64,000 nt of DNA from a bacterium (GTDB lineage Bacteria; UBA8248), in NCBI GenBank assembly GCA_965261085.1, contig OZ253442.1, positions 2,400,001-2,464,000 of the forward strand, given 5' to 3'. Under the pieces are notes generated by a model. It was not told the origin of the DNA. It searched no databases and was given only the letters and a program-made list of their open reading frames with translations. Positions 1-64,000 of the stretch are shown here, in pieces. The stretch's first letter is position 1. Each line of letters opens with the position of its first letter. Both the position numbers and the translations under genes were made by a program.

Positions 1-2
1 CG

Positions 3-791
3 GGCTTCGATAAGGTTTCGATCGACACGCTGTTTCGCATCGACGGCGACAGCGCGCTGGTCACCGGGGCGGGCGGCGGGCTGGGACGAATCGCCGCGAT
101 CGCGCTTGCCGGCGCGGGGGCGCATGTCGCGGTCACCGATATCGATGCGGAGGCGGCCGACCGGGTCACGGCGGAGATCCGGGAGGCCGGCGGGATCGCC
201 GAGTCCTGGCGGCTCGACGTTGCCGACCGCAAGCGCATCGACACCGTGATCGACGAGGCGGCTGAGCAGTTCGGCGGACTTCACATCCTGATCAACAATG
301 CCGGCATCGCGCGGCCCGGACCGGCCGAGTGGTTTCCCGACGAGGACTGGGACGAGGTGGTCGAGGTCAACATGACCGCCCCGTTCGTCTGCGCGCGCCG
401 GGCGGCGAAGTACATGCTGGTCCAGGGGGAGGGGCGGATCGTCTCGATCGCCTCGATCATGGGGTTTAGGGCGAACGCGATGGTTCCCCACATCCCCTAT
501 CAGGCGACCAAGGGGGCGATCGTCAACATGACCCGCTCGCTCGCCGTCGAATGGGCGGGCCGGGGCATCCGGGTGAACGCCATCGCGCCGACCTTCTTCT
601 ACACCAATCTCGGCGCCGATCTGCGTCAGCGCCGGCCCGAGATCGTGCCCGAGATCAAGGCGCGCACGCCGCTCGGCCGGCTCGGCGAGCCCGAGGAAAT
701 CGCCGGCGGCATCCTCTACCTCGCGAGCCCCGCCTCCTCGATGGTGACTGGCCACACGCTGGCGATCGACGGCGGCTGGCTCTCGATCTAG
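3..791 (+). CDS. SDR family NAD(P)-dependent oxidoreductase, 5' end outside window
   Basis: Frame is open from nt 3: ALVTGAGGGLG (TGxxxGxG), NNAG, YQATK (YxxxK), IRVNAIAP, DGG. Confidence 0.92.
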   Translation, partial: GFDKVSIDTLFRIDGDSALVTGAGGGLGRIAAIALAGAGAHVAVTDIDAEAADRVTAEIREAGGIAESWRLDVADRKRIDTVIDEAAEQFGGLHILINNAGIARPGPAEWFPDEDWDEVVEVNMTAPFVCARRAAKYMLVQGEGRIVSIASIMGFRANAMVPHIPYQATKGAIVNMTRSLAVEWAGRGIRVNAIAPTFFYTNLGADLRQRRPEIVPEIKARTPLGRLGEPEEIAGGILYLASPASSMVTGHTLAIDGGWLSI

Positions 792-1405
792 TGTCCTGAT
801 TCAGAAGATTTTATTCAACTTTCTCCTGGACGCTGAGCGTCCTTTGGCAGAAGCGTTCGATGGCGGCCACGAGGTCGGCGGTGGAGCGGTGTGCGCCACG
901 CTTGATCTACCGCTCAGTGAGCAGCGCGAAGAAGCGCTCGACCTGGTTGAGCCATGAGGAGGATGTAGGCGTGAAGTGGCTGTGTCATCGCGGCCGCTTG
1001 GCGAACCAGTCATGGATCAGCCTGGTTTTGTGGCTGGATACGTTGTCCATGACGACATGGATGTCGAGGTCAGTCGGCACGTTGCGCTCCACCTCGTCGA
1101 GGAAGGCGCGGAACTCGTGCGCCCGATGCCGCCTCATGCAACTGCAGATGACCGCACCCGGCGCCACGTCGAGCGCGGCTAACAGCGTGGTCGTGCCGTG
1201 GCGCTTGTAGTCGTGGGTGCGCCGCTCCGCCTGTCCAGGCCACATGGGCAGCATCGGCTGGCTGCGGTCGAGCGCCTGGATCTGGCTCTTTTCGTCGACA
1301 CACAGCACCAGCGTGCGGTCCGGAGGGTCAGATAGAAGCCCATGATGTCGCTCACCTTGTCTATGAACAGCGGATCGCTCGACAGCTTGAAGGTCTCCGA
1401 GCGGT
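789..1405 (-). mobile_element. IS630-family insertion sequence remnant (transposase pseudogene, 3' half)
   Basis: VLCVDEKSQIQALDR, HDYKRHGTTTL, HVVMDN, FTPTSSSWLNQVERFF, with in-frame stops and a frameshift. The element end (TAGTGTCCTGATTCAGAAG) abuts the SDR stop codon. Confidence 0.85.
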
Positions 1406-1685
1406 GCGGCCCTCGCCGCGCGCGAGGTGCGGCTCACCGATTCGTAGACCGGTGCGCGGAGCGTGTCGCTCTCGCCCGAGGCGGAGGAGGTGCCGGCGAA
1501 CGTCCCCTGGGTTGCGGGCAATCCATGGGTCATTTCGGGCAAGGTCGGGAGAGAGCATATGCGAAACCTGAACGACCCCTGGGGGATCGTCCGGGAGCGC
1601 GCGGGACTCGATGACGTGCGGCTCCACGATTTGCGTCATTCCTTCGCCTCTCGCGCCTTGGCGCTGGGAGAGAGTCTGCCCATGA

Positions 1686-3220
1686 TGGGGCTGTTGAAAA
1701 AGTTCTGGTTTTGTGATCGGATGCAGGTATACCCACTCGCCCGAGAGGGGAAGTCTCCGAGATGTTGGGACACAAGAATCGCGAGCAACTGGACTTATTC
1801 GTGGCGGGTTCTCTGGAGCAGTTGATCCCGAAGGATCACGTCCTGGTCCGCGTGGACCGCGTTCTGGACCTGGCTGGCTGCGCGAGGAAGTGGCGGATTG
1901 CTATTGCGCGGAGGACGGTCGTCCTGGGATCGACCCGGAAGTAGCGGTACGGCTGATGCTGGCGGGTCTTCTTCTGGGCTTCGTCCATGATCGCCGGCTG
2001 ATGCGCGAGGCGCAGGTGAACCTCGCGATTCGGTGGTTCATCGGGTATGGGCTGCACGAGCGTCTGCCGGATCATTCGAGTCTGACGCGTATCCGTCAGC
2101 GCTGGGGGGAGAAGCGATTCCGGGAGATATTCCGTCGGACGGTTCGTGCGTGCCTGGACGCGAAGGTGGCGAAGGGGGAAGTGGTGCACGTGGATGCCTC
2201 TCTGATCCGTGCGGACGTGAGTTGGGAGAGCCTGGTGGAGCGTCACGTGGACGAGGTGATGGCGGAGAACGCCGTGGAGGAGAAAGATGAAGGCGGGGGC
2301 GGAGGGGGCCTGGGCGGCAAGGGCAAGCCTGCGAAGGTGAGCCGCACGGACCCGGACGCGAGCATGGCGACCCTGGCGAGCAACCGGCGGCACGAGCCTT
2401 GTTACAAGCAGCACGCAGCGGTGGACGATGCGAGAGGGGTTGTGCTCGACGTATCGGTGACGACGGGCGCGGTGAGCGAGCGGAAGATGGTCGAGGCCCA
2501 GGTGGATTCGGTTTGTGAGATTACAGGGCGCGGGATTGCGACGGTGCCGGGGGATGCGGGTTACGCCTACGCCGGGGTCTATGGCGGTCTCGAGCGCCGC
2601 GGGGTCGAAGCGGTGATACCGGTGAGGAGAGACCCGCCGAGGAGCCGGGTTCCGTTGCGCCGGTTCCGCTACGACGCGCGCAACGATGTTGTGAAGTGCC
2701 CACGGGGAAAGACCTTGCGTCGCGTGCGCAAGAGCGGGCGCAAACGCTTTTTCCATTCGAGAACCCGTGACTGCGCGCGCTGTCCGCTGCGCAGCGCGTG
2801 CCTGCCGCCCTCGGGCACGAAGAAGGAGGTTGTGATTCCGCATGATTATCCGGCGCTGCTCCGGGCCCGTCGCCGGCACGCGCGATGGAGCGAGGAAGAG
2901 CGGCGAATGTACCAGCGTCACCGCTGGCGCTCGGAGGGCTTCCACGGCGAGGCGAAGACCTGGCGCGGGCTGGGACGCGCAGTGCGGCGCGGTCTGGACA
3001 ACGTGAAGATACAGTCCTACCTGACGGCGGCTGCGATCAACCTCAAGCGGCTCGCCGCCGCTGTAGTTGTCCGATTATGCGTCCCCTGGATGGCCTGCGT
3101 CGCTTGGAATCGCTGTCTGAAGGCCCATGATGCCCACAAACGGCAAAACGGCCTCGGGGTGACCCAAGCCGCCTGAACCTGAAACGAACCGTTCCGAAAC
3201 CCAGTTCTTCAACAGCCCCA
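1686..3220 (+). mobile_element. IS1182-family insertion sequence
   Basis: Terminal IRs TGGGGCTGTTGAA (1686) and TTCAACAGCCCCA (to 3220), flanked by a TGA direct repeat. Removing the element restores the integrase frame. Confidence 0.85.
1762..3176 (+). pseudogene. IS1182-family DDE transposase, frameshifted near 1872
   Basis: MLGHKNREQLDLFVAGSLEQLIPKDH, then a frame change to GRPGIDPE...LPDHSSLTRIR, VHVDASLI, GDAGY, SEGFHGEAK. The frameshift may be real or a sequencing error. Confidence 0.8.
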
Positions 3221-3659
3221 TGACAGGAAAACTGCTCGGTCACGCCCAGGTCGAGACCACGGCGCGCTACGCGCATCTCGCGCGCGATTCGGTGCATGAG
3301 ACCGCGGAACGGGTCGCCGCGAGCATCGCCGCCGACATCCTGGGCGAGGAGCCGGCCGGCGCGGATGGGACGAAACCCCCGAACGGGGGAGAGCGTCACC
3401 ATCGCCGCCTCGAAGACGCCGTCCTTCAAGGCCGGCAAGGCCCTGCGGGACGCGGTGCGCTAGCGTTCGGCCGGCCTCAGGCCTCGCCTGGGTCACGGCG
3501 CGGCCCGTCCGGCGATGTCGATGCGTTTGCCCCAGGGTTCGCGGTTCCAGTCCTCTGGCAACTTGCCGTAGTTACGCCAGCAAACCGGGTAACCTAGCTA
3601 GGTCTCGGGGTAGCTCGAACACAGCATGTCGGTGAGGCAGCCGCCGGGGCGGATGTCCT

Positions 3660-3990
3660 ACTCTTCCAGTCATGCGAAGCCCGGCCGGAAGTCGGTCCCT
3701 CCCCTGCCCTTGAATGCGGTCTCATCGGGAAGGTCGGCAGCGGCGTATTCGGCTGCGTCATGGAATGTGTCATCGACCTGGAGGACGATGACGTACTCCG
3801 GCTGAAGCTCGGTCGCAATCTCCAGCACTTCGGCCCAGAAGTCCGCCAGCATCCCGGCCGACAAAGAGCCAGAGGTGTCGATGATGACTGCGATCGTATC
3901 GATGCCCACTGAACGGATCGACGACAGATAGAGGCCGCTGTCGATGAAGCGCCGGTTGGGCAGGCTCCAGCTGTAGTCGCGCTTGCGGCG
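3660..3990 (-). pseudogene. VWA-like (DUF2201-type) domain fragment
   Basis: DYSWSLPNRRF...IAVIIDTSGS (MIDAS-like)...KGRGGTDFRP; truncated, with an internal stop. Confidence 0.7.
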
Positions 3991-4544
3991 TCAGTTATCT
4001 AGCTACGGAGAAATGTCGCCAGTTGACGGTGCCTGCATGCGCGCCATGGACGGTCTCCTCGGCTGTGCCCGGCATCCTGCGCTGGGCTTTCGCGAGTCTG
4101 TCCGCTAGGGTGCATGGCCTCGTCTCAGGCCTGTTCTTCGGCAGCGATTGCCGAGAGCAGTGCACATGCAGCGGCAAATCAAGCAGGAACAGCGCCTTGG
4201 AAGTCCTAGAGCATTCGCGATACACGCTCCATCTTGAGCATGGACAGCGAGGACGCGGGCGAACACGCTGGTCGCGCATTTGCCGCTGACTTGCGCACCT
4301 GACCCGAACTCTAGCCCCTAACAACAGCTAATTTTTATAAGGTTACGCTATTCGGTGCCGGATGCAGCCGCTGAACAGAAGCCTACACTTTAGAATCAAG
4401 GCGAAGCTAGTATCTCGACTATGCGGGAAGCAAGGGTAGTCATCGAGGTCAAGCATGGTTCGTTTTTGGATGTTGAGCGAGCCGGTGTAACAGGATGGAA
4501 TGGGAAAGTAGGTTCAGGATAGCCTGCGAGAGAATGGCAAAAGA

Positions 4545-5468
4545 TCATTGGGCGCTAACGGGACCGATGACCAACGAGGCGTAGTCAGACTCATAGAGCT
4601 TCTGATGTTCGCTGACTGCCAGACGTTGGAGACAATGTATTCGCCAATAGTCCTGCCAGTCTTGGGAATGGTATTCGTGATATTCCACCACTAATCCGAT
4701 TTGAGGATCCCGAGCATCCTCCCATGAAATCATTTGGGCGTGTGACAACCACCGTTGCGTATCAAGCAGTTCGCTCACAGTCTTTGTCCAGTTTCCTCCA
4801 TTACGGAACATCCCATGTTTCAGTAATTTTTCGGCGGCTTGGCGGGCTCGCTTAATTGCCACTTCACACAATTTAAGGGTGGCGGGATCAAGTTTACCCA
4901 GCATGGTCTGAGCCGCAATATTATTGGGATCGGCCCTGAGCGTCTCGTCATGTTCTTTATACGCATCAAGGTAGTTCTGTACTGATTGCCATCTGCCAAA
5001 GAGAGGTATTTGCGGATCGATTGGTCCGAGTTCCGACATGTCGCTCATCACGACGCTGTCAGCTCCGAGGACCATGAGTGTCCCAGCACTCTTAGCGAAT
5101 TCCGGAACGACGATGCGGAGCTTGGCCGCACCGACAAGGCTCCTCAGCATTCCCATCAGCTTCTCAGCGGCATCGATGCTGCCCCCTTTGGTGTGAAGCA
5201 GCAAATCGACGTTATGGTTCGGTGGTACATTGTGAAGAAGATCGACGAATGGCATGATGTCGTCGTCATCAATGACACACTCGTTCCCGGATACGTAGCA
5301 GATTAATATATGCCCGGTGCGGTCTTGAATCTGTTTGATCACTGCCTGACGATGGTAGCGATCAGCGGTATTTGCTTGGTATAGTGGCGTCTTGGTGGGC
5401 GGTTTCGGACCATTTTTAGGGTCAGGTGGAAGATCAGCGCCGTTGTCTGATGAAGACTGTTCTGTCAT
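4545..5468 (-). CDS. ClpP/SppA-fold serine protease (SDH family)
   Basis: DLLLHTKGGSIDAAE, AKSAGTL (catalytic Ser), SELGPIDPQ, SHAQMI; last gene of the ubiquitin-like operon; AGGAG RBS. Confidence 0.85.
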   Translation of the reverse strand: MTEQSSSDNGADLPPDPKNGPKPPTKTPLYQANTADRYHRQAVIKQIQDRTGHILICYVSGNECVIDDDDIMPFVDLLHNVPPNHNVDLLLHTKGGSIDAAEKLMGMLRSLVGAAKLRIVVPEFAKSAGTLMVLGADSVVMSDMSELGPIDPQIPLFGRWQSVQNYLDAYKEHDETLRADPNNIAAQTMLGKLDPATLKLCEVAIKRARQAAEKLLKHGMFRNGGNWTKTVSELLDTQRWLSHAQMISWEDARDPQIGLVVEYHEYHSQDWQDYWRIHCLQRLAVSEHQKLYESDYASLVIGPVSAQ

Positions 5469-5472
5469 TTGG

Positions 5473-5823
5473 TCACTCCTTACTTGTATTGACCGCCCAG
5501 ATGGTCTTGCCCGCGCGTATAGTGAAGTGACAGCGCCGCTCCGGGGTGACGCTATCAATGCTGGGGCGGATCGACAGGGGAATTCTTGACTCGATCTTCC
5601 AGACTGGGCGTCGAGTTTTGTCCAGATTCACCATGAGTCGATGCCTCGTTCGGCATGGGCAATCCATCACGGCCCATGTCGCGTTCTTTGGCGGACCAAC
5701 GAGGACAATGCCGCGGTGGGGTAGCCGGTCAGACACCTCATCGCCGGCGAGGACTTGGCCGACAATCCGCCAATTGTGCCACGGCAGTGGCAGCGATTGC
5801 CACCAGGCAATCAGGCTCTTCAT
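5473..5823 (-). CDS. DUF6527-family Cys/His protein
   Basis: WAVMDCPC...LSIRPSI...CHFTIRAG.TIW; ATGA overlap with the upstream E1 stop. Confidence 0.75.
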   Translation of the reverse strand: MKSLIAWWQSLPLPWHNWRIVGQVLAGDEVSDRLPHRGIVLVGPPKNATWAVMDCPCRTRHRLMVNLDKTRRPVWKIESRIPLSIRPSIDSVTPERRCHFTIRAGKTIWAVNTSKE

Positions 5824-7202
5824 CCCTGCCATGTCTGTTCGAGGTAAGGTTCGGTTACGCCAAGCCCAAGCTTGTGCGCCCCGGGATGGCAATAGTGACG
5901 CTCGCGAGGGTCTTGGTCGTTAGTGGACATCTCACGCTCATGGGATCTGAGCAGTATTTCTGTAGGCGCGGGCTCAGGGCCGTAGTGAATGAGTCGCTCG
6001 AGCAATTCGCTCACGGAAGTTGACGCGACCTGTGTCGTAAACGTTACGACTGCAGGTTGGGCGTCCAACAGCGCGGGTGCGTAGCCTTCTTGGACGAGCT
6101 GACTGTATTCACCCGACGCGAGCATTTCGGCGGCGGCTCGTTGTAGGTCAATGCGATCGCGGCAGACTAAACAGGCAGCACCAGGAGCGAGTACCGTCAC
6201 GCGACCGTCGATGCCAGTCAGTTGTCCGCTTGGGCCACTGCTCAGTAGCACACCACAGTCAATAACGGGCGTTAGCAGGTACGAAGCGACGCGGGACAAC
6301 ACGAGCCGGCCAGCGTTGTCATCTGTGCAGCCAAAGATGACATCAGCATCGAGCAGCTGCCTGGCCGCGGATTCCAGCGTTATTTTGGCTTGCGTGGTCA
6401 CAACTTCGGCATCGGGTGCAATCTGCAACACGTGAGCCGCAATCACATCCACTTTTGGTTTGCCAACCCGATTGAGGTAGGACCCGTATACGCGCGTGAC
6501 GTTGCCTGCTATCAACGTATCTGGATCAAAGAGGTGGAGATGACGTACGCCCAATCGCACGAGCTGCTCGATAACTGCCGACCCGGTACCACCGCAGCCG
6601 ACGACGGCGATGTTTAGGTTGCCGAGCACTTGTTGGATTTCGCCGCCAAATGCGCGAATGTTGCGATCAAATTGGTCGGAGGGTGGCACTATGTCGTGTA
6701 ACCAGTTCTGAATGAGCGTGAAACGCCGCCCGGTAACCCACAAGCGATCGATATCGGTTCGCTTATTGTCGGATTCGATGTGGCCGGTGAATTGGAGGCG
6801 ATGCCCCGTCGGAGCGAGGACAATTGCTCCATATAGGGGGCTTCCTGCACGAAGTCGGAAGAGGTCAGCAAGCTGTTCGTCGACGATCTCGTCATGCTTG
6901 CTTGGTCTGGGCGATGACTCCTTGCCAGGATGCGTGTGCAGCCAGATGGGAACAGACTGATCGGCCTCCGCCGCAGCGAGTGCGGGCACGTAACCGTGGG
7001 AAGCAATGCTGAGCCCCGTGGCATCGCGCCGAAGGTAGGCGTCATCCGGGACCCAATGCACCGCACGGGCGAGCAAGCGGACGTTTCCGCACGGCGTCTC
7101 TACTAGTCGTGCCAGCAGAACACAGGCTGTCTCGATGTCAATGGCGGTTGCCTCAAGGAGTTCATCTGCGATCTGAGTTGACAACACGAGGGTGACGGTC
7201 AT
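5820..7202 (-). CDS. JAB/MPN peptidase - ThiF/E1 adenylyltransferase fusion
   Basis: N-terminal ETAC...HTHP...PSKHD (JAMM motif); C-terminal VVGCGGTGS, DPD...NVTR, GCTDD, DCG, CLVC. Confidence 0.9.
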   Translation of the reverse strand: MTVTLVLSTQIADELLEATAIDIETACVLLARLVETPCGNVRLLARAVHWVPDDAYLRRDATGLSIASHGYVPALAAAEADQSVPIWLHTHPGKESSPRPSKHDEIVDEQLADLFRLRAGSPLYGAIVLAPTGHRLQFTGHIESDNKRTDIDRLWVTGRRFTLIQNWLHDIVPPSDQFDRNIRAFGGEIQQVLGNLNIAVVGCGGTGSAVIEQLVRLGVRHLHLFDPDTLIAGNVTRVYGSYLNRVGKPKVDVIAAHVLQIAPDAEVVTTQAKITLESAARQLLDADVIFGCTDDNAGRLVLSRVASYLLTPVIDCGVLLSSGPSGQLTGIDGRVTVLAPGAACLVCRDRIDLQRAAAEMLASGEYSQLVQEGYAPALLDAQPAVVTFTTQVASTSVSELLERLIHYGPEPAPTEILLRSHEREMSTNDQDPRERHYCHPGAHKLGLGVTEPYLEQTWQG

Positions 7203-7591
7203 CGGTGTATTTCCGGCACACTACGTACGAGGTCTTGCCGTATCAGGGCGAGAAAGCTCTCAAGACCATCGATTCCAGATTCCCATTGTCCGTTGTTGAA
7301 GTGTCTCGACCAGCGTTGCCAGCTGCGGCCGAGATACGATTCCACGACATTGGTGGCGGGCAACACTTGGCCATTCTTCAGGTTAACGTGGGGCGAGAAC
7401 CACCACATGTCGGGGGGAACATCTGGATAACCAGGACTGAGGCGTATCAGAAGATCTGATACATTTCGATCAAACCCTCTCGGGAGTGGCCACTGGAGCA
7501 TCACGACGCATGTCATGCCCGACTCAGAGGCGATCTGGTGGGCCAGACCCCGTTCGTTCAGGTAGTTCACGTCCGATTGTGGAAGAGCCAT
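7199..7591 (-). CDS. Prokaryotic E2/UBC-like protein (E2 family E type)
   Basis: LPRGF...LLIRLSPGYPDVPPDMWWFSP...WQRWSRH; lies between the Ubl and E1 genes. Confidence 0.85.
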   Translation of the reverse strand: MALPQSDVNYLNERGLAHQIASESGMTCVVMLQWPLPRGFDRNVSDLLIRLSPGYPDVPPDMWWFSPHVNLKNGQVLPATNVVESYLGRSWQRWSRHFNNGQWESGIDGLESFLALIRQDLVRSVPEIHR

Positions 7592-7896
7592 GGAAGATGT
7601 CCAGAAGTTCGGCGGCCAGGACGGTATGCGCCAGGATTGATGGTGTTGGGTGCGGTAAAAAAGCGCAAGCCGTCATGAACCTCGACCGTGTCGTCGTCCT
7701 TGATCTTGCGGTCAGGGTGGCCGGGAATGACTTGGAAGAGATCGCGCTCGGGCGGGATCGGATTCGGCGGGAGAAAACGAAGCTGAGCCCCGGTGATCTT
7801 CTCATCCGGCCAATCGTACTGGGTTCGATCAATCCGGATGGTAAATACCTTGTGCCCCGGTTTGTCCTTGTCGGGAATTGGATTCTCTGTGGCCAT
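7567..7896 (-). CDS. Ubiquitin-like (multi-ubiquitin domain) protein
   Basis: FTIRID...ITGAQLR...DLF...DDDTVEVHDGLRFFTAP.TINPG beta-grasp signature; AGGAGG RBS. Confidence 0.85.
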   Translation of the reverse strand: MATENPIPDKDKPGHKVFTIRIDRTQYDWPDEKITGAQLRFLPPNPIPPERDLFQVIPGHPDRKIKDDDTVEVHDGLRFFTAPNTINPGAYRPGRRTSGHLPWLFHNRT

Positions 7897-7916
7897 GGTG
7901 TTCCTCCTTAGTTTCT

Positions 7917-7932
7917 TGATACCATGATACCA
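7917..7932. promoter_or_regulatory. Tandem TGATACCA repeat, candidate operator
   Basis: TGATACCA-TGATACCA in the divergent intergenic region between the Ubl operon and the RHH gene. Confidence 0.4.
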
Positions 7933-8006
7933 TAATGCTATGACGCCACGCAACCCCTATTGTATGCCAGTTGACAACCGCGCGCTCAAATTGGAGAATC
8001 GAGAAC

Positions 8007-8219
8007 ATGAAACCTGTCAAAGCAATGACAATTCGCTTGTCTGCCGATCAGTCAGAGCAGTTGGGCACGATCGCGGCCGTCGTCGGTCAACCGGTTTCGC
8101 ATGTGATTCGTTCGGCGATCGCAGAGCATATCGAGGAACGCAAACGTGACACCGCGTTTCAGGACATGCTCCGCGAGCGCATTGAGCGGGCACGGTTGAT
8201 GCTGCCGAACGACAAGTAG
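8007..8219 (+). CDS. Ribbon-helix-helix (CopG-like) regulator
   Basis: KAMTIRLS...LGTIA...PVSHVIRSAIAEHI; divergent from the Ubl operon. Confidence 0.75.
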   Translation: MKPVKAMTIRLSADQSEQLGTIAAVVGQPVSHVIRSAIAEHIEERKRDTAFQDMLRERIERARLMLPNDK

Positions 8220-8712
8220 TAGGGCGGACAAGGTTCAGAACGGGTGCGGCCAGCAATCGCCAGTCTTCACCATGCCGCTGATTGTGTCGACAGGCGATCC
8301 CTTGAAAATGCGTGTCTTATCATCTGTAAATGTGTCTGTTGACCTCCGTAGTGGAGCGGTTGTGCGGGCGGATACGGATTTGATCGCTCCTCCCGGCCGC
8401 CTCCACGCGGTGGCGAGCGCGAGTGCTGCTGGCCTGTGGGTGTAGACTAAGAGACCTGATGACGGTTCCGCTCCAGCGAGGCGTCGCGCACGGCCTTTTC
8501 GAGTAACCGGAGCAGCGTCAGTACCTTCGCCGAGCGGTACACGATGAAGGCGGCCCGGTACCCGAACGGCCGAGACCGCTTGAGGGTTCGGTTCGCCGTG
8601 GGCGAATAGAGGAGAACTGAAGGGGCGCCCGCATCGGACGGAGGGAAGCGGACGGCCTGGCGACGTTCACGGGTAGGGGATCGGATGTGTGTAAGAAAGA
8701 AGGAGCACAACG

Positions 8713-9459
8713 GTGTGTGACAAAGGAACCGACGGCACCGTGAGCAGCGATCTATCGTGGTTCGAATCACTCCCAGACGACCGGTCTTGGGACTCATTGT
8801 GGAGTGGGTACATTCGTTGCGCTTGCGGCGGAATCCGCACTACAGAGGCGCATTGCCCCGTATGCGGCGAGGACCCAACAATTTCGGACTGGGTGATTGT
8901 GCACGATACTGACGGCAAGGAGTACCGTGTGCCGTCCGCCTTTATGGGCGCTGAGGGCAGGTATGAGGATTGGATCTACCTGCGAATGCTGGAACGGGAG
9001 TGGTCAAGGCCCGTCGAGGCGGACCTGTATGACTTGATCCCGGAGAACCATCGCCCTTCCGCGCGAGCGATAGTCGTGCTGGTGTTCTGGAGCTACTTCG
9101 AGACGCGAATCGAAAGGCTTTTTCGGGAAACGGGGAAGGGGGTGCCCGAGAAAGTGATGGACCACCTTCTGGATCGCCATTCCTTCGTCGGCACGCGGAT
9201 GGACAGGCTCTACAAGGTGGTTTTCTCAACGACGTACCGAGCCGATCTCAACGACCTCGGGTACAGCAAAGTGGCGGCGCTCCTAAAAAAGGTTGAAAAG
9301 TGTCGAAACAGGTTCACTCACGGCCAACCGGAAGCAATTGACGACGCACTGGTCGAAGAGCTTGTGGCGGGTCTGAAGGAAGAACATGAGGGTTGGATCG
9401 CCGTCTTCAACAGGCGGCTGAAGGAAGCGCTCAAGCGATCGGCAACACTGCAAGGCTGA
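8713..9459 (+). CDS. Hypothetical protein, Zn-ribbon plus HEPN-like domain
   Basis: CAC...CPVC; helical C-terminal region with YFETRIE and RNRFTH (RxxxxH). Confidence 0.6.
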   Translation: MCDKGTDGTVSSDLSWFESLPDDRSWDSLWSGYIRCACGGIRTTEAHCPVCGEDPTISDWVIVHDTDGKEYRVPSAFMGAEGRYEDWIYLRMLEREWSRPVEADLYDLIPENHRPSARAIVVLVFWSYFETRIERLFRETGKGVPEKVMDHLLDRHSFVGTRMDRLYKVVFSTTYRADLNDLGYSKVAALLKKVEKCRNRFTHGQPEAIDDALVEELVAGLKEEHEGWIAVFNRRLKEALKRSATLQG

Positions 9460-9467
9460 TTGTTATT

Positions 9468-9590
9468 CGGCGCACCGATTCGAGCGCGAGATACGCATAG
9501 TGCGCCATGGTCTCGATTTGTCTGTGGCCCAGCAGACGCCCGATCATAGGCAGGCCCTCGTCCAGCGCCAGTGCGCGGCTGGCGTACGAA
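9468..9590 (-). pseudogene. Tyrosine integrase C-terminal fragment
   Basis: Reverse strand reads SYASRALALDEGLPMIGRLLGHRQIETMAHYAYLA. Confidence 0.8.
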
Positions 9591-10054
9591 TGGTACAAAT
9601 TCGCTTTTCAGGGCAGTATCATCCTGAATGGTACCGATAATATCAGAGTTCTGGGAAACTCTTCACTTGAATTTCCGGTGAAAGTAGTAACCAAGTGGGG
9701 AATTAGCCAGCGTTGGCCGATATTATCGGGGGTGCGATTGCCTTGTGTGGTTGCATCATTGCTCTCTTTTAAATTCGAATTATTGTTCGATGTCGCTGAA
9801 AGACGAAACAAACAGTTGAGAGGTTGGTAACTAGTGGCTTGTCAAAGTGAATTTGATGATTTGAAACGTTCTCATTTCAATGCGAAAAGGTTTTTTGGAT
9901 TGACGAGAACCCTGGTGTTTCGGGGGTTTCGGGGCAGGCGGTTGATGAGGAAGGAATATGCGAGGTCGAGGGCCATTTGGCGGACGGATGGCGCACAGTT
10001 GTCGAGGGCTGTATCTACACAAACTACGAACATCAATGTACGGAGCGTACCATA

Positions 10055-11155
10055 ATGGCATGCATTGATGATCATCTGCTCGCGCCGAATATCTCAATCG
10101 ATGAGTATGCGCGTCAGTCGCAGATTCAGCTTGGAAGGGATCTTTCAGAAAAACGCGCCGTATATTTGGATACCAAATATTGGATATTGCTCCGCGAAGC
10201 AAACCAGAAAGAGGAAATGGAAAAAGCCGCTATGTTGCTCAAATTACTTCGCGCTGGCGTTTCTAGGGATTTACTTTTCTGTCCGATCAGCGAAGCAGTA
10301 TTCATCGAATTGATGAAACAAAGCGATACGTCTTCGCGCCTTGCGACTGCGAAACTAATCGACGAACTCAGTTTGGGTGTCACCTTAATTAGAGAGGAAG
10401 AGAGAATTTTCACTGAGATAGAATATCTCATGCTTTCGTCACTGAAACGAAATAACCTCCAACCTTTGGATGACTTAATTTGGTGTAAGCTTAGCTATGT
10501 GCTCGGCTTTCAACACCCTACGAATCCCATGTTCGATGCTAGCACAGACTTGGCAATACAGAAGGCATTCTTCGACCACATGTGCACCATCCCGTTGCAC
10601 GAAATGGTCAGGCTAATCGGCGGTCACGAATTTCCGGGAACTAATCTTGGCAACATCGCTGCTGCCCTGAATAATGGCAATGACGCCCATTCCGATGAGT
10701 TGCGCAGTTTTAAGCAGGCTTATGATGCAGAAGCGAAAGGTCTAGTTGACCAGTTCGGATGCATGGCAGTCGACGTCATGATGTCGTTGGTCCGCGAACA
10801 AGACTCTGCCATCGCTCCATCTGCGATGGACGAACGGGGAGCATCCGAAAACTGGTGGAAGAACTTGCTATTTTTCGCCCTCGAAAGAAATAGGGCACGG
10901 GATGTGCTGCGGACGATAAATATCCTTGCGAGCCTCCATGCTTCGCTTCGCTGGAACAAGGGCCGGCGTTACCGTAACAACGACCTTTTAGATTTCCACC
11001 ATGCAGCCGCCGCGCTAGCTTATTGTGATGCTTTCTTAACTGAGCGTTCTTTATCTACAATGATAACGGAACGGGCCTTAGACAAAATTTACCAGTGCCA
11101 CGTGGCGTGGACAGAGGACGATGCAATAGCGTACTTATCACGCATCGTGCATTGA
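10055..11155 (+). CDS. Hypothetical protein with PIN-like acidic motifs
   Basis: VYLDTKYW, FIELMK, NDLLDFHH, CDAFLTE; lower GC than the flanks. Confidence 0.6.
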   Translation: MACIDDHLLAPNISIDEYARQSQIQLGRDLSEKRAVYLDTKYWILLREANQKEEMEKAAMLLKLLRAGVSRDLLFCPISEAVFIELMKQSDTSSRLATAKLIDELSLGVTLIREEERIFTEIEYLMLSSLKRNNLQPLDDLIWCKLSYVLGFQHPTNPMFDASTDLAIQKAFFDHMCTIPLHEMVRLIGGHEFPGTNLGNIAAALNNGNDAHSDELRSFKQAYDAEAKGLVDQFGCMAVDVMMSLVREQDSAIAPSAMDERGASENWWKNLLFFALERNRARDVLRTINILASLHASLRWNKGRRYRNNDLLDFHHAAAALAYCDAFLTERSLSTMITERALDKIYQCHVAWTEDDAIAYLSRIVH

Positions 11156-11531
11156 TCAACAGTAAGGGAACAGCAGGCCCCTATTAGGTTTGATTTGCCT
11201 GATCTTTTCCATGTAACCCATTCATGGAGAGATGACGATAAAGAATTCCGTTTTGTCACTTCCGGGCGGTGATGTTCGCGGGGCCGGAGTTTCAGTCCGC
11301 CGCCTTTGGCCGGATGAAGTGAAGGCGCAGATTGTCTCGGAGAGTTATGCGCCCGGCGTGTTGGTACCAGAGGTTACGCGCCGCCAAGGACTTACGCCGT
11401 AGAACCTGTCAACGTGGCACTACCGGAATCGCTCGATTTCGGGAGGTAGTCGACAAGGGCGAAAGTGTCGCGCCAGAAGTTCGATTTATTCCGCCGGAAA
11501 ACCCAAGAACATTGTACAAGTGCAGTGAAGA

Positions 11532-12490
11532 TCATGAGCCGGAAGCATGCCTCCAGTCTTCGCCCAGAATGTGGGTTGCGATACTGTCCGAGATCCGCAC
11601 CGCCGCCTCGTGCACCGAATCCCGCGCGAGATGCGCATAGCGCGCCGTGGTCTCCACCTGGCTGTGGCCCAACAGTTTCCCTATCATGGGGAGAGACTCG
11701 CCGAGCGCCAGGGCCCACGACGCGTAGCTGTGCCTGCAGTCGTGGATTCGCATGTCCTTGATCCCCGCGCGCTCGCAGACGATCTCCCAGGGGTCGTTCA
11801 GGTTGCGCATGGGCCTGCCCTTGACCTTGCCCGGAATGAGGAAGGGATTCTCCGGAACGCGCGGGACGGCCGCCAGGACGCCGGCGGCTTCGGGCGAGAG
11901 CGATATCCTCCGCGGGCCGGTCTTGGTGTCAGGCAACCGGTGCTCTCCCGCCCCGAGGTCCACCTCGTCCCAGCGAAGGTTGAGTATCTCCCCCTTCCGG
12001 CATCCGGTCAGCAGGAGCAGGCGGATAGCCGCCACCGCGTGGACCGAAACCCCCTTGCGGGTCCCGGCCTCGTCGAGCACCCGGCCGAGGCGCCGGAACT
12101 CCTCCCCGGTCAGGAAGCGCTCGCGGGCGCGCTCACGGTACTTGACCACCAGCCGGCACGGGTTGACGGCCTCGGGGATCAGGCCCCGCTCCCCGGCGGC
12201 GTTGTATATCCGCGAGAGCGTGTCCACCACGCGGTTCGCCATGACCGGCGTAGCCCTGAGCTCGTGGTGCAACGCGCTCACATGGGCGTGTCCGACCGCG
12301 AGAGCGGACATTCTACCGAGCGCGGGCAGGATGTGTTTCCGGACGGCCTGTTCGTACATCTCAGCCGTTCTCGGCTTGCACCGCACCGCGACGTGTTCCT
12401 CGAGATACGCCCGGGCGAGTTCCGCCTCGCCCGGTCCCTCGACCGGCGGTTCGGGCACGGGCTCCTCGCCCGCCTTGATCCGCGCGATGA
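11532..12490 (-). CDS. Tyrosine recombinase/integrase, N-terminally truncated
   Basis: TGCRKGE, DTKTG, HDCRH, LGH, TARY: the catalytic residues are present, but the N-terminal arm-binding region is absent. Confidence 0.85.
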
Positions 12491-12619
12491 GGAGCGCCGC
12501 CCGCCTGCGCGCCTCGAGATCGTCTTCTTCTCAAACCTCGCCATATCCCTTCTCCCTCACGCGGAGCCGTTCAGAACGTCCGCCCCGATGCTGCCGCCGA
12601 CCTTCTCGGCGGAGGCCTT

Positions 12620-12699
12620 CTCCGCATCTCGCGCGGGACTCGGTGCGCGAGACCACGGAGCGCATAGCCGTGAGCATCGCGGCCGACATTCTTGGCTAG
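12620..12699 (+). pseudogene. Integrase extreme C-terminal fragment
   Basis: [24 protein letters not shown], matching the other integrase copies. Confidence 0.75.
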
Positions 12700-13167
12700 G
12701 GCCGGTCGCGTCTCAGGCCGGGGATCACCAGTCGAGGACGATGCCGTTCTACCCCGGGAACCCTTCCGCCGGCCTGGCGATTTGCGCCTCCTGAAACTCA
12801 CGGAAGGCATGCACGGCCCCCTCGTCGGCAACGGCTGTTCGGGAGCGCACATGTACGATCTCGGCGAATGCCGAAGGCGGCGCCGATATCCCTGGCCGCC
12901 GACAAGCATTCCCGACGAACGCCACGGTATTCAACCCGAAACATCCGGCGACGGCGGCTAAGGCCACAGACGGCTCGATGGCCGTCAGCGCGGCAACGAA
13001 AGCCGATATCACAATTCACTCTCCTCTCTGCGAACGTTCCCATTGCCGGCGTCCCGTCCGGATTTGGACGCCTCCGAGAGGCCGAGCCGGGCGGGTCCGG
13101 GGCGAATCCGGTAAGGCCCGAGAGGGTTCCCGCGACGTTCCCATCCCATCCACAGGAGGAGACACCC

Positions 13168-15477
13168 ATGACCCATCCTGAACCAACCATCCGTAACATC
13201 CCGCTGAGCCGGCTGGAACTCGCGCCGGAGAACGTCAGAAAGACGCCGGAAGACCCGGCCTCCTTCGCGGAGCTCAAGGCTTCCATCGCGGCCCACGATC
13301 TGCTGGAGAACTTGATCGTCAGGATAGAGGACCCCGTAGAAGATGGGGTTGAGCGCTGCGCCGTGGTCGCCGGCGGACGCCGCCTGGCCGCCATGAAGGC
13401 TCTTGCCGAAGAGGGCGCGCTCGACGCGGACCACCCCGTGCCCTGCCGTGTGATCGGCGCGGCGGAGAACGCCGGGGAACTCTCCCTCGCCGAGAACGTG
13501 GTGCGTGTCGCCATGCATCCCGCCGACCAGGTGGTAGCTTTCACAAAGCTCGCCGAAGCGGGAGTCGCCGTTTCCGCCATAGCGGCCCGCTTCGGCGTGG
13601 CGGAACGCCTGGTCGAACAGCGCCTGAGGCTCGGCGGCGTGGCGCCTGAACTGCTCGACGCCTACCGCGCGCAGGAGATGGACCTCGACACCCTGAAAGC
13701 CTTCACGGTTACGACCGACCACGCCCGCCAGAGGACGGCCTGGGAGCAGGTGAAGGAGCAGGGCTATCGCCCGAGCGGCTGGCAGGTGAGGCGCATGCTG
13801 ACCGAAGAGAGCGTGCCCGCCGTCTCGGCCGTTGCGCGGTTCGTGGGTGAAGAGGCCTATGAGGCGGCGGGCGGTACGCTCACGCGGGACCTGTTCGCCG
13901 GAGAGGACGGGAGCGGGACATGGTACGACGACCCCGCGCTCCTGAACGAGCTCGCGACGGAAAAGCTTCATGTGGCGGCGGACGAACTCAAAAAACGCTG
14001 GAAGTGGGCCGAGGCGGTCCTCGATACCGACTGGAGCGCTATCGCGGGCTTCGGGCGGATATCCCCCGAGCCGGCCGCGCCCACCGAGGAGGAGAAGGCC
14101 GAGCGGGAGAGCCTGCGCGTCCGCCAAGACGAACTCGCAGATCTGGATGACGACGAGTGGACCGAGGAACTCGCCTGCGAGGTCGAAGGGATCGAGTCGC
14201 GCCTCCGTACGATTGATGAGGCCGTGGAAGCGCGGGCCGCGTTCCGCGAGCAGGATTTCGCGATAGCGGGCTGCATCTCCACGGTCGGCCACGACGGCAG
14301 GCTCAAGGTCGTCGAGGGTCTCGTCAGACCCGAAGACATGCCGGAACGGACGGACGCAGGCGGCGAGGACGATGGAACGGACCCGGGCCGCGTGGACGCT
14401 TCGGCGATCACGGAACCCCTCGCGGCTCCCCCCGACCCGCGCGCGAAGGTCCGCGAGGAGACCGGGATCGGTATCGGACTCGCGGACGATTTGCGCGCCG
14501 TCCGCACGACGCTGGTCAAGGCGCACTTGTCCGGGGATTTCGAGGCGGCCTTCGACCTGGCGCTCTTCCAGATCGCACGCGCCGTCTTCAAGGTAGGCTA
14601 CCGGGCCGACGCGCTCGACATCGCCTTCAGGGAGACTGCAGAGCGGCCGCCGACTCGGGCTAGCGACGAGGAGTTCGCCGCCTGGAGTCCGGGCGAGGCC
14701 ATGCTCGCCGATCGTTCGGGACTCTCCCTGGACTGGATGGAACTCGAGGACGAGGGCGAGTCCTTCGCGAAGATGCGGGCGCTTACCCTTGAGGAGAAAC
14801 AGTCCCTGTTCGCGGCCGCAATCGCGCGCACGCTCAAGGGCCAGCTCGCCTTCGAACCCGGCGCCCGGCCCGAACTCGAGGCCACGGTCGCGCGCCTGGA
14901 TATCGATTTTGCGAAACACGTGCGTCCCGCCGCCGCGATGTTCTGGTCGCGCATCAGGAAAGACCGCATCCTCGCCGTCGCGCGCGCGACGCTTGGTCCC
15001 GTCTGGGCCTCGGCGCGCGCGAAGTACAAGAAGGCGGACTTGGCCCGCGCGATGGAGGAAGCCTTCGCCGCCGACCCGCCCGCAGGACTTAAGCCCAAGG
15101 CCCGGGCCGCCGCCCTCGCCTGGACGCCGCCCGGATTCGCGCCCTTCGACTCAGGATCCATGGAAGAGGCCGGAGGGGACGAGGGCATCCCGCCGGACGG
15201 TGAACCCGGACCGACCACGGCCACGGATGCCGTCGATGACGAGGCGTCCGATACTGTCAGTGGCGACGCTGCCACCGACGTGAAATCCGGTCCCTCCGCA
15301 GAAGATACCGCGGGAGGCGACGCTCAGGCTCCAACAGAACTCGCTCGCGCGGTCGATGCCCTGAACGCGGTCCCCACCGCTGACGGGAGTCCGAGGGTGA
15401 TCGTGCATGGGATCGATCTCGCAAACGGCCAGGGCGGCGAGGGAATCGACCTCCCCGAATTCCTGCGCGGCGACTGA
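13168..15477 (+). CDS. ParB/RepB/Spo0J-family partition protein (long plasmid/ICE type)
   Basis: IPLSRL...ENVRK, LLENLIV, VVAGGRRL, LSLAENVVR..MHPADQ, HTH; AGGAGGA RBS. Confidence 0.9.
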   Translation: MTHPEPTIRNIPLSRLELAPENVRKTPEDPASFAELKASIAAHDLLENLIVRIEDPVEDGVERCAVVAGGRRLAAMKALAEEGALDADHPVPCRVIGAAENAGELSLAENVVRVAMHPADQVVAFTKLAEAGVAVSAIAARFGVAERLVEQRLRLGGVAPELLDAYRAQEMDLDTLKAFTVTTDHARQRTAWEQVKEQGYRPSGWQVRRMLTEESVPAVSAVARFVGEEAYEAAGGTLTRDLFAGEDGSGTWYDDPALLNELATEKLHVAADELKKRWKWAEAVLDTDWSAIAGFGRISPEPAAPTEEEKAERESLRVRQDELADLDDDEWTEELACEVEGIESRLRTIDEAVEARAAFREQDFAIAGCISTVGHDGRLKVVEGLVRPEDMPERTDAGGEDDGTDPGRVDASAITEPLAAPPDPRAKVREETGIGIGLADDLRAVRTTLVKAHLSGDFEAAFDLALFQIARAVFKVGYRADALDIAFRETAERPPTRASDEEFAAWSPGEAMLADRSGLSLDWMELEDEGESFAKMRALTLEEKQSLFAAAIARTLKGQLAFEPGARPELEATVARLDIDFAKHVRPAAAMFWSRIRKDRILAVARATLGPVWASARAKYKKADLARAMEEAFAADPPAGLKPKARAAALAWTPPGFAPFDSGSMEEAGGDEGIPPDGEPGPTTATDAVDDEASDTVSGDAATDVKSGPSAEDTAGGDAQAPTELARAVDALNAVPTADGSPRVIVHGIDLANGQGGEGIDLPEFLRGD

Positions 15478-15497
15478 CCTGCAAACACCTCGGACAC

Positions 15498-15536
15498 GGC
15501 GCCTCGCAGGCGACAGCCTGCGGGGCGCTTTTTCGT
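15498..15536 (+). terminator. Putative rho-independent terminator
   Basis: GC stem (GCGCCTCGCAGG / CCTGCGGGGCGC) followed by a T-tract. Confidence 0.5.
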
Positions 15537-15561
15537 TTTCACGCCAAAGGGAGTCCAAGAC

Positions 15562-17286
15562 ATGAACCACACAACAAATGTTTCGCCGCACCCTGAGCGG
15601 ATCCGCGCCCGGGTCTTCGAGGGCGCGCTCAGGCGCGTCACGAGGATGTACGCCGCAGGACTCGCCGATGTCTTCAACGAGACGCTCCAGAACAGCCGCA
15701 GGGCCTGCGCCACGCGTGTCCGCGTCACAATCGAGGACACGGAAGGCGCCCTGTCGGTCACCGTAACCGACGACGGGGCCGGGATCGCCGACCCCGCGGT
15801 GCTCCTCTCGTTCGGTGAGAACGGCTGGAGCGAGGACCTCGCGCGCCGCGAGGACGCGGCCGGGATGGGATTTTTGAGCCTTGCGCGCCGTGGCTGCACG
15901 GTTGTTTCCAGACCGCGTTCCGATGGTGGCGAGACGGCCCCGGCTTGGCGCGTCGATCTCACGCCCGCCCACTTCCTGGGAGAGGAAGAGGCGGACATCC
16001 TCTTAGGTGCTAACGCGCCCCGGCCCCACGGGACGGCGGTGCGCTTCCGTACGGAAGAGGCCCGCGAAGCGGTCCGGCGCACGCTCGAGAACGCGGCCCG
16101 GCATTACCCGCTCCCGGTCACGCTGGACGGCGAGGCCGTCCCGCGCAGGGCCTTTCTCGATAGCGCCGCGCACACCGAGTCCTGGCGCGGCCTCAAATTC
16201 GGCGTCTTCACAGGCCGTAGCCGCTACCGCGACGAGCCGGACCTCAACTTCCACGGCCTGATCGTCCCGGTCCGCCTGCCCACGGTCCATCCGGTCGACG
16301 GCCCCGCCTGGTCGGTACGCGCCGATGTCCAGGACTGTCCCGAACTCGAACTCGTGCTGCCGGCGAGAAAGGAGGCGGTCGAGACGCCCTTCCTGGAGGA
16401 GATGCGAGAAGCCGCGCGCACCGCGGTCTACCGGGCGATGGCCAAGACCGATCCCGCGCCGGTCGTCGCATTCGAGGAGTGGAAGCGCGCGCGGGCGGCC
16501 GGGGTCGAACTGCCGGTACCGGCGCCTGTACTCCGCCCCTGGCGACCTCCCGTCGCCGATATCGACAACTGGCTCGCAGGACCGTCGCCGGAACCCCTGC
16601 CCGAAGACGCACTCCTGATGGATTTGTCCCTCGAACCCCCCGAAGCACAGGAGCTCTGGCGCGCCTCAGAGCGCGGCGGCATGGCCGGGAGGCTCTTCGA
16701 GGCCGACCGCAGGTTCGAAGGATATGCCTGGTACGACGCGCTCCCCCGCATCACCGGTGTCGAGACCCGAATCGTGGGCAACGGGGAAACCCGTCCGCTC
16801 GAAGACTACCGGACGCCGCCCGATCGGTCAGGACCGTCCAATGAGCCTCTCCCAAGGCCGGACGCGATCCGCATGAGCCTGGGCGTCGAGTTCCCGGACG
16901 GCACGGGCGAGACACTGGCGCTCGATGCCGACATCGCCTTCGCCGGAGAGGCATGGGCCTGGCTCGCAGACGTCCGGCCGCTGGTCACGGCGGGCAGCGA
17001 CATCGAACCGGCCGAACTCGCCGACGTCCTGCGCGACGCCTTCTTCTCGCCCTCCGACGAGGCGGACGCGGACAGCTGGGAGACCCAGCGAACACGCTTC
17101 GAGGAGGAAGCCACCCACCTGGCTATCGGTCTCTTGTGCTCGGAAGAGGAGGCGCTCAGGCGCACGATCGCAGAGGCCGTGCGCCGCGAACTCTCCTGGC
17201 TCATGCCGCGGGACAGCGAGGTCACCATCACCGTTCGTCGTGGAGAGGTCTACGTCGGGTTCGCCGCCGGGGAGGCCTCGCGATGA
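15562..17286 (+). CDS. GHKL (HATPase_c-like) ATP-binding protein
   Basis: ETLQNSRRA (ExxxN), VTDDGAGI (DxGxG), GMGFLSL, GTAV. Confidence 0.75.
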   Translation: MNHTTNVSPHPERIRARVFEGALRRVTRMYAAGLADVFNETLQNSRRACATRVRVTIEDTEGALSVTVTDDGAGIADPAVLLSFGENGWSEDLARREDAAGMGFLSLARRGCTVVSRPRSDGGETAPAWRVDLTPAHFLGEEEADILLGANAPRPHGTAVRFRTEEAREAVRRTLENAARHYPLPVTLDGEAVPRRAFLDSAAHTESWRGLKFGVFTGRSRYRDEPDLNFHGLIVPVRLPTVHPVDGPAWSVRADVQDCPELELVLPARKEAVETPFLEEMREAARTAVYRAMAKTDPAPVVAFEEWKRARAAGVELPVPAPVLRPWRPPVADIDNWLAGPSPEPLPEDALLMDLSLEPPEAQELWRASERGGMAGRLFEADRRFEGYAWYDALPRITGVETRIVGNGETRPLEDYRTPPDRSGPSNEPLPRPDAIRMSLGVEFPDGTGETLALDADIAFAGEAWAWLADVRPLVTAGSDIEPAELADVLRDAFFSPSDEADADSWETQRTRFEEEATHLAIGLLCSEEEALRRTIAEAVRRELSWLMPRDSEVTITVRRGEVYVGFAAGEASR

Positions 17287-17768
17287 AAAAGTCCTGGACG
17301 GTCCGGTGCGGACATACGGCCCGCTTCGCCAAAACGCTCATCGTGGAAGCGGAGACGATCGAGGAGGCGCTCGAAAAGGCCGTCGAGACCGCCAACGCCG
17401 ATGATGACCGGCGTCCGCCCGGCGGTTGCAGCAGGATTTTCGTGGACGCCGTATGCGAGGGCGTCCACACCGATCCCGGCGATCCGGACGCGGCGTGCCC
17501 GGTTCCCGACCGGTTCACCGAGCGGGGCGAGCCGCCAGTCCTCACCCTGACAGACCCCGGCCGGCCGGGCGGAGGCGCAATCGAGGTTTCCGGGGGCCGG
17601 GTTCTCCTCCGCTTCCAGAACTCTGAGGCCACGATCACGAGTGAGCTTGCCGATCCGCCCCATCCGCCCGGCAACAAGCCGCTCGTGACGATCCGCCGCC
17701 GCGACGACGGCGCGCCCGACGTCACCGTGACCGGGGGCCGGGCGCGGGTGCGGGTTCTCGGCTTCTGA
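17283..17768 (+). CDS. Hypothetical protein
   Basis: ATGA overlap with the upstream stop; RBS; operon context. Confidence 0.55.
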   Translation: MKKSWTVRCGHTARFAKTLIVEAETIEEALEKAVETANADDDRRPPGGCSRIFVDAVCEGVHTDPGDPDAACPVPDRFTERGEPPVLTLTDPGRPGGGAIEVSGGRVLLRFQNSEATITSELADPPHPPGNKPLVTIRRRDDGAPDVTVTGGRARVRVLGF

Positions 17769-17823
17769 ACCCCGCGCAGACTCGTCGTTTCACATCCACC
17801 TCGCATCCAAGGAGAACCCACCG

Positions 17824-18210
17824 ATGGAACTCGTCACACCCGAGCAGCGCGAACAACTTATCGCAAACGGCGCCAAGCGGGGCGCCGACCACGTCCCCGT
17901 CCTCAAGCTGTTCAACCCCTGCGGCGCGGGCACCTGGCTCGTGACCGAACTCGACACCGAGGACACATCCATCGCCTTCGGACTCGCGGACTTAGGCTTC
18001 GGCACACCGGAAATCGGGAGCTTCAGTCTCGAAGAGTTGAATGCCTTCCAGGGGCCGTTCGGCCTCGGTATCGAGCGCGACCTTTATTTCGAGGGGAAGT
18101 TCACCCTCGCCGTCTACGCCGAGGCCGCACGCGCCGCCGGCCGCATCGTCGAATACGGCCCCGAACATGACGCCGCCGCCGGACGCCGGGGCCCGGCCGT
18201 CATCCGCTGA
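17824..18210 (+). CDS. DUF2958 domain protein
   Basis: PVLKLFNPCGAGTWLVTELD...FGLADLGFGTPEIGSFSLEEL...IERDLYF. Confidence 0.85.
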   Translation: MELVTPEQREQLIANGAKRGADHVPVLKLFNPCGAGTWLVTELDTEDTSIAFGLADLGFGTPEIGSFSLEELNAFQGPFGLGIERDLYFEGKFTLAVYAEAARAAGRIVEYGPEHDAAAGRRGPAVIR

Positions 18211-18244
18211 CCGACCCGTTTCCCCATTCATTCTGGAGAGAACC

Positions 18245-18544
18245 ATGCCCGACACCGAATCCCGGACTACGACCACACATCCCATGGACCCCCGGCGCGG
18301 GGAAAACCTCTCGCCGATGTTTCAGGCCTTTCTCTGTTGGCTGCTCGACCTTCCGCCCATGACGGAGCCCGCGATCACGGGCGTCGTAGTCACGGGGGAC
18401 AGCGTCCTCGCCGCCACCGATACAGATCCGTTCTTCAACGCGCACATAGGCAGTCTCACTGATTTCGAACGCAACATTCGAGGGTGGGGCGAGGCATGCG
18501 GCGCCGACCCCGCCACGATCGAGAGCCTCGTCACGAAGTTTTAA
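18245..18544 (+). CDS. Hypothetical protein
   Basis: GGAGAG RBS; co-oriented in the backbone operon. Confidence 0.5.
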   Translation: MPDTESRTTTTHPMDPRRGENLSPMFQAFLCWLLDLPPMTEPAITGVVVTGDSVLAATDTDPFFNAHIGSLTDFERNIRGWGEACGADPATIESLVTKF

Positions 18545-18679
18545 AGCGCCCGACGGGCCTGATCCGCATTCACACCGGGTAGAGGCCGAGTCCGGCCCGG
18601 CCGGGACGAATCGAGAGGCCCCGGGGGAGCGATCCCCGGGACGACCGCCCCCATTCCCACGACAACCGAGGAGACCGCA

Positions 18680-21600
18680 ATGTCGCAAGTCCTGACGGCG
18701 GACGCCCGTCCGCACGCCCCCCGTTCCACCGCGCCCACCAAAGAGGCCGCGCTCTTCGAAGCGGCCAAGGCTCTGCTCCCCGTCCTGGCGGCCGGACGTC
18801 CGCTCGATAAGAACGCGCTCAGGGACGCCATGACGCGCGCATTCGGAGCGAGCGATGCCGAGGGCGCCTGGCTCTGGAAGGACGCCTACGAGGCGGCGGA
18901 AGCGGCGGTCGTTCTGTTCTTAAAGCGCTACGGGCGGGCCATGCGCCGCCGGGCCGGAGCCGGACCAGAAGGCCCCGCCGCCATGCTGGCCATGCTGCAA
19001 AAACTCTCCGCTCTCGAACCATCGCACACGAAACGCTCTGAGACCCAGGTGCGCCTGCAGCAGTTCTCGACCCCGCTCGGCATCGCCTACGCCGCGCTCA
19101 GGGCCGCCGCTATCCGGCCCGGCGACGTCGTTCTGGAGCCGAGCGCTGGCACCGGGATGCTGGCCGTGATGGGCTGGTGCGCTCTCGGGGGCGAGAGCGC
19201 GCTCCACCTGAACGAGATAGCGAGCACCCGCGCCGGCCTTCTCGCCGGGCTCTTCCCCGAGGCGAGCGTCACGCGCCACAACGCGGAGGCCATCGCCGAC
19301 CGCCTCCCGGGGGTCAGGCCGGACATCGTGCTCATGAACCCGCCGTTCTCGGCGACGCCGGGCGTCGCCCGGGTGCGTCATGACGCGGACCTCCGGCACA
19401 TTCGCTCTGCGTTTTGCGCGCTGGCGCCGGGCGGACGCCTGGTCGCCGTCACCTCGGCGGGCTGCGTCCCGGGCGATGCGGCCTGGAACTCTGTCTTCTC
19501 ATCTTTCGATCCGCCCGCGCGCCTCGTCTTCACGATGGCGATCGACGGGCGCGCCTACGCTAGGCGCGGCACTACGTTCGACACGCGCCTCACCGTGATC
19601 GACAAGAGCGACGAGCCCGGGGTCGACCTTGACCCGGGAAGCCGCGCGATGGACGCCGCCGAACTGCTCGACGCGCTTACGGCGAGCGTTCCGCCGCGCA
19701 TGGAGCCCGAGCCCGCCGCCGATCTCTTTGGAAACACGACCGCGCCGCGGCCCGTGAGACCGAAGACGATGCGGAAGACGGACGCGCGGCCGACGTCCAA
19801 GGCAGCCCACGATTGGGGCCCCGTCTCTGAACTCGCATACGAGGCGGCGCCGCCCTACGGAGATGCAGCGGTAGTCGGCCCCTACGCGCCCTGGAAGCCG
19901 AGCGTCGTGAGCGTCGCAGGCGCGGTGGCGCATCCCACGCCGCTCGTCCAGTCGGCCGCCATGGCCGCCGTCGCGCATCCCACTCCCACGCACCGCCCGC
20001 TGCTGCCCGAGCGCATCGTCACCGAGGGCCTCTTGTCGGACGCCCAGATCGAGAGCGTCGTCCTCGCCGGCGAAGCCCACGACCGCCACCTCTCCGCCCG
20101 CTACCGGATCGGCGCCGGCTGGGAGACGGTCCGCCGCTGTACCGAAGAGAACGACGAGGTGGGCGTCGATGCAGCCACTACCGAGGACGGCGAAGTCCTC
20201 TCGGCCCAGGTCCGGTTCCGACGCGGCTGGATGCTGGGCGACGGAACGGGGTGCGGCAAGGGCCGCCAGGTCACGGCCGTCATCCTTGACAACAGGCTCC
20301 GCGGCAGGAGGCGGGCGCTCTGGCTCTCGGCCTCGGCCAACCTTCTGGAAGACGCCCGCCGGGACTGGGCGGCGCTCGGGGGACGCGCTGAGGACGTGAT
20401 CCCTCTTTCAAGTTACCGGCAGGGGGCGGATATATCGCAGGATGCAGGCATCCTGTTCGCGACCTACGCCACGCTGCGCGCGCCGGCCCGAGAGGGCAAG
20501 GCCTCGCGCCTCGACCAGGTGGTCGCCTGGCTCGCCGGTGGCTTGGGCGAGGAAGACCGCCACGGCTATGAGGGCGTGATCGTCTTCGACGAGTCCCACG
20601 CCATGGCGAACGCCGCAGGGTCCAGGGGATCGCGCGGCAAGGTGAAACCCTCCGCCCAGGGACGGGCGGGACTCAGGCTCCAGCACGCGCTCCCGGACGC
20701 ACGGGTCCTCTACGTCTCTGCCACAGGCGCCACCACCGTGACCGGCCTCGCCTACGCGGGACGACTCGGGCTTTGGGGCGCCGGTGAGACGCCCTTCGAG
20801 AGCCGGGGGGATTTCGTGTCGGCGATGGAGGCGGGCGGGGTCGCCGCCATGGAGGTCGTTGCCCGGGACTTGAAGGCCCTGGGCCTCTACCAGGCGCGGG
20901 CATTATCTTATGAGGGGATCGAGGTCGACATCCTGGAACACCCGCTGAGTCCCGAGCAGCGGCGCATCTACGACGCCTACGCAGGCGCCTTCAAGGTCAT
21001 CCACGCCAACCTGCAGGACGCGCTCGAGGCCACCGGGATCATGCAGGGCGAGGAAACGCTGAACAGGAACGCGAAGTCGGCGGCGCTCTCCGCCTTCGAG
21101 GGCGCCAAGCAGCGGTTCTTCGGTCATCTTCTGTGCGCCATGAAGTGTCCCTCTCTCATCCGCGCCGTCCAAGCCGATCTCGATGCCGGCCGCTCGGCCG
21201 TGATCCAGCTCGTCTCCACGGGAGAGGCCCTGATGGAGCGGAGGATTGCGGAGATCCCGCCATCCGAATGGGACGACCTGTCGATCGACCTGACGCCCAG
21301 GGAATACGTGCTCGACTTCCTGGCGCACGCCTTCCCGGTCCAGCTGCAGGAGCCCTTCACCGACGATGAGGGGAACCTCATGAGCCGGCCCGCCGTCGAT
21401 GAGGACGGGAACCCCGTGCTATCCCAGGAGGCCCTCGCCAAGCGCGAGGCGCTGATCGGGAAGCTGGCCTCCCTCCCGCCGGTGCCCACGGCGCTGGACC
21501 AGGTCGTGCACCGCTTCGGCCACGACGCCGTGGCCGAGGTCACCGGTCGCTCCCGGAGGGTGCTCCGGATGGAGGACGCGCAGGGCGCGCGGCTCGCGCT

Positions 21601-23098
21601 CCGCCCGCGTCCCGCATCCGCAGGCCTCGCCGAGACGGCGGCCTTCATGGAAGGTGAGAAGCGGATCCTAGTCTTCTCCATGGCCGGCGGCACGGGTAGG
21701 AGCTACCACGCCGACCTGGGCTGCGCCAACACGCAGCGAAGGGTCCACTACCTGCTGGAGCCCGGCTGGCGGGCGGATCAGGCGATCCAGGGACTCGGCC
21801 GTACCCACAGGACGCACCAGGCATCTGCGCCGCTGTTCCGGCCCGTGACCACCGACGTCAAGGGCGAGCGGCGCTTCATCGCCACCATCGCGCGGAGGCT
21901 CGACTCCCTGGGCGCCATCACCCGGGGGCAGCGCAACTCGCAGACCGCCATGTCCGGGAGCGAGGCGACGCTGTTCCGCGCGGGCGACAACCTCGAGAGC
22001 CCCTACGCGAGGGCGGCGCTCCGCCAGTTCTACGGTGCCCTGTGGCGTGGAGGTGTCCCCGGCTGGGCGCTCGCGCGCTTCGAGGAGGCGACCGGCCTCA
22101 AGCTCACTTACGAGGGAGCCCTCAAGGAAGACCTCCCGCCCATGCCGAAGTTCCTGAACCGCCTGCTCGCGCTTCCCATTGAGGAGCAGAACGCGCTGTT
22201 CGCAGAGCTCGAATCGCGCGTCGAGTCCAATATCGAACAAGCCGTCGAGGCGGGTACCTATGAGGTCGGCGTCGAGACCCTGCGAGCGGACTCGCTCGAC
22301 GCGACCGGGCACGAGACCCTCTACACCCACCCCGGTACCTGCGCGGAGACTGCCCTCGTCGAAATACTCCGCCGCGACCGGCTCGTGCCCGTGACGGCCG
22401 ACGCCGCACTCGATATGGCCGGGAAGGCCGGGGGGCCTGCGCTCGTCGTGAACGCGCGCTCGAAACGGGCCGCCGTCCTCCTGCCCGCGCCCTCGATGCT
22501 GTTCGACGACGGGGGCGTGCAGGAACGCGTACGCCTCCAGCGGCCCGCCGCCCGGGAGGGCATGGCGAGGGCAGAACTCGATGCCTCGAACTGGCGCGAG
22601 GCGGAAGAAGCCGAATGGCGCGTCCTCTGGGAGGAGGAGGTCGCCTCGCTGCCGACCCATACCGAATCGCGCTTCTGGCTCGTCACCGGACTCCTCCTTC
22701 CGGTCTGGGACCGGCTGGGCGCCGAGAACATGCGGGTGCGCCGCCTCGACACCGACGCGGGCGAAGCGATGATCGGGCGTGCTCTCGACGCCGGCGGCGT
22801 GCGGGCCGTTCGCGGCGCCTTCGGGCTTGACGGCGGGCCCTCCCTCAGTCCCGATGATGCCTTCGATGCCGTCATGGGACGCGGCGAGGTACTTGCCCTC
22901 GCGAACGGCTGGCGCCTCGCGCGCCGCCGCATCATGGGGAGCCTGCGCCTTGAGATCGAGGGCCCCGACGACCGCCACGTCACGGCCCTCAAGCGCGCAG
23001 GCTGTACGGTCGAGATCGTCTCCTGGAGCGCCCGGGTCTTCGCGCCCGACGCAGCCGTTCTCGCCCGCGTCCTCGAAAGCCGTCCCCTCGCGGGCTGA
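18680..23098 (+). CDS. Methyltransferase - strawberry-notch-like SF2 helicase fusion
   Basis: QQFSTP, LEPSAGTG, MNPPF; GDGTGCGKGRQ, FDESH, SATG, AGGTGRSYHA, QGLGRTHR. Confidence 0.9.
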   Translation: MSQVLTADARPHAPRSTAPTKEAALFEAAKALLPVLAAGRPLDKNALRDAMTRAFGASDAEGAWLWKDAYEAAEAAVVLFLKRYGRAMRRRAGAGPEGPAAMLAMLQKLSALEPSHTKRSETQVRLQQFSTPLGIAYAALRAAAIRPGDVVLEPSAGTGMLAVMGWCALGGESALHLNEIASTRAGLLAGLFPEASVTRHNAEAIADRLPGVRPDIVLMNPPFSATPGVARVRHDADLRHIRSAFCALAPGGRLVAVTSAGCVPGDAAWNSVFSSFDPPARLVFTMAIDGRAYARRGTTFDTRLTVIDKSDEPGVDLDPGSRAMDAAELLDALTASVPPRMEPEPAADLFGNTTAPRPVRPKTMRKTDARPTSKAAHDWGPVSELAYEAAPPYGDAAVVGPYAPWKPSVVSVAGAVAHPTPLVQSAAMAAVAHPTPTHRPLLPERIVTEGLLSDAQIESVVLAGEAHDRHLSARYRIGAGWETVRRCTEENDEVGVDAATTEDGEVLSAQVRFRRGWMLGDGTGCGKGRQVTAVILDNRLRGRRRALWLSASANLLEDARRDWAALGGRAEDVIPLSSYRQGADISQDAGILFATYATLRAPAREGKASRLDQVVAWLAGGLGEEDRHGYEGVIVFDESHAMANAAGSRGSRGKVKPSAQGRAGLRLQHALPDARVLYVSATGATTVTGLAYAGRLGLWGAGETPFESRGDFVSAMEAGGVAAMEVVARDLKALGLYQARALSYEGIEVDILEHPLSPEQRRIYDAYAGAFKVIHANLQDALEATGIMQGEETLNRNAKSAALSAFEGAKQRFFGHLLCAMKCPSLIRAVQADLDAGRSAVIQLVSTGEALMERRIAEIPPSEWDDLSIDLTPREYVLDFLAHAFPVQLQEPFTDDEGNLMSRPAVDEDGNPVLSQEALAKREALIGKLASLPPVPTALDQVVHRFGHDAVAEVTGRSRRVLRMEDAQGARLALRPRPASAGLAETAAFMEGEKRILVFSMAGGTGRSYHADLGCANTQRRVHYLLEPGWRADQAIQGLGRTHRTHQASAPLFRPVTTDVKGERRFIATIARRLDSLGAITRGQRNSQTAMSGSEATLFRAGDNLESPYARAALRQFYGALWRGGVPGWALARFEEATGLKLTYEGALKEDLPPMPKFLNRLLALPIEEQNALFAELESRVESNIEQAVEAGTYEVGVETLRADSLDATGHETLYTHPGTCAETALVEILRRDRLVPVTADAALDMAGKAGGPALVVNARSKRAAVLLPAPSMLFDDGGVQERVRLQRPAAREGMARAELDASNWREAEEAEWRVLWEEEVASLPTHTESRFWLVTGLLLPVWDRLGAENMRVRRLDTDAGEAMIGRALDAGGVRAVRGAFGLDGGPSLSPDDAFDAVMGRGEVLALANGWRLARRRIMGSLRLEIEGPDDRHVTALKRAGCTVEIVSWSARVFAPDAAVLARVLESRPLAG

Positions 23099-23197
23099 AG
23101 CCCGCACTTGCGGCCGGCCCGCATACGTATGGCCGGCCCATCTCCGTCCGGCGGGGGGCGGCGACAAATTCCGCCATCATTCAAGGGAGTTCGTTCC

Positions 23198-23491
23198 ATG
23201 ACCTCACAGACACTGCCGAAAGTTACCGACTTCGCCTTCTGTCCCGCCTACGGTCCGGAGGACGCGCCGCAGGAGATACGACTCGTCATCGACGGAATGA
23301 CCGGGAGCATCCCCACCGCCCTGGTCGCCCTCACCCTCAATGACGCCGAGCGCTTCTGCGACAGGCTCAACGCCAGAGTCGGAAAGGACCGGGAGGCCTG
23401 GTCCGCTCTGGCCGCGCGAACAATGGGCACGGCGCAGGACGACGAGGCCGCCGGTCGAGCCGCCCTCATTGCAATGCAGCCGGCCTGGTGA
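23198..23491 (+). CDS. Hypothetical protein
   Basis: RBS and operon context. Confidence 0.5.
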   Translation: MTSQTLPKVTDFAFCPAYGPEDAPQEIRLVIDGMTGSIPTALVALTLNDAERFCDRLNARVGKDREAWSALAARTMGTAQDDEAAGRAALIAMQPAW

Positions 23492-23550
23492 TGTCGGAGG
23501 ACGCTCACGCGCCGGCTCTTTTTTTACCCGTTATCCAGAGGAGGTCCGCC

Positions 23551-24525
23551 ATGTCCCGAACACCATCTCCCGCGGCCGGGATCGCCGCCGTGCTCGCCTC
23601 GCGCGCCGAGGAAGTCTGCCGCCGCTATCTGCCCCGGGGCAAAAAGCAGGGCCGCTACTGGGTCGCAGGCGACGTCGACGGCTCGCCGGGACGCTCTCTC
23701 TTCGTTCGCCTGAAGCCTCCGGGCGCGCCGGGCAAGTGGAGCGACGCGGCCACCGGGGAGCACGGCGACCTGCTCGACCTGATCCGCCGCCGTTGCGCCG
23801 CGCCCACGCTCCGCGCGGCCATGGACGAGGCCCGCGCCTTCCTCGCCCTGCCTGCCCCACATTTACCGGGCGGGGGGCCGCCATACGACGCGAGGGAAGC
23901 GGCGCGGCGCATCTGGCGGAGTTGCCGCCCGATTGAGGGCGGCCCGGCCGAGGCCTACCTCCGCGCCCGGGGCATCACGCGGTTCCGCTTCCCCTCCCTG
24001 CGCTTCCACCCGGCGCTCTACCACCGCGAAGCCGACCGCCGCCTGCCCGCCCTGGTCGCCGCCGTGACCGACTCGGGAGGCGCGCTCCACGCCGTGCACC
24101 GCACCTGGATCGATCCCGATGCGCAGACGAAGGCCGGCGTCCTCCCCTCCCGCAAGGCGCTCGGCCGGGTCTTCGGACGCGCCGTGCGCTTCGGTGCACC
24201 CGGCGCCACCCTCCTGGTCGGGGAGGGCGTCGAGACCGTACTCTCGATCGTCACCGCGGCGCCCCGGGTCCCCGCCGCGGCCGCCCTCTCCGCTGGTAGC
24301 CTCGGCGCCTTCGTCCCGCCCGAGGGGGTCACTCGCCTCGTCATCGCTCGGGACAACGACGAGGAAGGCGAGATGGCGGCGGAACGCCTGGCCGCGCGCT
24401 GCGCCGGGGTTGGGGTCAGCGCCCGCGTCATCGTTCCGGAACGTGGCGACTTCAACGACGACCTCGCTGCGCTCGGCGCCGCTGTCCTCGCCGCACGGCT
24501 CGGGCCGCTCTTCCACTTCGCGTGA
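23551..24525 (+). CDS. Toprim-domain (plasmid primase-like) protein
   Basis: WSDAATGEHGDLLDLI, AEAYLRARGI, VHRTWI, VGEGVET, IARDND, GDFNDDL. Confidence 0.85.
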   Translation: MSRTPSPAAGIAAVLASRAEEVCRRYLPRGKKQGRYWVAGDVDGSPGRSLFVRLKPPGAPGKWSDAATGEHGDLLDLIRRRCAAPTLRAAMDEARAFLALPAPHLPGGGPPYDAREAARRIWRSCRPIEGGPAEAYLRARGITRFRFPSLRFHPALYHREADRRLPALVAAVTDSGGALHAVHRTWIDPDAQTKAGVLPSRKALGRVFGRAVRFGAPGATLLVGEGVETVLSIVTAAPRVPAAAALSAGSLGAFVPPEGVTRLVIARDNDEEGEMAAERLAARCAGVGVSARVIVPERGDFNDDLAALGAAVLAARLGPLFHFA

Positions 24526-24597
24526 GTCGGGGAGGAGCGGGCCTGAGCGGGGAGGGAGGGTTTGACAACCGCCGCCCTGCTGCGCCGCCGTACGGTT

Positions 24598-24957
24598 TCA
24601 GTCCGGCTCGGGGAGCCACCACCAAGCCAGCCAGGCCGGGAGGCTGAGAACGGCCGCCCAGGCGGCTATCGCGAGCGGGCCGGACAATCCCGCCACCAAG
24701 GGCGCCGTCACCGCTCCGAGCCCCGCCCACGTCGTCCAGGCCACGCGCCGCCAACCCAGCCGCCATATCTGCCGACACGCCAGGGCGAGCGGCAGACCGC
24801 ACGGTGCCAGGGACGCCGCCGATTCCCGCAACATCGGCGTCCAGGCCTCGGGCGCCGTCCAAAAGAGCACGGCGGCGGTCACGAACACCCCGAGCGGCAG
24901 CCACAGGAGCGCCGGCGCCCAGAAGCCGCACCGCCTGATGCGTCTGCGGTTGTCCAT
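24598..24957 (-). CDS. Small membrane protein
   Basis: About four hydrophobic, Trp/Leu-rich segments. Confidence 0.5.
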   Translation of the reverse strand: MDNRRRIRRCGFWAPALLWLPLGVFVTAAVLFWTAPEAWTPMLRESAASLAPCGLPLALACRQIWRLGWRRVAWTTWAGLGAVTAPLVAGLSGPLAIAAWAAVLSLPAWLAWWWLPEPD

Positions 24958-25143
24958 GTCCCATCTGACTCGAATTCCGGAGCGGGCGCAAGCTCCGGCC
25001 TATGGTCAGCGGGCGGTCCTCACCGGATGAGAACCTCCCCCCGAGAGTGAGAGTGAAGCGGGGAGTCGGGCAAATGCCCGGTAGGGAGAGGGAGACGGTC
25101 TCCAGCTCCCGCCGCCGGCGACAACCCGATAGGAGGCTTGGCC

Positions 25144-25275
25144 ATGTACGAGAACGACTACGACGTCGACGTTCCCACCGCAGACGAACTGCTCGCAGAA
25201 CTCGGACTCGACGCGTACACGATCCGCAGGCTCCGCGCCGAGGCGGACGGAGAAGTGGAGTTTTGTAGCGTGTAG
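25144..25275 (+). CDS. Small acidic hypothetical protein (43 aa)
   Basis: AGGAGG RBS; MYENDYDVDVPTADELLAELGLD...; directly upstream of ssb. Confidence 0.4.
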   Translation: MYENDYDVDVPTADELLAELGLDAYTIRRLRAEADGEVEFCSV

Positions 25276-25352
25276 GGCGAACTCGGGGGTGGAGAGAAAG
25301 ACTCTCTCCCTCCCATCACTTTTTCACACTCACACCACGAAGGAGTACTACC

Positions 25353-25799
25353 ATGGCATTCGGACTCAACAGAGCGGAACTGATCGGGCGTCTCGGCGCC
25401 GACGTCACCATCAACCATCTCGCGAGCGGCGGGCGTGTCGCGAATCTATCCATCGCCACCGACGAGGGCTACGTCGACAAGCAGTCCGGCGATCGGGTGG
25501 AGAAGACCGAGTGGCACCGGGTGGTCACCTTCCAGCCCGGCCTGGTGGATATGTTTGAGAAGCACGCGAAGAAGGGCCGCTTGGTCTACGTCGCGGGCAA
25601 GCTCCAGACCAGGCGCTGGAAGAAGGACGAGGAAGATTCCGATCGCTTCTCGACCGAGATCCTCATCGCACCCGGGGGGCGTGTGCAGTTCCTCGAGAAG
25701 ATGAACGGGAACGGCAATGGCAACGGAAACGGCGCGCACCCCGAGACGGCCGATGTGGCGGCCACAGCGGGCGTAGTGGGCGAAGATATTCCATTCTGA
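25353..25799 (+). CDS. ssb: Single-stranded DNA-binding protein
   Basis: NRAELIGRLGAD, TEWHRVV, GKLQTRRW, C-terminal EDIPF. Confidence 0.95.
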   Translation: MAFGLNRAELIGRLGADVTINHLASGGRVANLSIATDEGYVDKQSGDRVEKTEWHRVVTFQPGLVDMFEKHAKKGRLVYVAGKLQTRRWKKDEEDSDRFSTEILIAPGGRVQFLEKMNGNGNGNGNGAHPETADVAATAGVVGEDIPF

Positions 25800-25807
25800 T
25801 CACGTCA

Positions 25808-25840
25808 GGGGTCGGCGTTACGGCGCCGGCCCCTTTTTTT
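25808..25840 (+). terminator. Rho-independent terminator after ssb
   Basis: GGGGTCGGCG / CGCCGGCCCC stem followed by T7. Confidence 0.7.
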
Positions 25841-25945
25841 GCTCGTTATCCAGAGGAGGTCCGCCATGCCCCGAACACCCTCTCCAGCGGCCGGGATCGC
25901 CGCCGCCCTCGCCTTTCTCGCCCCGCCGGCCCCTCTCATCTACCG
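25824..25945 (+). repeat. Internally deleted duplicate of the primase 5' region (other copy at ~23510-23592)
   Basis: CGTTATCCAGAGGAGGTCCGCCATG..CCGAACACC..CGGCCGGGATCGCCGCCG occurs at both sites. Confidence 0.75.
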
Positions 25946-26457
25946 GGAACACCCGGAAATCTCCGGTTCCGTGAACGATAAACCGTGTTCACGGAAGATC
26001 CGCATGCACCTGCAATCACTCCATACTCAAGATAGTGGCTCGGTCCACCCCCCGCTGCGGGAATTTCGGGCCGGAAAAGACGGCCCGAAATGACCCTCTC
26101 CGCAGCATGAGAGATTGTTTCACGACGAGCTTTGCTTTCATCGTGAAACAACCAGAAGCTCTTGTGTCCCGGTGGCGATACTACTGTCTCTCTCTTAGCG
26201 TCCTCATTTTAGCACGAACGGCGAGCAATAAAGGGTGGCCGCAAGCGGCCATCATTTTCCGGTACCCCCCAAAAAACGTCGAGCGACAAAAAACGAAAGC
26301 GCCGCTCTATGAAGCGTGTTTTTCGGGAACCCCCCGGAAAATGACGAGCCCTTGATTCGCTCGCCTACGGGCACCGGGAACACCACCCGTTGCCCTTACG
26401 TGCTGAAAATGGGGCGCTAAGAAGCGCATCCGTTAATCCTCTAGAAAGGAGAAAGGC

Positions 26458-26832
26458 ATGGAAACCACCGTGGTGAACCTGAACGACTATCGGCATGACA
26501 ACTTCGGAAGCGGCTGTCTCATCAAGATTGACAGGACGACGAAGTGGGGAAATCCCTTCCGGATCGGCCAGGATGGCGATCGCGCCGCCGTGATTGAAAA
26601 ATACCGGCAATGGCTCTGGAGAAAAATCCAGCAGGAGGAGATTAACCTCTACGAACTCGCCGACCTTCATGGCTGCGAGCTCGGTTGCCACTGCCATCCC
26701 CTTCCATGCCACGGCGACGTCCTCGCACGCGCCGCCGCGTGGGCAGCCGACTACCTCGGCGACATGCCCAAAGAAGTGAAGCGAGACGATCTCGGCTACG
26801 CGCTGCCCCAATACGACTATTCCCTCGCTTGA
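26458..26832 (+). CDS. DUF4326 domain protein
   Basis: IDRTTKWGNPF...YRQWL...LGCHCHPLPCHGDVL. Confidence 0.85.
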   Translation: METTVVNLNDYRHDNFGSGCLIKIDRTTKWGNPFRIGQDGDRAAVIEKYRQWLWRKIQQEEINLYELADLHGCELGCHCHPLPCHGDVLARAAAWAADYLGDMPKEVKRDDLGYALPQYDYSLA

Positions 26833-26853
26833 GGACAACGAAAGGAGTGAACG

Positions 26854-27813
26854 ATGACTGCCACCGCGACACACCACCACAAGGAGAGCATCATGCACGA
26901 GCACACAGAGCACGAAGCACAGAATGAATCCTTCACCGCCATGGTCTGCGAGCAGGCAGCGCTGTTCGGCGCAACCCCGGGACCCGATGAGTTCGACAAC
27001 CGCCCCGTATGGGACCAGAACGAATCCACAGACGCCGTCACTCAGGCCTTCCGCATCCTCGCGCAAGCCGCACCTGACGGCACACAGCTCGCCGACGAAC
27101 GAGCGAATCTCCTCTGGGGATTCGTCAACACCCTGGACGCCCAGACACAGAGACTCGACCGCGCCGCCGACAGGCTCATCCCCGGTATCCGTGAACTGCA
27201 GCGCGAGCAGGACGGCTCCGAGATACGCTCTCGTGAACTGGAACTCAAGACCGACCGGGCGCAAAATCTCTCCAACCGCCGAGACGCCTTCGAAGGGCTC
27301 CGTGACGCCGCCGCCGAGGCCTACCGCACAGAGACCGGCGAGGTCTGGCGGCCCCGGCGAGGCTCCCACGTCTCGCAGACCGGTAAGCTCACCTCGGCCA
27401 TGATCGACGCGCGCGACTTCCAGCGGGCGAGAAAGGACCGCGAGAACACCGCGCATCTTCCGCAGGGGACACTCGTGGCCGTCGCGGGCGGCAAGGAGGC
27501 GAACGACGCGAGCGCCATCATCGGCCACCTCGACAGGCTTAAAGCCAAGTACGCAGACGTCGTTCTCGTCCACGGCGGCGGTCCGGGCGCCGAGAAGATA
27601 GCGGCAGGCTGGGCCGAGCGGAACGGCGTCCACCAGGTCGTCTGCAAACCCGACTGGGACGCACACGGACGGGCCGCTCCCTTCAGACGGAACGACGACT
27701 TGCTCGCACTCCTGCCCAAGGGCGTCATCGCGTTCCCCGGCTCCGGCATCACAGACAACCTCGTCGACAAGGCCAACAGGCTCGGCATCCCCGTCCAGCG
27801 CGTTGCGGCATAG
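26854..27813 (+). CDS. DUF2493 (SLOG/YspA-like) domain protein
   Basis: VAVAGG, LVHGG..GAEKIA..WA, AAPFRRND, IAFPGSG. Confidence 0.8.
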   Translation: MTATATHHHKESIMHEHTEHEAQNESFTAMVCEQAALFGATPGPDEFDNRPVWDQNESTDAVTQAFRILAQAAPDGTQLADERANLLWGFVNTLDAQTQRLDRAADRLIPGIRELQREQDGSEIRSRELELKTDRAQNLSNRRDAFEGLRDAAAEAYRTETGEVWRPRRGSHVSQTGKLTSAMIDARDFQRARKDRENTAHLPQGTLVAVAGGKEANDASAIIGHLDRLKAKYADVVLVHGGGPGAEKIAAGWAERNGVHQVVCKPDWDAHGRAAPFRRNDDLLALLPKGVIAFPGSGITDNLVDKANRLGIPVQRVAA

Positions 27814-28248
27814 GACGCTCGAATCGGCGGGTCGCGTCGTCACCCCCCGGCGGCGCGGCTCGTCGCCTTACCCGTCGTTCACCCCGGCGCAACTGCCGAC
27901 GCTGCCGTCGCCTGCTCCGTCGCTGGCTCGTACAGAGGCGACGACGCAAGTCCCGCGAGTAGCGTCGGCCCTCCTGTACAGTCTGCCGTACACACCTCCC
28001 CATATTACTCTGCTCACTTCCGTCCGCTCAGTCGCCGCGGCGGCTCCCGACCGCCTCTCTCATCGGCTTCGATTCCCCCATCGTTCGTCCCCCGGATTCG
28101 GTCCTTTTGACGCCCTTCGGCGGCTCCTGTTTTCACACCCGACGCAGCGGGCTGCACCGGCTCCAGAGGCTGCGAATGACCGCGATCTCCTGCGCCTCGC
28201 AATTATGGTTCGCACCTCTGCGCCTTCCTGTCATGCCGGAAAAAGTGA

Positions 28249-28432
28249 TACCAAAATGGTTTTGCGCAGGCCTGCGCACACAGTTGAAAGCTACCATTCC
28301 GGTAGCACATAAACCTGCGCAGTCGTATGATTGATACCAATATGGTATTTCACCTTCGGCACCCGTCCGCGACGACTACCAAATTGGTATTGCGCAGACC
28401 TGCGCTGCGATATGACGGCTACCAGTTTGGTA
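28249..28432. repeat. Five palindromic TACCA-N3-TGGTA boxes at 42-43 bp period
   Basis: Boxes start at 28249, 28292, 28335, 28377 and 28420 (boxes 1 and 2 have one mismatch); CCTGCGC recurs between them. Confidence 0.8.
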
Positions 28433-28529
28433 GTCCGGTCTCAGGGGTCATTCGGAAGGCCTTCGAGGTCCGGAACGAGTGTGTACGGTGTAAAAGAACC
28501 GGAGTATTTTGGTTTTTTCTTAGGCTAAA

Positions 28530-28907
28530 ATGGATGAAAATCTTCACGAAAGGATGACAAAACGAATGGTGCAGACGACACAGAAGAACATCCGTTTCAC
28601 GTCCGAACAGTGGAAGCGCGTCGAAAAAGAAGCCATGGAGCGGGGTGTTTCGCCGAACCGGCTCGTGGTCGAGCTCATGATGGAGGCCCTAGAACGCAGG
28701 GAATGGCCGCGCACCGAAGCGGATATCCACCTATTGCGCTCGGCCATGTTCGCTGCACAGGCCATCATCCGCGATATGGAGAGGGGTGGACGTGAAGAGG
28801 AGATCGAGCAAATCAGCAGAAATATCTCCGAAGTTGCGCCGGAATTGCCGGAAAAATCGCCGAAAGATAGACAAGGTCGGACAGATTCGGCAAACGACAA
28901 TGAGTGA
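28530..28907 (+). CDS. RHH-like DNA-binding protein
   Basis: TQKNIRFTSEQWKRVEKEA..RGVSPNRLVVEL. Confidence 0.6.
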   Translation: MDENLHERMTKRMVQTTQKNIRFTSEQWKRVEKEAMERGVSPNRLVVELMMEALERREWPRTEADIHLLRSAMFAAQAIIRDMERGGREEEIEQISRNISEVAPELPEKSPKDRQGRTDSANDNE

Positions 28908-29416
28908 ATAAAGCCACCAATATTATGGGGTTGTGAGCGATCACCGGTGGGAGGTTGGTAGGTTACTTATTCTAAGGCGTATTCTCGTTGCTTCATGCCG
29001 CCAGCACTCTGTAGCCACACGGAAATAATTGTGAATCCAGCTCGAAATAATTAAGAATGGCCTGGAAAAATCGCTAATTGTCCAAGCTATTTTACACTGG
29101 GAAATCCCCTGATTTACCAGCCATTTTTGCCCGGAAAATTTTGCCCGGTTTTGATCCGTTAATGTGAGATATCGACCCGATAATAAAAAACAATCAAGGC
29201 CAAACCATACGGCGAGCCCGGCATGCGGATGGAACATAAGGAGGTGTTTTGCCCCGTTTAAGGGCCGTTTTTCCGAGCATTTGCAATTATTATTGTTTGA
29301 CTACACCCGCATGTAACTCTTGAACCCATCCGCGTTTTCCACAACGCGTCCTTCCCAATGCGCATATCTTTCGTTGCCCGAGTATTGGACCTGTGAGTCG
29401 AGGGTCGGGACATTCG

Positions 29417-29812
29417 TCATCCTAAATCCTCATAATCGGACACCTTCCGCGTCCCTCGATCACAAGTCGACGAGAATTTGCCTGGACTGCGAAGATTTCC
29501 GACCGCCGCCACCTCCGCAACTTGAAACCGCTCGATCGCTCGTAAGGACGAGGGAAGCAGTTTTCTGACTCTCGTGAGCGCCTCGATCTGTTGGACCTCG
29601 ACACTAATCTCCTCATTGACGCGTTCACTCACCTGCTGACCAACCATAGATCCTTTCGGCACCACACCGAAAAGCACGTGCCTGCCGCGTTGGTTGAGCA
29701 TGGCGCACTCGGTAGTTTGGGCCGTCTTGAGGCGTGTACCCGTCGTGTGCTTGAACCCCAGCGATTCGGATTCGCCAGCTCCGGTCAGCGCTTTGATCTG
29801 TTCAGGCGTCAT
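29417..29812 (-). pseudogene. AlbA_2/Schlafen-like domain protein, truncated
   Basis: GESESLGFK.TTG...CAMLNQRG.HVLFGV; degenerates after about 75 aa. Confidence 0.65.
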
Positions 29813-32800
29813 AGGCGCACATCACTCTTGCGTTGGTCTTTACCGTTTCGAAACGCGCCGGGCCAGCCGCTATGCTGCTCGATGACCTCGTCGATCTCGG
29901 CCATCAGACACCGAGTTTCGGCAAGGACGGCGATGATTTTCCGGTAGTGGTCGATGTCGTCCTCGGAAAGCGTGCGACCTTTTCGGTCCTTAAGCCACTT
30001 GTGACAGACCTGATATCCGCCGATGTGGAAGTCCCAGATCTCCTCGGGTACGCCCTCAAAGCCGACATTGCCGGGCTTGATGGCGCGATGACCCTCGCGG
30101 GCGTTAGTCTTCCCGGCGTCCAGCCAGACTGTGCCGTTCGACCAGCCGACGTGGCCGACTTCCGGGTTTCTGGGACCGGTGTAGGCGGTGACGAAGACGT
30201 CGAGCTTGGGCGACTCCATCAAGTGTAGTGCGACAAGTTCACCTCCGAGCGAGGCCAGCGCGCGGAACAACTCCAAATCCAGGGCCAGCGGGAGGCGTGG
30301 GAAATCAATCTTCAGAAACTCTCTGTAGCGTTTCCGGTAGCCGGGGCTGTTAAACACCGCGTACGTGTAGTGGAAAATGTCTTCAGGGGACAGGGCTCCT
30401 GACTTCAATGGCGACAGCCGAGACGAAAGCTGCTTAAGGAACGCCTCGTAGAAATTGGGACGAGCCTCTTCAATTCCCAAGCTGCGTCGCGTGGGATCGA
30501 CATCCGGCAGAACGTAAAGAGGGAAAACATGATTTCCTTCCTTCGTCTTGTTGGACATCAAAAGCATCTCGACGATGGTGTTGGAACAAAAGACGTGATT
30601 CCACGGCGGAGTCGCAAGCTGCCGACTTGTAACTAACGCGAGATTACCCTTCTTGACTAGATTGCGATTTACCGGAGAGGCCAAGCTCCACACAAGCGAG
30701 CGATGAAAGAATAGGTGTTTGGAGTCGAATGGTCGATGAGTAAATCTAATGATGTGCTTCACAATATCACCGTCGCTCAGCTTACGAAGCTGGTCACGGC
30801 TGCGGCTCACATCCCAAGCTTTCTTGGCATTGATTTTGAACCGCTCGCACAGCTCCTTGTTCGTCAGAGACGAATCACGGAATGCTTTAGCGTTTGTAAT
30901 GAGATCTTGCGGCTCTCTCGAAATGACAAAATGATCTTTGCTGGTAAAGCAGCCAATACTGTGAAGCGGGAAGATGTCGCTTAAAGCAGTATATTGTTCA
31001 TACTCGGATCGAAGCTCGTAGTTAGTTGGAACAAAAAGATAGTAGGGTAGTGAGGGTGCCAACTCGAACCACTTGGTATCTTGTACGGACGATTGGCTGA
31101 GCAGCCTGTATTTGGCTTCACGGTCACCACCGAGCCGAGAATGACGGTAAGCCCGCCTCGCATTGTCGCTGATGTGAACGGCAACGCAGATTGCAACGCC
31201 CTGCTGAATGTCGAAAACATTCTCATCTATGGCACCGCCGACTTTCTTTGCACTGCCGCCGAGGTCATAGAAGAAAGCCTGCCTGAATGATGTCAACAAG
31301 CTATGCCTCAAACCGCGCATCGTGGGATTGTCGAGGCAAGCGTGGTTGATGATTAAACCAACGATCCCGGCTCCCGTCTCGGATGAACAATCCTGTGATT
31401 TCGCGATGAACTTCACATAGTCATCATTGAGGATCTTCTCTAGTTGGAGTGCGCCTCGTTCGCGCAGTCGTTCGCCTGCAATATACTTGTAGCGTTCCAC
31501 CAGCGAGCGGTGTACAGGATCCATATTCGCAGAGATGAGGGAATACGGTGGATTGCCGATGAGGACGGTGAAACGCTTGTTCTGTTTGATTTCGTTCACC
31601 GCCCGCGCCTCATGTGCCAACGCTGGGACCGCGAAGTCCATCAGTCCGGAGAAGTCATGAGGCGGCTCCAACGCGTTGGTCAAGTACACCTGCGCCCGCT
31701 CATCGCTGCCGAAGTGATAACCGGTCTCGTAGAGCTTTAGGCCGATCTTCAAATGCGCGATGGCGTAGGGCGCCATCAGAAGCTCGTAGCCGTGCAGGCG
31801 TGGAAGCAGATGCTTGGGGACGTATTCATTCCACAGCACTTCCATGTCGCTGGCATGTCGGCCTTGCGCTTGCCACTTCTCCACGAGCGTGCTGTGGATC
31901 ACATCGATGGCCTCGACCAGGAACGTGCCGGTGCCAGTGGCAGGGTCGAGGATCTGAACAAAATCCTGATCCAGTGAGACACCTTCGGGGATTGTAAGGT
32001 CCTTGATGCGCTTCGCCATCTCTCCCCAGGTGGAAACGTCCGCGAGACCATCGGCCAGCCCGAACTCCGTGCGCAGCAGTTCATCCACCGACCGGACGAT
32101 GTAGGAGACCACAGGACGCGGCGTGTAGAAGACACCACGCTGCATGCGCTTCTTGGCGTCGTACTCCTTCAGAAACAGCTCGTAGAAGTGGATCACCGGA
32201 TCTTCGCGAGGGTTGCGGTCGCCGAAGTCTTGGATCACGGCCTCCATATTGGCGTCGTCGAGCAGTTCCACGACCTCGGCAACGCCCAATTCATCGAAAT
32301 CGATTCCGACTCCGTTCGTTTTGCTCTGCCTCCCTCCTGCATGGATAAATGTCTCCATCAGGTCGCGGAGGAATGGGTTAGTGCGCATGTGGCCGGCGAA
32401 GTCGTCTGCCGTCTTCCTGTTGGGGTCGGCAATGCGTGCCGAGAGCAGGCCATAGGCGATGGTCTGAGCGTACATATCAGCGAAGCCATCAGCGTTCAGG
32501 TCGTGCACCAACGCTTCCTTAAACGCCTTCATGAGCTTGGTGATACGCCCGTCCTCGGTTTCTATGGCGAGTACGGTCTGGATACGGTCGCGGATGGCAC
32601 GAGCCAATTCCGCCAAGCGAATCGAGAGATCACGCGAGGTGGTAATGACTTCCCGATGGCGCAGCGTGAAGGCCGCGCGCCACTGTTTGCGCCACGCGTC
32701 GGCGTCGTCCTCATCATCAGGCCATGCCAGTTGTTCGGTCAGTTCCTTGGCAACGGCGTCGAGATGCATCGCCGCATCACGGTTGTCCCAGCCAAGCACT

Positions 32801-33255
32801 TTGAGGGTGCGCAGGTCGCGGCCATCCTTGGGCGTCGCAAAGTGTGCGATGCTAATCTGGCGTGAATCTCCCTGGCCGTAGTTGGAAACGAAGAGGAGAT
32901 CTTCCTCTGCCCACGCTCGTTGCTCGGTACTGTTGGCCGACGCGCGTTTCTTGAGCACCACCTGACCCAGAATGCGGCGCAACGCTACGACAGGGAGCTG
33001 CTTGGGCTCGAACTTGACGAAGAAGATGCCCCAGGGCTGGTTCGAAGCGAGAGGACGTAGGCGCTTGATTTCTTGGATATTGGCCGCGTTTGTTACATTG
33101 ATGCCGAGCTCATCGGCGGTGAAGTCGTAGAACAAATCGTCTACGTCCTCGAACGAGTCCCGCGCGATCGGCCAGCCCATCTCGTCACGCAGATAGACGA
33201 TCAACTGGTCGAAACGTTTGATGTTGGCAAGTACAGCTCGGTGGTCGGTTGGCAT
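29809..33255 (-). CDS. N6-adenine DNA methyltransferase with type ISP-like C-terminal specificity domain
   Basis: HFYELFL, GVFYTP, ILDPATGTGTFL, IGNPPY, DDYVKFI, DFPRLP, IGGYQVCHKWLKDRKGR. Confidence 0.9.
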   Translation of the reverse strand: MPTDHRAVLANIKRFDQLIVYLRDEMGWPIARDSFEDVDDLFYDFTADELGINVTNAANIQEIKRLRPLASNQPWGIFFVKFEPKQLPVVALRRILGQVVLKKRASANSTEQRAWAEEDLLFVSNYGQGDSRQISIAHFATPKDGRDLRTLKVLGWDNRDAAMHLDAVAKELTEQLAWPDDEDDADAWRKQWRAAFTLRHREVITTSRDLSIRLAELARAIRDRIQTVLAIETEDGRITKLMKAFKEALVHDLNADGFADMYAQTIAYGLLSARIADPNRKTADDFAGHMRTNPFLRDLMETFIHAGGRQSKTNGVGIDFDELGVAEVVELLDDANMEAVIQDFGDRNPREDPVIHFYELFLKEYDAKKRMQRGVFYTPRPVVSYIVRSVDELLRTEFGLADGLADVSTWGEMAKRIKDLTIPEGVSLDQDFVQILDPATGTGTFLVEAIDVIHSTLVEKWQAQGRHASDMEVLWNEYVPKHLLPRLHGYELLMAPYAIAHLKIGLKLYETGYHFGSDERAQVYLTNALEPPHDFSGLMDFAVPALAHEARAVNEIKQNKRFTVLIGNPPYSLISANMDPVHRSLVERYKYIAGERLRERGALQLEKILNDDYVKFIAKSQDCSSETGAGIVGLIINHACLDNPTMRGLRHSLLTSFRQAFFYDLGGSAKKVGGAIDENVFDIQQGVAICVAVHISDNARRAYRHSRLGGDREAKYRLLSQSSVQDTKWFELAPSLPYYLFVPTNYELRSEYEQYTALSDIFPLHSIGCFTSKDHFVISREPQDLITNAKAFRDSSLTNKELCERFKINAKKAWDVSRSRDQLRKLSDGDIVKHIIRFTHRPFDSKHLFFHRSLVWSLASPVNRNLVKKGNLALVTSRQLATPPWNHVFCSNTIVEMLLMSNKTKEGNHVFPLYVLPDVDPTRRSLGIEEARPNFYEAFLKQLSSRLSPLKSGALSPEDIFHYTYAVFNSPGYRKRYREFLKIDFPRLPLALDLELFRALASLGGELVALHLMESPKLDVFVTAYTGPRNPEVGHVGWSNGTVWLDAGKTNAREGHRAIKPGNVGFEGVPEEIWDFHIGGYQVCHKWLKDRKGRTLSEDDIDHYRKIIAVLAETRCLMAEIDEVIEQHSGWPGAFRNGKDQRKSDVRL

Positions 33256-33260
33256 CGGCC

Positions 33261-36200
33261 TCAGCCCTCGTTAAGTTCCATCCAGCATTTGAGCGACGGC
33301 TTCACGCCTATGGGGGCGTCAACTCGCTTGAGATACGTGTTTTTGATGTGCTTCTCGACCATCGTGCGGATTTCAATGAGCGTTTTCTCCTCCATAATGC
33401 ACTTGCGAGGCGTCTTAGGCTTGGAGCGGATGCATGCGAGGATCTCGCCCGGATCTTCGAGTATCACGTCCCGGTCGAGATCGTAGAGGTACCAGCGCGT
33501 AGTCCCCGCCTCCTCGGTAAATTCGCCGGCTTCCTTGTCGAGGGCCGGAAGCGCATAGCAAAGAAACACTCCGCGCATGCCCTCGGTCAGTCGTTTCCGA
33601 CCGCTGAAAATAGCACCTGGCAAGCATTTGAGGTGGACCTCCAGTTCCGGATCGGCCTGCAGCAAGGCTTGGTATTCGAGGTGCATGTCCTCGACCGCCG
33701 TGCGCGTACCCTCGTAAGCGTGGTTGAACTCCTTGAGCGCGTCGAAATCATCGTCGGGCGTCAAGAGCTTCTTGCCTTCGATCCCGAGCGTCTTCGAAAT
33801 CAACAGGGTTTTCTGAGTTACCTTCGTGTAAAGCGTGAGGATGGCGTTCAGCTCATCGGGTGGCAGGAAATTCCAGAAGCTCACTTTGCCACGAGAGGGG
33901 GCGACTTCTGGGTGTTCGGCGACGAGCCGCTTCTCGACCTCTGGGTTCATGCGCCGGTCAACGCGGCCGATGCGCTGCATCAGCCGCACCGGGTTCCAGT
34001 GAATGTCGTAGTTGATCATCCGCGACGCGTCCTGGAGGTTCAGTCCTTCTGAAAGGACATCGGTGGAGATGAGGACGCGAATCTCCTTGCGGCCGGCATC
34101 CGAAAGCGCGGCCGAGGAGCGGCCATTGTAGAAGGGCGAGAAGCGCTGGATCACCTCCGCCCGGTTGCTCCCGGAGGCGCTGTCCAATTGAGCCACATCT
34201 ACGATGTCAGCATCGTCGAGTTGGCGTTTGAGGTAACGCGCCGTGTGAGCGAATTCCGTGAAGACGAGGACTTTCTGCCCCGCAAGCTCCTTGGACTTGA
34301 GCAGGCGGATGAATTTCTGGAGCTTGTCGTCGTGCTTGGGCTCGAACCTCCGGGCCTCATCGAGAAACTGTACGATCTGGTCGAGGTCTAGGAAGGTCTC
34401 GGATATCATCTCCTCGACCTCATACTCCTCGCGGCCGAGAAGCTCGACAGCGTCTAGCATTTCTACCTGCACGATGTCGTCGTCCTCGGGTTCGTCGTCT
34501 TCCTCGCCCCAGAGATCCATCTGCCGTGTCATCGTGTGGCCGAGAATCTCTGCGTTCTGCGCCTTCCACCGCTCCAGCCGCCGCTTCTCACTGTCCGTCT
34601 TGCTGTGAACTTCGACGAATGCCAGCAGCTTTTTTAGAAGACGAGCGCAGGAGAGTTCGAAGGACACAACGGAACTCTCGAAGCGCTTAAGAAAATTCGT
34701 TCTGATCAGACCCACAACTTGCCGCTGCCGGTTCTGTTCAAAGGGGTCAATGTCTTTATCTGGGCCTTTGTACCAGTGGAGCGGGTAGTACATTGGAAGT
34801 GTGAATAGTGGGTTCTCCCGCGTGAAAGCCTTTTCGAACAGATCCAGAAGGCGACCATAGGACTTACGGATCGAATAGGCGGCCACTTGCGGCGCCTTAC
34901 GTTCGGGAAACGCTTTAGCCTCGCCGGTCTCGCGGATCTGGCTCTCCCGTGCGTAGTTGCGACTGCGCTGGACCACGAGTTGGCGAAAGATCGCGTCTGT
35001 GGTCAGTATCTCCTGGGCTTCGTTCATCTGCTCGGCGACATCGGTCACGGTGTGACCCACGCGCTGGCGAAAGGCCTGCTCCATCCGATTGACGTGGACT
35101 CTCAGGTTGTTGACGCCCAGGGTCCTGGCGAAGTAGGCCTCGTCCCGGCGCGTAAACAACTCAGTCATGTGGCGGAAGTCGCTCAGCCGGTTGTTGATTG
35201 GGGTTGCGGTAAGCATGAACAAGGTCTTGGGCCGCACCACGTTGTCGAGGAGATCGTACAAACGGTAGTAGCGAGACGGCTCTCTGCCGTTATCGCCACC
35301 TCGCGTACCTGGGTTCCGGAAGTGATGCGCTTCGTCGATAATCACGACGTCGGCTAACTCGGCAATACGATGGAACCGCTCGGGAAAATCCCCTTTCCTG
35401 TGCAGATCAGTGTGGCTGAAAACGGCCAAGTTGCTAAAGTCAGCACCACCACCGACGCCTCCAATGTGAGGCAGCCACTCCCGCAGGTGCGGTTCCCAAA
35501 CACCCTCTTTGGTAGCCTTGGGAGCGAAAAGCACGACGCGCTTGCCCTCGTGGAGAATTAGGCGCTCAATGAGCATCAGGCCGACAAATGTCTTGCCGAG
35601 GCCCACACCGTCGCAGAGGAATGCTCCACCGTGCTGACGAGCAATCTTCATGAGGGACCAATACGCTTCCTGTTGGTAGCGGTCGAGTTGGAGAAACATC
35701 CTCGACCTGGTTTCGTCCCACTCGGTTGCGGTCAGTTCGTGGCCACGGAAGAACTCCTGCAGCGCTTTCGCATACACATCGAACGGTGAGTAAAGGCGGG
35801 TGTGCCGTTCGACCGTCTCAATTACCGTATCGGTGATTTCTTTAGCTTCGTTCCAATGCGCCTCGAACCAATCCTGGAGCTGGGCTACCTCACGCGCACT
35901 CTGGACTTGAACGTTGAGTTCGATGTTCTCCGTGAGTCCCGGTTTCGTGAAATTGCTGGACCCCACCAATGCCTGCGAACCAACGACTTCGAGCTTGGCA
36001 TGGGTAATGTACGTCTTCGCGTGAAACTTGCCCTTGTCGTACACGCGGCATTCGATCTGACCGCTGCGCAGCCCTTCGAGAACGGCTGACACCCCGTGCA
36101 AGAAGGGATTGTCTTGCTTGTCAGCCTCGATGCTCTGATCAAGGGTTTCCGCCGCCCGGCTACGTACGGATTCGAGAAGTGCCTTTCGCGTGCGGTGGGT

Positions 36201-36407
36201 TGTTTCGGCACCCATCAGCACGCGGATTTTCTCGAGGCCTTGCCATTTTCCGTCCAGAGCGAGCAGCGCGCCGATCTCGAAGAACCCCGTCGCAACGTCG
36301 AAGGCCCTAGCGATGCCGGCCCACTCTTCGAGATATCGCAGCCCGGTCCAGCCAGTGGCGCTGTTGTCGACGATGAAGAGGCTGCGGCCCGTGGAGTCAG
36401 TGTTCAT
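33261..36407 (-). CDS. PLD-family nuclease - SNF2-like helicase fusion
   Basis: FHAKTY...GSSNFT (HxK), DGVGLGKT, DEAHH, TATP, SEGLNLQ, QRIGRVDR. Confidence 0.9.
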   Translation of the reverse strand: MNTDSTGRSLFIVDNSATGWTGLRYLEEWAGIARAFDVATGFFEIGALLALDGKWQGLEKIRVLMGAETTHRTRKALLESVRSRAAETLDQSIEADKQDNPFLHGVSAVLEGLRSGQIECRVYDKGKFHAKTYITHAKLEVVGSQALVGSSNFTKPGLTENIELNVQVQSAREVAQLQDWFEAHWNEAKEITDTVIETVERHTRLYSPFDVYAKALQEFFRGHELTATEWDETRSRMFLQLDRYQQEAYWSLMKIARQHGGAFLCDGVGLGKTFVGLMLIERLILHEGKRVVLFAPKATKEGVWEPHLREWLPHIGGVGGGADFSNLAVFSHTDLHRKGDFPERFHRIAELADVVIIDEAHHFRNPGTRGGDNGREPSRYYRLYDLLDNVVRPKTLFMLTATPINNRLSDFRHMTELFTRRDEAYFARTLGVNNLRVHVNRMEQAFRQRVGHTVTDVAEQMNEAQEILTTDAIFRQLVVQRSRNYARESQIRETGEAKAFPERKAPQVAAYSIRKSYGRLLDLFEKAFTRENPLFTLPMYYPLHWYKGPDKDIDPFEQNRQRQVVGLIRTNFLKRFESSVVSFELSCARLLKKLLAFVEVHSKTDSEKRRLERWKAQNAEILGHTMTRQMDLWGEEDDEPEDDDIVQVEMLDAVELLGREEYEVEEMISETFLDLDQIVQFLDEARRFEPKHDDKLQKFIRLLKSKELAGQKVLVFTEFAHTARYLKRQLDDADIVDVAQLDSASGSNRAEVIQRFSPFYNGRSSAALSDAGRKEIRVLISTDVLSEGLNLQDASRMINYDIHWNPVRLMQRIGRVDRRMNPEVEKRLVAEHPEVAPSRGKVSFWNFLPPDELNAILTLYTKVTQKTLLISKTLGIEGKKLLTPDDDFDALKEFNHAYEGTRTAVEDMHLEYQALLQADPELEVHLKCLPGAIFSGRKRLTEGMRGVFLCYALPALDKEAGEFTEEAGTTRWYLYDLDRDVILEDPGEILACIRSKPKTPRKCIMEEKTLIEIRTMVEKHIKNTYLKRVDAPIGVKPSLKCWMELNEG

Positions 36408-36644
36408 TCAGTCCTCCCGGCTGGAGCGCGACGGCTTCACGTCATCGTTGTCCGGTTGCACGCCAGCAGCATTGGTCTTCACCTTGATCCAAGAATCGAT
36501 AGCCGTTCGACTGAACCGCCACTGGCCGCCGACTTTGAAACCGGGCAGATCACCTTTATGGACGAGGCTGTACACGGTCTTGTCCGCCACCTTGGGGAGG
36601 CTGGTGACGTCGGCGATGGTGAGGATGTCATCTTGGCTTGTCAT
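36408..36644 (-). CDS. Excisionase-like (HTH_17) DNA-binding protein heading the restriction-like operon
   Basis: ILTIADV...KTVY.LV.KGDLPGFKVGGQWRF. Confidence 0.8.
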   Translation of the reverse strand: MTSQDDILTIADVTSLPKVADKTVYSLVHKGDLPGFKVGGQWRFSRTAIDSWIKVKTNAAGVQPDNDDVKPSRSSRED

Positions 36645-36908
36645 AGCTACCCCATCGGAGCGAAAATCGAGAAGATATTTCCAGAATATAGTAAAATATG
36701 GAGGATATGGGAAAGTGTCAAGGAATATTGAGCCACGGGAACTGACCCGTTGTGGCGGGACAAAAATAATTGCGAATGGGGAAGATGCGGGATGATTTTT
36801 GTCCGGCTACAGAGGCCGACGTTTATCGCGCGCTAAACATTCTGGAGTCTCCGTGGCCTCGCCGGGAAGAAATCATGTTGCGGACTTGGTTCGACACTGA
36901 GGAACATG

Positions 36909-37261
36909 TGACCTGCCCCCAATAGTGGTTCCACTCCCTATGTTACCTCAGAAGCCAATGCTGGAGGGCGAAGCGTAGCGAAGCCCGGAGGCATTGACTC
37001 TATCGTCTCAGCTGCCGGTGGCCTGTAACCGAGCGCACTGTGAGGCTTGATGTGATTGTATTCATTCTGCCAGCGCTCCACTAAGACTTTTGCTTCTTCC
37101 AGCGTATCGAATCTCTCCAGATTCAACAGTTCATCCCGGAGCTTTCCATTAAAAGATTCGACGTATCCATTCTCCCAAGGGCTTGCAGGTTCGATGAAGA
37201 GCGTCCTCACTCCCAGACGCGAAAGCCAATTCCTCACCCGGAGGGATGTGAACTCAGCGAA
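36909..37261 (-). mobile_element. IS3-family remnant (OrfB C-terminus and right end)
   Basis: FIEPASPWENGYVESFNGKLRDE...YNH.KPHSALGY; end begins TGACCTGCCCCC. Confidence 0.85.
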
Positions 37262-38476
37262 GTGGTGCGCCACGGCGCGCAGCGAATCATCCGCCAGGCA
37301 GTGGAAGCGGAGTTGCATGCCTTTGTGGAGGAGCATTCGGCCGAGCGCGACGGTCGGGGACGCCGGTCGGTCGTTCGCAACGGCTACCTGCCATCGCGGG
37401 AGGTGTTGACGGGCATCGGCCCGGTCCGTGTCCGGGTTCCCCGGACCCGTGACAGGTCCGGCGGGGGACATTGTTTCCGATCGGAGTTGTTGCCGCCCTA
37501 CCTGAAGAAGACGAGGCGGGTGGAAGCGGTGGTGCCGTGGCTGTACCTGAAAGGGGTTTCCACGAATGACTTCGAGGAAGCCTTGCGCGCGTTGTTCGGC
37601 GAGTCGGTGAAGGGATTGTCTGCGGCGACGATTCCGCGGCTCAAGGGCGGATGGGAGCGCGAGTACGCCGGGTGGCGCGAGCGCGACTGGGGCGGCGAGG
37701 AGTTCGTGTATCTGTGGGCGGACGGGATATACGTGAACGTGCGCGGCGAGGAGCGGCGCTGCCTGCTGATGGTGGGCTGCGACACGCGTGGCCGCAAGCG
37801 CTTCCTGGCCCTGGAGGCGGGGTTCCGTGAATCGAAAGAGAGTTGGAAGGCGGTGTTGTTGAGCCTTCGGGATCGGGGGGTGAAGGCGGCGAAGCTGGCG
37901 GTGGGCGACGGGGGGCTGGGGTTGTGGTCGGCCCTGGCCGAAGTGTATCCCGAGACACGGGCGCAGCGTTGCTGGGTGCACAAGACGGCGAACGTGCTCG
38001 ACAAGCTGCCCAAACGGGTTCAGGGCGAAGCGAAGTCGATGCTGCATGAGATATGGGGGTCCGACACCCGAGCAAGCGCAAAGAAGGCGTTCGAGCGCTT
38101 CCTCGCCACCTGGGAGGCGAAATACCCCAGGGCCGCCGACTGCCTGGCCAGGGATCGGGAGACGCTTCTGTCCTTCTACGACTTCCCAGCGTCTCACTGG
38201 CAGCATCTTCGCACCACCAACCCCATCGAGTCGACCTTCGCCACCATTAGGCTGCGAACGGCGAAGACCAGGAACTGCCTGAGCGAGAAGACGGCGCTGA
38301 GTCTCGTGCACCAACTCGCCATGAGCGCCCAGAAACTCTGGCGTCGGCTACGCGGTTTCCGCCAACCGGCCTGTGTGGTCGCCGATGTGAAGTTCATCGA
38401 TGGGGTAGACGAAAGAGAAACGGGCAGGAAGGCCGCTTGATTCACGACGGCCATACACCAGATTTGACAGTAACTC
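37262..38476 (+). mobile_element. IS256-family element, 5'-truncated transposase (37262-38440)
   Basis: RNGYL, VRVPR.RDR, YLWADG, VGDG, QRCWVHK, TTNPIES; right end ...GATTTGACAGTAACTC. Confidence 0.88.
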
Positions 38477-38493
38477 GGTTTAACTCCTAGAAC

Positions 38494-39006
38494 TCACATT
38501 TCTTTGGCCCCAATTTCTTCTATAAACTCTCTTCCTTTATTGGTAATTACTAACTCCTCTGGACTAATTTGCATACCCCCAGCAAATACGCTTCCCCCAC
38601 GCTGAGATAATTGGACAAGGCCAGCATCGCATATCCGCTTGACCAAAAGTCGCATAAATGAAGGCCACTGAATAGATTTCCCTGGCTCACAGGAGTTTGC
38701 TTCAAAAAGTACATCAATTTCCAATTGAGAAAATTTATCGTGCATAGTACGCAAATTAAGCTTGTATATCCGCAGGCTTTTTCTGTCGATATCTCCATTG
38801 TCAGCGCGACGATGACAGTTAGGACAAAGCGCGATAAGGTTCTCGTATTCGTGTTTCTGAGATTCTTTCCACGGAATAATATGATGAACGTCAACATCTA
38901 TGTGTCTACAAGTCGGAATCGCACATCGGTGACCTGCCTCTACCAAGACTTTCCGCCTGATATCAGCGGGGATAGGCGGACGCAGATTACTTGATTCTTC
39001 AGACAT
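38494..39006 (-). CDS. HNH endonuclease
   Basis: CAIPTC...VHHIIPW...NLIALCPNCH. Confidence 0.88.
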   Translation of the reverse strand: MSEESSNLRPPIPADIRRKVLVEAGHRCAIPTCRHIDVDVHHIIPWKESQKHEYENLIALCPNCHRRADNGDIDRKSLRIYKLNLRTMHDKFSQLEIDVLFEANSCEPGKSIQWPSFMRLLVKRICDAGLVQLSQRGGSVFAGGMQISPEELVITNKGREFIEEIGAKEM

Positions 39007-39357
39007 AACGCTCGCTCCAAACATTCTTCAGACTCATGCGGGCCAAATCCTATTTTCTAACAGCGCATCATAACCTTGCCACATGACTTAATTGCCAGTT
39101 ACGCAATCGTACTGGCGACTTCTTCGATAACTCTATGATAGCGCAATGGCCGAGAAATATTCTCCACGCGGGAGGAGAGCTCATCGACCAGCGTTCATTC
39201 CGTATTCAGGCCGAGGCGAGCATGGCTGTAGCACCGGAGTAAAACTGAGAGCGACCGACTGACGTTGTTCTACGTTCGCACATCACCCTTCTGAATTCAG
39301 TGGGATCAATATATCCGTATGCGGACTGGGACCAAACCAACACGTCGAACAAGACCA

Positions 39358-41823
39358 CTACGCTGCTCCCTCATCTTCGAGACTCTCAAGCGCAAGAAAC
39401 AAAGCGATCGGTACCAACTCTATGTAGTTCGTTCGCCCAGAAGTGATAAGCAACCGATGGACGCTGTTCATGCCAAAGCCGACCTCCGGCGCGGAAAACT
39501 CGATGCGCCGTCGAAATCGCGCGGACGGACCCGTTGTTGTTGTGCACGTATCCCACTCGATTTCCGCTTTCAGTCTAGCGTTCTCCAGGCACGCCGCGAG
39601 GTGTCTCGCAAACTCATCCACATCGGCACCCTCGTCGAGTGTCAGAGCCGCATTCCAAATGCGCCGGAAGGCCCGCCTCATTCGGCCTAACTTTCCGGCG
39701 TACCTAGTCTCCAAATTGATCAGCGGATCGGCTTCAATCATAAAGGTTAGGTTCTCCAATTTTTCAGTGACCGGCGCCAAACGAGAACGTTGACCTGCAT
39801 GCATAGGTGCGCTCGCTTGTTCGTGAAGTTGCCTCCAACAACCCGGTTCGTCAGTATAGATGGCAGACCCAGTCAAATGGGCGACGAACAGAGCCAACTC
39901 AAGACTTATGCCGCGAAGCATTTGAACTTCCCCACCGTCTATGCCAGCTGGAACGGGTTGGAGTAGCGCTAACTGATCGCACGCCAACTCCTCCTTCATG
40001 TACTCGATTGTAAGTTCAAGTAACTCTGGATTGATGTCGGGTTGACTATGGCGAACTCGCCGCCTTAACTGTTCCTCCGGCTGCCGCAATGTCACTCGTT
40101 CGAATTCATCTCTGAGCAAGGCTTCTCCCAGTTGCATTTCTTCCTTCTTCAGTTCCCAGTCCGCCCCGCGCTTTTTGATCATTGCCATCATAGAGCGCCG
40201 AAAATCGGTGTTGAATTCCATTGGATCTGGAACTAGATGGACAAGGCCAGCATCGATAAACGGTTGTAGCGTCAACAAAACGCTCACGTTCTTGAGCATC
40301 TGTGATTTGTGCTGTGCCGGCGATTGCGTGGGACTATATTCGGGATCGATGTACACCGGGTTCGGGAATGGGTTCATAATCACGATCTCGTCGAAGTAGG
40401 CGAGAGAGCTGATCACACTCAGAGCAATCGTTCGCGGATCAATAAGCCCCATGTAGACGGTTCGAAACACCCTCCTGTCCGGCCGTGGAAGCAGATCGGC
40501 GATGTTGGTATCCTTCGGCCACAGCATTTCCAGCTTCTCGTGGACGCTCTTCACTTGGTCATTACTCAACTCCCGCCGCACGTCCTCCCAAGTCTTCCCC
40601 TTGTTCAGTCCGAGAATGTCAACGACTGCATTGCAAAACATTAGGTTACGGTCGCGAATGCTATAGACATCCCACGGCGGCCGATTTTCAATCGCCATGC
40701 CACTGCAGCACTTCTTGTATCTGCGCCCACTACCGCAGCCGCACGAATCGTTCGGCGCAGGTGCTGTCCGCAAGGGCTTCTTCAGAAACCTGTGACTGGC
40801 ATCGGAGCGACCGAACGCATCTTGATATTGCGTTGAGCCGTCCTTATAGCCTATGTAGAGTTCCCCACCGAATTGCCAAAGCATATCGCTGGGCGGCAAT
40901 AAGACCCTGCCTATGTCCTCCCACGCAATCAACCCGGATTTTTCCGGAAATAGCCACGCCTCCTCGTACGCTGCAAGATACTGCCGCGACCTTGCCTTTA
41001 ACAGAGAATTGATCGAAACAACTTCGTCGGGCGTTAGCATCCGCGTCCGAATCATCGCGTCCGTACGAGCCAGGTTCGAGCTGGAGTATCGCGCATTCTG
41101 CCGTGGAGCAAGCAGATCGACGCCAGTTGGATCCTGGGCGTACTCAAGGTTGGTCAGGATGAGGCAATGATCAGGGTCTAGAGCGAATACCGTCTGCGTG
41201 CCATTCAGACATATCGATGGATCCTCGGGATACTGACAGGCCGAGGACGCGGGCGCGCAGGCAGAATTATAGGCCGTAACTGGATGATCGGTCACGATGA
41301 ACTTCACATCTGATTTCTCGGCCGATACGATCTCGCGCACGCACTCGACCCACATCGTACAATGCATCTGCCGTAGATGCTGCAATTCTAGCATCAGGTC
41401 AATCTGTGTCAGACTCGGATACCTGCTTTTGATCCAATCGAGACCCTTCGGGGTTCTAAGTTTCTGCGCGTTTAGATACTCAAAAAACCGCTGGAAATAT
41501 TCGTGGATTACTTGCAGATCACTACCGGCGAAAGCACGGACCGCGGATGCGCCGCTCGTATCTATCGCTCCAAATAGAAACTTCTCGATCTCGTCATTCA
41601 ACGTGCGTCCAAACCGAGTTGTATAGAGATCCCCCTCTCGAAAACTCCGCTTCGGTGAACGGAGTTCAAGCTCCTTCCCGATGATTGTGCGGCCATTAGG
41701 AATTTTAGTCTTCGGAGGATCGAGATCTAAGTAGTGGAGAGTGCTCCTCGGCCCGAGAATAAATCTCTTCTGATACCACATTGGGACATAGTGGTTCTGA
41801 CGTGCAATTCGCGTTTGGTTCAT
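39358..41823 (-). CDS. DUF4238 domain plus SEC-C motif protein
   Basis: N-terminal NHYVPMWYQKRF and FIVTDHPV; central NDSCGCGSGRRYKKCC. Confidence 0.8.
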   Translation of the reverse strand: MNQTRIARQNHYVPMWYQKRFILGPRSTLHYLDLDPPKTKIPNGRTIIGKELELRSPKRSFREGDLYTTRFGRTLNDEIEKFLFGAIDTSGASAVRAFAGSDLQVIHEYFQRFFEYLNAQKLRTPKGLDWIKSRYPSLTQIDLMLELQHLRQMHCTMWVECVREIVSAEKSDVKFIVTDHPVTAYNSACAPASSACQYPEDPSICLNGTQTVFALDPDHCLILTNLEYAQDPTGVDLLAPRQNARYSSSNLARTDAMIRTRMLTPDEVVSINSLLKARSRQYLAAYEEAWLFPEKSGLIAWEDIGRVLLPPSDMLWQFGGELYIGYKDGSTQYQDAFGRSDASHRFLKKPLRTAPAPNDSCGCGSGRRYKKCCSGMAIENRPPWDVYSIRDRNLMFCNAVVDILGLNKGKTWEDVRRELSNDQVKSVHEKLEMLWPKDTNIADLLPRPDRRVFRTVYMGLIDPRTIALSVISSLAYFDEIVIMNPFPNPVYIDPEYSPTQSPAQHKSQMLKNVSVLLTLQPFIDAGLVHLVPDPMEFNTDFRRSMMAMIKKRGADWELKKEEMQLGEALLRDEFERVTLRQPEEQLRRRVRHSQPDINPELLELTIEYMKEELACDQLALLQPVPAGIDGGEVQMLRGISLELALFVAHLTGSAIYTDEPGCWRQLHEQASAPMHAGQRSRLAPVTEKLENLTFMIEADPLINLETRYAGKLGRMRRAFRRIWNAALTLDEGADVDEFARHLAACLENARLKAEIEWDTCTTTTGPSARFRRRIEFSAPEVGFGMNSVHRLLITSGRTNYIELVPIALFLALESLEDEGAA

Positions 41824-42688
41824 TACAGTTTTTGGTTTTCCGACGCCAATTTTGGCTCGCTAATTCAACTCAATCTCTAGCTTAGTTAGTGTTCGCCTTC
41901 GCCCTAAAAGGGTATCGCTCCCACCATGATGCGCATGGTCCAGCTTTGGGTCTGATCTCATCGTAACTCCAACTCTGCAAAATCAGCAAGAGCTACCGAA
42001 TGCAGCCCGGGAGGGGTTTCTGAAAGCTGAGGAAAAGACAGGGCTCAACGCCGTGCTCGCCCGCGACGAATTCTGGTGACCGCGCATCGTCGCCACCACC
42101 CGCCCGCTGGTGCTCGCCCGCCCCTCGCGATCCGCTTTGCGGCGTGTGGAAAGGACCGGGAGCAAGCGTGAAGGTGGGTCCAAAGCGAAGCGCTCGAGAC
42201 GATCCAGCAGGCGGCGTCATACTCAAAGAAGCGTTTCCCCACCCTTTTCGGATACGGGACCATAGCCGTCCGAGGAGAACAGGCGCGCCATACAGGTCGA
42301 TTTAGACAAAAATTTCCCAGTCAATTACGCGCTGCGAAGCGACTGGGTAGACATGCTCTAGCGCCGAGTGGACGATGATTTTCTTAATCCGATGACGTCC
42401 TGGGACAATTGCTCTTCGGAGGAGCGCTGCATAATGGTCCCGACGCGGGAAATTATTCGGCCGGGCCGAAATAGAATGTACCACAGCATCGGCTTGGTCG
42501 AGCTTGACGGCGGGTTCACGAACATGATGACTAGGTTGAGAATGCTAGTCGTGTACCGTAACCACTTGATTCTCCTCTCCTGCCGCCTTTGAATTGCGAA
42601 GGCACCGAGCCAATCCGACTATGGTCGGGCAGACCACAGAAACGACGCTGGCCTCCACGACGTCATCACCTCACGAACGAACGTTCAC

Positions 42689-42864
42689 CCGACACGGGCT
42701 CGCCTGTATGCGCAGGCGTTATAATTGCTCCGCTTTCGATTTGATTACGGATGCCAGTAGGCGGATTCCGGACAAAACTGGGAGTAACGATTATTTCCCA
42801 ATGATATCAACAGGATATAAGGATTCCTTCGCCGATAAAAAAACTTCTCCGCCTCTATGCGGGC
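42689..42864 (+). repeat. 176-bp intergenic repeat, copy 1
   Basis: CCGACA...GTTATAAT..CCGCTT....TTTGATTAC...TATCAAC...GCGGGC. Confidence 0.85.
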
Positions 42865-42938
42865 GAGAAGTGCTTTTTTTGAATGTGCTAATCTGACAAA
42901 TCCTGAGCACTGGATAGCAAGTATGTAAGTAACAAACC

Positions 42939-43200
42939 ATGAGCGATGTATTCGTCTTAGGCGCGGGATTCTCCAAAGCCACCTAAGAAGCAATGCCAAT
43001 AATGGACGAGTTAAGCAACGAGGCCCTCGGACGCCTTGGAGAGCTTGACTCATCTGTACCGCATTCATTGGAGAAACTTGGCAATAATGCCGAGCTTTGG
43101 ATGACCTATTTATCCAAGCCCAGCCTTGGCTTAAAAATTACGATAATGATCGTAATCGCTCGATTGCTAGCCGGATTCGTCAACAGATAAAAATACATTA
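42939..43200 (+). pseudogene. SIR2-like protein 5' remnant
   Basis: MSDVFVLGAGFSKA, followed by a stop and frameshifts. Confidence 0.6.
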
Positions 43201-43325
43201 TCTCGTTCACCTAACCTTCGCCGTTGCTAACGCCCTCGGCGGCGCCATCCGAACCACCGGCCTTGAACTCAACCAAGAACAAGCCAATCCCCATCTTTGT
43301 GACAACCCAAAAATCGCTGCTTAGA

Positions 43326-44030
43326 CTAAATAGACCGACCTTCCCCCGGGCCTGTGCCTGATTTTGATCCATCAATTTTCTGGTGTTCTTCTTGTTTCTC
43401 TACCGAATGTCGGTTCATGGGTTGCCCGAAGAGTTTCCGATAACCCGGGAGGCAGGTACAGTCTCTTGCCCGTTCGCTGCCGAGGAGATTAATTATGTGC
43501 TCGGTGCTTTCGACGGGGACGCGCATTCTCCCATTGAGAAGCGCCAGATACAGAGCTTCGATAGCAGCAGTGTTCCCCAAGGCAGAAGTTACAGAGGCAT
43601 GGCAGAATAGGTCGATGGACCAGCCCGGTTTTCGCCCACACAGGACTTGGATGGCTTGTGCTCGCCCCTTTCGATCATCTATTAGTGGAAGGAACTGGCG
43701 TTTGGCCCCAATCGCAATCGTCGCGGCTTCACCATCGTCGAGGGATGGGGAGCCGGAGGTGAGATTGGCGAAGAGTGCATTCTCCTGGTCAGACATTTCG
43801 CCGAGCGTCACCTTACCTCCGGCTATTAGGCCATGTAAAAAACCGTGTTCGCCCTTATTGCGGCTCGTTTCGTGTTCGAGCTCCGCGGCTACGACCTGCG
43901 GAACAATGATGCCGTTGGGAATAGCCGCTAGAATACGCTCGCCGTAGCTACAGGCGTAGAGGTTAATCAGAACACTCGTATCGAGAACCAGCGGTCTAAG
44001 GTCATCAGCCAGGGAGTTTGAGTAGGTCAT
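43326..44030 (-). CDS. PIN-domain protein
   Basis: LVLDTSVLINL, V..EL, LDDGEAATIA, IDDRKG. Confidence 0.8.
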   Translation of the reverse strand: MTYSNSLADDLRPLVLDTSVLINLYACSYGERILAAIPNGIIVPQVVAAELEHETSRNKGEHGFLHGLIAGGKVTLGEMSDQENALFANLTSGSPSLDDGEAATIAIGAKRQFLPLIDDRKGRAQAIQVLCGRKPGWSIDLFCHASVTSALGNTAAIEALYLALLNGRMRVPVESTEHIINLLGSERARDCTCLPGYRKLFGQPMNRHSVEKQEEHQKIDGSKSGTGPGEGRSI

Positions 44031-45195
44031 CCGTCTCGCTATCCTCAAGCTCGATCTGATCGATGATATTCCGCAGTTCGACGCGACCAACCTTAAGTAG
44101 TTCCGTCAGTTGGCCTTCTGACATGAGGCCACGTTTCCAGGCGGCATGGACCATCAGGCTCATCCGGTGGGAAATCGGACGGTCGGCGTCGGTCTTAGCA
44201 GGGTCAGGTCGATTGGCCATCTCGCCAAGCACCTCCCGCACGTGAGCCTCCGTAATGCTGCCGTTCTTCTCAAACCACTCCCACGTCCCTTTTTTCGTAA
44301 TGCCAAGCTCCTCCAGACGTAGTACGCATGCCTGGCGGGAGATATTGTATTGCTGGGAAAGTAGAATGATCAGCCGTCGGGTGGTCTTGCCAGTGATCTC
44401 TTTCAATTGCCGGAAGCTTTCTTTGAAGCTCTCGGCGGGCGTCAACAATGCGCGACCAAAGGCATTGGCGTAGCGCTCGTCGCGAGACAAAAACCTCTCG
44501 TCCTCTTTAAGTATTTCTGGAGTGTTGCGGGTCCCGTAGAAGTGGCCGAGTTCGTGCGCGGCCGACTGGATACGCCGAGGCAGTGGATGGTTGGCGTTAA
44601 GAAGAATACAGGCGCCAACGGTATCATCGTAAGTGAACAAACCCGCCACTTTTGATTTGGATGATAGGCGGCGTTGATAAAGACGAATGTCGAGACCCAG
44701 CTCTATGATCGAGAATATGTCGGCAATCGGCCCTGGACCGAGACCCAACCAGTCGCGAAACTCTTGGGCATGATTCTCGGCCAAAGTCAAAACGTTGCCC
44801 TCATTGATGCCGCGGTCCGGCGGATAGTTCCGGCGCCGCTCAATGCCGAGCATATTTTCCAACTCGACGTTCGCCTTAATCAGGTCATTGAAAAGCTGAA
44901 TGGCTTCAGCCTGATGCTTGTCCTCCGTTTCCCGCAGTCTCCGGAAGCGGGGCACGAGATCCGTATGAACGGCCTCGCGGCGGAGGAGGGCGTTCACCGA
45001 TACGCCGTAGTGGCGGGCCAACACTTGGAGCTCCTGAATACGTACACTGCGCGCCCCCTTCTCAATCGAGACCAGGGTCGGTCGTGACATGTCAATGAAC
45101 TGGGCTGCATCATCCTGTCGTATGCCCGCGTTCTCGCGCGCCAGCCGAAGGCGGCGGCCGATTTCCTGGGCGCTCAATTCATTCAGATCGGCCAT
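44005..45195 (-). CDS. XRE HTH - ImmA/IrrE metallopeptidase fusion
   Basis: RLRLARE...SRPTLVSIEKG; AAHELGH (HExxH), ERYANAF. Confidence 0.9.
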   Translation of the reverse strand: MADLNELSAQEIGRRLRLARENAGIRQDDAAQFIDMSRPTLVSIEKGARSVRIQELQVLARHYGVSVNALLRREAVHTDLVPRFRRLRETEDKHQAEAIQLFNDLIKANVELENMLGIERRRNYPPDRGINEGNVLTLAENHAQEFRDWLGLGPGPIADIFSIIELGLDIRLYQRRLSSKSKVAGLFTYDDTVGACILLNANHPLPRRIQSAAHELGHFYGTRNTPEILKEDERFLSRDERYANAFGRALLTPAESFKESFRQLKEITGKTTRRLIILLSQQYNISRQACVLRLEELGITKKGTWEWFEKNGSITEAHVREVLGEMANRPDPAKTDADRPISHRMSLMVHAAWKRGLMSEGQLTELLKVGRVELRNIIDQIELEDSETDDLLKLPG

Positions 45196-46567
45196 AACGT
45201 CCTCCCTCCATCCAGCTCTTCAAGAAGCTTTGTTCTCCTTGGGCGGATAAAAATGCCCGCCATTCTTCCGCATGCTTCACCAGTAGAGTTCTCAGATTCT
45301 TCAGAGTATCTTGAAAGGTCGCACCGGTTGCTGCCGCGATTTCCCATACATGCACACGGAGTTCGTCATCTGGCAGAACTGCCATATCGGCTAGATGTTG
45401 CAAATGCCGCGCACCGACGCTGCCATACTCGACCATAATGTTCCGGTCGGCATTCTGCGGGATGATGGATAAGGCCTTGGTCACATCCGAAGTACTCAGA
45501 TCAGAAACCAAGTAGGTGGCTGGCATCTCGGTGACGGCGGCTGCGTGCAGACTCTGGCGTCTGAGCAGGCAGGCTGCGCATAGGCCGCAATGCTTCTTGC
45601 TGCCCCCGCTGTTCACGATTCGGCGGTTTTGCCAGCAGGAGCGCGTGCTGGTGAGGTCGTGTTCGCGCTTACCAGGAAGGTCCAGAAATGCCTGTAGCGT
45701 CTGGCCTTTCGTGTACCATAGGCGAGGCTGTTCGTAATAGACCTGATGGCGTAACAGCGTCTCAATGAACCGCTCCATCTTCCGGAAAAACGTCGGGTAG
45801 TTGCGGTAATCAGGGTAGATATTGTGAAGAGGCAGCAACACTGGGCCTAAAGCGCTCTGACCGCTCTCCGAAACCGTGATTCGGGTTACATTCGACAAGT
45901 GAGCGGCAATCGTCGTTACTGCCGCAAACTGAAACCCACGAGACCGGAAACTACTCTCGTTGCTCCGGTGTCCATGAACTTTGAATGGGATCTGAGAAAA
46001 GTAACTGTCACCGGTCTTCCTACGTTGGCGAAATTTTGTGAGCCGGATGCAAAGTGCTTCATCCCTATCCCCACTCAAAGCAGCGACTGCACGCGAGTCC
46101 AATCCGTCACTATAGGCGATAGCGAAGGTCTTAGTGTTCGGGAAGTTTAGAGCGCCTTGGCGCTCGCCAATCGGAGATGGGTTTTTCGCCTGCACGAAAG
46201 TCAATTTCCAATCATCACACGTAAGGTGACGTAGCACGTTATGGAGGCTCTCCTGCACTTCGTGATTTTGCCAAGTCTCAAGGTCAATAACCGGAACCAT
46301 CACGTGCAGGTTGCGATTCCAGCCCCGTGGGCGCTTCCAGCGACGGTCGGCAAACTCAATGGCCGCGCACAATACCAACAGGTCGTAGTGCACCGGCAGA
46401 AAACCCTTTACATCGAAGGTATCGAGAACAGTCGCGTTGAAGGTGATTTCTCGGCTAACCATAGCCGTCTCTACATCTTTCGGGCAGATATGGTCGGGCC
46501 TTTGGCCTTTCTCAATGACGTGCAGACGCTTGGCTTTCGTTTGTGAACCATTTAGTTCGGTGCTCAT
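45179..46567 (-). CDS. QueC-like (7-cyano-7-deazaguanine synthase fold, QatC-like) protein
   Basis: PP-loop AYSDGLDS, RSRGF, ESGQ, TKGQ, SCW...HCGLCAACLLRR; 462 aa with an extra N-terminal domain. Confidence 0.85.
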   Translation of the reverse strand: MSTELNGSQTKAKRLHVIEKGQRPDHICPKDVETAMVSREITFNATVLDTFDVKGFLPVHYDLLVLCAAIEFADRRWKRPRGWNRNLHVMVPVIDLETWQNHEVQESLHNVLRHLTCDDWKLTFVQAKNPSPIGERQGALNFPNTKTFAIAYSDGLDSRAVAALSGDRDEALCIRLTKFRQRRKTGDSYFSQIPFKVHGHRSNESSFRSRGFQFAAVTTIAAHLSNVTRITVSESGQSALGPVLLPLHNIYPDYRNYPTFFRKMERFIETLLRHQVYYEQPRLWYTKGQTLQAFLDLPGKREHDLTSTRSCWQNRRIVNSGGSKKHCGLCAACLLRRQSLHAAAVTEMPATYLVSDLSTSDVTKALSIIPQNADRNIMVEYGSVGARHLQHLADMAVLPDDELRVHVWEIAAATGATFQDTLKNLRTLLVKHAEEWRAFLSAQGEQSFLKSWMEGGRYGRSE

Positions 46568-47139
46568 TCGTCGGGGCCCTCATCCACGCCCACTTTCATT
46601 CGAGTGACTTGCCTGAAGGCGCGTCCGTTGTCGGAGACCAGGGCGTCGCAGAGCTCGTTTGGTCTTATGGCACCAAAGGCTTCGTGGTTGCGCTCGATTC
46701 CTTTACGATAGTTCTCATGGTTCATGTCGCCGAGGTCACGAGCACGGATGCACTGCTCATCGAGTCGATTCTTGGTGATGCCGATCGAGTCCGTAACGGC
46801 GCTCAATATCGCCTGCCCCAGTGCTCTCTCGCCAGGAATCTGTTCTCGGAGGTTGGCAATCAGGTGTTTCTGGAGGATATTAGTTAGAGGCGGTTTCGCC
46901 TGGCCGTCGAAGATGGCCTCGACTGAGGAAATCGAGTCCATATCCATCTGTGGCCGCTGAGCGTGTGCTTTGAGTTCGTTCAAGAGCGCGCCAAACGCTT
47001 TCATGTCCACATTGCCGAGCATGCTGTGGCACGCCTGGGCGGCTCGTTCTTCCGAACTTACAGCGTCGTTCACGAGATCTTTGCCATACCGCTTCCATCG
47101 GCTGCTCAGCGCAGCGTTTCTGAACGGTCCATCCGTCAT
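46564..47139 (-). CDS. Hypothetical helical protein, first gene of the QueC-like operon
   Basis: GGAGG RBS before MTDGPFRN; ATGA overlap with the QueC-like start. Confidence 0.7.
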   Translation of the reverse strand: MTDGPFRNAALSSRWKRYGKDLVNDAVSSEERAAQACHSMLGNVDMKAFGALLNELKAHAQRPQMDMDSISSVEAIFDGQAKPPLTNILQKHLIANLREQIPGERALGQAILSAVTDSIGITKNRLDEQCIRARDLGDMNHENYRKGIERNHEAFGAIRPNELCDALVSDNGRAFRQVTRMKVGVDEGPDE

Positions 47140-47148
47140 CACAACCTC

Positions 47149-47187
47149 CATTGTCAGTATATTATTTTAATATACTGACAATGTCAA
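47149..47187 (-). promoter_or_regulatory. Perfect 16-bp palindrome overlapping a sigma70-like promoter
   Basis: CATTGTCAGTATATTA-TTT-TAATATACTGACAATG (47149-47183); minus-strand TTGACA-N17-TAATAT. Confidence 0.7.
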
Positions 47188-47316
47188 TATTTAAATTCAA
47201 GAACTGATATATTTTCACGCGGGACGTTCTAAATCGAGCGCTGGTCACTCCGAGGTCCAACAAGGGATTCCGAGGAGTTTGTCCCGGTATGTACGAGGCG
47301 CTCATGATAATGAGAA

Positions 47317-47565
47317 CGGACCGTCGAGCACGACCTGCCGGGAGAAGTCTCCTTCCTGAGGCGCTACGATGCGTTTCGCAGGGAGCTGAACCTGGTGGTC
47401 GACATACCGGAGAGGTTGTCTGACCTTCTGTTCCGGTTCCTGCACCGCAATGGCGGCAAACTAATCCGCCGAGGCCAGGAAAAGGAACTCGCCGCGCTGA
47501 CCGATGACGAGGCAGCGCGAATCGAAACGATTTACCGCGAGGTGTTCGCCGATGCCGGGGCTTGA
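47317..47565 (+). pseudogene. C-terminal remnant resembling Fic-family proteins
   Basis: DLPGEVSFLRRYDAFR...VDIPER..DLLFRFLHRNGGKL...LTDDE..RIE.IY*; no 5' part. Confidence 0.55.
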
Positions 47566-47625
47566 AACAGATGGCCTTGTGACCGGTCTACCCAGCCGGC
47601 CGAGCGGTAGTGGCTTCGGTAGACG

Positions 47626-47801
47626 ACGACACCGCCTCGCCTGGATGCGCGTGAGTTTGAATTCGCCCGCTTCCGTTTTGATTACTTATTACAGATAAGC
47701 GAATCCCCAACGAAGCTCCCAAAAACAAATATCCATAACAGTCTCAAGAAACTACAAGGACTTCAGAGCCGTTGGATACACCCCACCGTCTCTAAACGGG
47801 C
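47626..47801 (+). repeat. 176-bp intergenic repeat, copy 2
   Basis: CGACA...ATTCGCCCGCTTCCGTTTTGATTAC...GCCGTTGGA...AAACGGGC. Confidence 0.85.
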
Positions 47802-48022
47802 GAAAGAGGGCAAAAATAGTCTTTCAGCGATTGACGTTCTGCCTGAATCACTCGGATGCCGATGAATATGACAAACAACCGAGTGCTGCGTCCGTATCCA
47901 AAGAGCGGGAATGGCTACTGGGGACGGATCCTAGGAAGGCACTGAAGCCGAAGGCGGTAAGTAGCGAACTTGGGCAGTATAGAAGCGGTTTTTTAATGTG
48001 GCACGCTAATGGAGCGTATCCT

Positions 48023-48955
48023 TTAGCTAAAGTTTGCGAAGAACGGCATGACCACCCTCTTGGTAGTCAAGGCTCTTTCTGGATAGAGCAAGATTAGGAT
48101 GTTGTAGGTCGTATCAAACGCTTCGGCGACACACTCATGTTGCTCACCGTTAATGTCGGTAATCGGGAGCGAAACGGGTTTTGTCATTCTGCGGCCAACC
48201 GGAAGCACCTGCCATAGAAAATGATCTGGCGTGACTGCATCGACAGTAGGTCGTCCGAATTGGGCAAGAAAAGCGGGCGAGGGTTCAATGCGTCGCACTG
48301 GCGCCCGGAACCCGGAACCTTCAATGTTCTCCATTGGGTCTAGAACAAAAACGACGCACGCTCTGTGGCTGGTGCGGGCAAATTCGCGTGTGGAGGCATA
48401 AATCGAGGCCCCAAATGTCCTGGCGAGTCTGATCGGTGTCTTGATCTCGAATGGGCAATCGGCGGCTTGTTTGGCGAAGGTGTTGCCCTTGAATAGTACA
48501 AAGCGCGCATAGTTGTTGGCTTCACGCTCAAATTGGTCGGCGACCTCGGGCTCTAGAGTCCTTTTGCAGTCCTGGAATATTCGAAACATCTTGCGGTGGG
48601 TCGGCATATCGTGATGTCCGGTTTCATGAAGCTTGAGAAAGGTCTGTTTTGATTCGACTACGGAATTATCAATATGGATGACGGTCTCACCCGCATCATA
48701 AAGCCCGAAAACCTTGCTTATCGCCGACTTGATTCGAACAGTAGTGTCGACGGTCTTGGCTTTAAGGTAAGAGAGTATGGCATCGGGGTCGAAAGCATTA
48801 GTGGGGACAATACCGACCTTTGCTGCAGTAAGAATGTCGTCGATTGGGGCCGGGAACCGGTTCCAGGCATCCGCGCGGTCGAGGAGTTGTCTAGCTCGCC
48901 CCTCGACCACGCGGAGATCCTCCGGGTCGAGAGCGCTGTCATCAGGTCTTGTCAC
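48023..48955 (-). CDS. ImmA/IrrE-type metallopeptidase (CapP-like)
   Basis: KLHETGHH (HExxH), FEREANNYA; start overlaps the HTH gene end. Confidence 0.8.
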   Translation of the reverse strand: MTRPDDSALDPEDLRVVEGRARQLLDRADAWNRFPAPIDDILTAAKVGIVPTNAFDPDAILSYLKAKTVDTTVRIKSAISKVFGLYDAGETVIHIDNSVVESKQTFLKLHETGHHDMPTHRKMFRIFQDCKRTLEPEVADQFEREANNYARFVLFKGNTFAKQAADCPFEIKTPIRLARTFGASIYASTREFARTSHRACVVFVLDPMENIEGSGFRAPVRRIEPSPAFLAQFGRPTVDAVTPDHFLWQVLPVGRRMTKPVSLPITDINGEQHECVAEAFDTTYNILILLYPERALTTKRVVMPFFANFS

Positions 48956-49307
48956 GCGCCCGCCTCCTGCTGCGCAAGAACTCAAGGTACTCCATCAACT
49001 CGGATTCTTCTTCGGGCGTCAAATTATACTCGGCGAATGTCGCCACCCGGCCGTGACGGTCATCGTCTGTACGTTTGGCCAACGACATGAGATAGCCAGC
49101 CTTATCCATGAGGTTCTCAAAGCTGACCACATAGATTTCGGCCAGGGAATGAAGGATGTTGGGAGAAGGTTTCCGGATTTTGTCATTTTCGATCTGGCTG
49201 AGATAGGCATTCGATACCCGCTTGTTAGTCGCCTCCTCGACTTCGCGCAATGTCATTTTGCGATCTGTACGAATAGAAGCGAGGTATTGTCCTAGTGTTG
49301 GCTTCAC
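48942..49307 (-). CDS. XRE HTH regulator (CapH-like)
   Basis: MTLREVE...VSNAYLSQIEN..IRKPSP.IL. Confidence 0.88.
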   Translation of the reverse strand: MKPTLGQYLASIRTDRKMTLREVEEATNKRVSNAYLSQIENDKIRKPSPNILHSLAEIYVVSFENLMDKAGYLMSLAKRTDDDRHGRVATFAEYNLTPEEESELMEYLEFLRSRRRARDKT

Positions 49308-49689
49308 GTTGCTCCCCTCCGTAGCGGGGCGGACATAGCTTCAACTCCCTGAAATGAATTGATAGTTAAAATTCTAGCTTCGATCGCTGGGCGAGTCAAG
49401 CGTGCTCGATTATTGCTTGATAAATATAGCACGCTGTGGAATAATAGCACCATGCCTGAACCATGGTGGTGCAGGTAGTGACTCTTCAAGGAGATAAACC
49501 ATGGAAATATCTCCTGATCTTGCCGTATCTGGGAGCGAAAATATCGAACAGGAGCCAGCATAATATGTCCTCTTTCTCTCTGGACCACATGTGGTGCCCT
49601 CCAATGAATTTTATCCAATTACTTGAATGTCGGCAGAACGTGCCCAAACAGATTACGGTGACGCATAGCCATAGGAAAGGAACACAGCC

Positions 49690-49977
49690 ATGAATGATAA
49701 GCCTGAATACCCAATTAATAAGCCTGTCGAGCCCGGCAAGACGGTTACGATCATCGTAAACGGCGTCGAAAAACCGGTGGAAGCAAGGTCTGAGCTGAGC
49801 TTCGACGATCTTGTTTTGCTCGCTTTCAACGAAAAACCGGGAAACCCGAACATCGTATATTCGATCACTTATACGAAGGCTGAAGGTGCCCAAGACGAAG
49901 GTTCATTAGCCCCTGGTAAGAAGGTTAAAATCGTAGATGGAATGATTTTCGATGTCGACAGAACTGATAAATCTTAA
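49690..49977 (+). CDS. Ubiquitin-like (multi-ubiquitin domain) protein
   Basis: VTIIVNG...LSFDDLVLLAF...YSITY...GSLAPG..VKIVDGMIFDV..TDKS. Confidence 0.85.
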   Translation: MNDKPEYPINKPVEPGKTVTIIVNGVEKPVEARSELSFDDLVLLAFNEKPGNPNIVYSITYTKAEGAQDEGSLAPGKKVKIVDGMIFDVDRTDKS

Positions 49978-51148
49978 TCCGGACCTCAAGAAACTCAGAG
50001 ATGATGGATACAATATCGAAATACGGGAGGGGCATCTACTTGTAAAGGATGTCTCGTATCTGGATGACACCGGTGCAATTAAGCGGGGAACTTTGCTCTC
50101 GCCGTTAACTCTCGCTGGGGATCGAACGGCTCAACCGGAGCGCCACACGGTATTGTTTACCGGTGAGTATCCCCACTCTAGTGATGGGAAACCCCTTACA
50201 GGGATTAAGTGTGGTGAGCGGAATAAGCGAATAGTCGCGGGGCTGATGGTTTGCTACGAATTTTCGGCTCACAAACTCGATGACCAAGGCAATAAAGTTC
50301 GCTATAAAGACCATTACGAAAAAATGACGTCTTATGTGCGTCGGTTGTCTCATCCGGCCGCGTCTGTTGATCCCGGTGCCACAGCACAGACGTACAGAGT
50401 TCTGGAACCCGTGGACGAGGATTCCCCCTTCGAATACCTTGATACTGCGAGTGCGCGCGCTGGAATTACCGAGATGCAATCGAAACTTACAGAATGCCGT
50501 CTCGGAATTATAGGCGTAGGAGGAACTGGCAGTTACGTTCTTGACTTCGTCGCGAAAACGCAGGTTCTTGAAATTCAGATTTTTGATGATGACCTCTTTC
50601 TCTCCCATAACGCTTTTCGAGCCCCGGGAGCTGCGTCGAAAGCAGAGCTTCGGGCCCAACAACACAAGGTCGAGTATTTTCGGAAAAAGTATAGCGTTCA
50701 AAGACGAAGAATTATTGCTCACCGTGAACGAATTACGAGCGAAAATCTGAAATTATTGGATGTTCTGGATTTCGTCTTTATTTGTCTCGATTCTGGAAAT
50801 GGGAAAGAAGAAATTATCACGCACTTGGAAAAATTGGAAAAACCTTTTGTCGATGTCGGCATGGGAATTACTTCTGTGAACGGAATGCTTCGGGGAACGG
50901 TGCGTACAACCACCAGTACTGTTTCACACCGGGATCATATAAGGGAAAATAGCCGTTTTTCGCTGGAAGGTGATCCGGTCGAGGATGAGTATTCAAGCAA
51001 CACTCAAATTGCCGAGCTAAACGCGTTAAATGCTGCCTTGGCTGTTATCAGGTGGAAGAAGATTTACGGGTTTTATTTAGATCAGTTAGGTGAACATCAT
51101 TCGGTCTACCTTATTGGTCAGAATCGAATAGTGAACGAAGATGCATAG
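49952..51148 (+). CDS. ThiF/E1 adenylyltransferase with N-terminal E2-like (DUF6791-type) domain
   Basis: DLKKLRDDGY..EIREGHLLV; IIGVGGTGSY, FDDD...HNAFRAPG, FICLD, DVGMG. Confidence 0.85.
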   Translation: MSTELINLNPDLKKLRDDGYNIEIREGHLLVKDVSYLDDTGAIKRGTLLSPLTLAGDRTAQPERHTVLFTGEYPHSSDGKPLTGIKCGERNKRIVAGLMVCYEFSAHKLDDQGNKVRYKDHYEKMTSYVRRLSHPAASVDPGATAQTYRVLEPVDEDSPFEYLDTASARAGITEMQSKLTECRLGIIGVGGTGSYVLDFVAKTQVLEIQIFDDDLFLSHNAFRAPGAASKAELRAQQHKVEYFRKKYSVQRRRIIAHRERITSENLKLLDVLDFVFICLDSGNGKEEIITHLEKLEKPFVDVGMGITSVNGMLRGTVRTTTSTVSHRDHIRENSRFSLEGDPVEDEYSSNTQIAELNALNAALAVIRWKKIYGFYLDQLGEHHSVYLIGQNRIVNEDA

Positions 51149-51159
51149 AGGCCTAAACT

Positions 51160-51591
51160 GTGAAATGGGAACACATTTTTGTTGACACAATTCCAGCACA
51201 AATTGCGCCTCGTGTGCTGTACGTGTCAATCCGTTATCGGACTGCGAAACATTTATGCCCATGCGGTTGCGGTAGCGAGGTTGTAACGCCGATCCGGCCA
51301 AACAAGTGGAGTATCAGGTTTAACGGGAGATCCGTTTCGTTGTACCCGTCGATCGGTAACTGGAGCCTGGAGTGTAAATCTCACTACTGGATCAGAGAGA
51401 ACGAGATAGAGTGGGCAGAGGCGTGGAGCGATGCGCAAATTGAACGGGCTCGATCGAAGCAGCGTGTTGCGGACGCAAAATATTTTCGATCAGTGGATGC
51501 CGGTGAAGAGTGGAGTGAGCAGACGGTACCTATGAAAACTGTAGCGGCTTGGTTATGTAGAGTAGGAAGGTTCTTTCGTAGCAAGAAGTGA
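51160..51591 (+). CDS. DUF6527-family protein
   Basis: HLCPCGCG.EVVTP...SLYPSIGNW...CKSHYWI. Confidence 0.85.
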   Translation: MKWEHIFVDTIPAQIAPRVLYVSIRYRTAKHLCPCGCGSEVVTPIRPNKWSIRFNGRSVSLYPSIGNWSLECKSHYWIRENEIEWAEAWSDAQIERARSKQRVADAKYFRSVDAGEEWSEQTVPMKTVAAWLCRVGRFFRSKK

Positions 51592-52130
51592 CGATGAGTA
51601 TGGTGACATTACGGTGTTGGCGTAGAGGTTAAGGGATAGCTCGGTTTGAACAGAAAGGAGGTGCATGGCATGCCCTCTAAAACGAACGTCTCAGCCCGCA
51701 AACTACGGAAACGTACTCCGGTATTTTGGGGGAATTTTCACGCAGCCTGTCGCAATGTACCAAGGCTCTCCCGATAGAAGATAGACTGATATCTTCGCAT
51801 CAGTTGCCCTTGCTCTTGAACAAGTTCTCGGCGTTCACTTCGCACATCTCAATGTCAAAGTGGTGTTGATCGTCACGACAGAACTCTGTCTCCGAATCGA
51901 CGCCGTTAAACTCGAAGCGATGCATCGAAGTACGCCCGACTGTTGTCGGTCAGGATAGTCTGCCCTCCTATCCCCAAAGCCTCGTACGAGAGTAAGACGT
52001 CACTGTGAACCACCGCAGTTGCGTGTCCAGGCACCCCATGGGAAGCGAACCGGTGGTCCCTGAACCAACGTCGCGGGACCCCTAGCATGCCTACAAGCAA
52101 GCTGTTGCGGGCCAGACTTTAGGGGACGCT

Positions 52131-52306
52131 CCGACACGGACCCACTGGGATGCTCGGGAGTTGTAATGAATCCGCTTCCGTTTTGATTACTTACTGCAGA
52201 AAGCGATTCTCGAACGGGATCAGGAATTATGAATCTGTCCTAATAATATCAACGGAATAAGTGGATTTCACAGCCGTTGGAAATCGCCTAGTGTCTCTAA
52301 GCGGGC
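52131..52306 (+). repeat. 176-bp intergenic repeat, copy 3
   Basis: CCGACA...GGAGTTGTAAT..CCGCTTCCGTTTTGATTAC...TATCAAC...AAGCGGGC. Confidence 0.85.
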
Positions 52307-52712
52307 AAAGAGACCGCCAAGGACCTGATAATGTTAGGCTGCTGTAGAGCAAGGGCCGCCGCACTCTTCCGCAATCGAGCCCGTATGGTTGTCTGGGTTG
52401 AACAAGCCTGCATCTTGAAAGTAAGGGCCACACGGAAAGGAGGGAGACATAAGTCAGGAAGCGACTTACACAAGACATAAAGTTCGACGGCCTTGGCCAG
52501 TTAACGAGTCGCTTATCGCGCATGGCAACTCAGAGAGGGCCGAACTAGGCGAAACCTTATTAAACAGCTATGAGTCATGCTTTCCAAGAAGACCTATGCT
52601 TCAGGTGTCTATTGGTTGACAGACACCTTTCTCGATGGGGAATCTAGTCTCGTAGCCTAAACTTGTCTGTCGGTCAATAAAATTGTCCCCAAATCGTGTT
52701 GGAGTGTGAACT

Positions 52713-53768
52713 GTGACTAGCCAAGACTGGCATAAGATATCTCGGTTTGAATCTCACGACCTCGTGAAGGCGTGGTACCTCAGAACTCATGAAAGAGAAC
52801 CAAACACTGCCAAAATCTCACAAGTCAACGCCTTCTTTACACAAGGACGCGAGTATTTCAGGAATGCGAGCTTAGCAGACATGAGTGTCAAGCCACTCTT
52901 GCTTTACTACGGATCATTGTCTTTGTCTCGTGGTGTGATCCTGCTCAAGGACCCTTCGAAGAAGGAGGAATCACTCAAGCAAAGCCATGGTTTGGAGGTT
53001 GTGGACTGGCAAGAGACTTTGAGTGGCGGAATTAAGAATGTCCTCAAATTACAAGTTAGGGCGACCAATGGCACGTTTCGTGAACTGGTGAATGCTTGCC
53101 CAAACAAACATAAAGAACAATGCTTCAACAGCCCGAGAAAAACAAAAACCGTAGTGGATCATGACCTTGGTGACATCAAATTTTCTGCTGACGATAGCCT
53201 GCTGCATTTGGATGACTTACTCTCGAGGCTGATGCAAACCACGTTCGACTATCAAGGAATCACTGGCAGGAAGTCCAAGTGGTTTCCTGTTGTAGTTACA
53301 GCCCATTCAACAGAAACGCACTTTGCACTGCTGTCCCCTCATGTAATTCCTGATTTGCAACATCTGGTAGATGAGAAATCCGTGTTCTTAAAATCTACAC
53401 CTCAATCGAGGCCAAACTTACCAATCGACACTATTCACCAGTCTAGTCTGGTGTTCCGGCACGAGGTTGATAAAACCCACCAGAAGAAATTTCCTGTTTT
53501 CCACCATACCGATGGTCACCAATTGATGACTGGTATTTTGGATTTTCCCAATGGGGACAAATTGAGTGAGTTCTTCAAACTTTACCTGACTTCATATATA
53601 TTGGGAATGCTTGTCCGCTATTATCCATCCAGGTGGATGAAGTTATTGCGCAATAGTCCAGGCGATTTTGCCCGACTGCTATTGTTAAAGGCCATTGAGG
53701 CGATTGAATCTGACTTTCCTGGGGAACTCTCACGGCAAGTGCCTCAGCACCCTGAAAGGTTAGGCTGA
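52713..53768 (+). CDS. YaaC-like protein
   Basis: QGREYF, KPLLLYYG, SHGL, YILGMLVRYYPSRW. Confidence 0.7.
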   Translation: MTSQDWHKISRFESHDLVKAWYLRTHEREPNTAKISQVNAFFTQGREYFRNASLADMSVKPLLLYYGSLSLSRGVILLKDPSKKEESLKQSHGLEVVDWQETLSGGIKNVLKLQVRATNGTFRELVNACPNKHKEQCFNSPRKTKTVVDHDLGDIKFSADDSLLHLDDLLSRLMQTTFDYQGITGRKSKWFPVVVTAHSTETHFALLSPHVIPDLQHLVDEKSVFLKSTPQSRPNLPIDTIHQSSLVFRHEVDKTHQKKFPVFHHTDGHQLMTGILDFPNGDKLSEFFKLYLTSYILGMLVRYYPSRWMKLLRNSPGDFARLLLLKAIEAIESDFPGELSRQVPQHPERLG

Positions 53769-54189
53769 TTACTCTCAAGAAAGTGGTAAGGTCGGTTGAT
53801 TGTCGTTGGCGGAGACATGTTGGACCAGTGGGGTGTCGTTGTTCAGGATAAATATCCAGCTAACTGGCCTGAAGTCGACACGCCTTTGTGGACACCTGAT
53901 CCTTTGAGAAGGAGGTATCCACCATGCTGACACCTTGGCCGTTCCCCGGGAAAGGTTGCACAACCGCTAAGAGTTGCCTGGCAGCTTTCTCGGCCTCGCA
54001 CCGACCACTTTGGGGCGTCCTTAGAACTACGGCCGTCTTCTCGAAGCAATTTACAACCAAGATTGATATCGCCAATCGACTCCGAGGAACGTGCGTGAAC
54101 GAACGCTCTTTTGGATGCTAATCGCTCTGCTGGACTGTTTCGTAAGCAAGCGTTTACGGCCTGATTTTAGAAGTGGGTTACACAATGGT

Positions 54190-54365
54190 CCGACATAGAC
54201 CCGCCGAGATGCGCAGGAGTTATAATTCGCCCGCTTGCGTTTTGATTACATTCTGCGGAAGGTGGATTCTGGACAAAACTGGGAGTAACGATTATTTCCC
54301 AATGATATCAACGGGATAACAGGATTTCAGGGCCAGTGGAAATAACCTAATGCCTCTAAGCGGGC
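54190..54365 (+). repeat. 176-bp intergenic repeat, copy 4
   Basis: Shares the core GGACAAAACTGGGAGTAACGATTATTTCCCAATGATATCAAC identically with copy 1; same ends. Confidence 0.88.
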
Positions 54366-54750
54366 GATGGGTATTTCGGCGAACCGGCTCCAAGTATGGC
54401 GGTAACGTGGATGCGTGAATTACTTGGGACATCGCGGCCCGGTTCCATATGATTGACCATAGAGCAAAAGTAACCATTAGAAGTTGGGACCCTGTTCTCA
54501 GGGTTGATTTTTCTCTCTGGGTTCTAGGTTGTAAATCAAGCGACTGGGTTATCGCTCGGCAGATACGAATTTCATCGAAGGGAAAGCGCTTTTCGCGGAC
54601 AAGACGCTCGGAGAGTAGCGAGTAGCTGCAGCGCGGCAGGCGTAGGCAGCCAGATCCTTGCGAACAGCTTCGACTTAGCCGTAATCATGCCTGGCCATCC
54701 TCGTGGAAGTGTGCCACATTGCTTTTCCTCTCGCGTCCCCTTGACCGTCA

Positions 54751-55587
54751 TTACTCCCCATTTCCCTCGCTCTTATTGCCGTCCTTCCACGGTTCGCCTG
54801 ACAATCGCCCCAACAGCCTGGAGCGAACGATTTCCGCAGCCTCTTCGCCATCCCAGGAAAATCCAGTGGCCAGAAGCGGGCCGATATCGGAATTAAATTG
54901 CGCATCGCGCAGCTTCGCTTCGATGTTCTGCTCAAACCGGGCACGCGTCACGTCGTGGCTGCCTCGCTCCATATACTTCGAAAACGCGGCAACAACCCGA
55001 TCCGGATCGAGCGCCGTTTCCTCGAGTGCGACCGCAAGATCGAAAAGGTCACGGCCTTTACGGCGCTGATAGAGAGCCCGCAGCTTGGTGGCCAGCAACT
55101 CTTCCAGCGTATACGTGGAGATCTCGCTGCTGCCCTCGAACCAGCGCGAAGAGACGGTGAACGGCAGCTGCGTGTATCCGTAGACCGCAAAGTGTTCCCT
55201 CGAATTGATCTCTACTTTCAGCCGGAGCGGAAGGGGCGGGACATCCTCGGACTCGAAGCGGTAATTGAATGTCACACGTCCTTCGGTCTGTTTATATTGT
55301 GGTTTCCCAAGCCAGGGATCGAGCACTTCCCGAACCGCGTCCATCATCGGCCCGGCCGGCTCGGCTCTGACCTGTACAAGGTCGATGTCTTCGGAATAAC
55401 GGGCCGGGGGATGAATGTGTAGTTTGTAGAGCGCCGTACCGCCCCGGAAGGCCAGCGCTTCTTTAAGGAGCGGGTGATTGAAAATCGCAATCAACGCCCG
55501 GCTGATGACGAGGTCTTGTTCGACCTGGAAATCCTGCACCCAGGGCACCCGCGCCCGCCACTCGGTGATAAAGTCGCGCGGGATCAC
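54751..55587 (-). CDS. abiEii: AbiEii-family nucleotidyltransferase toxin (type IV TA)
   Basis: VEQD, FRGGTAL, RYSEDID, KVEIN, KLRAL..R.KGRDLFD. Confidence 0.9.
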   Translation of the reverse strand: MIPRDFITEWRARVPWVQDFQVEQDLVISRALIAIFNHPLLKEALAFRGGTALYKLHIHPPARYSEDIDLVQVRAEPAGPMMDAVREVLDPWLGKPQYKQTEGRVTFNYRFESEDVPPLPLRLKVEINSREHFAVYGYTQLPFTVSSRWFEGSSEISTYTLEELLATKLRALYQRRKGRDLFDLAVALEETALDPDRVVAAFSKYMERGSHDVTRARFEQNIEAKLRDAQFNSDIGPLLATGFSWDGEEAAEIVRSRLLGRLSGEPWKDGNKSEGNGE

Positions 55588-56393
55588 AGGTCCGGCTCCA
55601 CGACGGCGTTGATCAGGAGCTTCCAGTCCGCGTCGCGGGGCGCTTCTTCGCGGGACGCACTAGGGATAAGCGGAACCGTTCGCCGGGCTTCACTCTCGAC
55701 ATAGGCTTTCAGAGGGACGATCTGTTCACGGGCATTGACAAGCGCGAGCAGGTATCCAAGCCTCTGTGCCCACGTAATCGGCGCGTTTTGCGCGGCCATC
55801 ACCAGTTTTTGCGGATCGATTTGCTCTGCGAGCTCGGAGAGGATGGTCGCCACCTGGTCAAGCCCACCTACGTGGTTGTAATAGCCGACGAGATCAACGG
55901 CCGTTGCTTCCGGCGTCGAGACCCTGACCGTGCCGCGAGGCGTGTTGAAGGTTTGTACGGATACATTCTGAAGGCGCTTGCGGACGATGAATACCACGCG
56001 CACCCGGCCACAATGGATCGGCCGACGGGCCTTGTCGAGCAGAACCTGAAATTCTTGGGGCCGGTGATGGGCTGCGCCATGATATTGTGCGGCTGACAAT
56101 AGCCCAGCATAATAGGGTTGCTTTAGCCGCTGCATTAACGCTGGTATGAACTGGTTCGCTGGTAGACATCCAAGAGTGCGGTATTCGGGCGGGACTATCA
56201 CATAAAAGCCACGCCCGGGCTGTGCAACGAGGTTTTGCCGAGCTAGCCGTTTCAGAGCAACCTTTGCAGCGTTGGCGGACACACCAAGCGCCTCAACAGC
56301 GTCACTTGATGTGAAGTGATATCTCCCAGCAGAAGCAAGGTTGCCAATGTAGTTATTTGCACTTAGTCGACGATAATCAATTTTCATGCGCAC
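55584..56393 (-). CDS. abiEi: AbiEi-family antitoxin
   Basis: GFYVIVPPEY, YYAGLLSAA.YHGA, STPEATAVD, QRLGYL; overlaps the toxin start. Confidence 0.85.
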   Translation of the reverse strand: MRMKIDYRRLSANNYIGNLASAGRYHFTSSDAVEALGVSANAAKVALKRLARQNLVAQPGRGFYVIVPPEYRTLGCLPANQFIPALMQRLKQPYYAGLLSAAQYHGAAHHRPQEFQVLLDKARRPIHCGRVRVVFIVRKRLQNVSVQTFNTPRGTVRVSTPEATAVDLVGYYNHVGGLDQVATILSELAEQIDPQKLVMAAQNAPITWAQRLGYLLALVNAREQIVPLKAYVESEARRTVPLIPSASREEAPRDADWKLLINAVVEPDL

Positions 56394-56677
56394 AAAGTAA
56401 CACTATATGATCCTTTATGCAATCGATTTATATTATTGTGATAGCAGTACAAGGCTGACGCTGACGACGAGAAAGATGAGACTTTATCCAGGTAGCGAGC
56501 AGCAGATTGAGCTTCCCGATATTAAGCTTTGATCTTGTTCCCTTTTTTTAGGTTAAGGATTTGCTCGGATCGGAGCTACTAGTATTTATTCTGTAATGTA
56601 CATTGAACTCTCTGGACTTGACTTCTGCTCAACCCTAACCAACTTTCAGCTATAGTTTCTGGGTAAAACGAGATGCA

Positions 56678-57832
56678 TCAATATTTCTCGTGTTCAGGTT
56701 CTTCGTGAAAAAATGGTGCAACATATCCAAAATCCACTTCAATGTTTTCCTTTACCACCTCCACCTCAACGACTTGCGGTTCAGTGTCAAAGTCACGCAA
56801 AATGGTGATTACAAGCTGGGATATAATTTCCTTGTCAACTGTATAAGTATCAGAGCCAACCTCAAAATAATCTCTGTCAATGCTATCTCTCACGTAAAAG
56901 CTGCAATCCGCTTCAAAGGCGACTAAAGATTCGACATCTATGGTGAATGTGACGGTGTTCTTGTCTGCAGCAATAACAATAGGAACACTGGCAGTGCCGC
57001 TATCCACACTTAGCAAATCAGCACCAATGGGCATAAACTCAAATATCCGGTCGGACGAGCCATCCGGATAAAAACCAGTGTTGTGAAGCCATCGCTGAAA
57101 AGCTCGTTCTACTTGTTCAGCCAGTTTGGGAGCTTTTTCATCCTGCCACATGGCGACAGTCCGGTTGGCTACATTTCTACCTGACTCGTTAAAGTACGAA
57201 AGAGCCAACTCTAGCTTAGGTACGCAAACAAGAAAATCCGACTGCTCCGCAAAGCTCTGCCAGCCTTTGTCGGGGCTAACGCAAAGGAGCAATCGGTTTT
57301 CCTGCCTAGCAATATCCTCAAGAGAAAGCAGCGCGAACGCATCCGGAAACTCGTATTTCTTGTTCTCGCTAAACCCAAAAGGCGGTTCCGTGGCATAATA
57401 TCTGCGCAACACTTCTACCGACACATCGTTTTCCCCACTTGCGGGCACGATTTCACCGTCGACATCATTGAGATAGTTTTGCACCTGTTCTTCTGCAGCT
57501 TCTTCTGGATTGCGGGAGATGGCCAATTCATCTGGTAGTGCCGCAAGGTCAAAATTTAATTTCCAACGCTTTACCTGTTCTTTAATTGCATACTTGAGTT
57601 GGTTTTGTGTTCTTTTGGCTTTGTCTGCGATATGAGCTTTGATTTCATTCGTGACAATTTCTGAAAAGATTACCCTGATCGGTCCACCTGAGAACTGATC
57701 AAGTTTATAGAGAACCGGAGAATCGAGGAGATTATCCTCGGGTTTTCCAAAAACGGCAGTATCAAGAGAAATCGCAAAAATAGAGCCATCTGCGATGTTA
57801 TCCTTTACTTCATCGTCAGTCATTTTTGGCAT
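56678..57832 (-). CDS. PIN-domain protein
   Basis: ISLDTAVF, IVTNEI, PPF...KKYEFPDA, VSPDKGW. Confidence 0.75.
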   Translation of the reverse strand: MPKMTDDEVKDNIADGSIFAISLDTAVFGKPEDNLLDSPVLYKLDQFSGGPIRVIFSEIVTNEIKAHIADKAKRTQNQLKYAIKEQVKRWKLNFDLAALPDELAISRNPEEAAEEQVQNYLNDVDGEIVPASGENDVSVEVLRRYYATEPPFGFSENKKYEFPDAFALLSLEDIARQENRLLLCVSPDKGWQSFAEQSDFLVCVPKLELALSYFNESGRNVANRTVAMWQDEKAPKLAEQVERAFQRWLHNTGFYPDGSSDRIFEFMPIGADLLSVDSGTASVPIVIAADKNTVTFTIDVESLVAFEADCSFYVRDSIDRDYFEVGSDTYTVDKEIISQLVITILRDFDTEPQVVEVEVVKENIEVDFGYVAPFFHEEPEHEKY

Positions 57833-57934
57833 TCGAATTCCAACCACTTGCGGTAAGCATTTCGGAAATTTACTTTCCCTGAGATGCGGAACTGCTCAAT
57901 CAACATTAAGCGGAGAACGGTATTTTTCTGAAAC

Positions 57935-59269
57935 TCATGAAAGTTGTTCTGGGTTCAAATCTGCCTCTGCGCTAACCCGCTGGGTCTCGATCGTCCTTTC
58001 GTGCATTAAATCAAAGACACAATTTTGCTGGACGTGCCATTGCCCCTTCTCACTCGGCATAGCCACATCACCGACTTCGTTATGTCTAAACGCAGTTATC
58101 CGGAATTTTCCCGCAACTTCGGTCTTGAGGGTTTTGCCTTTCATAAAGACAATCGCATCTGCTCTCGCCACAGTGCTTTGCCGAACAGAGTGTATTTCAA
58201 ACTCCGTTAGATCAATAAATTCTGCGTCCCTGCGCATCTGTCCAGCTAAATTGTTGAGCGGGGTTTGGGTAATGTTCACTGCTCGTTTGGCCATATTGCC
58301 AAAGTTTCGTTCTTTCCAGCTGGTCAGAAAATCGACAAATGCGTAGTCGGCTGAATTTACATCCAAACTTTCATCGAAGGGCCCGTGGTTTTCCTTAGGT
58401 TCAAATGCTTGTATTTCACGCTTATCAGCTTCTAATTTGACTCTGCTAGTGATCATGTCCCTAAAACTGAAATTAGCCTTCTTTTCTTGTTTGAGAATGC
58501 GTTCTTCTTCACTCGATTTGTCGCAAGCCCAATCAACTAGTGCGATCATTAGAAGCCAAGCTTTCATGCAAACAGTGCGATTTGCGTAACCCAACGACCT
58601 GCCATGTAAAATACCGTGACGAAGAGGTAGTGTTAGGTCTTCGTCGGACGATTTACGAATGCCCTTCGTTACCAAACCAATCAGAAATGGCAATGAATTC
58701 GGGTGTCCAGTGATAGAGTCGAATGCTGTGAGGTCAGCGTCTTTTTCAAATGGACTAGTTCCTATTACGTCTGAGGCAAAACCATCACATGCAATGAGGA
58801 TCAATGGTACGGCGGATAGATACCTCTCTTCAATTGTAAGCTCAAGCGCTTCTCGTAGTTGATCCCATCTAAGCTTGGCCTTATTGAATCTTTTCGCTCG
58901 CACAATCGCGAACTGGTTGATTGTGTCCTCTTTGAGCCAAGAAATTATTTCATTTTCTGCTTCCTGTTCCTTGCCAGCATCGTGGAATTCAAGAGCTTTC
59001 CGCATGGTATCGACAGACATAGAGCCAGTAGCTATCCACCCACTTTCCGAAAAAGCATCGTTAAACCGATCAGGTAAATCCAGGATGCTCGATTGTCCAA
59101 TTAGATCTGAAGCGGTTTGGTGAATTTTATCGATCTTTTCGTTCTCAATTCCCAATTTTTGGGCTAGTCCAGAAATTGACTTTGCCAGCTTGACCACTGG
59201 CATCACATCAGAAATTTCCTTTGCAGAAGGATTGTTAGCGATGCGCGGGTTTTTCGTCTCGTTGTTCAT
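57935..59269 (-). CDS. Hypothetical protein with HEPN-like motif
   Basis: 444-aa ORF; helical core with PLRHGILHG (RxxxxH). Confidence 0.6.
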   Translation of the reverse strand: MNNETKNPRIANNPSAKEISDVMPVVKLAKSISGLAQKLGIENEKIDKIHQTASDLIGQSSILDLPDRFNDAFSESGWIATGSMSVDTMRKALEFHDAGKEQEAENEIISWLKEDTINQFAIVRAKRFNKAKLRWDQLREALELTIEERYLSAVPLILIACDGFASDVIGTSPFEKDADLTAFDSITGHPNSLPFLIGLVTKGIRKSSDEDLTLPLRHGILHGRSLGYANRTVCMKAWLLMIALVDWACDKSSEEERILKQEKKANFSFRDMITSRVKLEADKREIQAFEPKENHGPFDESLDVNSADYAFVDFLTSWKERNFGNMAKRAVNITQTPLNNLAGQMRRDAEFIDLTEFEIHSVRQSTVARADAIVFMKGKTLKTEVAGKFRITAFRHNEVGDVAMPSEKGQWHVQQNCVFDLMHERTIETQRVSAEADLNPEQLS

Positions 59270-59717
59270 TCCTGTTCCCTAAACATTTATATGTAAATAC
59301 AAGCTAAGCCCGGTATTAGGTGATGGGTGATCCATCGTCGTGATTTGGGTGTCAGCTTCCTGCACGCCGTTTCGGAATCTCGCATCTTTGATGTTCTTAT
59401 GCAACTAATTTCCGGGCGAAAGAAAAAGGTCTTAATACTGTCAACCGCAACTTTGATATCGAGACTCGCATGGTGATCTTCGAATTCATCAAAGGTTGTT
59501 CAGTCCGAAACACCGACGCTCTTTCTAGTGTAAGCCCTATGACTTCGAACAGAATACGGAGGAGGCTATGCCTTTGGTCGAACGTCTTATTCAGAAGCGC
59601 ATTGTCGATATGTTCGGCTACGCTACAGACACAAATCGGGCACCGCCATAGGTAGCCGAAACATGACCGCAATCAAGCTGCTACGAACCGGACTTTGGAG
59701 GTCAGTTGCAAGACTGT

Positions 59718-59891
59718 CCGACAGGAACGCTCCTGACTGCGCGGGAGTTGTAATTCGCCCGCTTCCGTTTTGATTACTTTCTGCGTAAAAAAATTCCAGC
59801 AAGAGATTCGAAAAACAAATACCTACAATAGTTTCAACAAACTACAAGGATGTCACTGCCGTTGGAAATCCCCTTCCGCCTGAAAGCGGGC
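59718..59891 (+). repeat. 174-bp intergenic repeat, copy 5
   Basis: CCGACA...GGAGTTGTAATTCGCCCGCTTCCGTTTTGATTAC...AAACTACAAGGA (shared with copy 2)...AAGCGGGC. Confidence 0.85.
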
Positions 59892-60126
59892 GGAAACGAT
59901 CAAAAAATTCTATCGAACTGCCAAAAGATGAATTCGTTGTGGTGCCGGTGGTTATATCTCAAAACTCGTTGGAAGACACGATTTCCAAAAGGAATCCAAC
60001 GCAAGCATCAAATGGCTCCAATCTTTCTTGCATCCATAAAACAAGAATTCGTATAGTTCCAGTTCATCGGGCATAGTCGTCGCCGTCCAGATAATTCGCT
60101 CGAAATTGCAAATTCGGAGTTGGCCA

Positions 60127-61629
60127 ATGACAACCCCTGTTACCGCCACAATGCTCTATGACCTTATAGCTTGTCCACATCGCGTAACGATGGACCTGTT
60201 TGGCGATCCCGACGAACGGAACAGCCCGAATCCCTTTGTCGAATTGCTCTGGAAACATGGCATCCTTCATGAGGAAAAAATCATGAAGGAACTCGATTTT
60301 CCTTTCATCGATCTTTCTTCTTTCCCAGACGATGAAAAAGAAAGACGGACGATCGAGGCAATGCGACAAGGGGAACCTCTGATCTATAGTGGCCGCATCC
60401 AGGTCAACGGGCTCCTGGGCAATCCGGACCTTCTTCGCAAGGAGAATGGCGGTTACATCGCCGGTGACATCAAATCAGGCGCCGCAGAAGAAGGGCCGGA
60501 GGATCTGTCAAAGCCGAAGAAACACTATGCCGTGCAGCTGGCTTTGTACACCGATATCCTAGAGCGCAGAGGGCTGTCCGCAGGGCGTCGCGGCTTCATC
60601 TGGGACGTCACAGGCAACGAGGCGATCTACGACTTCGCCGAGCTGTACGGAAGTCGAGACCCACGCACTCTCTGGCAGGATTATCAGGAATGTCTCGCCA
60701 AGGCGCAGGCTATTGTTGCAAGGAGGGCAGAAACGCTTGCGGCTTTCAGCGGGGTCTGTAAACTCTGCCATTGGCATGATGCCTGCCTCGATGGCTTGAC
60801 GGTAGCGAACGACCTTACTCTCATCCCAGAACTAGGCCGCACCAAGCGGGACGCCATGCTCGACCATCTGGCGACCATCAGGGATTTTGCTGCGGCAGAT
60901 CCGGCGCACTATATTAAAGGCTCCAAGACAGTTTTTCCGGGAATTGGTCTAGCAACGCTTGGTAAGTTATATGCCCGCGCCAAGCTGATCACCGCAGGCG
61001 AAGACGCCACACCTTATCTCCGAAAACCGATCCTGCTGCCCACTGCGAACCTGGAGTTGTTCTTTGATATCGAGGTCGATCCCCTCCGCGACATCTGTTA
61101 CCTCCACGGCTTCGTCGAGCGGTGCAGCGGTGAGAATCAAACGGAACGTTTCGTCGCCTTTTTCGCGGAGGAACTGACAGAAGAAGCCGAACGGAAGGCG
61201 TTTGCCGACGCATGGCGATACATGCAGAACGATTCTTCTTGCATCATCTATTATTATTCGAAATACGAGCGGACCATCTATCGGAAGCTTCAAGAGAAGT
61301 ATCCGGACGTTTGCAGCGTGCAAGAACTTGAAGCGCTGTTCCACCCGACACGCGCTGTGGATTTGTATTTCGATGTGGTGCTTAAAGCAACGGAATGGCC
61401 AACAAGGGATTTCTCAATCAAAACTCTTGCTGGTTTTCTCGGTTTCAAGTGGCGGGATACTCATCCTTCGGGAGCGGCTTCGATTGAATGGTTTCACAAG
61501 TGGATAGAAACTCGAGACCCCGAGGTGCGGCAGCGCATCCTTGATTACAATGAGGATGACTGCCGAGCGATGCGGGTTCTTCGCGATGCGCTCCCCAGCC
61601 TTCCAATCATGCCGGGGAACTCCCCGTGA
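60127..61629 (+). CDS. TM0106-family RecB-like nuclease with RNase H-fold C-terminus
   Basis: CPHR, PDLL...GDIK, QLALY, CKLC.W...C; FFDIE, YE, FSIK, YNEDDC. Confidence 0.85.
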   Translation: MTTPVTATMLYDLIACPHRVTMDLFGDPDERNSPNPFVELLWKHGILHEEKIMKELDFPFIDLSSFPDDEKERRTIEAMRQGEPLIYSGRIQVNGLLGNPDLLRKENGGYIAGDIKSGAAEEGPEDLSKPKKHYAVQLALYTDILERRGLSAGRRGFIWDVTGNEAIYDFAELYGSRDPRTLWQDYQECLAKAQAIVARRAETLAAFSGVCKLCHWHDACLDGLTVANDLTLIPELGRTKRDAMLDHLATIRDFAAADPAHYIKGSKTVFPGIGLATLGKLYARAKLITAGEDATPYLRKPILLPTANLELFFDIEVDPLRDICYLHGFVERCSGENQTERFVAFFAEELTEEAERKAFADAWRYMQNDSSCIIYYYSKYERTIYRKLQEKYPDVCSVQELEALFHPTRAVDLYFDVVLKATEWPTRDFSIKTLAGFLGFKWRDTHPSGAASIEWFHKWIETRDPEVRQRILDYNEDDCRAMRVLRDALPSLPIMPGNSP

Positions 61630-61792
61630 ACAGTCTGGCTGAAATGCAGAACGCACATACGTTTATGGGGAACTGTGTAAGCACAATATAAGCACATGAC
61701 GTTAACTTGATCTATAAAAGTAAATTAGAGTCTTCTGGTGTTCCTAGCGATTGACTCGGAAAATCGACTCATAGAAGACAGGAGGTGGAAAC

Positions 61793-62327
61793 ATGAATTT
61801 TAAAAATTTACGGGCCTTTCGACGTTCCTATGGAGGAAGGACAATCAAAAAAGACGATTGATAAGAAAGACATCTTTTATTTCTGGAAAGATGTTGAGAG
61901 TGGCGAACATGGATTGTCAAAAGCGTGTGGTTGTTACGTTTTCGGATTAAAAACGGATAAAGGCGCAAAGCCATAGTATGTCGGAAAAGCAGAGAGGCAA
62001 ACTTTCGAAGAGGAATGTTTCACACCCTCAAAGCTAAACTATTACCATAGCTCTCTCCTTCATAGCACAGGGTCTCCGGTGATGTTTTTTGTTGCAAAGT
62101 GTTCTGAAAAGAAAGGGAAATTCTCTCGTCCAACAAAAGCCGAGTACGAGGATGTGCGGTTTGTGGAAAAGATGTTCATCGAGTTGGCTTTTCGCAAAAA
62201 CGGAAAACTTTGGAACAAACAACACACTAAAAATGTGAAAATGCTCTCAGTAGAAGGGTTCTATAACTGTGGAGATGGTCGCAGGAAATCCGTCAAGGAG
62301 ATGCGAAACCTGCGGGGCTTGACATAG
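61793..62327 (+). pseudogene. GIY-YIG-like nuclease pseudogene
   Basis: GCYVF...P*YVGKA and FVEKMFI...LWN; extra A near 61802-61806 and an in-frame TAG at 61974. Confidence 0.65.
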
Positions 62328-62664
62328 AACCCTAATTCTTATGCAAGTGCCTATCCTGCACCAATGATTAGGCACATTCTCTTAATAACTTTCGGTCGAC
62401 ATATTTTGTATTCACTGCCGAGCTCAGAAGTTTTTTTTAACTCGGGCCTAGTTTCCATTTAGGGCTGTTCAAAACACCGTGAAGATTTATAATCTAGCGG
62501 AAGGATGTTTGCGGCGCTGTCGTGCCGGTGCTTGGTAGAGTGCTAGCCGAATGATTCAGAAATTGCTGAATCGATGTCGGGAAATTGCCCCTTCCACTGG
62601 AACAAGAAATTGTAAAGGGCAAAGGTCAGAAATACGGACTATCTCCTAAAGACAAACCTGCTTA

Positions 62665-63270
62665 TCAGTTACGAGTCATATCGATTCCTAGCGAACGAAT
62701 TCTAATAGTATCGGAAAATTTTTCTCTAGGTAAATTTGATATGAAAATAGTTTTCCCACCAAAAATAAATTCTGATGGAAATTTGACTCCAATTCTACCA
62801 TCAGAAGATTCGCGTAATTCTTGATCGACTTTATCGTTATAAGCTTCCTTGTCTTCTCGACTCATCTCGAAAACGTCCCGAGTTCTCTGTGAAAGCCAGC
62901 CAACAGTACGTTCATCATAAGCATCCAACGCTGGTTTAAGCATATCGACAACTCTTTGATGGTTCCAAATAGATTCCACATGATCAAAAACTACAACATG
63001 TCCTTTTCGGTGCTTGAACAGAATTTGATAAAGCATGAAAGGCGTAACTTTGCCCTCTATCACAAACCAGTCTGTATTTTGAACACGGCCCACTTCAGTC
63101 AAGGTTTCAGAAACTGTTTCCATTGCCTCGGCGCTGGCACCGCCAAGAACAATCAGTGATTTTATTTTTGTTTTTGCTATGACTTGTACTAACCGTTTCA
63201 AATAATGAATCAAGGTACTTCGATCTTTTGAGTTTGGAGTGACTTGATTCGGGTTTTTCTCCATTCTCAT
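62665..63270 (-). CDS. Degenerate P-loop/AAA-like protein
   Basis: SLIVLGG (no GKT), VVVFDHVES, LKPALD, TIFISN. Confidence 0.5.
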   Translation of the reverse strand: MRMEKNPNQVTPNSKDRSTLIHYLKRLVQVIAKTKIKSLIVLGGASAEAMETVSETLTEVGRVQNTDWFVIEGKVTPFMLYQILFKHRKGHVVVFDHVESIWNHQRVVDMLKPALDAYDERTVGWLSQRTRDVFEMSREDKEAYNDKVDQELRESSDGRIGVKFPSEFIFGGKTIFISNLPREKFSDTIRIRSLGIDMTRN

Positions 63271-63655
63271 CTCAAGAGCGGGATCATATTCAATAATGAA
63301 TCCCCGCGTCTTCCTCCCTCCTAGATGCGGTCTTGTGTTTTGCAGGCGTTCTTATGCCTTGCAGACTATGCTGCAACTGGTTGATCCGTGGACTTCCGGG
63401 CGAAGGATTATCCTAGAATGGGCTGATTGAATTTGTCAATATCTAGCGCATAGTTGGTTTGACCCGAAATCCCCCTCACTGTCTAAATCACTTCTAAATA
63501 TCCCATATGGGAGACATTATGTCTGAATTATTCCATTATATCGTTATATATTAGCGATATTATAAGAGTTATTCCATTTAATATCCCAACTAAATAGGTG
63601 TATATTGTCTTCAAGGTTATAGAGGCTACCAACTTTCAGTTTGAGGTTAATCAAT

Positions 63656-64000
63656 ATGAGGATACACCCTGAAACATTGAAAAAACTGCGTAAGGCGCAG
63701 GGATGGAGCCAGCAGGAACTGGCCGATAAAGCGAAAATCGAAAAAAAGACAATCGGCCGCCTTGAGGGCGAAAGTGGAGGAGAAGCGCGCGAAGCCACAG
63801 CCCGGCTACTCGCCGGCGCCCTGCGCCTGGGGAATCCCCGAATCCTGGCTCAGGACCCCGAATCAGAAGCGGTGTTGGACGAAGTGTCCCGCATCAACTT
63901 CGACTCAGGCGGCTCTGGACTCAGGGTTCACTTGGACAGCGAAACCACCCTCGCCTACGACCTGGTGGAGGAGCACTACGGGGTGGACATGCACAGACTC
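63656..64000 (+). CDS. XRE HTH protein, runs off the window end
   Basis: LKKLRKAQGWSQQELA...TIGRLE; upstream palindrome TCCCATATGGGA at 63501-63512. Confidence 0.8.
   Translation, partial: MRIHPETLKKLRKAQGWSQQELADKAKIEKKTIGRLEGESGGEAREATARLLAGALRLGNPRILAQDPESEAVLDEVSRINFDSGGSGLRVHLDSETTLAYDLVEEHYGVDMHRL

Follow-up and report, generated by a model that had tools for sequence, protein, structure and literature searches.

A genome-wide family of 176-bp direct repeats, possibly junction sites of tandem integrases, in an uncultured bacterium

The window that we analysed, 64,000 nucleotides of contig OZ253442.1 (GCA_965261085.1, positions 2,400,001 to 2,464,000), holds five copies of a direct repeat that belongs to a genome-wide family of constant length, without an RNA fold and with neighbouring copies co-oriented. 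The copies lie in an island that has a pair of integrase genes at one end, the repeat's first half shares homology with the promoter and 5' region of the first of these genes, intA, and DNA junctions are found at the repeat. We propose, tentatively and with slightly less than even confidence, that the repeat is an att-type, protein-bound junction site of a family of integrative elements with paired integrases, and that the arrays arose by tandem accretion.

The repeat in the window and in the genome

All five copies are on the + strand, at 42689..42864 (copy 1), 47626..47801 (copy 2, which begins ACGACA), 52131..52306 (copy 3), 54190..54365 (copy 4, the top match to the family profile) and 59718..59891 (copy 5). 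An earlier note on this DNA had reported five copies in the same orientation, and each was recovered where it had been placed, with lengths of 176, 176, 176, 176 and 174 bp, as claimed, when counted from (C/A)CGACA through ..GGGC. A ~100-nt "D-type" upstream module, common to one other copy, precedes copy 1, and a ~100-nt "B-type" module precedes copies 3 and 5. Pairwise identity among the five is 62.1-75.7%. The proposed subtypes 1/4 and 2/5 are indeed the closest pairs, 75.7% and 71.8%, with pair 3/4 likewise at 71.8%. The described conserved blocks are present in the alignment; the left CGCCCGCTT is complete in copies 2, 4 and 5 alone. When a profile of the five copies was searched against the whole genome, each of them was found at E 1e-46 to 1e-52, and their likeness far exceeds chance. 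The array continues past the end of the window with six further copies, up to genome position 2,516,955.

The profile search gave 47 copies in the source genome, 28 on the + and 19 on the - strand, and 36 of these are outside the window array, elsewhere in the genome and on both strands. Matches were also found in 21 of the 40 other genomes searched, 1-53 in each. Although median identity is only 64%, 39 of 40 copies are 174-178 bp long, which agrees with the claim that length is conserved despite divergence of sequence; the conserved blocks keep a fixed spacing in the alignment, and the spacers between them are variable in sequence. Many copies form, together with the ~100-nt upstream module, a composite of ~280 bp. 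Neighbours at most 15 kb apart are co-oriented in 20 of 20 pairs, and the 47 copies fall into 11 orientation runs, as few as in just 1 of 20000 shuffles.

Gene modules, the island and its integrases

The intervals of the window array hold gene modules that were classified with PADLOC and Pfam. Module 1 (43326..47151, - strand) has four genes, among them one for a QatC-like (QueC-like) protein and one for an HTH-M78 regulator. Module 2, within 48023..51591, consists of an M78/HTH regulator pair (CapP/HTH-like) on the - strand, and of an E1-like ThiF/DUF6791 gene with a DUF6527 gene on the + strand. A YaaC-like gene makes up module 3 (52713..53768, + strand), and module 4 (54751..59672, - strand) encodes AbiEii, AbiEi, a PIN_12 protein and two proteins of 444 and 91 aa without family. 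The first gene 3' of copy 5 (60106..61629, + strand) is a PD-(D/E)XK + RNase H-like nuclease. The defence-like content that the earlier note had described is confirmed in part (QatC, E1-like, YaaC, AbiEi/AbiEii, PIN_12 and nuclease), but its "SIR2-like" and "Fic-like" gene fragments were not recovered: none of 15 open frames from three of the gaps matches Pfam at E<=0.01. Nor is the system special to a defence island or to defence cargo, since genes for adhesins, secretion, a transporter and conjugation make up cargo of other arrays, and between housekeeping genes there are single copies.

The window array sits in a strain-specific insertion of 123.3 kb (2,393,864 to 2,517,134) which is absent between the adjacent flanks in all five relatives examined. 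The island opens with two tandem tyrosine-integrase genes and ends 180 nt past the last repeat copy. The integrases, which we named IntA and IntB, are P4-like with arm-binding domains and are the sole recombinases at the island end; the R..HxxR..H..Y motifs are kept in both, as read by eye. The genome has further such pairs. Downstream of pairs P1-P4, the first co-oriented copy comes at 43, 62, 46 and 46 kb, and of the 24 copies within 130 kb, 23 are oriented like the pair. Downstream of P3 this is true of 11 of 11 copies, the last one 180 nt from the right flank. Near pair P5 the copies are opposite in orientation to the pair, which speaks against an att site.

Repeat positions ~7-93 align just upstream of intA, into the ribosome site and the first codons, at E 4.5e-6 and 2.5e-5 for two pairs of the source genome. 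Seven of the 30 integrase loci fetched from the source genome and its relatives also match the repeat, and in the five checked by coordinates the match is co-oriented and just upstream of intA. The earlier note had named no recombinase, and the tandem integrase pairs, in whose 5' region the repeat's first half has its homologue, are now the candidate. Of 41 genomes, 19 have the integrase family, every one of them repeat-positive, and it is in 0 of the 19 repeat-negative ones. This would fit an att site. Three repeat-positive genomes (1, 13 and 2 matches) showed no integrase of this family. A control IS5-like transposase has the same kind of distribution, being present in 15 of the 41 genomes but in 0 of the 19 repeat-negative ones, and an IS110 element is nearly as restricted. 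The co-occurrence is not specific; it separates mobilome-rich from mobilome-poor genomes that are related.

Junctions at the repeat and a candidate core

Comparisons within and between genomes revealed several junctions at the repeat. An 11.17-kb duplication, 100% identical, starts at repeat position 21, and an indel between the source genome and a second genome (G008) ends at position 15 or earlier. The neighbours of a 10-kb core block bounded by two copies differ between G021 and G011, and in G015 its outer flanks were without a strong match beside it. For one copy, the two flanks are separated from each other in 4 of 5 genomes. Other junctions are at positions 1, ~38 and ~180, and one, at position ~38, is a plain microhomology deletion, which is a point against the att-type reading. 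The expectation that module boundaries coincide with the repeat thus holds in that blocks change at its edges or in its first ~40 nt, but the exact positions vary.

Repeat positions 13-30, which in copy 4 are 54202..54219 (+ strand) and are the same positions in the other four copies, form a candidate core-type site. This stretch consists of two imperfectly matching inverted arms and, between them, a 6-bp spacer with a conserved ATGCGC; of 79 distinct copies, 49 have this hexamer at positions 20-25. The junctions of the duplication and of the indel described above, both recent, lie no further in than position 21. Two empty sites, and likewise the integrase element at its left edge, carry a related and more perfect palindrome. 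The arms do not covary (0.574 as compared to 0.573 in shuffles), which weakens the case, and judged from the sequence these positions are a candidate for the core function.

The linkage test used 28 pairs that have the upstream flank alone in common and 21 with the downstream flank alone in common, and it gave an in-repeat identity just 0.02-0.19 above background in nearly every bin. The profile has no step, and therefore no single fixed crossover point is visible in the repeat; both edges of the unit act as joints. Moreover, two copies of a transporter-gene cassette are 97% identical, but their flanking repeats only ~72% or less. Both results count against the att-type reading. In short contigs from public runs, whose reported joints have sides of 21-33 nt at 90% likeness, there was no excision product to be seen.

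If the repeat is such a site, the element family would be integrative and partly conjugative, with tandem P4-like IntA and IntB as its recombination module. Elements, and integrase-less cargo modules carrying the site, would be stitched one by one beside a resident element, and each joint would keep one full site, oriented like the integrase pair. The result would be an array like that of the window: an integrase pair, an element backbone of ~46 kb and then the repeat-bounded modules. Recombination between sites, together with decay of the elements, could leave single copies and core-genome synteny breaks at copies. That IntA and IntB bind and cut the site, and where they would cut it, we infer from these arrangements, and the origin of the arrays by accretion is likewise a conditional part of the model.

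Other explanations and known systems

A structured non-coding RNA gene family could be suggested by the constant length and by CCGC..GCGG, a short inverted repeat at the termini in which a few paired changes were seen by eye. Rfam, however, gave nothing at the gathering threshold across the window and nothing at E<=0.01 at three loci, and a known RNA family was rejected for want of a covariance-model match. RNAalifold on 40 copies found 0 consensus pairs, the mean pairing probability exceeded 0.25 at only 2 column pairs on one strand and 0 on the other (all <0.3), and the fold z-scores were -0.06 and -0.95. Long-range arm mismatches favour neither strand in the alignment as read by eye. An RNA gene family is largely refuted and hardly credible, and the earlier claims that this is a DNA element rather than a hairpin, and that the inverted arms are without compensatory changes, are borne out. 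The repeat could instead derive from the promoter region of the integrase and be a portable DNA module with a regulatory or architectural role, such as an operator for a repressor encoded by the element or a site for a nucleoid protein or IHF; it would then take no part in strand exchange. The match to the promoter-proximal region and ribosome site of intA would fit this, as would the blocks at fixed spacing and the fact that several copies adjoin S24-peptidase (LexA/CI-like) or HTH-M78 regulator genes. On the other hand, copy orientation is random with respect to the neighbouring genes (11, 10, 10 and 10 in four classes, 41 copies), the -35 hexamer of the integrase promoter is outside the repeat according to the alignment, and the junctions ending at the repeat are left unexplained. 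We consider this quite improbable.

A third explanation, doubtful but carrying real weight, is a non-autonomous repeat of the MITE, REP or BIME type spread by some enzyme, which now serves as a passive block boundary, recombination substrate and landing pad, its likeness to intA being due to shared ancestry or capture. The dispersal of 47 copies over both strands, many of them between housekeeping genes, fits this, and so does a patchy distribution across genomes that extends to another family of the class. Over positions 1-179, and not beyond, three copies are 94% identical, the joints at both edges are as expected, and the build is mosaic, the B-type module preceding 12 of 40 copies and other upstream modules being present as well. 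An IS110 element is inserted 7-9 nt upstream of the repeat, and IS110-family elements target REP sequences. The pattern that the earlier note had set down for a MITE, scattered copies in both orientations with target-site duplications, is half present, because the copies are scattered genome-wide in both orientations. Target-site duplications are absent: flank matches of 40 copies equal those of a control with the downstream flanks dealt to other copies. There are no terminal inverted repeats either, as CCGACA.. at one end is no inverted copy of ..GCGGGCG at the other; an inverted 9-mer is found at positions 39-47 and at the 3' end of the repeat. Of the marks of a MITE, only the dispersal of many short non-coding copies in two orientations fits. 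REP/REPIN sequences with a RAYT do not fit either, with 0 matches to PF01797 (Y1, IS200-like transposase) at E<=0.001 in the source genome and Y1/RAYT transposases that do not track the repeat-positive genomes. Random insertion fails to explain why all 20 neighbour pairs are co-oriented and 23 of 24 copies follow the integrase pairs, and at 64% median identity the copies are poor substrates for homologous recombination.

For the att-type site, tandem accretion of integrative elements is the simplest frame, and the process is already known. ICESt1/ICESt3 with integrase-less cis-mobilizable elements (CIMEs) are an example of site-specific accretion in tandem. Tandem SGI1 and the ssrA islands of Dehalococcoides (PMC2297512, PMC3146451) are further ones. 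As in accreted elements, the integrase is at one end of a strain-specific island whose site is empty in relatives, co-oriented direct repeats lie at the joints, and modules have no integrase of their own. In contrast to them, the site does not lie at a single locus in the end of a tRNA or other gene; it is a 176-bp unit with 47 occurrences, some of them in the core genome. The integrases are two in tandem, identity between copies is only ~64%, and a short core with fixed crossover is not demonstrated. The array also resembles integron attC arrays in its co-oriented non-coding sites of conserved size and variable sequence between gene cassettes, and in its defence cargo, but it has no hairpin or palindrome and no IntI, its multi-gene cassettes face both ways and its sites are dispersed. 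An attC array was rejected on the missing hairpin fold and IntI-type integrase, the NCBIfam "integron integrase/XerA" model giving 41-50 bits against a cut-off of 220 for the island-end integrases.

REP/BIME, ERIC and RIME are intergenic mosaic repeats, and IS621 of the IS110 family inserts in REP. Our family is similarly dispersed, intergenic and mosaic, with an IS110-family element at a fixed distance, but unlike REP it is much longer and non-palindromic, lacks a RAYT, and has strong local co-orientation tied to integrase pairs. XerC and XerD are paralogous tyrosine recombinases, and the 28-bp pdif sites flank modules in alternating orientation. The two paralogous tyrosine recombinases and the candidate core with two unlike arms and a 6-bp spacer are reminiscent of dif/pdif, from which the 176-bp unit, the direct orientation and the P4-like integrases with arm-binding domains differ.

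A wider claim can be made, which we think unlikely. Repeat and integrases might together be a multi-locus cassette-exchange system, with heteromeric P4-like recombinases acting on a composite site of ~176-280 bp. It would serve both to take up multi-gene modules (defence, adhesins, transporters, conjugation), stacking them behind an integrative element, and to move or invert core blocks, an integron-like function from different parts, horizontally shared by uncultured bacteria of at least two families. The earlier idea of a cassette-type system that accretes or shuffles modules agrees with the joints at the repeat and the candidate integrases, but such a system is not confined to the defence island.

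If the integrases do not act on the repeat, the family is a marker of island borders and a natural target of IS110-family elements in this lineage; these elements are RNA-guided. If the pairs do act on it, these uncultured bacteria would have dozens of ready-made docking points, and the recombinase would be paired with a site of unusually long and fixed length. Modules for defence, adhesion and transport could then be added, lost and re-ordered at the repeats, and core blocks could be rearranged too, which would account for the synteny breaks at the repeats.

The repeat and its spread

The five repeats described in the earlier note, at 42689, 47626, 52131, 54190 and 59718 of the window, were recovered by a repeat search and MAFFT alignment, all on the forward strand. 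They measure 176, 176, 176, 176 and 174 bp from a (C/A)CGACA start to a GGGC end and are 62–76% identical, and copies 1/4 and 2/5 are, as had been proposed, the closest pairs among the five. The cargo between them, taken to be defence genes, is indeed largely defence-like, with QatC, CapP/HTH-like regulators, an E1-like gene, AbiE, PIN and a nuclease. The gene fragments said to lie beside the repeats fared worse, none of the 15 frames tested had Pfam support. A search for the window modules in five relatives gave almost no match, save the AbiE pair in one relative and a 311-bp piece in another. Elsewhere in the window, on the reverse strand, there is a second ubiquitin-like conjugation cluster at 4545–7591 (ClpP-like SDH protease, ThiF E1-like and Prok-E2_E genes, consecutive), separate from the cluster at 49952–51591, and a type IIG/ISP restriction-modification enzyme adjoining an HKD(PLD)+SNF2 helicase at 29809–36407 (PADLOC 'C3a139').

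The window (2,400,001–2,464,000 of the contig) has five copies of an array of 11 that extends to 2,516,955. A profile built from the five gave 47 matches at E<1e-5 in the genome holding the window, G000 (4.27 Mb, single contig), 28 on the plus and 19 on the minus strand. Forty copies are near full length; 39 of these measure 174–178 bp, and their median pairwise identity is just 64%. The conserved blocks are CGACA at positions 2–6 of the repeat, ATGCGC at 20–25, CGTTTTGATTAC at 49–60, an ATCAA box at about 116–120 and GCGGGCG at the end. Many copies are preceded by an upstream module of about 100 nt, of which there are few kinds (the B-type in 12 of the 40, others also), which implies that the whole repeat is a composite, a mosaic. 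Besides the copies in islands, there are copies that separate housekeeping genes, for example xanthine dehydrogenase/hydantoinase, znuA, methylmalonyl-CoA mutase and a DEAD-box helicase gene. Only one adjoins a tRNA gene (tRNA-Ser), a second call, 'tRNA-Pro', overlaps a repeat copy and looks spurious, and a tRNA link was rejected. Local GC skew is negative along the top strand in 36 of the 47 copies; a replication-strand bias is not relied on, since the arrays are '+' on both replichores. Two apparent proteins were also discarded as antisense readings, a repeat-flanked one of 403 aa lying opposite a solute-binding-protein gene and one that recurs downstream of repeats, lying opposite S24-peptidase genes.

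With a sequence-only model the family was present in 22 of 41 genomes, namely G000, 18 of the 22 other members of its genus and 3 of the 7 genomes from a second family of the class. Positive genomes have 1–53 matches each; the four members of the genus that are smallest or most divergent have none. A broad motif scan of a contig collection gave 118 loci, of which 13 were genuine copies at E<1e-9, the motif being too degenerate. These 13 are in MAG records titled 'bacterium', 'Nitrospinota', 'Nitrospinaceae', 'Chloroflexi' and 'Rhodospirillaceae', short contigs that may be mis-binned, and a cross-phylum claim is therefore withheld. Two genomes of the other family, G030 and G032, also carry the repeat, integrase pairs, IS110 (85% amino-acid identity) and an IS5-like element (77–79%), which suggests that the whole set of mobile DNA is common to separate lineages.

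Array order and integrase pairs

The order of the copies is far from random. Neighbouring copies at most 15 kb apart are co-oriented in 20 of 20 pairs, and the 47 copies form 11 orientation runs, as few as were seen in 1 of 20000 shuffles. Flank searches showed that 2,393,864–2,517,134 (123.3 kb) is absent from five relatives, and in the closest one, G008, the two flanks of this island sit 58 bp apart. Its right end is 180 nt beyond the last repeat copy. Its left end consists of two tandem P4-like tyrosine-integrase genes, intA and intB, at 2,394,223–2,396,398 (10199–12584 of locus L213), 3.6 kb before the window. At the island spot in the empty sites of G021 (L219) and G011 (L217) there is a near-perfect palindrome with arms ATTCCGG/CCGGAAT and a short spacer, followed by about 20 nt matching the left end of the integrase element.

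There are four other such integrase pairs in G000. The family is strongly expanded, with 12 matches in G000, made up of the five tandem pairs, a solitary gene and one more match, and up to 25 in relatives. The two genes of a pair are about 55% identical, catalytic motifs are kept in both by our reading by eye, and the pair forms a compact unit of 2.6 kb. Two of the five units share 97% identity over a span that starts 243 nt upstream of intA and runs through the end of intB, and the left edge of the unit lies within the palindrome (arms CCGG, spacer CATGCG) present too in the G021 and G011 empty sites. After one pair comes the 3' third of a further integrase gene, and in a different pair the second gene is truncated at the HDLRHS motif.

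In the 130-kb zones downstream of four of the pairs (P1–P4), 23 of 24 copies are oriented as the pair, with distances of 43, 62, 46 and 46 kb from pair to first co-oriented copy. Furthermore, the DNA just upstream of intA aligns with repeat positions of about 7–93, where positions 76–93 cover the ribosome site, the start codon and the first codons. This match was found in 7 of 30 integrase loci of G000 and its relatives, and the five checked by coordinates are co-oriented and 8–41 nt upstream of intA. The integrase family occurs in 19 of the 41 genomes, all repeat-positive, and in none of the 19 repeat-negative ones. A control IS5-like transposase is equally one-sided (15 of 41, 0 of 19), and IS110 nearly so (16 of 41, one of which is repeat-negative and has only a distant match), and co-occurrence is thus weak evidence.

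Junctions at the repeat

Several rearrangements have their joints at or in the repeat. An 11.17-kb inverted duplication, 100% identical between 1,155,939–1,167,108 and 3,711,538–3,722,707 of G000, begins at repeat position 21, immediately before TGCGC; the duplicated genes include those for a TrwC relaxase and a NikA-like protein, with their neighbours. Relative to G000, G008 has an extra 6.2 kb and a second repeat copy at the xanthine dehydrogenase locus, and homology returns at position 15 or earlier. A 10-kb core block between two co-oriented copies has other neighbours in G021 and G011, with homology stopping at the repeats, and in G015 no strong match to the outer flanks was seen beside the block. 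In 4 of 5 genomes the sequences that flank the znuA copy lie apart from each other. Further joints lie at position 1 and about 180, and one, at about 38, is a microhomology deletion. Contigs of four sequencing runs held repeat-repeat joints with sides of just 21–33 nt at 90% likeness and low, uneven module cover, and these are not counted as evidence.

Other mobile elements also meet the repeat at its edges. An IS110-family (RNA-guided) element of 1402 bp is present in four identical copies in G000 (279,515–280,916, 2,515,371–2,516,770, 3,789,403–3,790,807 and 3,784,716–3,786,117), three of which terminate 7–9 nt upstream of repeat position 1; an older IS110 fragment adjoins a fourth repeat copy. 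In G006 IS110 occupies this same position next to a repeat copy whose G000 orthologue is without it. Together, the end positions and the G006 case imply that IS110 targets the 5' edge of the repeat. An IS5-like element of 1522 bp (DUF772 + DDE_Tnp_1), at 1713–3176 of the window and about 24 other sites (about 25 near-identical copies), is in one case inserted directly after a repeat 3' end, at 790,204.

Possible nature of the repeat

The repeat is neither an RNA nor a classical transposon. It had been proposed that it is not an RNA hairpin, and this was borne out: Rfam gave no match on the window (gathering threshold) or on three copy-bearing loci (E≤0.01), RNAalifold found 0 consensus pairs among the 40 copies, one strand had two column pairs with an averaged pairing probability above 0.25 and the other strand had none, copy 4 folded no better than shuffles (z −0.06 and −0.95), and two column-covariation screens found no conserved structure. 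An RNA is accordingly a very improbable explanation. A regulatory element is improbable too; 41 copies are randomly oriented with respect to the genes beside them (11, 10, 10 and 10 in four classes). The main rival is a self-spreading REP/MITE-like repeat that passively marks borders, which we consider rather unlikely. Target-site duplications flanking the copies were not above control, the copies have no terminal inverted repeats, and a Y1 transposase was not found in G000 and its distribution does not track the repeat.

The reading we favour, tentatively, is that the repeat may be an att-type, protein-bound junction site of integrative elements with an integrase pair, and that the arrays may arise by tandem accretion of integrase-less modules. 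Some results do not fit a simple att model. The core gene SBP_bac_3 (solute-binding protein, native copy at 1,262,915–1,264,100 of G000) has two extra copies, 97–98% identical, at 267,935–269,180 and 2,484,601–2,485,850, each between two repeats in islands; the cassette is 97% identical at the two loci, the surrounding repeats about 72% or less. In a linkage test of 77 copies, with 28 pairs having a common upstream flank only and 21 a downstream one only, identity within the repeat was barely over background and showed no step, which implies that both edges of the unit act as joints, and a single crossover point is not demonstrated.

Accretion of ICEs and CIMEs is a known process. In the abstracts searched, neither the repeat nor such integrase pairs are described. 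The site is unusual in being long, of fixed length and dispersed through the genome, in being homologous to the 5' region of the integrase itself, and in serving IS110 as a target; the tandem integrases are unusual too.
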